Positions 1 to 32,000 of a stretch of DNA of 32,000 nucleotides are shown piece by piece; the stretch's first letter is position 1, and each line of letters starts with the position of its first letter. Under the pieces are notes generated by a model. That model was not told where the DNA came from and made no database searches. It saw only the letters and a list, made by a program, of their open reading frames with translations. The stretch covers positions 510,001-542,000 of the forward strand of contig CP012986.1 of the NCBI GenBank assembly GCA_001761425.1, given 5' to 3'. A program made the translations under genes and the position numbers. This DNA is from Candidatus Saccharimonadota bacterium (GTDB taxonomy: Archaea > Nanohalarchaeota > Nanosalinia > Nanosalinales > Nanosalinaceae).

Positions 1-297
1 GGTGTAGCAGCTATAGAAGGAGAGGATACTCCTGGTGTAGTTGCTTTCCGGTCAGTGGCTGGAGAGGACTCTTCTGAAATCACTTACCGTGTAGAGTTCA
101 GAAACCTGTGTTCGGAGAGTTCTGGCGAGGTTTCAAAAGTAGATATTGAATCTGATGGGCAGACCAGGGCCTCTGGAAGCACTGAAATCACCTTCACCAA
201 CGATGGGGAAGAGGTCAGTAACACTGTGATTCCAGATGGCGCATGTGAAGGAAGGACCACCCGGACCAGCACCCAGATAGGTATACAGTTAGGTTGA
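1..297 (+). CDS. C-terminal end of a protein whose start lies upstream of the window; first visible gene of the pilus-type operon, function unknown (acidic, Ser/Thr-rich, 2 Cys)
   Basis: Frame 1 is open from base 1 to TGA at 295-297, so the GTG at 55 in the ORF track is probably internal. Only a 4-nt gap to the next gene. Confidence 0.4.
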   Translation, partial: GVAAIEGEDTPGVVAFRSVAGEDSSEITYRVEFRNLCSESSGEVSKVDIESDGQTRASGSTEITFTNDGEEVSNTVIPDGACEGRTTRTSTQIGIQLG

Positions 298-301
298 TAG
301 A

Positions 302-718
302 ATGAGCAAAGGCCAGCACCTGGCTCTGGAATCAGTAGCTACATTTGGCCTTACACTCATAGCAGCAGTAGGAGTTGTCCAGATGTTTGGCCAGGTAAAC
401 GATGGAGTAGTCACCAGCACCGAGGAAACACAGGCAGAGGTTGTCGGCGACGTGGTAAGAAGTACAGTGATTCAAATGGAATCAAGTTCAGAACAGGAAA
501 GAGGATACCATCAACTGGAGCTTCCCGAAAAAATAGGGGGAAAAGACTATACTGTGGCACTCAAGCAGGGAAAAGTACTGGTCTTCACAGATAATAACGA
601 ATTCAGCCAGAACTTCAACCTAGGATCTACAGATAAAGTTCAGGAAGGTTCGGCGCAGGGAGGAAGCGTCCGCATATTCAAAAACAGCGAAGGATACACT
701 TTGAGGTCAGGAAGATGA
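302..718 (+). CDS. Type IV pilin-like protein with class III signal peptide (candidate major pilin, 138 aa)
   Basis: N-terminus MSKGQ/HLALESVATFGLTLIAAVGVV: short basic leader, K-G-Q putative prepilin-peptidase site, then about 20 hydrophobic residues. AGGT 7 nt upstream of the ATG. Stop overlaps the ATPase start (ATGA). Confidence 0.65.
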   Translation: MSKGQHLALESVATFGLTLIAAVGVVQMFGQVNDGVVTSTEETQAEVVGDVVRSTVIQMESSSEQERGYHQLELPEKIGGKDYTVALKQGKVLVFTDNNEFSQNFNLGSTDKVQEGSAQGGSVRIFKNSEGYTLRSGR

Positions 719-2418
719 ACCCGGGAATGCAGAACTTAATAAAACGTCTACAAAGGCTAAAGCATCCAGAAAGATTCGAACAAAGGGAAGATGAGAGAGA
801 AGATAGCCCAGGAGTAAGTGTACCTATTCCAGGAGATTTCGATCCAGAAACAGTAGAACAGGAAAGTGAGGAGGAACAAAGTGAAGGCCTTGAGGATACA
901 GATATAACATATCCTTTGACTCCGACTGATCCTGCGGAAGGAGAAACGGTCTATGCATGGGCTCATATCACCTGGGACGAACAGGGAGAGGAACTTGTAT
1001 ACAGGGTTATAGAGCCTCAGAGAACGCCTAGGACAGATCAGATCCTTGATAAGATCAAAAATATTCTTGAGAGCAGTTTTGACGTTGATTTCAATGAACT
1101 TGCTACTGATGAGGCCCATGAATATCTTGAGGATAAAATTGATCATATTATAGACAAGTATGATATCTCTCTAAACGGTAAGGAACAGCAGATAATCCGA
1201 TACTATGCAAAGAGAGACTTTGTAGGCCTTGGCAAGCTTCAGCCGTTGATGAATGACACAGAGGTTGAGGATATTTCGTGTGACGGCCTTGATATACCTG
1301 TCTATGTTGATCACAGGAATCCGAAGTTTGGTTCGATCAAGACTTCGGTGATGTGGACGGAGGCCGAGGAGCTTAACAGTTTCGTGATGAAGATGGCTCA
1401 GAGATGCGGTAAATCAGTTTCTGTGGCCAATCCTTTGCTTGATGGTTCTCTTCCGGATGGATCACGTGTACAGGCGACACTTGCGACAGATATTGCCAGG
1501 AAGGGTTCGAACTTCACTATCAGAAGGTTTACAGAGGATCCTTTGACACCAGTCCATATGATGGATTTCGAGACAGAGAACGCCCAGTTACTCAGTTATC
1601 TCTGGTTTATGATTGAGCATGAGAAATCTACCTTGATCGCAGGTACTACGGGAGCAGGTAAGACTTCACAGCTCAACGCTTTGTCTCTGTTCATCAAGCC
1701 GGAGAAAAAGATCGTCTCAATTGAGGATACGCCGGAGCTCAGGCTTCCACATGATCACTGGGTGCCGGAAGTCGCAAGAAGTGGTTTCGGATCAAGTGCT
1801 GAAGAAGGCGGAGAAGTATCTCTTGATAACCTGTTGAAGGAGTCTCTGCGTCAGAGGCCTGAGTTTATCATTGTTGGTGAGGTCAGAGGTGAGGAGGCCT
1901 ATATCCTGTTCCAGCAGATGGCCACAGGGCATACAGGTATGTCGACGATCCACGCTGATTCTCTTGGCATGCTTATGGATCGTTTGACAACTAACCCGAT
2001 TGATCTTTCGCCGAGTCTTATCGAGACTCTGGATGTTGTGATGCTTATCTCGAGGATCCGCCGTGGAGATACGTATATCAGGAGGATCAAAGGGATATAT
2101 GAGATCCGGGATTATGATGAGAAGAGAGGCCTTCAGGCGAATAAGGTGTTTGGCTGGGATCCTGAGGAGGATGAGTACTACCAGGAGAATAATTCTCTTA
2201 TCCTGGATGATATCAAAGCTGAGAGTACAATGGATGAGGATGATATCCAGAAAGAGCTTGCGAACCGCCAGCTGGTCCTTAATTACATGCAGGATCAGCA
2301 GATTAAGAATTTCCAGGATGTTGGCGACGTGATTTCCCGGTATTACTATAATCCGGATCAGGTTCTCGGGGATATTGACCAAACATTTAATTCGGAAGAG
2401 AAGAATATCGATACATAG
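715..2418 (+). CDS. Type IV pilus/archaellum-family assembly ATPase (FlaI/PilB/EpdL/TadA-like, GspE-VirB11 superfamily)
   Basis: Walker A GTTGAGKTS, Walker B region EFIIVGEVRGEEA, His box TGHTGMSTIHA, N-domain YRVIEPQ motif typical of archaeal FlaI/PilB. Acidic N-terminal extension. GAGGT SD-like element 7 nt upstream. Confidence 0.9.
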   Translation: MNPGMQNLIKRLQRLKHPERFEQREDEREDSPGVSVPIPGDFDPETVEQESEEEQSEGLEDTDITYPLTPTDPAEGETVYAWAHITWDEQGEELVYRVIEPQRTPRTDQILDKIKNILESSFDVDFNELATDEAHEYLEDKIDHIIDKYDISLNGKEQQIIRYYAKRDFVGLGKLQPLMNDTEVEDISCDGLDIPVYVDHRNPKFGSIKTSVMWTEAEELNSFVMKMAQRCGKSVSVANPLLDGSLPDGSRVQATLATDIARKGSNFTIRRFTEDPLTPVHMMDFETENAQLLSYLWFMIEHEKSTLIAGTTGAGKTSQLNALSLFIKPEKKIVSIEDTPELRLPHDHWVPEVARSGFGSSAEEGGEVSLDNLLKESLRQRPEFIIVGEVRGEEAYILFQQMATGHTGMSTIHADSLGMLMDRLTTNPIDLSPSLIETLDVVMLISRIRRGDTYIRRIKGIYEIRDYDEKRGLQANKVFGWDPEEDEYYQENNSLILDDIKAESTMDEDDIQKELANRQLVLNYMQDQQIKNFQDVGDVISRYYYNPDQVLGDIDQTFNSEEKNIDT

Positions 2419-2421
2419 AAG

Positions 2422-3291
2422 ATGAAAAAATATGCTGACTTCTGCTATGATCAGGTAGGGTCCTACGCTCTCCAGATGCTGGACAGCTTTGAAGGCCTCA
2501 GACCACAGCTTACAAAGGCAGGTATACAGGTCTCCCTGCCTGAATACGTCAGCATGATGCTTTTCTCGTCTATAATCTCTGGTCTGGTCGGCACAGTGTT
2601 TTTGAGCGTCATCTTCATCCTGGAATCAGGAATTCCAGGCCTTATAATGGGTATCAGCTTCGGTGCTATGATTGGCGGAGGAACTTTCATAGGTTTCTAC
2701 CTGCTTCCATCCATCAAGATAAACAATAGAGGGGCGAAGATCGAAGATACTCTTCCATTCGCAGTTATGTATCTTTCAACGCTTGCAGGAACAGGTACAT
2801 CAGTAACAGAGATGTTTCGAAACCTTGCAGAGTCAGATGAGTACGATGAACTGGCGAGCGAAGCTGAGAAAATACATAGAGATATTGAATCCTTTGGAAT
2901 GGATATAGGAGAGGCCTTGACAAAGGGAGCAGAGCGTTCTCCAAGCGATGACCTTGAGGAAGTTCTCTGGGGTATGAACCATGTTATAACTACAGGAGGA
3001 TCTCTTAGAGAATTTCTGGATCAGAGAGCTACTTCTTTAATGGAGGATTACGAGAGAAGGATCGATGAGTTCTCTGAAAAGCTTTCACTGCTCGTTGAGA
3101 TGTATATTATACTTGTTATTGTCGGCTCAATTATCTTCACTTCTATGTCGGTCGTTGTAAGTGCTTTTGGAGGTATTGATCCAAGCCTGGTTATACTGAT
3201 TCAGGCCTTATCTGTGTTTGTTGGCTTACCCTTCATATCTGTAGGATTCATAATCCTGGTTGACGGCATCTCGCCGGGAGGTATTGACTGA
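2422..3291 (+). CDS. TadC/PilC/FlaJ-family polytopic membrane protein, first of two single-domain halves (EpdJ/K-like)
   Basis: TM segments flank one T2SSF-like helical cytoplasmic domain (LPFAVMYLSTLAGTGTS ... GGSLREFLDQRA). Lies immediately after the ATPase gene (3-nt gap). Confidence 0.75.
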   Translation: MKKYADFCYDQVGSYALQMLDSFEGLRPQLTKAGIQVSLPEYVSMMLFSSIISGLVGTVFLSVIFILESGIPGLIMGISFGAMIGGGTFIGFYLLPSIKINNRGAKIEDTLPFAVMYLSTLAGTGTSVTEMFRNLAESDEYDELASEAEKIHRDIESFGMDIGEALTKGAERSPSDDLEEVLWGMNHVITTGGSLREFLDQRATSLMEDYERRIDEFSEKLSLLVEMYIILVIVGSIIFTSMSVVVSAFGGIDPSLVILIQALSVFVGLPFISVGFIILVDGISPGGID

Positions 3292-4304
3292 TGGATCTGT
3301 TTGAGAATGATGGACCGGATAATGAATCAAAGAGAGATCAGATAATTAAATACTCCGCAGCGGCTGGAGCAAGCCTTGTGATGATAGGTATCTTGCTTTA
3401 TGTCGTAATTGGGCCTCAGGCAGGAGGTGCACTCATTATCCTGGGTGTTATCTCTTCTGTTGTACCTTATGGTGGTCTTTCTTTCCTGGAAAACCGCAGG
3501 ATTAAGGAGATGGAGGATCAGTTCCCGGCTTTCCTTAATGGTCTTGCTGAGTCGAAGAGAGGAGGTATGACACTTCTGGATGCATTTGAATCTGCTCACA
3601 ATACTGACTATGGCCGTTTGAACGATGAAATCGAACAGGTTTACAATGAGTTGAGCTGGGGTATACCGTTCCCTGAAGTGATGGAGAGATTCAGCCAGAG
3701 AGTCTCGGATTCTGCCGTGATGCAGAACTCTATATCTATCATTATCCAGAGTTTCAGAAGCGGAGGGAATATTACACATACTGTTGATGCTGTAGCAGAT
3801 GAAGCTGCCACCCTCAGGAATGTTGTGAAGCAGAAAAACTCTCAGCTTAAACAGCAGATGATGATAATGTATGTCATCTACCTGCTGTTCATAGGTATCA
3901 CTCTAGGCCTCTACATGATGCTTGACCAGCTTATGGGATTCGGTACTCAAGGAGGAGGAGCATTCTCCAACATAGGCGAACTTACAGGTTCAAGCCAGAA
4001 TATCAACTACTGTACTGGAAGCATACCGGCAGCACAGCCTTTTTGCCAGATCTCACAGGTATTTGGATTTATTCCGGAAGGCGTTGCACTGGGATCTGAA
4101 GAGGCCATAACTAACAGCTACGGTAAGATGGCATACTACAAATCCCTGCTGTTCACCATGCTCATGATTCAGGGAGTATCTACCTCAGCAGTAGCCGGCA
4201 AAATTACCTCAGGAAAAGCTGCTGCCGGGATCAAACACGCAATGATTATGATCCCGCTGGCCTTCATCGCCTTCATGACAATAGTCGCCCCAATAGGTGT
4301 ATAA
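3291..4304 (+). CDS. TadC/PilC/FlaJ-family polytopic membrane protein, second half
   Basis: One T2SSF-like domain (FPAFLNGLAESKRGGMTLLDAFE ... FRSGGNITHTVD) plus TM segments. GGGAGGT SD 8 nt upstream. Start overlaps the preceding stop (TGATG). Confidence 0.75.
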   Translation: MDLFENDGPDNESKRDQIIKYSAAAGASLVMIGILLYVVIGPQAGGALIILGVISSVVPYGGLSFLENRRIKEMEDQFPAFLNGLAESKRGGMTLLDAFESAHNTDYGRLNDEIEQVYNELSWGIPFPEVMERFSQRVSDSAVMQNSISIIIQSFRSGGNITHTVDAVADEAATLRNVVKQKNSQLKQQMMIMYVIYLLFIGITLGLYMMLDQLMGFGTQGGGAFSNIGELTGSSQNINYCTGSIPAAQPFCQISQVFGFIPEGVALGSEEAITNSYGKMAYYKSLLFTMLMIQGVSTSAVAGKITSGKAAAGIKHAMIMIPLAFIAFMTIVAPIGV

Positions 4305-4309
4305 ACCCA

Positions 4310-5143
4310 TTGAAAGGACAGGTAACAATAGAATTCCTTGCATCATTCTTCCTCTACATACTGGCAGTGGTAGCAGTATTCCAGTTCGTATCCAGCGGAA
4401 TCCCTGACTTCAACAACTCGATGAACCAGAAAACACTGCACTACGAAGCCAAATATGTATCAGACCAGATGCTGAAACAGCCAGGATACCACACAGAAGG
4501 CCTCGGAGGAACAAACTGGGAGAAAAACAGTTCAACCAGGAACTCCCTTAACAGCCTGGGCCTCGCATCAGAATACATGAAGATCGACCCGGATAAACTC
4601 GAACAGCTATCGACTGTAGGACAGTCCAAGGTAAATTACTCACAGTTCATAGATACTGTAGGAGTAGATAACCAGTACTATTTCAATTTCACGTGGACTC
4701 CGGTCGTGAAAACATACCAGAGCTTCTACAAGAGAGATCCGCCTACAGGCCTTACTGTCCCTGACCATGACTTGTACCAGAGGGCTAGAGGCAGGGTCCA
4801 TTACGGTAATGTAACTCTTAACGGAGAGACCAGGCATTTTCTTGTTACAGAACACAGAACCGGATACAACACCACCTATGTATCAGGAAACAGGGATTTC
4901 CAGAACTCGGATCCCAGAGGCCTTGATTCTACCGTCAGTTTCGGCGGGCAGATTTTCAAAGTATCAGGTTTTCAGAACATAAGATATCATAGAGGAGGCC
5001 TTGTTTTCCTGGAAAGTCATGTGAAAGGTTTTGGAAGTAGTCTTGACCGTTCAGAAGAAGTGGTCAAGTTCAACCGTTATCCTTCTTATGACGCCGATAA
5101 CTCAGATCTTATGCCTATGAGAGTGGAGGTGTATGTCACTTGA
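4310..5143 (+). CDS. Pilin-like protein with class III signal peptide, 277 aa, sequon-rich
   Basis: TTG start giving MKGQ/VTIEFLASFFLYILAVVAVF, with Glu at +5 after the putative G/Q cleavage. AGGTG 10 nt upstream. Six N-x-S/T sequons (NNS, NSS, NYS, NFT, NVT, NTT). Confidence 0.6.
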   Translation: MKGQVTIEFLASFFLYILAVVAVFQFVSSGIPDFNNSMNQKTLHYEAKYVSDQMLKQPGYHTEGLGGTNWEKNSSTRNSLNSLGLASEYMKIDPDKLEQLSTVGQSKVNYSQFIDTVGVDNQYYFNFTWTPVVKTYQSFYKRDPPTGLTVPDHDLYQRARGRVHYGNVTLNGETRHFLVTEHRTGYNTTYVSGNRDFQNSDPRGLDSTVSFGGQIFKVSGFQNIRYHRGGLVFLESHVKGFGSSLDRSEEVVKFNRYPSYDADNSDLMPMRVEVYVT

Positions 5144-6909
5144 GGAAGGGACAGATGCATGTTATCGATGCTGTGGCAGCGGTAATGATCCTCTTTTTCT
5201 TCGCTATCAGCGGATTCAACATGTCAGATGCCAGGGACTGGACCCGGTTCGAGAACCAGATAACTACAGGAGATCTCAGTTACACCATGAAAGAAACAGG
5301 TCACATAGATGAGTTTGTATCGAAAGGAAGCACAGGGAGCCTGAAACAGGCCTTTAACGGGATTACCCAGAGAGATTTCAGTACATCAGGAGATATCAGA
5401 GGGACAGCACCGAACCTGGATATAGGGTTTTTCAGAAGGCCTTCTCAGATAAGTGATGCTCCCGTCAGTAATGTTTCATCCGGCGATAGTTGCGATGATG
5501 AGGTGCAGAACCAGTTGCAGAGCCGTTCTGCTACACCTGTGCTTAAGACTGAGGCCTCGTCTATCAAAAGTAATAATGGAGATATCACATTCTATCTGGG
5601 AGATTATCATATTAACGAGGATCTGGTATCTCAGGTCAAGTATGATTCAGTGTGGATTGACCAGGGAGGCTGTGATTTTGGCCGTTTATCTGACCCCTAC
5701 AGTCTTGGAGAAATATTTGAATGGGGAGATGGAAACTACTACGAGTTCAGAGATGTTGATGTGAGTGTCGATACCTGGACAGGGACAGTGGAGCTTGCGG
5801 AGGCAGACCAGATGAAAAGAATGCAGGAGACTATGCAAAGTCCTATGAACGGCATCAAAAACCGCGTTAAGATCGACTCATTCACGTTCAACGACGATAC
5901 TGAAGGCCTTGACTTCTTCATATTTGCGGAGAAAGAAACTCTTCAACATATAGAAGATGAAGACCAGAGAAACACTGTCAACAGAATGATAGAAGATAAT
6001 CCAGTCCTGTTCATGGCTAACCTGAACCAGTCCCTGGTACAGAACACTGTACTCCGGGAAAACGGGTTCCAGTGGAAAAACCTTGGCTACAGAACAGATG
6101 AGGGCTGTGGAGCTTCCGATCAGGAGGTTAATGACTCCTGTGGAACGCTTGAAGTAGGTTTTTCCTCCCATCAGGACTCAAAGAAGACAAAAGAGATGAT
6201 GTCGGGTATGAAAACATACTTCTCCAGTATCTCCCTTTACCCTGAAGGCAGTGTAGTCACTGAGGATAAAGGTGCATTATCATTTGACAAGACCATGTAC
6301 CTTGAAAACTTCGCCTACTCCGGAATCAGTGAGGACAGGGTTAACACAGGCCTTACAGAGGATACATCTGTCACAGGAAGGCCTGATACCCATTGTAATA
6401 ATATCACTTCAGGTACATTGGATTTCCCGGATTCAGATGGGAATCTGGAAACTCTTGAGATAGTTAATACCCAGTTAGGTAAATCCGACTCTTACTGCAG
6501 CCAGAACAACAGAGCTCTTTACATAGACAGGGATGATGACGGAGATTTCTCCGAGTCCGATGAAGGGCCTTTCCAGGAAGGTGAGAAAACGGATATCAGA
6601 GGCCTTACATACGTGACAAGGATATATGACTCTACCGCTTCCGGCTGTGGGCCTGATGACTGTGCTGGGTTTGTACTTGATGAGAATGCCCAGCTGAACG
6701 TTTTCACATATGAGAGCGGCGGTGATGTCGGCAGGACGCCTTATGAAGATTCTTTCAGTTCCGAAGACAGGAAGGCTATCGCAGGTTTCATCTATATGAT
6801 GGCAGGGCCGACGCAGTTAGAGGGAAGGACCAGCGGTGAGATCTCGACCAGTATCTACGGTTCAACAGGCGAAGAGCCTTACAGGATCAATATGAGGTGG
6901 CAGAACTGA
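5140..6909 (+). CDS. Large (589 aa) acidic, Cys-rich pilin-like/pilus-associated protein with class III signal peptide
   Basis: TTG start overlapping the upstream stop (TTGA), with GGAGGTG SD at 5125-5131, 8 nt upstream. N-terminus MRKGQ/MHVIDAVAAVMILFFFAI. At least 10 Cys, mostly in close pairs. DRDDDGDFSESDEG Ca-binding-like stretch. Confidence 0.55.
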   Translation: MRKGQMHVIDAVAAVMILFFFAISGFNMSDARDWTRFENQITTGDLSYTMKETGHIDEFVSKGSTGSLKQAFNGITQRDFSTSGDIRGTAPNLDIGFFRRPSQISDAPVSNVSSGDSCDDEVQNQLQSRSATPVLKTEASSIKSNNGDITFYLGDYHINEDLVSQVKYDSVWIDQGGCDFGRLSDPYSLGEIFEWGDGNYYEFRDVDVSVDTWTGTVELAEADQMKRMQETMQSPMNGIKNRVKIDSFTFNDDTEGLDFFIFAEKETLQHIEDEDQRNTVNRMIEDNPVLFMANLNQSLVQNTVLRENGFQWKNLGYRTDEGCGASDQEVNDSCGTLEVGFSSHQDSKKTKEMMSGMKTYFSSISLYPEGSVVTEDKGALSFDKTMYLENFAYSGISEDRVNTGLTEDTSVTGRPDTHCNNITSGTLDFPDSDGNLETLEIVNTQLGKSDSYCSQNNRALYIDRDDDGDFSESDEGPFQEGEKTDIRGLTYVTRIYDSTASGCGPDDCAGFVLDENAQLNVFTYESGGDVGRTPYEDSFSSEDRKAIAGFIYMMAGPTQLEGRTSGEISTSIYGSTGEEPYRINMRWQN

Positions 6910-7838
6910 AAGGACAGTTCATGATTATATCTGCAGTCCTTGTAAGCATCCTGCTGATGTCAACAGCCACTACAATGTCTGAAATCAGGGAAAGCGACTT
7001 CTCACCGATCGAGAAAGATTATCACGTCAACAGCATAGAACAGGTTGGAGAGAAACTTGATCTAGCGAAGAAAAGCGATCGGAAAGAATTCAGACAAACA
7101 GTAGACTACATATCCTCATACACAACAGACCTGACATTCTGGGAGGAAAGAAGATGTTACAACCTAACCCTGTCCAACACGGAAACAGAGACAAGGATAA
7201 CGTGTGCGGGAAACGGATCGGTCTTCCACGACTCATTCGAGGACGGAGAACACACAGACCCGCTCTGGATAAAAAGAGGACAGGACGGAAACATGCAGGT
7301 CATCACAGAATACTCGCCAAAAAACGGACAGAAGGCCCTGAAACTTCAGGAAAACGGACAGAACAGCACAAGCTTCAAGGCCCAGCTCCAGCAAAACTTC
7401 GACATCTGGGAACAGGCCTGGACAGCACAAGGCCTCTACAGGACAAACTCTATAGACAAGACAACAGCTCAGAGACATGAAATCATACTCAATGACAACC
7501 AGAACCATAACGACCAGATCCATGTACAGCTCGGTGTAGCTGACCACGGAGGAAATAATATCAGATTCAGGATCAAGAATGAAGGCCTGATAGACAATCC
7601 TGACAGTACAAACGTTAACTGGCAGGAAAACACCTGGTATGGCTGGAAGATAATACATGATGGCTCAGGAAATTATGATGGAAAAATATGGGAATACAGA
7701 AATGGAGAGCCACAGAACTCCGATATAACTGCCTCAGGAGACACATCTACAAACCCGGGAGCAGTATCCTACAGAATGAACGGTACGGCCGGAAGCAGTT
7801 TCCAGATAGCCCATGACTACCTCAAACTCGATAACTGA
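6897..7838 (+). CDS. Pilin-like protein with class III signal peptide and C-terminal beta-sandwich lectin-like (ConA/LamG-like) domain
   Basis: GTG start gives MAELKGQ/FMIISAVLVSILLM, keeping the K-G-Q motif shared by the other three; the ATG at 6921 would lose it. The C-terminal ~200 aa starts FHDSFEDG...W and contains NTWYGWKIIHDGSGNYDGKIWEY. Five sequons. Confidence 0.55.
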   Translation: MAELKGQFMIISAVLVSILLMSTATTMSEIRESDFSPIEKDYHVNSIEQVGEKLDLAKKSDRKEFRQTVDYISSYTTDLTFWEERRCYNLTLSNTETETRITCAGNGSVFHDSFEDGEHTDPLWIKRGQDGNMQVITEYSPKNGQKALKLQENGQNSTSFKAQLQQNFDIWEQAWTAQGLYRTNSIDKTTAQRHEIILNDNQNHNDQIHVQLGVADHGGNNIRFRIKNEGLIDNPDSTNVNWQENTWYGWKIIHDGSGNYDGKIWEYRNGEPQNSDITASGDTSTNPGAVSYRMNGTAGSSFQIAHDYLKLDN

Positions 7839-7918
7839 ACACCAAGTTTAGATGACAGAGAACAAGCCTTTTACAGCTAGTTCTGAAAGTCTCTGTCAAA
7901 GTTACTCCTCTAAAGGCC

Positions 7919-9106
7919 TTAAAACTTCTTCAGAAACTCTTTTTCTTTGTCTTCTAGTTCGAGAGAATCGGCGATTTCAGGCCTTTCTCTGAAAAGATTT
8001 GCGTAGAGCGGAAGATCGTTCTTTACATCTTTCTTCGACATGTGGAGTTTCTCGCCCATCTTGGATGAGATGCTGTCCAGCTTCTGGCGTGAAGCTCTTG
8101 ACTGTCCCATCTGCCTGATCTTCGAAGGGTACTGGTACTTGGTCCAGCCTTTGTATTTCTCCTCTTTCGCCAGGGCTACTCCGATAGTGGAGAAGTCATA
8201 GACATATTTGAGAAGTTTCCAGTTCATCCGTCTTCTTATTCTCCCATTGAACAGGTCGGCTTTAGAGATCCAGTCGTACGCATGTGAGAGATCTTCAGGC
8301 CTCTTGTACTCGCGTGGGATGTTTTCCCTTATCCACTGGACCATGGTGTCCGCGTCTTCGTCTAGGTTCTCCGTCGCCTGGCTGGCATTGGAGAGGTTCT
8401 TCGTCTTGAAAATAATCTTTAGTGAATCAAAGATCTCCTGACGGTTATCCCGCTGACCGATAACATCCATATCATCTTTTGTGATCTGTTCTTTTCCGCG
8501 GGCGATAGCCTCTAAATCGTTTATCGCTGAACGCATCTGTCCCCCGGCCTGACGCGCTATCCTCTTTGGAACGCCGTCCTCGTAGTCAACGCTTTCTTCA
8601 TCAAGTATATCACGCAGAAAAGCTGCGATAGAGTTAGTATGTACCGAACCAAGCTCTATGCTTTTCGATTTATTCCTTAAGGAGCGGATACTGTTATCAT
8701 AAGCGTCGTTCGCAGTCATAACGATAGGGAAACGGGTCTCATCGACGATAGTACCGATCTCCTTGACCCCTCCTCTATCGCTGTTACCGGACATGCCATC
8801 CACTTCGTCTATAAGTATGAGTTTCCTGCCTCCGTAAAACGAGGCCTGACGCGTCGCCTCCTTCAACTCCTCCTTGAGCTTTGACTTTGTCCGGACATCA
8901 GAAGCATTTGTCTCAACCAGCTCGTAGCCAAGATCATTAGCCAGGGCCTGAACCAGTGAAGTCTTACCTGTACCGGCCTGACCATGGAGAAGAACAGCTT
9001 TATCTCCCTGCTCCCAGTTTTCAACATGTTTCTTCAAATCCTTTTTCTCGCTGGAAGCACCACGGTACTCCGACAAACTCTCAGGCCTGTACTTCTCAGT
9101 CCACAT
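7919..9106 (-). CDS. rfcL: Replication factor C large subunit
   Basis: MWTEKYRPESL N-terminus, Walker A GQAGTGKTS, Walker B LILIDEVD, archaeal RFC-L architecture. Lies 15 nt downstream of rfcS. Confidence 0.9.
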   Translation of the reverse strand: MWTEKYRPESLSEYRGASSEKKDLKKHVENWEQGDKAVLLHGQAGTGKTSLVQALANDLGYELVETNASDVRTKSKLKEELKEATRQASFYGGRKLILIDEVDGMSGNSDRGGVKEIGTIVDETRFPIVMTANDAYDNSIRSLRNKSKSIELGSVHTNSIAAFLRDILDEESVDYEDGVPKRIARQAGGQMRSAINDLEAIARGKEQITKDDMDVIGQRDNRQEIFDSLKIIFKTKNLSNASQATENLDEDADTMVQWIRENIPREYKRPEDLSHAYDWISKADLFNGRIRRRMNWKLLKYVYDFSTIGVALAKEEKYKGWTKYQYPSKIRQMGQSRASRQKLDSISSKMGEKLHMSKKDVKNDLPLYANLFRERPEIADSLELEDKEKEFLKKF

Positions 9107-9121
9107 AACTTTTTCGACTCC

Positions 9122-10072
9122 CTATTGTTCCTCAAGATTTGAGATCTGTGCTAGGAGGGCCTCGATCTGAATATCTGAAGAGCCCCCTTCGCTAATCCTG
9201 AACTCGAACTCTCCAAGCTTCTCCATAATCTCAAGCTTTCCCTCATCAGAGATATCAAGTTCAAAGATTTCCCTATGGATCGAACTGATCACATCCTGTC
9301 CGTCAAGGCCTCTATCAATCATTAAATCGGCAAGTTCTTCTCTTGCCTCGATGAAATCCCCTTTCAGAGATTTTTCAAGTATTTCATTTATCTCCTCAGG
9401 CCTTAGACTTGCTGCAACGCCGTAAATGTCTTCTTCCCCGATCTCGTCGTTGTTGATCGAAGCAGTCTGAAGTATATTCGTCACCCTTCTGAGATCTCCT
9501 TCTGAGACCCGCATAACCGCATCGATCGCGTCCTTTGAAATCTTGAAATCTTCTTCTTTGCCCAGTCTTGTAATGTAATCTTTAACGTCGCCTTCTTCCA
9601 ACCTGTTGAACCTGAATACTGCGCATCGGCTCTGTATCGGGTCGATAATTTTTGATGAGTAGTTACATGAGAGTATGAAACGGCAGTTATCCGAGAACTG
9701 CTCCATAGTCCTTCTCAAGGCCTGCTGTGCGTCGCTTGTAAGTGCGTCGGCCTCGTCAAGGAAGATAATCTTGTAATCTGCGTTCATTGACTTTGTGCGG
9801 GCAAAATCCTTGATTTTCTCTCTGACAACGTCTATCCCTCTCTCATCGGAGGCGTTCGTCTCCATAAAGTTTTGTCTCCAATCATCTCCGTACAGATCCT
9901 TGGCAAGAGCCACTGCAGAAGTCGTCTTTCCCGTCCCAGCAGGGCCTGCGAACATCATATGCGGGATCGAATCCTCGTTTACAAAGGCCTGAAGCCTCTC
10001 TGTTATTTTATCCTGGCCCACAACCTCGGAAAGCGTGTCAGGCCTGTGCTTCTCAGTCCAAACATCAATCAT
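9122..10072 (-). CDS. rfcS: Replication factor C small subunit
   Basis: WTEKHRPDTLSEVVGQ, Walker A GPAGTGKTT, IIFLDEADALT, SRC motif (QSRCAVFRF). No intein. GAGGTGG SD 7 nt upstream. Confidence 0.95.
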   Translation of the reverse strand: MIDVWTEKHRPDTLSEVVGQDKITERLQAFVNEDSIPHMMFAGPAGTGKTTSAVALAKDLYGDDWRQNFMETNASDERGIDVVREKIKDFARTKSMNADYKIIFLDEADALTSDAQQALRRTMEQFSDNCRFILSCNYSSKIIDPIQSRCAVFRFNRLEEGDVKDYITRLGKEEDFKISKDAIDAVMRVSEGDLRRVTNILQTASINNDEIGEEDIYGVAASLRPEEINEILEKSLKGDFIEAREELADLMIDRGLDGQDVISSIHREIFELDISDEGKLEIMEKLGEFEFRISEGGSSDIQIEALLAQISNLEEQ

Positions 10073-10138
10073 CTATTAACCACCTCGAAATCAATCATAG
10101 AATTTAATCTCCTCCTGAAACTGAAAGGCCTCTACAAT

Positions 10139-10147
10139 CTTTTATTA
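10139..10147 (+). promoter_or_regulatory. TATA-like box for the Fap7-like gene (leaderless or near-leaderless)
   Basis: CTTTTATTA centred about 25-26 nt upstream of the GTG at 10169. Confidence 0.3.
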
Positions 10148-10168
10148 CTTCATGCCAATTTCTCAGGT

Positions 10169-10657
10169 GTGAAAATAGCACTGACGGGGACGCCAGGAAC
10201 CGGAAAAACCACAGTCTCAAAGCTCTTCGAGGAACAAGGCAACAAAACAGTACACTTGACAGAGTACGTCAAGGAGAAAGGCCTCGGAGAACAGAAGGAA
10301 CAGTTCCACGTCAATGTAAAAGAAATGAGAGAAGCCCTGAAAGATGAGGACTTCAACGTTGTAGAAGGCCACCTATCACACCATGTACCCGTCGATATCT
10401 GTATTGTTCTCAGGACAAGACCTGACTTATTGAGAGGAAGGCTTGAGAAACGTGATTACAGCGCTGAAAAAGTTGAGGACAACGTAGAGAGTGAGGCCCT
10501 GGATGTGATCCTGTCAGAAGCAGTTCAGGAACAAGAAACCGTTATAGAAATTGATACTACAGAGAAAAGGCCTGAAGAAGTGTTTGAGGAAGCGAAGAGA
10601 AAAATTGAGAAAGGAGAGAAAAGTTACGGAAACTTTGACTGGACCCGATTCCTGTAA
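10169..10657 (+). CDS. Fap7/AK6-like adenylate kinase (ribosome-biogenesis NTPase)
   Basis: GTG start gives VKIALTGTPGTGKTTVSKLF (P-loop at the extreme N-terminus, as in archaeal Fap7) and EGHLSHH. The ORF-track start at 9872 runs antisense through rfcS and was trimmed. Confidence 0.75.
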   Translation: MKIALTGTPGTGKTTVSKLFEEQGNKTVHLTEYVKEKGLGEQKEQFHVNVKEMREALKDEDFNVVEGHLSHHVPVDICIVLRTRPDLLRGRLEKRDYSAEKVEDNVESEALDVILSEAVQEQETVIEIDTTEKRPEEVFEEAKRKIEKGEKSYGNFDWTRFL

Positions 10658-10686
10658 GCACTGAAGGAAGGCTAGTTGCGTGTAAA

Positions 10687-10727
10687 CAGGCTTCTGGCCC
10701 GTCAGAGGCCTGCTTTGAACATTTTTT
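10687..10727. terminator. Hairpin plus T-tract between the convergent Fap7-like and thioredoxin genes
   Basis: caggcttctg (10687-10696) pairs with cagaggcctg (10703-10712): 10 bp with one G-U, 6-nt loop, followed by TTTTTT at 10722-10727. Confidence 0.35.
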
Positions 10728-10752
10728 GGTCACTGCGGAAGATGAGATGCGT

Positions 10753-11112
10753 TTAGGCCTTGTTCTCGTTGATCCAGCTCTGAAGTTTTTCCTTAGACAT
10801 TGCGCCTGTCTGTCTTGCGATTTCTTCGTCTCCTTTCATTATTACCAGCGTTGGTAACGCTCTTACTCCTAGCTGTGTGCCGAGCTGCTGGTTTTCTTCC
10901 ATGTCTACTTTTCCAAAGTTCACGTCCTCGATTTCCCCGGAGAGTTCCTCGTAAACTGGAGCGATTTTTTTACATGGTCCGCACCATTCTGCCCAGAAGT
11001 CGATTATCCAGGTCTCTTCGGAGTTTTGGATCTCCTCCATCTTTTCGGCGTCAATGCTAGTTGGCATATCAGCAGGTTGTATTAGAAGACTTAAGAACTC
11101 CTTGGTTACCAC
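10753..11112 (-). CDS. trxA: Thioredoxin
   Basis: WAEWCGPCK active site and thioredoxin-fold length. The start is either GTG at 11112 or the internal ATG at 11067 (MPTSIDAEK...). Confidence 0.88.
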   Translation of the reverse strand: MVTKEFLSLLIQPADMPTSIDAEKMEEIQNSEETWIIDFWAEWCGPCKKIAPVYEELSGEIEDVNFGKVDMEENQQLGTQLGVRALPTLVIMKGDEEIARQTGAMSKEKLQSWINENKA

Positions 11113-11174
11113 CCGGTCAGTAGAACTGGACAGGGATTAGACCGGAAACGATGAGCTGCTGAACATCATGTTTC

Positions 11175-11193
11175 AGAAAGAAAAATGAAAAAA
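11175..11193 (-). terminator. Oligo-T tracts downstream of mscS (minus strand)
   Basis: The minus strand reads cccTTTTTTcaTTTTTcTTTct, 22-40 nt after the mscS stop. Archaeal termination typically uses oligo-T. Confidence 0.4.
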
Positions 11194-11214
11194 GGGAGAG
11201 GCCTCCTGAAGATC

Positions 11215-12075
11215 TTATTCCTCGTCGTTGAGGTATACTGTTCTGATCGGGTATGGGATATCGATTCCTTCTTCGTCGTATTTTTCCTTGATCTTCTGAG
11301 TGACATCTGAAGTTACCGAGACCATGTTGGCTTTGGAAGGCCTTGTCCATCCTCTGAGCTGAAGGTTTACTGAGCTTCCTCCTAGTTCCTCTACAAGGAC
11401 TTGGGGTGTTGGATTTTCTTCGACACCCTCGATTTCTTCCAGTGTTTCCTCTGCCAGTTCCTTAGCTTTCTGTACATCGTCGTCGTAGCCTACACCTACG
11501 ATCACGTGGAATCTTCTTTCGTTGAAGGCTGTATTGTTGATTACTACGTCGTTGTAGAGCTGTGAGTTAGGGATAATCACCAGTCTACCGTCATAGGTTC
11601 TGATATCGGTAGCTCTGATCCTGATATCTCTGACCGTTCCCTCTTCTCCCTGTGCCTCGATCTGATCATCCACCTTGAAAGGCTGGTTAACCATTATCAT
11701 AAGGCCTGAGATGAAGTTAGCGATCGTATCACGGAGAGCGAAAGACAGGCCTAAACCGATCAGTCCAACGAAGGTGCTTAATGCGGACAGAGGAACTCCA
11801 AACGCTCCTAGAATCGCAAAACCGGATATCGTATAGATAAAGTAACTTGTGGCTTTCTTGGCCGTGAACTCTGCATGTTTGTGGCCTCCTCGCTTCTCGA
11901 TAGCTTTTTTGACAAGTTTGTTGCTTATTTTGTTCAGAAGCCAGGCAACGCCCAGGATGATGATCCCTGCAAAAAATGATGATGGATCAACACTTAATCC
12001 GAGGCCGGAAATCTCGTTCCATCCAACGGTTAAACCATTATTCAGCATCTTATCATTTACAAAGAAGAACAGCAA
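11215..12075 (-). CDS. mscS: Small-conductance mechanosensitive channel (MscS family)
   Basis: Three N-terminal TM helices, then GLGLSFALRDTIANFISGLMIMVNQPFKVDDQI...GTV.DI..R.T.IRT.DG....IPNS pore and beta-domain signature. An alternative start at 12048 is possible. Confidence 0.85.
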   Translation of the reverse strand: MLFFFVNDKMLNNGLTVGWNEISGLGLSVDPSSFFAGIIILGVAWLLNKISNKLVKKAIEKRGGHKHAEFTAKKATSYFIYTISGFAILGAFGVPLSALSTFVGLIGLGLSFALRDTIANFISGLMIMVNQPFKVDDQIEAQGEEGTVRDIRIRATDIRTYDGRLVIIPNSQLYNDVVINNTAFNERRFHVIVGVGYDDDVQKAKELAEETLEEIEGVEENPTPQVLVEELGGSSVNLQLRGWTRPSKANMVSVTSDVTQKIKEKYDEEGIDIPYPIRTVYLNDEE

Positions 12076-12079
12076 TTTC

Positions 12080-12086
12080 TTAATAA
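12080..12086 (+). promoter_or_regulatory. TATA-like box for the ThiF-like gene
   Basis: TTAATAA centred about 28 nt upstream of the ATG at 12111, in the 35-nt divergent gap with mscS. Confidence 0.3.
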
Positions 12087-12110
12087 GCTTTCCATAACCA
12101 GTGGAAAAAT

Positions 12111-13052
12111 ATGATGCATAGCAGACTCCAGACCCTCGAAAACCTTGAAGAAAAACAGATAAAACAGCTCAAGGCCTCAAAAGCCGCAGTGATAGGTCTC
12201 GGAGCAACAGGCTCGGTAATAGCAGAAAGCCTTGCGAGATACGGGGTCAACCTCAAAATATTCGACAGAGACTACCTTGAAGAAAACGATCTCTACAGCT
12301 CAGGCCTCTACACAAAAACGGGGTGTGAAAAATCAGTTCCCAAGGCTGAAGCAGTAAAGAAAAAGCTTTCAGAATTTACAGAAGTCGAGAAACACGTAGA
12401 AAGTCTTAACGCAGGCAACGTAAAGGCCTTGAACGATGCAGATCTGATAGTTGATGCTACAGACAATATGGAAACTCGCTTCCTGATAGATGAGTACAGT
12501 CAGAAGACCGGAACACCCTGGATCTACACAGCGGCGTTAGCAGGTCAAGGTTACTCTATGTTCTTCGACAAAAAATGTTTCAACTGTGTCTTCAAACAGG
12601 TGAGGCCTGGAAAACTCGGGACCTGCCGGACAGAGGGCGTAGTACGTGACGTCGCAGCTCTAGCGGGCCACAGGTCCTCGCTGAAGGCCTTCAGATATCT
12701 AAAAGGCCAAGAAATCGATGAAAAACTTGACGTCATTCCTCAGGGGGAGAGCCTGAACGTTGAGGCCTCAGGATGCGAAGTATGTGAAAGCAGCAATTTT
12801 TCACGTATGAATTCTGGTGACACGGTCTCCAGTGTCTGCGGTGAGGACAAGTACCAGATCAACACGGAGGTCTCAGATGAGGCCTTCCACAGATTAAGGA
12901 ATCAGGGAAAAGTCCTGGCTGATAACGAGTATATCCTGAGGGTCAGGGTTAACGGAAAGGAGTTCGCGCTTTACAGGTCCGGAGGCGCTCTTCTGGAGGC
13001 GAAGGACCGAGGTCATGCGGAGGCCCGTTTCTCAGAGATAGTAGGAATATAA
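12111..13052 (+). CDS. ThiF/MoeB/HesA-family E1-like adenylyltransferase with an extra ~90-aa C-terminal domain
   Basis: Rossmann motif VIGLGATGSVIAESLARYGV, DATDNMETRF, Cys pairs CFNC...C and CEVC. The canonical NL-RQ arginine-finger region is replaced by NDLYSSGLY. Confidence 0.7.
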   Translation: MMHSRLQTLENLEEKQIKQLKASKAAVIGLGATGSVIAESLARYGVNLKIFDRDYLEENDLYSSGLYTKTGCEKSVPKAEAVKKKLSEFTEVEKHVESLNAGNVKALNDADLIVDATDNMETRFLIDEYSQKTGTPWIYTAALAGQGYSMFFDKKCFNCVFKQVRPGKLGTCRTEGVVRDVAALAGHRSSLKAFRYLKGQEIDEKLDVIPQGESLNVEASGCEVCESSNFSRMNSGDTVSSVCGEDKYQINTEVSDEAFHRLRNQGKVLADNEYILRVRVNGKEFALYRSGGALLEAKDRGHAEARFSEIVGI

Positions 13053-13078
13053 ACGAGGAGCGAAAAATTATTCTCTGA

Positions 13079-13978
13079 ATGGATCTGGAGCAGGACTATC
13101 TTATATATGCAATAGAAGCCTCGCTGGCCTTTCTGGCAGTAACTTCAACCTACCTGATAGACATTACAAGGCCTCTCACACTTCTGGCTCTGATCCCGGC
13201 CACGATACTCTTCGGCTACACCTCCTACATCTCCAGAGAACGTTTCAGGCCTCAGGCAGCAATATCGATGCTTGCACTTGTACTTGTACCTGTTGGAGGG
13301 ACGGTAGCAGCGGGAGCAGTATCGATAACTCTCATAAACGTCCTGACATCTGTTTTCGCCAGCGGAAGCTCTTTCAAAGACTACTACGGATCAACATCGC
13401 TTCCGTTACTGTTTACAGGCCTTATACTGGGATCTCTTCTTTTTGCTGGAGCTATGTCAAATCCGGCAGTTGCCAATACGATCCAACAGGATTCGGCGGA
13501 CTTTATCGGACAGCAGACAGAAGAAATAGTGAACAGGAGCAACATGCTGGAATCAAGGAAAGGAGAGCGAGCAAAGCTTTTTAACAGAACGTCAGATACC
13601 GCTTTCAGAGTGGTGAAAAACTCTGTAATCAGCGAAATGGGTAGAAAAAGTAGTTTAAACACGGAGCAGTACAGTGATCTGGAAAGATCATTTGACAACG
13701 CTGAAAAAGCACTGAACAGAACCTTGAAGGAACAGGCCTCCAAAAACATCGATCAGAGAAGCATAGATATATCTTCAAGGGTTTCAGATCTCATATCTAA
13801 CACGATAAAAGGAAAGGCATTCCTTCTGGTGGTTCCAGCAGTTACCTTCGGTATCTACAGTGTTCACCCGGTAGTAGGAATATTTGCAGCTATCTGGGCT
13901 TCAATGTTCGCTGCGGTAAATGTTCGGATTTCGATTCAGACTGATTCAAAAGAATTGGACTCTCCCTCAACAATATGA
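13079..13978 (+). CDS. Hypothetical membrane protein: about 4 N-terminal TM, ~100-aa polar helical middle, about 2 C-terminal TM
   Basis: Hydrophobic segments at both ends. The middle region (NRSNMLESRKGERAKLFNRT...KEQASKN) is polar and helical. Stop overlaps the lhr start (ATGA). Confidence 0.5.
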   Translation: MDLEQDYLIYAIEASLAFLAVTSTYLIDITRPLTLLALIPATILFGYTSYISRERFRPQAAISMLALVLVPVGGTVAAGAVSITLINVLTSVFASGSSFKDYYGSTSLPLLFTGLILGSLLFAGAMSNPAVANTIQQDSADFIGQQTEEIVNRSNMLESRKGERAKLFNRTSDTAFRVVKNSVISEMGRKSSLNTEQYSDLERSFDNAEKALNRTLKEQASKNIDQRSIDISSRVSDLISNTIKGKAFLLVVPAVTFGIYSVHPVVGIFAAIWASMFAAVNVRISIQTDSKELDSPSTI

Positions 13979-16659
13979 GTGAGATAAAATTTGCAGACGA
14001 AGAACAGGCCTCAAAAACTCTGCCAGACGACTTTGAACCCTACGTCAAGGAATGGTTTAACGACCAGTTCGAAGGCCTTTCACCGCCTCAGAAGTATTCC
14101 TTCGATCTTATCCACAATGAGGAGAATTCTCTGATCTGTGCGCCGACAGGTTCGGGTAAAACTCTTTCAGCGTTTCTTGCAGTCTTGAATGATCTTTTCC
14201 AGATGGGGGATGAGGGCGAGCTTGAAGATGAGATCTATGCCGTCTATATCTCTCCTTTAAGGGCCTTGAACAACGATATTCAGCGTAATCTGGAGGATCC
14301 GCTTGAAGGTATCAGGGAGAAGGCGGAGGAGATGGGATACGATGTTCCAGAGGTCAGAAGCGCGGTTAGAACCGGGGATACTACGGACAGTGAGAAAAGC
14401 CAGCAGTTGAAGAATCCGCCTCATATTTTGATCACGACTCCAGAGTCCCTAGGAATTGTTCTGGATTCTCCGAAGCTGAAGGAAGAGCTGAAGAATGCCA
14501 GATACCTGATAACGGATGAGATCCATTCTCTGAGTGAGAACAAGCGTGGTGTGCATCTTTCTCTTTCGTTTGAGAGGTTGGAGGAGATGGCCAATACTTC
14601 GCCGACGCGTATAGGCCTTTCCGCGACCCAGGCTCCCATTGATGAGATCGCAAAGTACCTGGTAGGCTACGAGACGGATATAGAGGTAGGTAAGAAGGAG
14701 ACGGAGTATGATCCAGTGAACTCTTCGGATATCGCTGATGAACAGGGTTACGAGACCCGGGGCTGTACTATAGTGGATGTTGCAGCTTCGAAGGAGATTG
14801 ATCTGGAGACTGTTTCACCTGTCAGAGATCTGATTCATACGCCTCCGGATGAGATCAACGAGGCCATGTATGACAAGATACACAACTATGTTCAGGACCA
14901 TGAATCCACCATAATATTTACTAATACGCGTTCAGCGACGGAAAGAGTGGTGAACAACCTGAAAGATCGTTTTCCCGATTACTATGAGGACAAAATCGGA
15001 GCCCATCACTCCTCGATGTCCCGTGATGTCCGTTTAGAAGTCGAAGAAAAGCTCAAAAAAGGAGAGATGAAGGTAGGAGTAACATCAACCTCTCTGGAAC
15101 TCGGTGTCGACATAGGAGCGGTAGACCTGGTTCTCCAGCTCGGGTCTCCGAAAGGAGTAGCAAGAGGCATCCAGAGGATCGGAAGAAGCGGACACAAAAT
15201 CGGGAAAAAAGCAAAAGGAAAAATGATCGTAACTGACAGAGATGACGCGATGGAGTGTTCAGTCCTGACAAAATGCGCCAAGGAAGACGAACTTGACAGA
15301 ATACAGATACCAAAAAACGCTTTAGACGTTCTCGCCCAGCATATCGTCGGAATGGCGTGCAACCATCGCTGGGACATAGACCACGCATTTAACATCATCA
15401 GAAAGTCTTACTGTTACAAAGGCCTTGAACTAGAGGACTTCGAAGCTGTAATGAAGTACCTCGCCGGTGAATACGAGTTAGAGGATCAAAACGTCTACAG
15501 GAAAATCTGGAGGAACGAGAAAAAAGGCCTTTTCGGCAGAAGCGGTAAGATGACCCGTGTGATCTATATGACTAACATCGGTACAATCCCGGATGAATCC
15601 GGTTACGATGTTGAGACTAGAGGCAACAAGAAATACGTCGGAACGCTAGACGAGGAGTTCCTGGACAGATTGACCAAAGGAGATATCTTCACTCTAGGAG
15701 GTTCAACATACGAGTTCAAATACGCAAAGGGCATGAAAGTCTTCGTAGATTCTAAACCGAATGCCTCGCCTACAGTACCTTCATGGTACAGTGAGAGACT
15801 GCCTCTGAGCTATGATCTAGGCCTTAAAATCGGAAGGTTTAGGAAACAGGTCGGTAAACAGGTAGAGATGGGTGCAGGAGATGATGACATAGTCCAGTGG
15901 ATCATGCACAATTACTACCTCGATGAGAACACGGCCTGGGCAATCTACGGCTACATCAAGGAACAGTACCAGTTCTCAGATGAAGTCTGTACTCATGAAG
16001 ATATCACAGTTGAAAAATACGTCGATGAGGACGGCAAGCAGAACTTTATCTTCCAGACGATCTACGGCCGCAGAGTGCACGACGCAATTGCCCGTATCAT
16101 GGCTCATCTACTCCAGAAACGCGTTGAAAGCAACATCGGGATGGTAATTGATGATAACGGGTTCATAATCGTCACACCTAGAAGGCCTATTGATATGGAA
16201 AAACTTTTAGAAGAGCTAGAAAACTGTGATCCTGAAAAAGAGTTGAGAGATGCAGTAAGGAAGACAGAACTGATGAAAAGAAGATTCAGGCATGTAGGCG
16301 GTAGAAGCCTGATGATCCTCAGAAACTACCAGGGAAGTTCGAAGACTGTCGGCCAGCAGCAGATGAAAGGCCATTTCTTGCTTTCAACCATCAGAAACGA
16401 GTATGGAGAAGACTTTCCAATGATCAAAGAGACCTACAGAGAGATCATGGAGGATGCGATGGATATACAGCATGCAAAAGACGTTATAGAAGGCCTTGAA
16501 GCAGGAGAAATTTCATACAGCATCAGTAATACTAGCATTCCTTCGCCTTTCAGCCATAATCTTTTGCTTCAAGGAAACACTGATGTCGTTAAAATGGAGG
16601 ACAAGAAGGAGAGGCTTCAGAAACTCCATCAACAAGTAATAGAAAGGATCGGAGAATAG
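13975..16659 (+). CDS. lhr: Lhr-family DEAD/DEAH-box ATP-dependent helicase
   Basis: Motif I CAPTGSGKT, motif II DEIH, AHHSSMSRDVR...TSTSLELGVDIG, motif VI QRIGRSGH. The long C-terminal region is consistent with Lhr-core proteins (894 aa). Confidence 0.85.
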   Translation: MSEIKFADEEQASKTLPDDFEPYVKEWFNDQFEGLSPPQKYSFDLIHNEENSLICAPTGSGKTLSAFLAVLNDLFQMGDEGELEDEIYAVYISPLRALNNDIQRNLEDPLEGIREKAEEMGYDVPEVRSAVRTGDTTDSEKSQQLKNPPHILITTPESLGIVLDSPKLKEELKNARYLITDEIHSLSENKRGVHLSLSFERLEEMANTSPTRIGLSATQAPIDEIAKYLVGYETDIEVGKKETEYDPVNSSDIADEQGYETRGCTIVDVAASKEIDLETVSPVRDLIHTPPDEINEAMYDKIHNYVQDHESTIIFTNTRSATERVVNNLKDRFPDYYEDKIGAHHSSMSRDVRLEVEEKLKKGEMKVGVTSTSLELGVDIGAVDLVLQLGSPKGVARGIQRIGRSGHKIGKKAKGKMIVTDRDDAMECSVLTKCAKEDELDRIQIPKNALDVLAQHIVGMACNHRWDIDHAFNIIRKSYCYKGLELEDFEAVMKYLAGEYELEDQNVYRKIWRNEKKGLFGRSGKMTRVIYMTNIGTIPDESGYDVETRGNKKYVGTLDEEFLDRLTKGDIFTLGGSTYEFKYAKGMKVFVDSKPNASPTVPSWYSERLPLSYDLGLKIGRFRKQVGKQVEMGAGDDDIVQWIMHNYYLDENTAWAIYGYIKEQYQFSDEVCTHEDITVEKYVDEDGKQNFIFQTIYGRRVHDAIARIMAHLLQKRVESNIGMVIDDNGFIIVTPRRPIDMEKLLEELENCDPEKELRDAVRKTELMKRRFRHVGGRSLMILRNYQGSSKTVGQQQMKGHFLLSTIRNEYGEDFPMIKETYREIMEDAMDIQHAKDVIEGLEAGEISYSISNTSIPSPFSHNLLLQGNTDVVKMEDKKERLQKLHQQVIERIGE

Positions 16660-16708
16660 ATACGTGTCATGCGGTTAGTTCTAAAGTCTTCATAGCGATA
16701 ACCTAACT

Positions 16709-18388
16709 ATGCTGGAGCCAGTGATCCAACAACTCAGTAATTTCTTCCTGAATCCTCTAGGTCTCGCAGCACTTCTAGGCCTTGTACCACTTGTGATTTT
16801 CTACCTGGTAAGGCCTTCACCTGAGGAAAAAGTCATGCCTTCCATGAAGTTCTTCCAGAAAGATAAAAAGAGCGGAAGACTCCAGAAAGCTTTGAAAGTC
16901 CTTCAGCGAAACATGATGCTTCTTCTACATGTACTTATGGTAGCAGGACTTGCAGCAGGGATTGCAAACCCGTACATCATGGGTGAACAGAGACCTGAAA
17001 ATGCTGTAATCGTTATAGATAACTCTGCAAGCATGAAACCGGTTTTTGACCAGGTTAAACAGGAAGCGACCTCTCAGGCAGGACGAAGTAACACTGTAAT
17101 AGTTGCGAACGATGAGACAGAGATCGCGTTAGAGAAAGCATCACTTTCCGAAACTCAAAGATTTATTAGAGGCCTTGAAGTCGAAGAAACCGGGACAAAC
17201 ATCGTAAGAGCTGTGCAGAGAGCTGGGAACTACGAAGGGAAAGTCTTTCTGGCCACAGACTTTCAGCAGACAGCGGAGACAGATACTGATATCAAAGATC
17301 TAGTGAAAACAGTTTCTACTTCAAGGCCTCTTCAGACTTTTGACCCGACCAAAAGCAATGAATGGGGTATTGTAGATCTCGAGATCGATGGGGAAAATGC
17401 TACAGCGTTCATACAGAATTTCAGGGATCAGAGGGCAAGTATCAATGTTGAAGTTGGAGATGGCTCACGCAGTCTGGATCTGAAAGCTGGAGAACTGAGA
17501 AGACTATCCTTTACGCTTCAAAAAGGTAAAAATACTTTATCCCTAGAAGAAGACGGTTTTGAAATCGATAACACAGCACGTATTTACAGGCCTTCAGATG
17601 ATGATACCAGAGTAGCTGTCGTTGATAATGAAAAAAACAGATATCTGATGAAGGCCTTAGATCTTGTAGAAAATGTAGATCCTGTCTATGTGAGGCCTTC
17701 AGAGTCTCTTCCCCGGTCTGATGTCTATATACTGGGAAGAATGGACTCTCTACAGGAAGTAGATACACAGAAGATGGTCTCAGAACTTAAACAGGGTAAA
17801 GGCCTTGTACTTTATGCTCAGAGCGGTGCAGAGGATATATCCTCAGAATTACCTGTCAGCTCTACTGGAGAGGCCTTTAATTCTTCCGTAGAGGTCTCAG
17901 AGCCTGTCGAAATCGAGACAGGTAATATCAGTTTACTGGAATCGGCAGTTGATGGAGAATCAGTTTCAACTCCGAAGGAGGCTCTACAGTTTGCCGATGT
18001 AGGTGACGGAGAGTTTGTTTACTTCAACTTTGGGTCTCAGGAGTTCAGGGAGAGCCTGGACTACCCGGTATTCTGGAAACAAGTTGTAGAGAGAGCAGCT
18101 GGAAGGCCTTCAGCACAGGATCTGAATCTGGAAACAGGTTCCACAGTACTGGCGGAGGAAAAGACTATTGAGATAACGGAAACAGGGTTCCAGGAACTTG
18201 ATGGAAAGATGTACGCTTCAAATCTTCTGAACGGTGAAGAATCAAGGTTTGAAAGCTTTGAGATAGAGCATAGCTCAGCTGAGGCGGTTAAACAGCCTCA
18301 GAGCTTTCAGGCCTTACCTGTGCTACTGATAATTGTTCTTGGACTGTTTGAGATGGCTTATCTCTACAGGAGAGGTGAGATACCTTGA
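16709..18388 (+). CDS. BatA_N-type double-TM plus von Willebrand factor A domain membrane protein
   Basis: N-terminus FFLNPLGLAALLGLVPLVIFYLVRP...MPSMKFF (aerotolerance BatA N-terminal pattern). MIDAS VIVIDNSAS ... TGT ... LATD. C-terminal TM LPVLLIIVLGLFEMAYLY. Confidence 0.65.
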   Translation: MLEPVIQQLSNFFLNPLGLAALLGLVPLVIFYLVRPSPEEKVMPSMKFFQKDKKSGRLQKALKVLQRNMMLLLHVLMVAGLAAGIANPYIMGEQRPENAVIVIDNSASMKPVFDQVKQEATSQAGRSNTVIVANDETEIALEKASLSETQRFIRGLEVEETGTNIVRAVQRAGNYEGKVFLATDFQQTAETDTDIKDLVKTVSTSRPLQTFDPTKSNEWGIVDLEIDGENATAFIQNFRDQRASINVEVGDGSRSLDLKAGELRRLSFTLQKGKNTLSLEEDGFEIDNTARIYRPSDDDTRVAVVDNEKNRYLMKALDLVENVDPVYVRPSESLPRSDVYILGRMDSLQEVDTQKMVSELKQGKGLVLYAQSGAEDISSELPVSSTGEAFNSSVEVSEPVEIETGNISLLESAVDGESVSTPKEALQFADVGDGEFVYFNFGSQEFRESLDYPVFWKQVVERAAGRPSAQDLNLETGSTVLAEEKTIEITETGFQELDGKMYASNLLNGEESRFESFEIEHSSAEAVKQPQSFQALPVLLIIVLGLFEMAYLYRRGEIP

Positions 18389-20718
18389 AAGAGGTGTTTT
18401 ACTTCCAGGAGCCTGTGGCGCTTCTGGCAGGTCTGGTAGCTTTCTCAGGAGTTTATATTTTCCTGAAGGCCTCTGGAAGAGAGGGCAGGATCGTCGGTTT
18501 CACAAGGACTCTGTTTTTCCTGTTACTGGCTATCTCTCTGGCAGGGCCTTTTCTTCAGGATTCAAGGATGGTCGAGGATCAGCAGGATCTTTTCGTACTG
18601 GAGGATAGCTCCCGATCCTCTGAGCTGCTGGAAAACACTTCTCTGGATGCAGAAAACGTGGATATCCGGCGTAAAACTGTACTTACCGGTAATAACTCCA
18701 AGTTGGCTTCTGCTCTCAAATCGGAGCTAAGGCCTGATTCCACCTATCTGTTGATGAGCGATGGCAGGAGTTCTGAGGATCTCGAAAACGTTCTCAGGAA
18801 ATACAGAGATGAGAACTCGACGATTTCAGTCCTTAAACCGGAGATGGAAACAGAAAGATCTGTACATGTCTCAGGGCCTTCCACCACTGTTCCTGGAGCT
18901 GCTACAAAGTTCACAGTGGACATAGATTCTACAGAACAGGATGAGGTCCCGGTGAAAGTTACTCTGGATAATAAAACTGTTCTGGACAGTTCTGTAAGTG
19001 GTTCATGGAGTTTTAACAGGTCCTTCAGCTCTGAAGGGGTTCACAGGATCAGTGCAGAGATAGAGAGCGACGACAGGTTCTCAGGAAACAACAGGTACTA
19101 CAAGACTGTCAAAGTTGAGGAGAAACCGGAGATACTCTACATCGGAGCTGAATCCGAACTCAGCGATAAACTCTCACAGTTCTACAGAGTCACAGTCCTT
19201 CAAGAAATCCCCGATGATCTCTCCGACTACTATACTACTGTATCAACCAGAAAACTCGATGAAGAAAGAATACAGGATTATATAACGAAGGGAAACGGCT
19301 ATCTCTACCTTGGAGATTACAGCGAACCCGCGAGACATTTACCGCTGAAGGCCTCGAACGAGAACTATAACGATGAAAGCACCAGGATGGTCATGCCGAT
19401 ACAGGTGCCTTTCAAATCCACTAACGTTACGTACACCAAAAATACTGCGGGAAGTATCGTGAAGGCCTTGCCGGGAAACACCAAGTTTGGAGGCATCTAC
19501 TATTCGACGACAGCGGACTACCTGACGACGGGAGGTACTGCCCTGTTCCCCCGGCAGGTAAGTCGGACTAACAAGATGGTGACGCTGGGCGGAGGCTCAG
19601 GCAACAGGGAACAGACTATTCAAAACATAAGACAGCTTGACAGGTCCACCTACAAGAGACATGACGTGGCGCTGAAGGCCTCACAGGATCTTCTGGGCGA
19701 CGAAGGCAACATCATACTTGTGACCAACGGAGATATAGTTGATACTACTACTGTCCCCAATCATGAGGGAAAGACTGCGGAGGAGATCAGGGCAGCAGCC
19801 CTGGACCAGGCTAGAGGCCTTGACTCGGATATCGATCTTTACGCGGTCAGGACAGGGCCTCTACCTGAAGAAGCAGAGGATATTGAGGACATTGACAGAA
19901 GTGAAGTGATCGAGAACAGGGATTTCATGCAGAGCCTGGCAGACGCAGCACCGAGTGCCAGGAGCAACTACTACAACATAGATGAACTTAACCAGCTCTC
20001 AAGACTCGAACTGGGAGCAGGAGGAGGGACCTCAGCCTTCAAACCGATCGGCGTTATAGACGAAGACCACTTTATCACCGAAGGAGTCAGACTCAGGACG
20101 GAAATCTCAGAGTTCAACGAGGTAAGGCCTAAACCTTCTTCCGATGTCCTCGTCTCAGGACCACAGAAGAGAGAGTTCCTCACAGCCTGGAACTACGGTC
20201 TAGGAAGAGTAGCAGCATTCTCCGGAGACCAAGGAGCGCTGGAAAGAACACTTGACGCTGATCCAGGCCTTGTCTCCCGAACAGCAAGCTGGACGATAGG
20301 AAATACTGACAGAAAAGAGGAAAGATGGCTGAAAATCTCTGAAACTGAAGCACCGACAGAAGCAGAGGTCACAGCATCCTATCAGGTACAGGGCCTTACA
20401 TACAGATCTGAAAACCGGTACACGGGAAGCATCAAACCTGAGAGCAAAGGATTTCACAGCTTTGCCGGAGAAAACTACAGCTACAACTACAACTCTGAAA
20501 TAAGAGAAATAGGGTACAGAGACGAGGCCTTGAGAAAGATAGCATCGGAGACAGGTGGAGAGGTCTATACTACTTCCGAGCTTGAAAGCACAGAGTTCGG
20601 AGGCTCACAGATGAAGGAGGTTAGTTACAGCAGGCCTCTATCCGGTTACTTCCTTGTCGCTGCGATGTTTGTCTTGCTTTCGGAGATCGGTTACAGAAAG
20701 TTAAACGGGAAGAAATAA
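18385..20718 (+). CDS. BatA_N-like membrane-anchored surface protein with vWA-like, CARDB/Ig-like and GATase1-like regions
   Basis: TTG start overlapping the upstream stop (TTGA), with GAGGTGA SD at 18372-18378, 6 nt upstream. LEDSSRS MIDAS-like motif. CARDB-like stretch TKFTVDID...VHRISAEIESDDRFSGNNRYYKTVKV. WNYGLGRVAAFSGD motif. C-terminal TM. Confidence 0.6.
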   Translation: MKEVFYFQEPVALLAGLVAFSGVYIFLKASGREGRIVGFTRTLFFLLLAISLAGPFLQDSRMVEDQQDLFVLEDSSRSSELLENTSLDAENVDIRRKTVLTGNNSKLASALKSELRPDSTYLLMSDGRSSEDLENVLRKYRDENSTISVLKPEMETERSVHVSGPSTTVPGAATKFTVDIDSTEQDEVPVKVTLDNKTVLDSSVSGSWSFNRSFSSEGVHRISAEIESDDRFSGNNRYYKTVKVEEKPEILYIGAESELSDKLSQFYRVTVLQEIPDDLSDYYTTVSTRKLDEERIQDYITKGNGYLYLGDYSEPARHLPLKASNENYNDESTRMVMPIQVPFKSTNVTYTKNTAGSIVKALPGNTKFGGIYYSTTADYLTTGGTALFPRQVSRTNKMVTLGGGSGNREQTIQNIRQLDRSTYKRHDVALKASQDLLGDEGNIILVTNGDIVDTTTVPNHEGKTAEEIRAAALDQARGLDSDIDLYAVRTGPLPEEAEDIEDIDRSEVIENRDFMQSLADAAPSARSNYYNIDELNQLSRLELGAGGGTSAFKPIGVIDEDHFITEGVRLRTEISEFNEVRPKPSSDVLVSGPQKREFLTAWNYGLGRVAAFSGDQGALERTLDADPGLVSRTASWTIGNTDRKEERWLKISETEAPTEAEVTASYQVQGLTYRSENRYTGSIKPESKGFHSFAGENYSYNYNSEIREIGYRDEALRKIASETGGEVYTTSELESTEFGGSQMKEVSYSRPLSGYFLVAAMFVLLSEIGYRKLNGKK

Positions 20719-20736
20719 TTCTTCCTGGAGAAAAGC

Positions 20737-20744
20737 TTTATTTA
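20737..20744 (+). promoter_or_regulatory. TATA-like box for the low-complexity protein gene (leaderless)
   Basis: TTTATTTA centred about 26-27 nt upstream of the ATG at 20767, preceded by a purine-rich AAAAGC (BRE-like). Confidence 0.35.
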
Positions 20745-20766
20745 CAGGCCTTCTAATCTTTTGGTT

Positions 20767-21510
20767 ATGGGAGCTTTCGATAAAATAAAGGATTCTATAC
20801 CCGGTACCGGTTCTTCTGACAGTTCCTCCTCGGATTTCGATGGAGGGGACTTCGACAGTTCATTTGATGACGGAGGCGGAGGCCTTGACATGGATGATTC
20901 TGGAGGTTCTGTCAACACAGGTGGAGGAGGGGGACCGTCGCTCGGAGGTTCTCAAGGCCCTCAAAGCAATCCAGGCTCTCAGGGAGGTCCTGGAGTTTCT
21001 TCGGGATCGAATGATTCTCTTCCAGGGAAGCCCACAGAAGGACAATCCCAGGGAAACGGTCCTGGCTCAGCCCCTGCCGGAAATGGCAATAGTTTAGGAG
21101 GAAACTCTCCCGGTCAAGGCGGAAATCCGCCGGGTCAAGGGGCTTCAGGTAATTCTGGAGGTCTCGGCGGCGGTTCTGGAGGCCCTTCTGGTGGTCCTGG
21201 TCTTTCAGATAATCAGAATCCTTCTCAGGGTGATGCAGGTCCTCAGGCTTCTCGGGGAAGCCCTAATCCTCAGTCTGGGAGGCCTTCTGGTAGCGGTCAG
21301 CCTCAGTTGAGTTCCTCTACGAAGGAGAAGATGAGGAAGGCTGGTATGAATCCTGACTCTCCTCCTGGGGGATCGGGTCCTTCCGGCGGTGGAAGGCCTG
21401 GTTCTGGAGGTAGGCAGAGTGTTGCTGCTTCACGTGATGATATGGAGGAGTTGAAATCTCAGAATGAAAAGATTATAGAGCTTCTGAAGCGTCTGAATCA
21501 GAAGATGTAG
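20767..21510 (+). CDS. Low-complexity Gly/Ser/Pro/Asn/Gln-rich, probably disordered protein with short structured termini
   Basis: ATG at 20767 (MGAFDKIKDSIPG) lies about 26 nt downstream of a TTTATTTA TATA-like box. About 200 aa of G/S/P/N/Q repeats. C-terminal helix DMEELKSQNEKIIELLKRLNQKM. Confidence 0.5.
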   Translation: MGAFDKIKDSIPGTGSSDSSSSDFDGGDFDSSFDDGGGGLDMDDSGGSVNTGGGGGPSLGGSQGPQSNPGSQGGPGVSSGSNDSLPGKPTEGQSQGNGPGSAPAGNGNSLGGNSPGQGGNPPGQGASGNSGGLGGGSGGPSGGPGLSDNQNPSQGDAGPQASRGSPNPQSGRPSGSGQPQLSSSTKEKMRKAGMNPDSPPGGSGPSGGGRPGSGGRQSVAASRDDMEELKSQNEKIIELLKRLNQKM

Positions 21511-21515
21511 TTTTC

Positions 21516-21836
21516 TCAGGTATTTATCAGGAAAAACATGGTCCATACTCCTTTCAGGAACAGGAATCCTGAGATATAGACTTTGTAGTCTACGAAAAGC
21601 GGTGGAGTTCCCAGGAAAAGTATGGCTGCGGATAAGATGTCTGCTGCCCCGCCCAGTACAAATATAGGCATCCCTCCCATAGGGATAGGCCTTACAATGG
21701 TTGCTATGCCTTTGAATATGAGGAACCATGCGTGGAGCGATGCGATGCTTTCTGATATAGGCGAGACTGTGAAAAGAAGTAAAAGGCCTGAAAGCAGGTC
21801 CAGGGCGCCCATTGGGTCGAAGCGGATCGGAAGCAT
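21516..21836 (-). CDS. Small hypothetical membrane protein (about 3 TM, 106 aa)
   Basis: Hydrophobic segments. The start is 1 nt after the NYN gene stop, suggesting co-transcription with TatD and NYN. Confidence 0.5.
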   Translation of the reverse strand: MLPIRFDPMGALDLLSGLLLLFTVSPISESIASLHAWFLIFKGIATIVRPIPMGGMPIFVLGGAADILSAAILFLGTPPLFVDYKVYISGFLFLKGVWTMFFLINT

Positions 21837-21837
21837 C

Positions 21838-22323
21838 TTATTCCAGTTTTACTACTTTGTCCGCAGCGTTTCTTAGAGCTGTGGAGAAACCTGGTTCCAT
21901 TCCCATGACCACTGTGTCTTTCCCGTGTTCCTTCGCCTTCTGTATTACAGGGAGGAAATCAGTATCTCTTGTAACAAGCACTATAACATCAATATTATCG
22001 TCCATAGTTGCCTCCATAGCGTTCACAGCCATGTAGACATCGACGTCACTTTCCTTATCTTTCTCTCCTCCAAGGCCTAGATCTGCCTCGAAACCCTGAG
22101 AGACAATTGCCTCGATAAGTTTATCAGATGCGTACTGGTTCAGAAATACTTTTCCTATCTTTATATCTCCGAACTCTGAGATCTCCTTTCGCAGATCGTC
22201 GAAATCCAGGTCGAACTGCTTCCTGACAACATTAGGCCCATCAACAAAAACAGCGATATTAGGCTCCGTACTCACTGTATCCTTGAACTTCTCAAAAACC
22301 ATTCTAGTAAACCCCTTACACAA
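21838..22323 (-). CDS. NYN-domain (LabA/DUF88-like) putative ribonuclease
   Basis: IAVFVDGPNV ... VDVYMAVNAM ... IDVIVLVTRDTDFLPVIQKAKEHGK pattern of archaeal NYN-domain proteins. Confidence 0.8.
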   Translation of the reverse strand: MCKGFTRMVFEKFKDTVSTEPNIAVFVDGPNVVRKQFDLDFDDLRKEISEFGDIKIGKVFLNQYASDKLIEAIVSQGFEADLGLGGEKDKESDVDVYMAVNAMEATMDDNIDVIVLVTRDTDFLPVIQKAKEHGKDTVVMGMEPGFSTALRNAADKVVKLE

Positions 22324-22374
22324 AGAATAAACCCAGGTCTTTATGCAACTAACCCTCCAGAACCATCGGAAACC

Positions 22375-23121
22375 TCAAGGCCTTCCAAAGATCGAAACAG
22401 CGTTCTCTGTTGAGGCCTCAATAACCTCGTCCTTCTCCAGATCCTTGATTTCAGCGATCTTCTCCGCGGACTCGATGACGTTCACGGGAGAATTTCTCTC
22501 ACCTCTGTAGAGAAAAGGCGAATCAGTTTCCAGCAAAATATCTTCCACGCTGACAGCCTCGACTATCTCCTGAACCCTGTTCGAATACAGAACCTGTGTC
22601 GTGATACCTACTGTCATCTCTTCCCGTACAGCCTTTTCAGCTAGCTCCGGCTTGCCGTTGAAACAGTGAAGCATCACATCAGGAAGACTGTACTCCTTCA
22701 AAATACTGAAGGCCTTTCTCTCGGCGTCTCTGCTGTGTACAACGACAGGAAGATCAAGTTCCTCAGCTATTTCAAGCATCTCCCGGAAAACTTCTTCCTG
22801 TCTCTTCCTCATCTTATTTTCGGAGACGTGATGGTGATCAAGGCCTATCTCGCCTACAGCAGGAGGCATTTCACTCTTTATCTGTTCCTTGATATCATTC
22901 AACTGGTCGAAGCTTTCGGTATACGTTGGATGAAGGCCTAGATTCGGCACTACGAAATCCTGGTGTTTTCTGCTTAGTTCCAGGACTTCCTCATTATTTT
23001 CCAGGTTGGATCCTGCATCAATTATGAACTCCAGTCTATCCTTTGCCTCCTTAATTACTTCTTCTCTGTCATCGCTGTAATGTTCGAAGTCAATATGGCA
23101 GTGAGCGTCTACAGGCCTCAT
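22375..23121 (-). CDS. tatD: TatD-family metal-dependent hydrolase/DNase
   Basis: VDAHCHIDF, GEIGLDHH, VVVHSRDAE, MLHCFNG, LLETDSPF motifs. Confidence 0.9.
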   Translation of the reverse strand: MRPVDAHCHIDFEHYSDDREEVIKEAKDRLEFIIDAGSNLENNEEVLELSRKHQDFVVPNLGLHPTYTESFDQLNDIKEQIKSEMPPAVGEIGLDHHHVSENKMRKRQEEVFREMLEIAEELDLPVVVHSRDAERKAFSILKEYSLPDVMLHCFNGKPELAEKAVREEMTVGITTQVLYSNRVQEIVEAVSVEDILLETDSPFLYRGERNSPVNVIESAEKIAEIKDLEKDEVIEASTENAVSIFGRP

Positions 23122-23250
23122 AAAACATGTTTAGAGGCCTACGGTTAAAAACTGTGCACTCGGAGGTAGCGATGTTCTGCGTCACATATTTCCTTAAATA
23201 CTTGATAGATCAAAACTTTTCCCGGGGATTGAATGTGAGGGGGATTTGGT

Positions 23251-23367
23251 ATGCCAGACCTTGTTAGACAGGTAGGTTTCTGCCTGGTCTGTGGAGGCAG
23301 CGTCCACTCGAATGAAAATTTTCTCAGCATAGAAGAAGGATGCTGTCATAGTGACTGTCTCAACTGA
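23251..23367 (+). CDS. Candidate 38-aa zinc-ribbon-like small protein (below the ORF-track cutoff)
   Basis: MPDLVRQVGFCLVCGGSVHSNENFLSIEEGCCHSDCLN: CxxC plus CCxxxC. GAGGGGGA SD-like element 6-7 nt upstream of the ATG. Two T6 tracts follow on the same strand (23395-23400, 23408-23413). Sits in the largest otherwise empty gap of the window. Confidence 0.3.
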   Translation: MPDLVRQVGFCLVCGGSVHSNENFLSIEEGCCHSDCLN

Positions 23368-23394
23368 AATGAGTTAAAGAGAAACCCGAAGGCC

Positions 23395-23413
23395 TTTTTT
23401 CTCCAGATTTTTT
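23395..23413 (+). terminator. Two T6 tracts downstream of the candidate small zinc-ribbon ORF
   Basis: TTTTTT at 23395-23400 and 23408-23413 on the plus strand, just after an AAGGCCTT palindrome. Confidence 0.3.
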
Positions 23414-24554
23414 AGAAAGTTGAGTGCTCTCCGTTGATTATTTCCTGGGTAAGCTCCGTAATACTGGAGAACTGTTTTTCTACAGCTTTTTCGACAGTCT
23501 GTTCAGAAGCTCCTGTTTTGACTCCTACTCTTTGAGGTGTGTCAATTTTCTGGCCGATCTCAGAGATGATCTTTACCTGTGCAAACTCTCCGCTTCTTTC
23601 ATAGATATCCACAGCGATCTCCTGGGCCAGAAGGTTGTAAATCTTGCCGACATGAGTCACAGGGTTCTTACCTGAAGCAGCTTCAAGGCTCATAGGCCTG
23701 TTTGGCGTTATCAAGCCGTTTACACGGTTTCCTCTTCCAACAGAGCCGTCGTCTCCCATTTCTGCAGAAGTACCGGTCTCTGTTATATAGATACTGTCTT
23801 CCTCATAATCGTCTGCAGTGTTTACTTCGACTTCTGTACTGAGGCCCTCCTCCTGGGCTATTTCTTCAGCAGTTTCCTCTACTTTTTCCAGAGCTTCTCT
23901 GTATTCTTTCTTGGAGCTGATCCTGGAGGCTATAACTGCTGAGGCCACTGTGAGATCGATTTTCTCTCCTCTTCTGATTGCCATGACCTTTACGTCTTCT
24001 CCGATCTCGCTGATATTTCTGACCTGTTTCTCTATCCGTTTTACTGTTTTCTCTGTCCTTGAGAGCGGTGCATGGCCTACACCGAAGCTTGTGTCGTTCG
24101 ATTCTGGGACTTCTCCCTCGAAGACAGTTTTCAGGTCGGTGCTGGTCTCACCTATTTTCGACTCGAACTCGATGTGATCTGTGCTTAGCTCCTTGAAATT
24201 CTGCTCAATATACTCTCTAGCAGCATTTTTAGCGACTCTGTTTACGTTGACGGTTTTGCCCTCAAACTGATTGGTTGCACGACCGGTCAGCAGAATATAG
24301 ATTTTTTCCTCCTGTTTTCCGCCACCTATCTCTGGTTTAGAACTTCCTGCTACAAGCTGGACCTCATCAGTATTGTGATGCAGTACATGACCGAACTTAT
24401 CCATATAGGCCTCGCATAGAGCCTGTGAAACGCTTTCCGCGATGCCGTCACATATGGAATCTGGGTGTCCAAGGCCTTTTCTTTCTACTATCTCTATACT
24501 GTCGTTTTTGATAGGGTCTTTTGTCTGTTCTATGTCTGTCCTGTCTTTGTTCAT
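23412..24554 (-). CDS. mat: Archaeal-type S-adenosylmethionine synthetase (methionine adenosyltransferase)
   Basis: [21 protein letters not shown]-terminal signature and ~380-400 aa archaeal MAT architecture. Start overlaps the dcd stop by 4 nt. Confidence 0.92.
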
Positions 24555-25135
24555 CTTTTCTCCTCGTCAAGCCTTGAGCCAGTCGCTCCTGTCTGTCCCA
24601 TGTACTTCGAATCTGTTTTTTCGCCGTAAGGGTTCTCTGATTCACTTGTCATCGTTTCGAAGACGACCTGGCAGATTCTGTCTTCAGGATAGATGGTGAT
24701 AGGTACGTTTCCCAGGTTCTGGATCTCCAGGGTGATGTTGCCTTCGAATCCTGGATCTACGAAACCTGCTGCGGCGTGAGGGATAAGGCCTAGTCTTGCG
24801 TAAGAAGAACGGCCTTCGATTCGTGCTACAAGGTTGTTAGGAACTTTAAGAATCTCTAAAGTAGAGCCTAGTACGAATTCGCCGGGATGGACGACCATTC
24901 CCTCCTCTGGCGTCACGTTTTTGGATTCTTTGATATCGCTGTAATCGTTCATGCCTTTTGTGTCCAGGGCCTTGACTCTTCTTGTTTCCAGTACCCCGAA
25001 CTCGTATCCAAGCCTCAGATCCATGCTTGAAGGCCCTAACTGGAGGTTATAATCTATTTCCGGGCCTTCTTTTACCTTTATTGCGTTTTCCTTCTGTATT
25101 ATTTCTTTCAGGTCTTTGTCGGAGAGTATGGCCAT
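24551..25135 (-). CDS. dcd: dCTP deaminase (dUTPase-fold)
   Basis: MAILSDKDL N-terminus, LRLG, RSSYARLGL, AGFVDPGFEGNITLEIQN motifs. Confidence 0.9.
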   Translation of the reverse strand: MAILSDKDLKEIIQKENAIKVKEGPEIDYNLQLGPSSMDLRLGYEFGVLETRRVKALDTKGMNDYSDIKESKNVTPEEGMVVHPGEFVLGSTLEILKVPNNLVARIEGRSSYARLGLIPHAAAGFVDPGFEGNITLEIQNLGNVPITIYPEDRICQVVFETMTSESENPYGEKTDSKYMGQTGATGSRLDEEKR

Positions 25136-25161
25136 ATATTCTTGTTAAGTGTACGCAGTTC

Positions 25162-25168
25162 TTTTATT
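25162..25168 (+). promoter_or_regulatory. TATA-like box for the secreted metallopeptidase-like gene (leaderless)
   Basis: TTTTATT centred about 27 nt upstream of the ATG at 25192, in the divergent gap with dcd. Confidence 0.35.
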
Positions 25169-25191
25169 GATTGACGACCCATTAGACTTTA

Positions 25192-26700
25192 ATGAAACAG
25201 AAGGCCTTGCTTTTTCTCGCAGTGGTTTTTCTGGCTGGTACAGCCTCTGCTGATGAAGTATACTATGATATAGAGGCAGATGATGAGGAAATGGTGATCA
25301 ACACCACGATAATGATGGACTGTGAGAACCAGAGATGTCCGACACTGGTATGGTCTCCGCCACAGGACTCCGAGATACAGACGGTAAAGGACTCTACAGG
25401 AGAGATCACGGATTATGAGTACAGTCAGGGCAGACTGGAAGTAAGGCCTAAGGACGACAGCAGGAAAAGCAATGAAACGTACAGATTAACTTTTAATGTA
25501 GATAGAGAGGCAGAGGAAGTCTACGGAGGCCTTTACAAGAGAGAGTTCAGTCTTCCATCTTTCGACGGTGTGAAAACTACAGGTAACATCCGGGTTGAAG
25601 GCCTTCTGTCAGGATGGACTGGTCACGGCGTAGAGACCTCTATAAACGGTGAGAATCTTAGTTTCCGTGCTGAAGGCCCTGTTAATCTGAGGGCAAAGTT
25701 TGGTGAGGGCGGAAACAGGGAGGAATACTACGAGTTCTTCGGAGGTGATCCTGAGAACAGTTCGATGGCTTATGAGATAGCTGTCGGCACTACCGGGCAG
25801 AGTCTGGAGGCTAACAGCTTACCGGTTGCAGTTCTACCTGATGAACTGTTTAATGAGACGGTTTCGCGCTGGAGCTCGGGAGAATACCTCAGTGGAAGTG
25901 CCAAGATGCGTCAAGGCCTTGATGAGGAGTTTTTGCCTGTGCTGACTCATGAAACCGTTCATGCTCTGAATTCTAGGGAGCTTAGCTGGGATAGTACTTC
26001 TTCCTCATATTTTGAGGAGGGAACAAGCCGTTATGCCGAATTTTTGATCAGAAAGAAGCTTTACAGAGACGGTAGCATAGATAAGCCTCCAAGAGAGCTT
26101 TTTGGGGAAAGCGTAAGGTATGATCCGGATCCTGAGGATAACTACTACAGAACGTTGCCTTCGAAAGGCAGTGCAGATGTTCTGTGGGGTTACTACGAGA
26201 ATAACGATGAGTTCATGAAGAACTGGAATCCGTTCGAGTCATCATCCGACTACAGGAGATTTGGCTATGCCTACTCGGAGCTTGTCATAAAGAACTTTGT
26301 CTCCAGGGAGAACGGATCTGTTCGCCAGTTGTACAGTAGCATTGACGTCCGGGAAGAAGTGAACAGTCCTGAAGAGAAATGGGACATCTTTTCAAAGCAT
26401 CTGGACATGACACCATGCAAGTACGATACTCGTGAAAGATTTGAACAGTGTTTAGATGAGATAAACAGCTACAATTACACTGTTTACTCTGCTGAACCTG
26501 AGATGGGAGAAGATGAAGGCCTTGAAATAAGAGAGCTGAAAGTGCCGGAAAGAGAGGAGGAAGCCGGGAACGATCCTGGCGAAAAACTTGAGAGGATCAG
26601 TGAAGAGGTAGAGGCCCAGTCCTTGATTCAGGAGCTAGCAGAGTTTTTCTGGAGCCTTTTCAGAGATTTTATCATCTTCCTGCAGACACAGCTCGGGTAA
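25192..26700 (+). CDS. Secreted gluzincin-like zinc metallopeptidase candidate (HExxH-x18-E)
   Basis: Sec-type signal peptide MKQKALLFLAVVFLAGTASA/DE. HETVH followed exactly 18 residues later by E in FEEGTSRY. Hydrophobic/amphipathic C-terminal tail. Confidence 0.5.
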   Translation: MKQKALLFLAVVFLAGTASADEVYYDIEADDEEMVINTTIMMDCENQRCPTLVWSPPQDSEIQTVKDSTGEITDYEYSQGRLEVRPKDDSRKSNETYRLTFNVDREAEEVYGGLYKREFSLPSFDGVKTTGNIRVEGLLSGWTGHGVETSINGENLSFRAEGPVNLRAKFGEGGNREEYYEFFGGDPENSSMAYEIAVGTTGQSLEANSLPVAVLPDELFNETVSRWSSGEYLSGSAKMRQGLDEEFLPVLTHETVHALNSRELSWDSTSSSYFEEGTSRYAEFLIRKKLYRDGSIDKPPRELFGESVRYDPDPEDNYYRTLPSKGSADVLWGYYENNDEFMKNWNPFESSSDYRRFGYAYSELVIKNFVSRENGSVRQLYSSIDVREEVNSPEEKWDIFSKHLDMTPCKYDTRERFEQCLDEINSYNYTVYSAEPEMGEDEGLEIRELKVPEREEEAGNDPGEKLERISEEVEAQSLIQELAEFFWSLFRDFIIFLQTQLG

Positions 26701-26710
26701 ATAGGCCTTC

Positions 26711-26719
26711 TTAAAAATA
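26711..26719 (+). promoter_or_regulatory. TATA-like box for the DedA gene
   Basis: TTAAAAATA centred 25 nt upstream of the second in-frame ATG (26740) but only 16 nt from the first (26731). Confidence 0.3.
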
Positions 26720-26730
26720 GTTCTCTCTAA

Positions 26731-27393
26731 ATGTTTTCCATGATAGCGGCGGAGGCCTTGATCCAGCTTATTCAGCAGTACGGTGTTCTCGCTGTTATCT
26801 TCGGCGTTGTTATCGAGGAGATTGTTGTTCCGATTCCTTCGCCGGTCGTGCCGATGGCAGCTGGTTTTATCGTTGTTCAGGCTACTTCTCTGCCTCAGGC
26901 CTTGCTTGAGATAATTTTTCTGGTTGTTATCCCGGCTTCACTGGCTTCTGTGGTCAGTTCGTATTTTGTCTACGGTATAGCTTATTTCGGCGGTAAACCT
27001 GTGCTTGAGAGGTATGGTTACTACCTGGATGTTTCCTGGGAGGAGGCTAGGGAGCTGGAGGAGAAATTTGCTTCGGGGAAACAGCATTACTACGTCGCAC
27101 TTTTCAGGGCTATTCCCGTAGTGCCGCTTTCACTTGTCTCAGGATCAGCAGGCCTTTTCAGGATGGACTGGAAAAAGTACGGTCTCTGGACACTCATCGG
27201 TATGGTCCCAAGGACTTTCTTCCTCGCCCTCGCAGGATGGTACCTGAAAGACGGCTTCGTAACTGTCGCTTCTTATATCGATAACCTCTCAACTCTCATA
27301 CTACTGGCGACAGGAGGCCTTGTAGGAGCTTATCTTTTCTACAGAAAATATGGAAATATCTACAGGAAACTGCTTTTCTCGGACCGGATCTAA
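26731..27393 (+). CDS. DedA/VTT-domain family membrane protein
   Basis: GVVIEEIVVPIPSPVVPMAAGF and FRAIPVVPLSLVSGSAG motifs. The true start may be the second ATG at 26740, which is 25 nt from a TTAAAAATA box. Confidence 0.8.
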   Translation: MFSMIAAEALIQLIQQYGVLAVIFGVVIEEIVVPIPSPVVPMAAGFIVVQATSLPQALLEIIFLVVIPASLASVVSSYFVYGIAYFGGKPVLERYGYYLDVSWEEARELEEKFASGKQHYYVALFRAIPVVPLSLVSGSAGLFRMDWKKYGLWTLIGMVPRTFFLALAGWYLKDGFVTVASYIDNLSTLILLATGGLVGAYLFYRKYGNIYRKLLFSDRI

Positions 27394-28112
27394 TCTCCTT
27401 CAAGGGCGTCAGCGGTGATTGCAGCAGCTATCAAGGCCTCTTTTGGCATATCTCCTGACTTCTTTATCCCGATACTGTACTCATCCTTCAGTCCGAACTC
27501 TCCCTGGATAACTCCCAGTTCATCGCCTTCAGGCGACTCAACAGTATATTTATGCGGTACAAGTGAGAAAATTTCTGAAAAGCTTCTCAGAAAATCCAGG
27601 ACGCTTCCCCTACTCTTTATATCTGCTACGTATGCTCCGTTAGGCGTCTTCACTTTCCAGGCGTGCTGAAAAAGAGTGAATTCTTTCTCAAGTACGGCGA
27701 AGGCCTCTCCTGTCTCGGCATCGATTAAAGTGTAGTCTCCAGAGAAGTCAAGTATCTGTTCTGCCTTTACGTTGAAGACTGGCTCGTCTCCACCGTTCTT
27801 GAAGCTGTAATCCTCTTTTGCCCTGAACATTTTCTGTGAGGCCTTGAGTACGAGTTCATTGTCTGAGTTGAATACCTTGTATTTGTTTCTGACCAGTTTC
27901 TGCACTACCTTGTAGCTGTCATCCTTTAGGTCGAGTCTGGTTATCGGGTTTCCGAGGCTCTGACCGTATTTTTCCTCGTCTACCTTGGTCAGGACGCCTT
28001 CTACTTCCTCTTCGTTGAAGCCTTCCTCTTCCAGGATATTCTGAAGCTCTTCCTTGCTGTATCCTTCCTTCAGAGATTCCTCTGCATACTCCTTGAGCTC
28101 GTCCTCTTCCAT
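27390..28112 (-). CDS. Tubby-C/LURP-one-like (DUF567/YxjI-like) beta-barrel protein with small N-terminal helical GYSxEE domain
   Basis: Start trimmed to the ATG at 28112, because the ORF-track start at 28256 overlaps the MBL gene and encodes a basic, Cys-containing leader. Repeated beta-hairpin pattern and terminal helix LIAAAITADALEGD. Clear paralog of 28742-29764. Confidence 0.5.
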   Translation of the reverse strand: MEEDELKEYAEESLKEGYSKEELQNILEEEGFNEEEVEGVLTKVDEEKYGQSLGNPITRLDLKDDSYKVVQKLVRNKYKVFNSDNELVLKASQKMFRAKEDYSFKNGGDEPVFNVKAEQILDFSGDYTLIDAETGEAFAVLEKEFTLFQHAWKVKTPNGAYVADIKSRGSVLDFLRSFSEIFSLVPHKYTVESPEGDELGVIQGEFGLKDEYSIGIKKSGDMPKEALIAAAITADALEGD

Positions 28113-28146
28113 ACCGAAAAATTCCCTTCCCAGCTTTATACAGCTT

Positions 28147-28731
28147 TCAGTACTTCGACTCCCCCCTTTCCGCCTCCCTAACTGAACGGGAGATCTGTTC
28201 TTCAACGTCCTCAAACACAGCTTCTTCGTGACCGCAGTACATCTCATCGACTTCAAGGCCTTCTAATTTCTTGATAGAATCGATCAGCAGATCTCTGTCG
28301 CCCTGATCCAAATCTGTCCTCCCAAAACCGCCTTCAGGGAAAACCAGGTCTCCAGTAAAAAGAACTTTCTCCCCTCTACTGTGAAGGCAGATAGAATCAT
28401 CTCTATGGCCGGGAGTATGAAAGATCTCGAAATCAAGGCCTCCTAGAGAAATTTTTTCGCCTTCTACCAGTTCAGAGGCCTGGACAGGAAGATTTTCCGG
28501 TTCAAAAGCATAGACCCTGGGTGAGAAAAGATCTGCGATTTTCGGGAGGTTGTCGACGTGATCGTAATGGGAATGGGTTATAACTACTTTATCGACTTTT
28601 TCGAGGTTTTGGATCTGTTTCCAGCTGTCTCCGGTTCCTGCGTCGATTAGAACTGTTTCTCCGTTTCTCTTGAATTTCCAGATGTTTCCTGTGAAATCGG
28701 AGGCCTCCTCGGCCAGGTTCTGAACTTTCAT
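28147..28731 (-). CDS. MBL-fold metallo-hydrolase (glyoxalase II-like, 194 aa)
   Basis: VVITHSHYDHVDN (HxHxDH), FHTPGH, FTGD, CGHE metal-ligand motifs. Confidence 0.85.
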   Translation of the reverse strand: MKVQNLAEEASDFTGNIWKFKRNGETVLIDAGTGDSWKQIQNLEKVDKVVITHSHYDHVDNLPKIADLFSPRVYAFEPENLPVQASELVEGEKISLGGLDFEIFHTPGHRDDSICLHSRGEKVLFTGDLVFPEGGFGRTDLDQGDRDLLIDSIKKLEGLEVDEMYCGHEEAVFEDVEEQISRSVREAERGESKY

Positions 28732-28741
28732 ATTATATATT

Positions 28742-29764
28742 TTAGTTTCCTTCGAGTGCGTCGATTGCGATGATACTTGATATCATGTCTCTGCGCTCCA
28801 GCTGCCCGGAGTCATGGAGATTTAGGTCGTATTCGTCTCTTATGCTTAGTTCGCCTTCAAGCTCTCCTATTTGGTTGTCGCTTACGTCATCGACGCTGTA
28901 GGTATGAGGAATCAGTGCGAAAACGTTCGGTAGTAAAGGTATTATTCCCCCGTAGCTTCTCAGGAGCTGCAGCATCGTACTTTCGTTGTAGACGGTTGCG
29001 ACGATCGATTTGTCCTGAGGATCTCTTATGCGCCAGACCTGGTTCAGTAGAGTCCTTTTCCTGTCAAGTACAGCCATCACGTCATCCTTTTGCTCGTCTC
29101 GGACTTTGTAATTGTTTGAGATGTTTGGAAACCTCGATGATATGACGCGGAAAACAGGTTCTTCCCCGTTTTCAGGTTTGAAGAAAGGAATATTCGTCTT
29201 GATGCTGAGTATCTTTTTCTTCGCCTTCAAAACTTTTTTGTCGTTTTTATCATAGATTCCGTAACGTTTCAACAAAATATGCTGCCGGATACGGTAGTAA
29301 CTATCCGTCAGATCGAGGCCTGAACTCATCGAACCTCGCTGAGGGTTCTGTCCCTGCTGAGAGTTCTGATCTGTCTCCTGACGCTGGTCTGCGAGAAATT
29401 CATCACCGGTACTGTTACCTGAGTCAGTGCCTGGGGAACGGTTCTGTGAAAGTTTTTCCTGATCCTGCTGAAGGCCTTGGCTCTGCTGGAAGCCCTGACC
29501 TTGATTATTTTGACCCCGGTTCTGTGTTCTACGGTTATTTTGCTGAGGCCTCTGGTTGTTTTGCTGGTTTTTCTGGTTGTTCTGTCTCTGGTTTCTGTTA
29601 GGTTTGTTTCTCTGTCCTTTTTGCTGGTTCTGTATCTGTTTGAAGGCCTGGTTTATATTTGAGTGTTTGATTCCTTGCTGTCTCAGTACCTGTCTTACTT
29701 CTTCCTCGGTGAATCCTTCTCTCAGTGAGTGCTGTATCTTTTTTCTGAGTTGCTCCTGGTTCAC
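28742..29764 (-). CDS. Tubby-C/LURP-one-like protein with N-terminal GFTxEE helical domain and ~110-aa Q/N/R-rich low-complexity linker
   Basis: Shares with 27390-28112: SL(K/R)EG(Y/F)(S/T)xEE; LDLxDxY; VLKAxxK; G(D/E)EPVF; AVL(E/D)..TL....W; (L/I)(V/I)PHxY(T/S)V; (K/R)DEY; A(I/D)ALEG(D/N) terminus. Confidence 0.5.
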   Translation of the reverse strand: MNQEQLRKKIQHSLREGFTEEEVRQVLRQQGIKHSNINQAFKQIQNQQKGQRNKPNRNQRQNNQKNQQNNQRPQQNNRRTQNRGQNNQGQGFQQSQGLQQDQEKLSQNRSPGTDSGNSTGDEFLADQRQETDQNSQQGQNPQRGSMSSGLDLTDSYYRIRQHILLKRYGIYDKNDKKVLKAKKKILSIKTNIPFFKPENGEEPVFRVISSRFPNISNNYKVRDEQKDDVMAVLDRKRTLLNQVWRIRDPQDKSIVATVYNESTMLQLLRSYGGIIPLLPNVFALIPHTYSVDDVSDNQIGELEGELSIRDEYDLNLHDSGQLERRDMISSIIAIDALEGN

Positions 29765-29802
29765 AGAAAAACTATTTTGAAAGTGGAATTTAAAACCTGT
29801 TT

Positions 29803-31044
29803 TTATCTGATTCTGTAACGAAGTATGCCGGCTACTCCTCCCATGTTGAGAAGTCTCTGGCCTTCTTCGTGGCCGTCTCCGATGATCTCAAGTTCTGTGC
29901 CCATTTCCTCAGCCTTTTCTCCGAATGCGTCAACTATATCGCTGATATCTTCCAGCTTCATTTCCTCGTTGCATTCACCGCATTTTACAGAGTCGGAGAT
30001 AAGGGCCTCTTCCTCAAAAATCTCTTTTTCATGGCCTTTTGGACATTGGTAAGTAGCTTCAAACATGTCAACGTTTTCAGAGATCAAAAGCGTGTCAACA
30101 GCTCCCATCTTCAAGGCCTTGTATACTGGTTCGACTCCGTATTCGCTTTTGCCGTTTTCCTCCTTCAGGTTTGTGAAGAATTCGTTGACAAGATTTTTTT
30201 CATGGACTACCTGAGAGTCCTCGATAGCGTCTTCAGCTTTTGAAACAAGTTCCTCCAAGGCCTCTTCACCTGAGTAGTTCAGTGATTCTATGTCTACGAT
30301 CTCGTCTTCCAGTTCCTGGTGGATGTAGCCATCGTCGACAAGTTTGTCTTTTACGAATCCTGGGCCTCCGATAATGATTCCCAGAAGCTCTCCGTCTCTT
30401 GCTTTGTCCATGAAAGCGCTTTTTGCTTTCTCAGCGATTTCCTGGAGGAAAGTTTTCAGCATCTGTTTTCTTAAACGTGCGAATCGCTGAGCTGACTGTC
30501 CTCCAGCCCTTGTCTTACCGGGAACGTTTGATTCAAGCGTAAACGCGGTCTTGACGCTGTTCCCCCGAAGATAGCCGATCGCAGCACTGTTTTTGTCTGT
30601 CACGATCAATCCGTAGACTCTGTCGTCTACGACCATCTGCCTGAGAGGGTCCAGAACAAATTCTTTGTCACATCTGTAGTGACGGGATTCGATAGTCTGG
30701 GGAGGCACTACTTCCCATATCTTGATATCAGGCCTTCCCTCGGTATCGGAGACGTTTCCGGCGAAGAAGGCTACACCGTTTTCCGGCGTTTCATGCTCCT
30801 CGGAAACTTTCCTGCCTATCTTGCCGAGAGCGTCCTGAACGTTCGTCCTGGTATGTTTGGACTTGATGTTTTCCGCTTCGGACTGTTCGGAAGTAACGAA
30901 CTCTGAGATCTTGGACATATCATAACCGGCAGGAATGTACAGGGATACAAGCTCCGTGTTTCTCCCCCGGATATCCTCTAGCTCGTTGATGAGCTTCTTT
31001 AGCTCGTACTTGGACATTTCCTCAGGTTTTTCGTTTTCGCTCAT
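29803..31044 (-). CDS. prf1: Peptide chain release factor aRF1
   Basis: NIKS motif (AENIKSKH), GGQ motif (TRAGGQSAQRFARL), three-domain length. CPKGH...CGEC mini zinc-knuckle in the C-domain. Confidence 0.95.
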   Translation of the reverse strand: MSENEKPEEMSKYELKKLINELEDIRGRNTELVSLYIPAGYDMSKISEFVTSEQSEAENIKSKHTRTNVQDALGKIGRKVSEEHETPENGVAFFAGNVSDTEGRPDIKIWEVVPPQTIESRHYRCDKEFVLDPLRQMVVDDRVYGLIVTDKNSAAIGYLRGNSVKTAFTLESNVPGKTRAGGQSAQRFARLRKQMLKTFLQEIAEKAKSAFMDKARDGELLGIIIGGPGFVKDKLVDDGYIHQELEDEIVDIESLNYSGEEALEELVSKAEDAIEDSQVVHEKNLVNEFFTNLKEENGKSEYGVEPVYKALKMGAVDTLLISENVDMFEATYQCPKGHEKEIFEEEALISDSVKCGECNEEMKLEDISDIVDAFGEKAEEMGTELEIIGDGHEEGQRLLNMGGVAGILRYRIR

Positions 31045-31069
31045 AGAAGAGAAAGGTGAAGAAATTCTT

Positions 31070-31822
31070 TTAATTGTCTCCGGCGAAGGCCTCCTCTATC
31101 TTCTCCTTTGACAGCAGCATGTAATCCTGGTCCGAAGTAAAAAGCTCCAGGCACATTGTACCGTCAAAATTTTCCAGCTTCGAGAAAAAGGCCTGGAAAT
31201 CCACCTGTGCCGAACCGATCGGAAGATGAAGATCTTCGTTCTCACGGGTGTCCTGGGCATGGATATGCGAGATTTTTTCTCCCTCGTTTTCCAGGAAAGT
31301 CTCTGTGATCTCCTGACCTGCCTCGGCAAAACCGTGGCCGGTATCAAAGCACATTGAGGCCTCCACTTTTTCTATGATCTCGGCCAGGTCAAACATTTCC
31401 AGGGTATCGAATTGGCCGACGTTTTCAAATACCATTTCGATATCTTTTTCCTCGCCAAGGGCCTTCAGCTTCTTTATCTGCTGTTCAAGGATAACCTGTT
31501 GGCGTTTTGATTCTTCATCTCTCATGTTGGGATGTATGACAGCTTTTTCCGTCTCAAGCTCTGCGGAGAACTCCAGAAGCCTTTCGAAGTAACTTATCAA
31601 GGCCTTGTTAAGTTCTTCGACTCCTGTAGCTACTGGCTGGCGGAAAGGAAGATGGACTATAAGGTAGAAGTTTTTCTCGTCCAGGATTTTCCTTAGATTC
31701 TTTTGATCGATGTCTTCAGGTCTTATCTCTTTTTCTCCTATCGCCAGCTCCACGAAGTCGAATTCTTCTGGAACCTCCTTGATTTTCTCTGGTGCTGGGC
31801 CTACGCTTACTCCGTAATCCAT
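31070..31822 (-). CDS. Xylose-isomerase-like TIM-barrel protein (sugar phosphate isomerase/epimerase, AP-endonuclease-2 fold)
   Basis: Motif series VHLPF, VIHPN, VFENV, CFDTGH, HIHAQD typical of this fold. Specific function not assignable. Confidence 0.65.
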   Translation of the reverse strand: MDYGVSVGPAPEKIKEVPEEFDFVELAIGEKEIRPEDIDQKNLRKILDEKNFYLIVHLPFRQPVATGVEELNKALISYFERLLEFSAELETEKAVIHPNMRDEESKRQQVILEQQIKKLKALGEEKDIEMVFENVGQFDTLEMFDLAEIIEKVEASMCFDTGHGFAEAGQEITETFLENEGEKISHIHAQDTRENEDLHLPIGSAQVDFQAFFSKLENFDGTMCLELFTSDQDYMLLSKEKIEEAFAGDN

Positions 31823-31825
31823 TTT

Positions 31826-32000
31826 TCAGGCCTCCTGGATGATTACCAGCGTGTTCTCTGTCTCGATCATCTTTCCTTCTCCTGTGTAGGTTCTTTCTTC
31901 TTCGACCTCGAACATTTCAGGCTTGAGATGTTCTCCTGCGACATCCAGATGTCCTGCTTCAATTGTGTACTCGTTGTTCTCCAGAGCTTCCTCGATTTCT
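31826..32000 (-). CDS. C-terminal 58 codons of an unidentified protein continuing beyond the window
   Basis: Open minus-strand frame from 32000 down to TGA (31826-31828): ...EIEEALENNEYTIEAGHLDVAGEHLKPEMFEVEEERTYTGEGKMIETENTLVIIQEA. Acidic composition matches the real genes. 3-nt gap to the next gene. Confidence 0.3.
   Translation of the reverse strand, partial: EIEEALENNEYTIEAGHLDVAGEHLKPEMFEVEEERTYTGEGKMIETENTLVIIQEA

Follow-up and report, generated by a model that had tools for sequence, protein, structure and literature searches.

AGGCCT is a hyperabundant palindrome in nanohaloarchaeal genomes, best explained by a chromosome-wide bias acting on DNA

None of the 4096 hexamers is more frequent than the palindrome AGGCCT in a 32,000-nt stretch (the window) of the 1.1-Mb genome of Nanohaloarchaea archaeon SG9 ("Ca. 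Nanopetramus"), a minute halophilic archaeal symbiont. AGGCCT occurs 132 times, whereas base composition predicts 6.7 copies and dinucleotide content 8.4-8.6; this confirms the approximately 130 sites and 20-fold excess reported in a preliminary description of the same DNA. The best explanation is that AGGCCT is a "highly iterated palindrome", favoured throughout the chromosome by a uniform, weak and persistent bias at the DNA level and not by coding needs. The bias raises the odds of AGGCCT at a permissive position about 40-fold; expressed as a scaled coefficient this is about 3.7, on a par with strong codon bias. A literature search yielded no earlier report of AGGCCT hyperabundance.

In 100 dinucleotide shuffles of the window, 132 copies were never reached (SD 3.2, maximum 20). 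The density remained unchanged in 18 kb beyond the window, resulting in 210 sites in 50.3 kb of SG9 (4.17/kb). Spacing in the window averages 236 bp (range 16-814 bp, CV 0.72), and no extended repeat surrounds the sites (flank information content ≤0.28 bit per position). When AGGCCT was masked, its sub-words were found near the order-1 expectation (GGCC 78 versus 74, AGGCC 21 versus 24.5, GGCCT 32 versus 25). The enriched unit is the whole hexamer, and the excess of its sub-words is caused by AGGCCT. A Markov expectation close to the observed count had been named earlier as speaking against an excess. The maximal-order model indeed predicts 119.5 copies, but the test is circular and invalid for this case, because AGGCC, GGCCT and GGCC are mostly parts of AGGCCT. 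Exact counts of the flank variants (AGGCCA+TGGCCT 14, CGGCCT+AGGCCG 8, AGGCCC+GGGCCT 31) were close to the earlier estimates of 12, 8 and 29.

Sites are located on genes of both strands and in all three codon phases (30, 43 and 48 sites in phases 0, 1 and 2; Table 1). In the window, 30 of 33 R-P dipeptides are written AGG-CCT, 42 of 57 [KEQ]-A-[FLSYCW] contexts are realised as AGGCCT, and so are 74% of the x-G-L contexts that give the 48 phase-2 sites. Altogether, 120 of the 155 permissive amino-acid contexts in coding DNA (77%) carry the word, while shuffling synonymous codons with proteins and codon usage kept yielded only 16.6 ± 3.7 sites. Non-ORF DNA is at least as enriched (4.7/kb versus 3.8/kb in coding DNA). 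The enrichment is thus independent of reading frame and does not stem from one dipeptide or codon pair, as the preliminary description had argued from phase examples and intergenic sites whose positions proved correct.

The bias also extends to the encoded proteins. Enriched genomes realise 63-80% of their contexts and hold 14.5-17.4 contexts per 1000 codons, in comparison to 0-12% (two genomes at 21-22%) and mostly 5-13 contexts in non-enriched genomes. For 25 of 39 window sites, a compatible amino-acid context is present in at most 20% of non-enriched orthologues; the syntenic non-enriched genome L200 has one at 15 of 58 sites and uses none of 43 contexts. Peptides capable of encoding AGGCCT are roughly doubled compared to non-enriched relatives, and protein sequences have been changed by the bias.

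Table 1. AGGCCT sites in the SG9 window: the array, examples of codon phase, non-coding sites and differences between SG9 and strains X and Y.
Feature	Position	Strand	Detail
Dispersed array	885..31833	.	132 isolated AGGCCT hexamers, exact count
Codon phase 2	885..890	+	GAA-GGC-CTT (E-G-L), PilB-like ATPase gene 715-2418
Codon phase 0	1855..1860	+	AGG-CCT (R-P)
Codon phase 1	1895..1900	+	GAG-GCC-TAT (E-A-Y)
Stop codon and following non-coding DNA	7914..7919	.	RFC large-subunit gene (7919-9106, minus)
Intergenic	10706..10711	.	between two convergent genes
Intergenic	11199..11204	.	between thioredoxin and MscS-like genes
Promoter region	20746..20751	.	15 nt before start at 20761, just downstream of TTTATTTAC (TATA-like) box
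TatD promoter region	23135..23140	.	start 23121 (minus); 19 nt before ATG, after TTTTTAACC box
Intergenic	23390..23395	.	downstream of SAM synthetase gene
Intergenic	26703..26708	.	3 nt past stop codon, 28 nt ahead of next start
Upstream of gene	31828..31833	.	11 nt upstream of AP-endonuclease-2-family gene start (31822, minus)
Outer-position polymorphism	4558..4563	.	SG9 GGGCCT; co-occurring strain X AGGCCT
Loss in SG9, inner C-to-T / G-to-A	16759..16764	.	SG9 AGGTCT; X and Y AGGCCT
Gain in SG9	17871..17876	.	SG9 AGGCCT; X and Y AGGCTT-type
Loss in Y	18467..18472	.	SG9 and X AGGCCT; Y AGGTCT
Loss in X	21394..21399	.	SG9 and Y AGGCCT; X two changes
Loss in X	22378..22383	.	SG9 and Y AGGCCT; X AGACCT
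SG9/X difference	26753..26758	.	SG9 AGGCCT; X AGGTCT
SG9/X difference in aRF1 gene	30258..30263	.	SG9 AGGCCT; X AAGCCT
SG9/X difference	31718..31723	.	SG9 AGGTCT; X AGGCCT

The comparison with relatives suggested in the preliminary description revealed three nanohaloarchaeal clades that are enriched throughout (2.3-5.2 sites/kb), with 0-0.6/kb elsewhere. Each all-enriched clade has 100% bootstrap support in a single-gene neighbour-joining tree, and the bias is inherited by whole clades. More than 20 independent assemblies show this pattern; they come from several separate metagenome and MAG projects, among them soda-lake brine and halite. The pattern is absent from sister lineages of equal GC content and proteome style, and some nanohaloarchaeal lineages avoid GGCC altogether.

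At 78.6% nucleotide identity, 77% of AGGCCT sites are conserved, about three times better than any hexamer (26%), and L177 and L001 retain the TatD promoter site in their orthologous promoters. Between strains that are 1.8% divergent, turnover is near the neutral rate and strain-specific sites are balanced (5 only in SG9, 5 only in X). Nine of ten single-step changes are C-to-T or G-to-A at inner positions. Synonymous transitions inside sites amounted to 7 versus 10.5 expected (0.67 of neutral, not significant), and mutations are therefore not blocked at their source.

Neighbouring sites repel or inhibit each other below about 60 bp. In statistics pooled over related genomes, which are not fully independent, contexts 6-40 bp from another site were used in 41-62% of cases, compared with about 79% for those more than 100 bp away (P = 5e-6), 101 spacings were shorter than 60 bp versus 131.9 ± 5.9 expected, and the spacing CV was 0.83. 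The flank is weakly symmetric: among non-ORF sites, 48% have T at -3 and 47% have A at +3. The only co-enriched variants are RGGCCY, with the outer-transition words GGGCCT/AGGCCC at 5.3x. Words expected from deamination, which the preliminary description had suggested testing for depletion, are barely depleted: they reach 0.78-0.85x the density seen in non-enriched relatives, against a rise of about 21x for AGGCCT itself.

Tentatively, we propose that AGGCCT reflects a genome-wide bias like that of highly iterated palindromes (HIPs) or uptake sequences (USS), and that a dimeric protein specific for this word, probably a methyltransferase, reads it. The palindrome and its symmetric flank suggest a sequence-specific dimer that would recognise double-stranded DNA. 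By analogy with cyanobacterial HIP sequences, the most likely reader would be a persistent, probably orphan, StuI-type methyltransferase specific for AGGCCT, or a factor recognising its mark. The bias would act after mutation and at the population level, either as weak selection in favour of a mark that is dense and evenly distributed or through marked DNA being favoured in transmission by exchange and recombination, and presumably not via very-short-patch (VSP) repair preventing mutations. Genomes with a restriction system normally avoid its site, which counts against a methyltransferase. No methyltransferase, restriction enzyme, Vsr or MutS/L gene was seen in 50 kb of SG9 and about 260 kb of enriched relatives; methylation is argued purely by analogy, because the gene search covered 50 kb of the 1.1-Mb genome. 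Persisting orphan methyltransferases are common in archaea (PMC10609329), and alternate HIPs are found together with a cognate methyltransferase (PMC4390886). The methylome of Ca. Nanohalococcus occultus, the only nanohaloarchaeal one found in the searchable literature, contains only GDGCHC, a depleted site (PMC10266531). A DNA-binding protein that does not methylate, or an uptake receptor, would account for all sequence-level results just as well. The two earlier suggestions, that AGGCCT is densely placed for recognition by a dimeric protein or orphan methylase and that it is an uptake analogue, are both compatible with the sequence, since even spacing, symmetric flanks, clade inheritance and protein reshaping fit either of them.

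If AGGCCT served uptake or self-recognition, DNA bearing it would be preferentially taken up, spared or recombined, during nanohaloarchaeal DNA exchange or in sorting own DNA from imported host DNA, and word-gaining alleles would increase by molecular drive, with or without methylation. We consider this unlikely but worth serious attention. The doubled peptides and the position of sites at poorly conserved residues resemble uptake sequences (Findlay & Redfield, PMC2817400), and spacing more even than random is also cited for USS (PMC1939737). Methylated HIP1 raises cyanobacterial transformation more than 100-fold (bioRxiv 10.1101/2024.09.10.611283), and the nanohaloarchaeal group has been proposed to import host DNA (PMC6642349). 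Furthermore, the trait is clade-specific, and balanced turnover with unsuppressed mutational input is expected of a population-level transmission bias. The window encodes a type-IV-pilus-like operon, but so does the non-enriched L200. Known uptake sequences are asymmetric and 9-12 bp long, whereas AGGCCT is a 6-bp palindrome that would discriminate only about 10-fold against 65%-GC host DNA, and three separated clades would need a shared receptor for the same word. To our knowledge, sequence-specific DNA uptake has not been described in archaea.

We also doubt that the sites merely form a binding array for an abundant dimeric nucleoid or architectural protein, with selection keeping about one site per 240 bp and methylation playing no part. 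The symmetric flank that reaches past the hexamer, repulsion at the scale of a protein footprint (<40-60 bp), the scarcity of long gaps and a fixed position at -17/-19 in some promoters are consistent with such an array, and a role in nucleoid structure has been argued for HIP1 (PMC5861425). However, selection would have to hold about 4,600 individually weak sites in a small-genome symbiont, no candidate protein was found in the DNA examined, and RGGCCY co-enrichment with a strict GGCC core resembles enzyme specificity as much as binding.

Repair acting before fixation seems quite improbable, whether as VSP-type T:G correction with an m5C methylase, proposed in the preliminary description, or as Elhai's methyl-directed mismatch-repair ratchet, in which mutations creating a methylatable site are preserved and those destroying one are reverted. 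The ratchet predicts saturation and even spacing (PMC4390886). One-off variants of the inner core show no long-term build-up while outer ones accumulate, and the excess of inner C-to-T / G-to-A changes between strains would fit a methylcytosine hotspot. Methanothermobacter pairs a GGCC methylase with a T:G glycosylase (Mig.Mth), an archaeal precedent. Yet a drive by T:G correction alone draws on two neighbour words and should deplete them for a modest gain, whereas these are almost intact beside a 21-fold rise; together with the transitions inside sites and the maintenance of all six positions, this disfavours the VSP proposal. No Vsr or MutS/L gene turned up in the DNA covered. T:G mismatches would not arise from N4-methylcytosine. 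Both NGGCCN methylations that we found described hit the second C: AgGCcT of A. borkumensis, modified on both strands, is reported only as cytosine methylation (PMC12128166), and GGGCC(m4C)C, made by a family relative, is typed as N4-methylcytosine (PMC6700114). An origin in amino-acid, codon or oligonucleotide composition, or in faulty assembly, has practically no chance of being correct: the maximal-order Markov count and the fairly common codons AGG, CCT, GCC and GGC would favour it, but it is refuted by the synonymous shuffle, hexamer masking and enriched non-coding DNA, and opposed by the many independent assemblies and by unenriched sisters with similar GC content and proteomes.

Among known systems, AGGCCT resembles cyanobacterial HIP1 (GCGATCGC) and the alternate 6-mer HIPs GGCGCC, GCCGGC and GCsGC (Elhai 2015, PMC4390886; Xu et al. 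2018, PMC5861425). Like these, it is a GC-rich palindrome that exceeds expectation 15- to 300-fold and reaches a density of about one per kb or more, present in all frames and in non-coding DNA, conserved above background, non-randomly spaced and a clade-level trait with sporadic exceptions; one-off variants are mainly outer-position ones (Elhai on HIP1, PMC4390886). It differs in its word, its occurrence in DPANN archaea, its density (4/kb versus about 1/kb typical of HIP sites) and the near-saturation of synonymous opportunities. The HIP association is defined by a cognate methyltransferase, which in SG9 is only a putative one, and evenness here is seen as short-range repulsion; HIP1 shows a 10-90 kb periodicity. 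With the USS of Pasteurellaceae and the DUS of Neisseriaceae, AGGCCT shares thousands of copies, doubled encoded tripeptides (PMC2817400, PMC1939737), poorly conserved residues, even spacing, clade specificity and an accumulation explicable by population-level drive. Besides their length and asymmetry, USS and DUS differ by a density of about 1/kb and by being bound by known uptake machinery. For AGGCCT, we know of no uptake system or receptor. VSP bias at the Dcm site (CCWGG) of E. coli likewise raises a methylase target word through repair. That gain is below about 2-fold with T-for-C words clearly depleted, unlike the 20-fold gain and nearly intact words here. StuI/Eco147I-type restriction-modification systems use the same word (A. 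borkumensis, PMC12128166), so dimeric enzymes reading exactly AGGCCT exist; close relatives read GGGCCC (PMC6700114), which could explain RGGCCY co-enrichment. Such systems act in defence, and the genomes that harbour them are not enriched (A. borkumensis SK2 has 1674 sites in its whole genome); with an active restriction partner, 4,600 sites would be selected against. The m4C CTAG orphan methylase of Halobacteria is clade-wide, vertically kept, directed at a short palindrome and has a role outside defence, but orphan-methylase target words are not over-represented and CTAG is depleted (PMC10609329, a survey with one nanohaloarchaeal genome). Chi and KOPS/FtsK-orienting sequences are also frequent short words with a chromosome-level role, but they are asymmetric and strand-skewed; a palindrome carries no polarity, which excludes such a role, as anticipated earlier. 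AGGCCT appears to be an archaeal equivalent of the cyanobacterial highly iterated palindromes, which still lack an explanation, and of the uptake sequences of some bacteria.

An exact count gave 132 AGGCCT sites in the window, close to the approximately 130 estimated by eye in the preliminary description, whose counts of flank variants, codon-phase examples and intergenic sites were all correct on recount. AGGCCT is the most frequent hexamer of the window and occurs at 15 to 20 times its expectation (6.7 from base composition, 8.4-8.6 from dinucleotides; shuffle maximum, 20). As a GC-rich short palindrome at least 15-fold above the composition expectation, it resembles the highly iterated palindromes (HIPs). 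The same density was found in the 18 kb of SG9 sequence that flank the window (window and flanks together, 210 sites in 50.3 kb). When loci of other nanohaloarchaea and metagenomes (L-numbers) were divided by AGGCCT density, raw counts were 1020 in 262 kb of enriched loci vs. 65 in 347 kb of non-enriched loci. In these pools, CGCGCG and GCGCGC are nearly missing (0 and 1 in the enriched, 5 and 3 in the non-enriched loci), and GGGCCC and CTTAAG are likewise rare in both.

A Markov expectation close to the observed count had been named beforehand as grounds for rejecting the motif. Expectations of order 2, 3 and 4 were 24, 66 and 119.5, which formally amounts to such an outcome; masking, however, revealed the test to be circular. 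With the 132 sites masked, GGCC (78 vs. 74 expected), AGGCC (21 vs. 24.5) and GGCCT (32 vs. 25) returned to normal, and AGGC and GCCT were also at their low-order expectation. The sub-word excess is therefore created by the hexamer itself, which invalidates a maximal-order model as a test in this case. The unit is also not part of a longer motif, since the octamer AAGGCCTT is no more common than independent flanks predict (28 vs. 32) and flank information is weak; sites are isolated and lack an extended consensus. An origin from repeats or mobile elements was discarded, as the sites are isolated hexamers within conserved genes.

The proposed independence of reading frame was borne out, with 30, 43 and 48 sites in codon phases 0, 1 and 2, in genes of both strands, and with a density of 4.7/kb outside ORFs vs. 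3.8/kb in coding DNA. HIPs, too, occupy all frames and non-coding DNA in a way that peptide or RNA function does not explain. Shuffling synonymous codons within genes left 16.6 +/- 3.7 sites vs. 120 observed. A long ORF overlapping the RFC small-subunit gene at 9872-10657 is spurious and stems from a TTG start further upstream; the gene called there encodes a 162-aa AAA_18 kinase-like protein, which places the sites at 10126, 10279 and 10568 in coding rather than intergenic DNA.

Amino acid contexts able to encode AGGCCT (permissive contexts) actually do so in 77% of cases in the window (R-P, 30/33; [KEQ]-A-[FLSYCW], 42/57; x-G-L, 48/65). Across 32 nanohaloarchaeal species this realised fraction is bimodal, at 63-80% in enriched genomes and 0-12% in the others, with three at 21-37%. 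The contexts themselves are about twice as frequent in enriched genomes (15.4 vs. about 8 per 1000 codons; ranges 14.5-17.4 vs. mostly 5-13). In orthologue alignments, 25 of 39 window sites have a compatible context in at most 20% of non-enriched orthologues, and the syntenic but non-enriched locus L200, with one AGGCCT in 20.9 kb, is compatible at 15 of 58 positions, incompatible at 43, and uses none of its own 43 contexts. Since most aligned sites fall where non-enriched orthologues cannot encode the word, we conclude that AGGCCT has changed the proteins. Such approximate doubling of encoded peptides, with sites at poorly conserved residues, is also found for DNA uptake sequences (USS/DUS). 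The odds ratio of occupancy between enriched and non-enriched genomes is approximately 40, which would correspond to a scaled coefficient near 3.7 under mutation-bias equilibrium. A baseline of approximately 0.2/kb multiplied by 40 predicts roughly the non-coding density seen, which suggests that one uniform bias covers all sequence classes. The enrichment is thus a DNA-level effect that overrides coding, and it shows that a DNA word of 6 bp can alter a measurable part of the proteome in a symbiont genome of 1.1 Mb.

Loci around aRF1 were taken from GTDB species and metagenomes. Their AGGCCT density is either 2.3-5.2/kb or 0-0.6/kb, with few intermediates, and a neighbor-joining tree of aRF1, a single gene, placed the enriched loci in three clades, each with 100% bootstrap and only enriched members. 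Non-enriched lineages set these clades apart, and partial loci agree with this arrangement.

Enriched clades of the aRF1 tree and promoter-type AGGCCT sites in the window
Feature	Members	Window coordinates	AGGCCT
Clade A	SG9, L177, L155, L001		enriched
Clade B	Nanosalina sp. VS9-1 (NZ_CP180230.1), L158, L008		enriched
Clade C	eight loci, soda-lake and other brines		enriched
Promoter-type site		20746-20751	
Promoter-type site		23135-23140	

Nha-R1 belongs to the non-enriched genomes, and L032, L186 and L180 represent intermediate lineages. Lineages adjoining clade C are intermediate or low, with 1.4, 1.05 and 0.4 sites per kb, and their orthologous positions carry one to three differences of all kinds, as expected of decay or incomplete build-up. 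The opposite bias was found at the aRF1/Lhr loci among L006, L013, L187, L182, L200 and L201, where GGCC is nearly missing (6 and 9 in 21 kb, 2 in 3.2 kb) and AGGCCT numbers 0-1 in 15-21 kb. Because some lineages have almost no GGCC, GGCC-directed restriction pressure probably circulates among nanohaloarchaea.

The proteins of the window are archaeal (aRF1, archaeal SAM synthetase, RFC subunits, Lhr helicase) and have the same sequences as those of Nanohaloarchaea archaeon SG9 (locus tags AQV86_02760-02835), consistent with the 1.1-Mb genome named Ca. Nanopetramus SG9 from Atacama halite (bioRxiv 10.1101/029934). The Lhr-type helicase (13975-16659) matches two defence-system helicase models, DpdJ (E = 3e-138) and BrxHI, with high scores, probably reflecting common Lhr ancestry rather than a defence role. 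Its gene start is overlapped by the stop of a 299-aa protein (13079-13978) with a faint PADLOC match to REase_II ("Type II restriction enzyme"). We rejected this match as spurious, since the protein is a multi-pass membrane protein; its 23 homologues among 5.8 billion proteins come, where the organism is named, only from nanohaloarchaea, including a non-enriched genome.

Scanning every protein of the window with Pfam, NCBIfam and PADLOC retrieved no enzyme that could read the motif, and neither a methylase, an endonuclease nor a Vsr gene was found in 50 kb of SG9 or in roughly 260 kb from enriched relatives. Across all nanohaloarchaeal loci, motif scans gave false positives only (cysteine desulfurase, surface proteins), and bacterial homologues dominate the best 120 matches listed for M.HaeIII as query. 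A Type II restriction-modification system of the StuI type would comprise paired genes and a site that is avoided or at expectation, whereas AGGCCT is 20-fold enriched. In IMG/VR, a scan for a pattern of three sites picked up mostly tandem repeats and clusters due to chance; a nanohaloarchaeal virus was not among the matches. One viral contig (an IMGVR_UViG contig of 46.8% GC; L138, 6700-8430) carries tandem units of approximately 73 bp, each with the double site AGGCCTAGGCCT, and has no detectable similarity to nanohaloarchaeal loci.

A drive like that of uptake sequences, acting without methylation, is unlikely. The window contains a type-IV-pilus-like operon (302-7838) encoding a DUF7266 protein, a PilB-like ATPase, two PilC-like membrane proteins, a DUF7287 protein and two proteins of unknown function, but this operon is also present, in synteny, in the non-enriched L200. 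Moreover, uptake sequences have an asymmetric core of 9-12 bp with a flanking consensus, whereas AGGCCT is a 6-bp palindrome with weak flanks. An array of binding sites is a further reading, of slightly lower probability.

Sites are spaced more evenly than Poisson (CV 0.71 in SG9, 0.83 pooled), with too few intervals under 60 bp and too few longer than twice the mean. Conditional on the protein, permissive contexts 6-40 bp from another site are used in 41-62% of cases vs. approximately 79% beyond 100 bp (P = 5e-6), and spacings below 60 bp number 101 vs. 131.9 +/- 5.9 under random assignment (0/500 simulations). This evenness is short-range, as seen in 50 kb of contiguous sequence, whereas the periodicity of HIPs has a scale of 10-90 kb. 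Sites outside ORFs have symmetric flanks, with T at -3 in 48% and A at +3 in 47% (background approximately 27%) and with T at -1 and A at +1 avoided, which suggests a symmetric dimer reading duplex DNA over approximately 12 bp. The sites do not concentrate at gene ends; the metagene profile is flat save for one small, sharp rise at -17/-19 relative to the start codon. Among 225 genes of 15 enriched loci, there are 10 cases in which AGGCCT starts precisely 17 nt ahead of the start codon and 5 in which it does so at 19 nt, directly 3' of a TTTAWA-like box; several of these promoters are orthologous, leaving approximately eight independent cases. This placement could be a tolerated promoter slot or a regulatory use of the word.

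Genomes of 65-83% nucleotide identity share a given site with a probability of 0.40-0.84; for an arbitrary hexamer from these alignments, the value is 0.11-0.35. Between SG9 and L177, 77% of sites are conserved against a background of 26%, and nine other pairs are similar (2.5-4-fold); above-background conservation between related genomes is another property of HIPs. As the SG9-L177 value equals the equilibrium occupancy of permissive contexts, a stationary global pressure appears to fit better than site-specific functions.

Exact protein-sequence look-up yielded two more co-occurring strain lineages, 1.6-2.0% divergent from SG9. There are at least three SG9-like lineages, with strain X (L191/L194/L196/L198) and strain Y (L199) deriving from metagenome samples other than that of the SG9 assembly; the transition:transversion ratio is approximately 4:1, and together these lineages form a population data set ready for use. 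Over 42 kb, 10 alignable sites differ between SG9 and strain X, five present only in each. SNPs within sites were fewer than expected from average density (11 vs. 19, P = 0.035), while synonymous transitions, the proper control, were not significantly reduced (7 vs. 10.5). Thus site mutations are not prevented but arise and are later lost or replaced. Cleavage in vivo was rejected, since strain indel junctions lie off the sites. SG9 also differs from strain X by a 133-bp tandem duplication 8 kb left of the window (L192, about 1320-1450), in a segment with two AGGCCT.

Single-step changes between strains lie mostly at inner positions (AGACCT/AGGTCT, 6; AAGCCT/AGGCTT, 3; GGGCCT, 1). Among long-term one-off orthologous partners, by contrast, the outer transition GGGCCT/AGGCCC makes up 42 of 123 overall and 42 of 83 transitions (Fisher's exact test, P = 0.018). 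This pair is 5.3-fold enriched in enriched genomes, against 0.7-1.7-fold for the other eight variant classes, giving the bias of one-nucleotide deviants to the first or last position that characterizes HIPs. A repair ratchet, or the drive by very-short-patch (VSP) T:G repair suggested in the preliminary description, is slightly less probable than an array of binding sites. A drive restricted to T:G mismatches could recruit from only two neighbor words and should deplete them. Both are barely reduced (AAGCCT/AGGCTT 0.85-fold, AGACCT/AGGTCT 0.78-fold, vs. 21-fold for the target), and mutational input is unsuppressed, so the T:G proposal fits poorly. Furthermore, in both NGGCCN methylations that we found described, the modified base is the second C. 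The Moorella enzyme produces m4C within GGGCCC (PMC6700114), and the AgGCcT mark of A. borkumensis is given as cytosine methylation of unspecified base type (PMC12128166). Composition, codon or dipeptide usage, or an artefact, is excluded by the synonymous shuffle, masking and non-coding density.

We found no link between AGGCCT and nanohaloarchaea in the searchable literature, nor a report of its over-representation in any archaeon, and searchable papers on SG9 or nanohaloarchaeal methylomes do not mention it. For 30 years, work on hyperabundant palindromes has dealt almost exclusively with cyanobacteria, and selection vs. repair by-product is still disputed. AGGCCT takes such palindromes beyond cyanobacteria, as an independent case from DPANN archaea with a different word, a density above that of HIP1 and unusually favorable comparative material for finding out how these words originate. 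Three enriched clades, intermediates, non-enriched sisters, GGCC-avoiding lineages and co-occurring strains 1.8% apart are contrasts that cyanobacteria lack, and with them comparative genomics could pinpoint the responsible protein. With population data from the time-series metagenomes of halite that already exist, selection, biased repair and transmission drive could be told apart. In practice, AGGCCT is a simple compositional marker for binning enriched lineages.

Tentatively, and at somewhat less than even chances, we propose that AGGCCT is an element of the HIP type and that a dimeric protein specific for the word reads it, a persistent methyltransferase being the most plausible candidate. 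Weak selection for a densely set mark, or a bias in transmission, would then keep the sites. The bias favors the whole hexamer over all alternatives, acts alike on synonymous, replacement and non-coding positions, and shows diminishing returns at short range; it appears to operate after mutation, and the methylation step is suggested by analogy. A bolder and rather improbable extension makes AGGCCT a sequence tag for self-DNA, the first in Archaea. The word, methylated or recognized by a receptor, would let DNA of the own kind be preferentially accepted, spared or recombined, telling it from host DNA thought to be imported, and would spread by molecular drive as do USS/DUS and as is now suspected for HIP1. 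If a link to DNA exchange or self/host discrimination is true, it has a direct bearing on the way these obligate symbionts deal with host DNA.

We favor the HIP-type element because the pattern is that described for cyanobacterial HIP and bacterial uptake sequences. Recent work connects these two classes: methylated HIP1 raises transformation more than 100-fold (bioRxiv 10.1101/2024.09.10.611283), and HIP1 abundance correlates with a DNA-transfer apparatus. In cyanobacteria, HIP sequences are over-represented and conserved, have their deviants at the outer positions and are associated with a cognate methyltransferase (PMC4390886, PMC5861425); AGGCCT shares the first three of these traits. Its doubled peptides, its placement at poorly conserved residues and its even spacing are shared with uptake sequences (PMC2817400, PMC1939737).

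Follow-up and report, generated by a model that had tools for sequence, protein, structure and literature searches.

Why the last gene of an archaeal pilus-like operon should join a pilin-like N-terminus to a lectin-like sandwich is the question raised by this locus. The gene (6897..7838, plus strand) ends a pilus-like operon in the window, the whole 32-kb stretch of archaeal DNA analysed here (about 46% GC), which stems from a tiny, halophilic symbiont. Its 313-aa product consists of a short K-G-Q leader, a 21-residue hydrophobic segment, a module of ~100 aa (N module) and a domain of ~204 aa (C module) that starts at F110, whose codon lies at nt 7224. An earlier note on this DNA had described a pilin-like protein with a C-terminal ConA/LamG-type domain and had proposed it as a candidate tip adhesin; the strings that it quoted, FHDSFEDGEHTDPLW, NTWYGWKIIHDGSGNYDGKIWEYRNGEP and FQIAHDYLKLDN, are each found in the translation of this reading frame. 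The explanation that we favour, and hold to be reasonably probable, is that the gene encodes a modular minor pilin of a nanohaloarchaeal type IV pilus-like machine, which displays an exchangeable ligand-binding module.

The operon and its last gene

Positions 1-7838 form a single string of genes that all run in one direction and either overlap slightly or are separated by short gaps (Table 1). The truncated gene at its left edge is the ortholog of a 214-aa gene in a related contig, and the operon therefore extends upstream of the window. Downstream of the 313-aa gene, the large and small subunits of replication factor C (RFC) are encoded on the opposite strand, followed by housekeeping genes. 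Within the string, the 277-aa and 589-aa genes overlap by 4 nt (5140/5143) and the 589-aa and 313-aa genes by 13 nt (6897/6909). Four proteins of the window (138, 277, 589 and 313 aa) start with a K-G-Q leader and, after it, a hydrophobic stretch; they are encoded around one T2SSE and two T2SSF genes. No gene for a prepilin peptidase (peptidase A24-type) was found within the 32-kb window.

Table 1. Features of the pilus-like operon in the window, and versions of its last gene in related loci.
Feature	Position (nt) or locus	Strand	Basis
3' end of KGQ-signal pilin-like gene	1..297	+	frame-1 translation matches C-terminus of L014 2755-3399 (214-aa gene)
138-aa pilin-like protein, MSKGQ leader, DUF7266	302..718	+	Pfam PF23928, E 6e-7, above gathering score
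Type IV filament assembly ATPase, T2SSE, PilB3-like C-terminus	715..2418	+	PF00437, E 9e-31; PF23989 (PilB3_C) weak
Platform membrane protein, T2SSF (TadB/PilC-like half)	2422..3291	+	PF00482, E 2e-18
Second platform membrane protein, T2SSF	3291..4304	+	PF00482, E 5e-15
277-aa KGQ-signal protein (MKGQVTIEF...), candidate minor pilin	4310..5143	+	sequence; weak DUF7287 match
589-aa KGQ-signal protein (MRKGQMHVIDAV...), candidate large minor pilin	5140..6909	+	sequence; no Pfam or NCBIfam match
313-aa protein: leader, class III-type signal (MAELKG, or MKG from CTG 6906)	6897..6914	+	K-G-Q-F motif conserved in 9 loci
313-aa protein: pilin-like N module, residues 7-105 (21-residue hydrophobic helix, further helices, three strands)	6915..7211	+	84 cluster representatives; AF2
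313-aa protein: linker N-G-S-V with conserved NGS sequon	7212..7223	+	low pLDDT; sequon kept in 16/18
313-aa protein: C module, residues 110-313 and stop, predicted ConA-like beta-sandwich	7224..7838	+	AF2, Foldseek; not covered by Pfam/NCBIfam
Last-gene version, 105 aa	L006		
Last-gene version, 283 aa with ILEI	L004		
Last-gene version, 465 aa with Laminin_G_3	L008 and L009		
Last-gene version, 719 aa with PKD and Gly_rich_2	L007		
Last-gene version, 948 aa with FG-GAP and Laminin_G_3	L005		

The 313-aa protein begins with MAELKGQ followed by FMIISAVLVSILLMSTATTMS, a basic leader and 21 uncharged hydrophobic residues. The start codon is uncertain and may be GTG 6897 or CTG 6906, so the leader reads either MAELKG or MKG; the GTG falls within GAGGTG, a Shine-Dalgarno-like motif that related loci also have, 6-7 nt before the start. 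The (K/R/S)-G-Q-F leader and the hydrophobic stretch are conserved in the DNA of nine nanohaloarchaeal loci, even where the gene call starts at an internal Met. In the family, K-G-Q-F is seen in 49/63 representatives with the N module only and in 9/21 with both modules, the remainder being calls truncated at an internal Met. Among the 84 cluster representatives of the N module, acidic residues are absent from positions 8-28 (0%), and C87 (100%) and C103 (96%), which likely form a disulfide, are conserved; an N89-x-T91 sequon is kept in 18/18. In the full-length AF2 model (built from 18 sequences; pLDDT 70.9), the N module is predicted to comprise helices at 38-53 and 59-70 and strands at 76-82, 87-93 and 98-105. 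Its residues 45-105 have a pLDDT of 62-77, with values of ~30 for residues 1-38 and below 50 for residues 107-124.

With its short basic leader ending in Gly, its ~20 uncharged hydrophobic residues and the ATPase and platform genes alongside, the protein has the signal and the gene context of the archaeal type IV pilin-like class. The class III signal and pilin-like N-terminus claimed in the earlier note are thus borne out by the leader and hydrophobic stretch in nine loci and by the T2SSE, T2SSF and KGQ neighbours. It could be argued that this is nonetheless an ordinary N-terminally anchored (type II) membrane protein encoded beside pilus genes, since the fold of the module is predicted with only moderate confidence, no Pfam pilin model matches the 313-aa protein and the processing of its leader is a prediction. 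However, K-G-Q-F before the hydrophobic stretch is conserved in the family and common to four other proteins of the operon, and the position of the gene in the operon is strictly conserved. We therefore give scarcely any credence to this explanation.

The gene is real, as is evident from 18 full-length homologues (E 1e-78 to 1e-177), including one with the name Candidatus Nanohalobium, conserved synteny and purifying selection. A scan of a species-representative genome collection with the full-length alignment returned only two matches, both MAGs of Ca. Nanohalobium. Both modules are under purifying selection, with a dN/dS of 0.05-0.08 for the N module (residues 9-105) and of 0.11-0.17 for the C module (residues 110-313; NG86, pairwise against the three closest relatives), values that are rough because dS is 0.75-1.9 and near saturation. 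The earlier note had suggested looking for conservation and for positive selection: the former is seen in the homologues, the synteny and the purifying selection, but no gene-wide positive selection was seen in the pairwise NG86 comparisons (dN/dS 0.05-0.17, with dS near saturation). A diversity-generating retroelement acting on the C module was considered and rejected, as no template/variable repeat pair touches the gene.

The order ATPase, T2SSF, T2SSF, ~277-aa gene, ~590-aa gene, ortholog of the 313-aa gene and convergent RFC is kept in ten related contigs (36-49% GC). The ATPase is 69-85% identical in the syntenic loci, and the 589-aa protein is kept in all of them at 24-45% identity. The ~277-aa slot is enlarged to 447-509 aa with Laminin_G_3 (PF13385) in three loci, including L005 and L008, the ~590-aa slot holds an 859-aa version in L004, and two additional genes lie between the last operon gene and RFC in L001 and L014. 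Where their sequence reaches further upstream, the relatives encode a thermosome gene, a coiled-coil protein and three PilA-type signal proteins, KG/ITPVIATVLLLGITV (KG/ITPVIAT), which are likely the major pilins; the KGQ proteins would therefore represent the minor class. The 313-aa protein lacks an acidic residue at +5, but so do the presumed major pilins of the relatives, and this absence is therefore uninformative for a tip position; the logic drawn from Glu5 of GspK transfers poorly for the same reason.

The operon is very probably the type IV pilus 'Locus 1' of cluster 2 DPANN (Hamm et al., 2024, PMC11291902), and very probably also the 'archaellum-like operon with seven hypothetical proteins' of Ca. 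Nanohalobium constans (La Cono et al., 2020, PMC7443923). In the portions of these two papers considered here, the published loci share the ATPase and two TadC/FlaJ-like genes with the window and the PilA-type pilins, coiled-coil protein and thermosome neighbour with its relatives. The same portions give the distal genes as hypothetical and describe no modular pilin, ConA-like domain or cargo exchange. The N. constans paper, in the part considered, also notes secreted proteins with LamG and PKD in nanohaloarchaea (PMC7443923).

Fold and sequence family of the C module

The full-length AF2 model is all-beta beyond residue 125, and its Foldseek matches are legume lectins, botulinum toxin Hc, calreticulin, ERGIC-53 and a PL7 lyase. 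A domain-only alignment of 35 sequences (A2) served as input for an AF2 model of the C module alone, which is an all-beta sandwich of 14 strands (pLDDT 93.5, pTM 0.90). Against the PDB, this model matches legume lectins and calreticulin (E ~1e-7, probability 1.00, TMq 0.5-0.63), and lectins and calreticulin make up the top 40 matches. Against BFVD, it matches phage proteins annotated as ConA-like, LamG or tropism determinant (TMq up to 0.69), among them proteins of haloarchaeal tailed viruses. Since the model is confident and its neighbours in both collections agree, the predicted ConA-like jelly-roll fold is a solid assignment, and the lectin/glucanase-type beta-sandwich that had been expected from the sequence motifs is what AF2 and Foldseek return.

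The earlier designation as ConA/LamG-type holds for the ConA jelly-roll fold, but not for the LamG sequence family. Comparison by hhalign of the 35-sequence alignment with the Laminin_G_3 domains of paralogous pilins gave a probability of 1.3%, which indicates no relationship, and 'LamG-type' therefore applies at the fold level only. Laminin_G_3, legume lectins and calreticulin have the same two-sheet jelly-roll fold as the C module, and Laminin_G_3 sits at the equivalent cargo position in the paralogous pilins. Identity to lectins and calreticulin is, however, about 10-16% in structural alignments, with no detectable sequence-profile relationship. Searches of Pfam, NCBIfam and PDB sequences with the full protein and both alignments gave nothing meaningful (no Pfam match at E <= 1). 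RecA, which appeared as a relative among the PDB profile matches, proved spurious: the entries are artificial RecA concatemers, in which 8-bit matches to a WY..G.G motif add up. When 1.84 billion representatives were searched exhaustively by profile, 160 relatives came up; two further homologue searches, one started from the domain alignment and the other from a haloarchaeal-type domain, brought hardly any more, and tblastn against plasmids and phages gave no match. The C module defines a ConA-like sequence family of about 100 clusters at 50% identity that is covered by no Pfam or NCBIfam model.

A ConA-like fold does not specify function: there are such sandwiches that bind proteins, and others that are glucanases or lyases. 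It is conceivable, though very unlikely, that the pilus displays an enzyme, a glycan hydrolase or lyase that would remodel the S-layer glycan of the host or the envelope at the contact site. Glucanases and PL7 lyases are members of the ConA-like superfamily, and the lower Foldseek matches include a PL7 lyase and a carbohydrate esterase, with 5zqi found for the full-length model and 6yp6 for the C-module model. Moreover, a polar set (D112, E115, D116, H254, D255, N295 and H306) is conserved across the 35 diverse domains; the conserved positions as a whole are mostly aromatic (W124, W171, W175, W242, W247, Y248 and W265). However, the best PDB matches are the lectins and calreticulin mentioned above, and no glycoside-hydrolase, lyase or other enzyme family of Pfam or NCBIfam matches the protein. 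A regular-expression search finds no GH16-type E-x-D-x(1,2)-E motif in it, so that the enzyme-family match named beforehand as a potential refutation did not materialize. The haloarchaeal-type relatives pair the domain with PA14 and LTD rather than with catalytic domains. Also arguing against catalysis, the acidic and His residues that are conserved map to the first strand (FxDxFEDG) and the last (AHDY), a pattern that we take to resemble the structural Ca2+ sites of jelly-roll binding modules.

Carrier and cargo at a conserved slot

When the 167 retrieved proteins are split with separate N and C profiles, both modules are found together in 21 proteins, the orthologs of the 313-aa protein, whereas 63 cluster representatives have the N module without the C module and 81 the C module without the N module. 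Stand-alone N modules (47/84 N-module representatives, <=115 aa) end just past C103, and free C modules start at an F-x-D-x-F-E-D-G motif; the domain boundary that the earlier note had placed at nt 7224 (F110) is thus recovered independently from either side. The N and C halves are independent, exchangeable modules, and with 47 N modules alone, 81 C modules without N and a linker of four residues, the protein has the make-up of a modular pilin in the sense of Raynaud et al. (2021).

Sixteen N modules carry another cargo: Laminin_G_3 in nine (some with FG-GAP repeats or PKD), ILEI in two, PKD with or without Gly_rich_2 in three and no recognised domain in two. The cargos that have Pfam names are mostly binding or adhesion domains, with no recognised enzyme domain among them; Gly_rich_2 has no assigned function. 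The slot before RFC is occupied by 105-, 283-, 313-, 465-, 719- or 948-aa versions, and the five alternative versions checked on contigs all lie in the same slot directly before RFC and in the same operon (Table 1). By tblastn with the window proteins, all operon genes are orthologous in the loci with alternative cargo and the N module is 23-54% identical; the C module is matched only in Nanohalobium-type loci. The N module would act as a carrier; in related genomes the same slot holds no cargo or other binding cargo.

It is possible to imagine that the C module binds within the pilus instead, for instance to the major pilin or the 589-aa KGQ protein, and that the protein primes or caps assembly like GspK without contacting a host. 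Indeed, the gene is translationally coupled to the two preceding KGQ genes, its position at the operon end is conserved and both modules are under purifying selection. However, a domain that binds a partner should co-evolve with it and stay fixed, and here the C module is replaced by unrelated modules or absent while the partners stay orthologous; moreover, secreted proteins that are not pilins contain the same domain (81 clusters). A purely internal structural role is the one most strongly disfavoured, because the cargo is exchanged at a fixed slot, and we regard it as highly improbable.

Where the C module occurs without the N module, it resides in a different kind of protein. The KGQ signal is found in none of the 81 C-only cluster representatives, 46/81 of which have a twin-arginine-like motif and 24/81 a lipobox. 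The C-only proteins contain 1.7% Lys and 16.9% Asp+Glu, and their GARP/FYMINK ratio is 1.75, compared with 0.69 in the nanohaloarchaeal orthologs. Two C-only contigs have a GC content of 65-66% and encode archaeal ribosomal protein S19e together with DUF7xxx-series Pfam families, which we take to be haloarchaeal-type. Some C-only proteins join the domain to PA14 or LTD, and a catalytic domain is present in 0/10 scanned. From the Tat and lipobox motifs, the amino-acid composition and the GC content of the two contigs, we infer that the C-only proteins come from Halobacteria, the host lineage of nanohaloarchaea. In a neighbour-joining tree (midpoint-rooted), the nanohaloarchaeal domains form one clade nested among the haloarchaeal-type ones, a topology that fits a single capture of the C module by the pilin, as far as this weak method goes.

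Perhaps the last gene of the locus is a cassette-type host-specificity determinant, a conserved carrier pilin whose C-terminal binding module is swapped between lineages (none, ILEI, Laminin_G_3, PKD, FG-GAP or the ConA-like domain), with the module of the window captured from the haloarchaeal host lineage and used for docking. We put this forward tentatively, as a possibility. If true, the symbiont would dock via a copy of its host's own surface-binding domain, one that would be common in Tat-secreted envelope proteins of the host lineage.

Proposed display of the C module and bacterial counterparts

How would a modular minor pilin of this kind operate? The leader would be removed after Gly by a prepilin peptidase (PibD/EppA/FlaK type) encoded elsewhere, and the hydrophobic N-terminal helix would insert the ~100-aa pilin module into the filament. 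Probably the two KGQ proteins whose genes are translationally coupled to this one would enter alongside it, the three forming a complex at the distal end that primes assembly. The ConA-like sandwich, on its 4-residue linker, would then be displayed outside the cell, where it would bind a component of the haloarchaeal host's envelope; a glycan or glycoprotein is the likeliest ligand. A tip position is suggested by the size of the cargos, since they reach about 850 aa and are too large for the filament body, and by the fact that type IV filaments assemble tip-first. A glycan as the ligand of the C module is suggested because the structural neighbours are dominated by lectins, because the carbohydrate-associated modules PA14, ILEI and Laminin_G_3 accompany the C domain elsewhere or hold the equivalent cargo position, and because the S-layer of haloarchaea is heavily glycosylated.

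The same class III signal and the same operon, with its ATPase and platform genes, are also compatible with a surface protein on a very short pseudopilus, with no long filament tip, that serves in substrate capture or envelope organisation, not in docking to a host. Such an arrangement would resemble the bindosome of Sulfolobus, in which sugar-binding proteins with class III signals depend on the Bas system. It would accord with the many family members that are bare 100-aa modules and with cargos of up to about 850 aa, beyond what a filament body holds. However, the locus of the relatives also contains genes for three PilA-type major pilins, Ca. Nanohalobium has been observed to bear pilus-like filaments (PMC7443923), and the cargos are adhesion modules rather than solute-binding-protein folds. 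A bindosome-like role thus appears unlikely, and a filament that carries the C module as cargo of a minor pilin is the more appealing scenario.

The locus itself is already published, and modular pilin architecture is known in bacteria. New, relative to the portions of the literature considered here, are the recognition of the last operon gene as a modular pilin, the exchange of its cargo between lineages and the assignment of the cargo in the window to an unannotated ConA-like family common to haloarchaeal-type secreted proteins. The 'modular pilin' principle, established in bacteria, is thereby extended to archaea. For host recognition and attachment in DPANN, residues 110-313 provide a small, soluble and testable candidate, and the type of cargo at the fixed slot can be compared with host range.

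By analogy, the 313-aa protein may best be read as an archaeal counterpart of bacterial modular minor pilins such as PilC of Streptococcus sanguinis, whose ConA-like lectin module binds glycans and which modelling places at the tip, in a complex with two further minor pilins (PMC9934059, PMC8179133). Both proteins have a class III signal, a short pilin module, a short linker and a (here predicted) ConA-like beta-sandwich, both are encoded beside other minor pilins in a pilus locus, both carry a cargo module that also exists outside pilins, and filament-tip display for adhesion is proposed for both. PilC differs in being bacterial, in its IPR012902 N-methylation motif, in a pilin part that is not homologous and in an additional Ig-like module. 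Moreover, its lectin domain is recognised by a sequence signature (SSF49899), whereas the C module of the window is recognised by none, and its glycan binding has been shown experimentally, whereas that of the window protein is predicted from fold and analogy.

A second likeness comes from Saccharibacteria, where PilX1 is L-type-lectin-like and lectin-like minor pilins have been proposed for host binding (PMC11623550). PilX1 and PilX2 of Nanosynbacter lyticus TM7x also stem from an ultrasmall obligate episymbiont and are type IV pilus minor pilins with a C-terminal L-type-lectin-like domain, for which recognition of glycans on the host cell surface has been proposed (PMC11623550). They are, however, bacterial CPR proteins without a sequence relationship to the protein of the window, and cargo exchange at a fixed slot is not reported there. 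With GspK of the T2SS and the HIJK tip complex of type IV pili, the locus shares co-encoded minor (pseudo)pilins, one of them bulky, for which assembly priming and a tip position are proposed; the additional domain of GspK, by contrast, interrupts the pilin fold as an insertion and has a structure other than a lectin-type sandwich.

Start codon and glycosylation sequons of the modular pilin

In window 6892-6911, the annotated GTG start of the modular pilin gene (313 aa, with a pilin-like N module and a ConA-like C module) is contained within a Shine-Dalgarno-like GAGGTG motif. Its counterparts in related loci start 6-7 nt downstream of this motif, and the equivalent start in the window would be CTG 6906. 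Because several public gene calls for orthologs begin at an internal Met, the K-G-Q leader is lost from them. The conserved N-glycosylation sequons at N89, N106 and N295 (see the table) suggest that the modular pilin is itself glycosylated.

Features of the window and of related loci
Feature	Contig	Coordinates	Remarks
Sequon N89-L-T	window	7161-7169	18/18 orthologs; roughly 87-90% across the broader family of N modules
Sequon N106-G-S	window	7212-7220	module junction; 16/18 orthologs
Sequon N295-G-T	window	7779-7787	13/18 orthologs
First of three distal K-G-Q-leader genes	window	4310-5143	277 aa
Positional counterpart	L005	5955-7298	
Positional counterpart	L008	5700-7229	
Positional counterpart	L009	304-1833	
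ORFs without Pfam match	window	13079-13978; 18385-20718; 20761-21510	
ORFs without Pfam match	window	25192-26700; 27390-28256; 28742-29764	

Variable positions in the pilus operon

The 277-aa pilin-like gene occupies a second slot with exchangeable cargo: its similarity to its counterparts in three related loci is confined to the N-terminal ~150 aa, and all three counterparts (447-509 aa) carry a Laminin_G_3 domain. The operon end is also a variable region, since the replication factor C (RFC) genes directly follow the modular pilin gene in the window, with no genes between (7839-7918), whereas two additional genes separate them in each of two close relatives, L014 (10999-14644; 273 aa and a 944-aa VWA protein) and L001 (10968-15520; 467 aa and 987 aa).

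A repeat, unassigned ORFs and a ConA-like domain elsewhere

Each of the two RFC subunit genes carries at its 5' end one copy of a 36-nt direct repeat (81% identity; window 9068-9103 and 10025-10060). The repeat stems from the paralogous N-termini of the subunits and is neither a mobile nor a regulatory element. Six sizeable window ORFs (249-777 aa) had no Pfam match at E thresholds of 1e-3 to 1e-5. One of them, of 777 aa, comes after a BatA/DUF7407/DUF7408 protein (window 16709-18388), an arrangement also present in the related contigs L004 and L007.

On a 65% GC contig of the haloarchaeal-type group (L010, 185-8793), a 1395-aa protein combines the ConA-like domain of the modular pilin with a lamin-tail domain. 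The adjoining TrbL-, PrgI/TraC- and VirB4-like (AAA_10) genes hint that haloarchaeal-type organisms may use the ConA-like domain for contact between cells as well.
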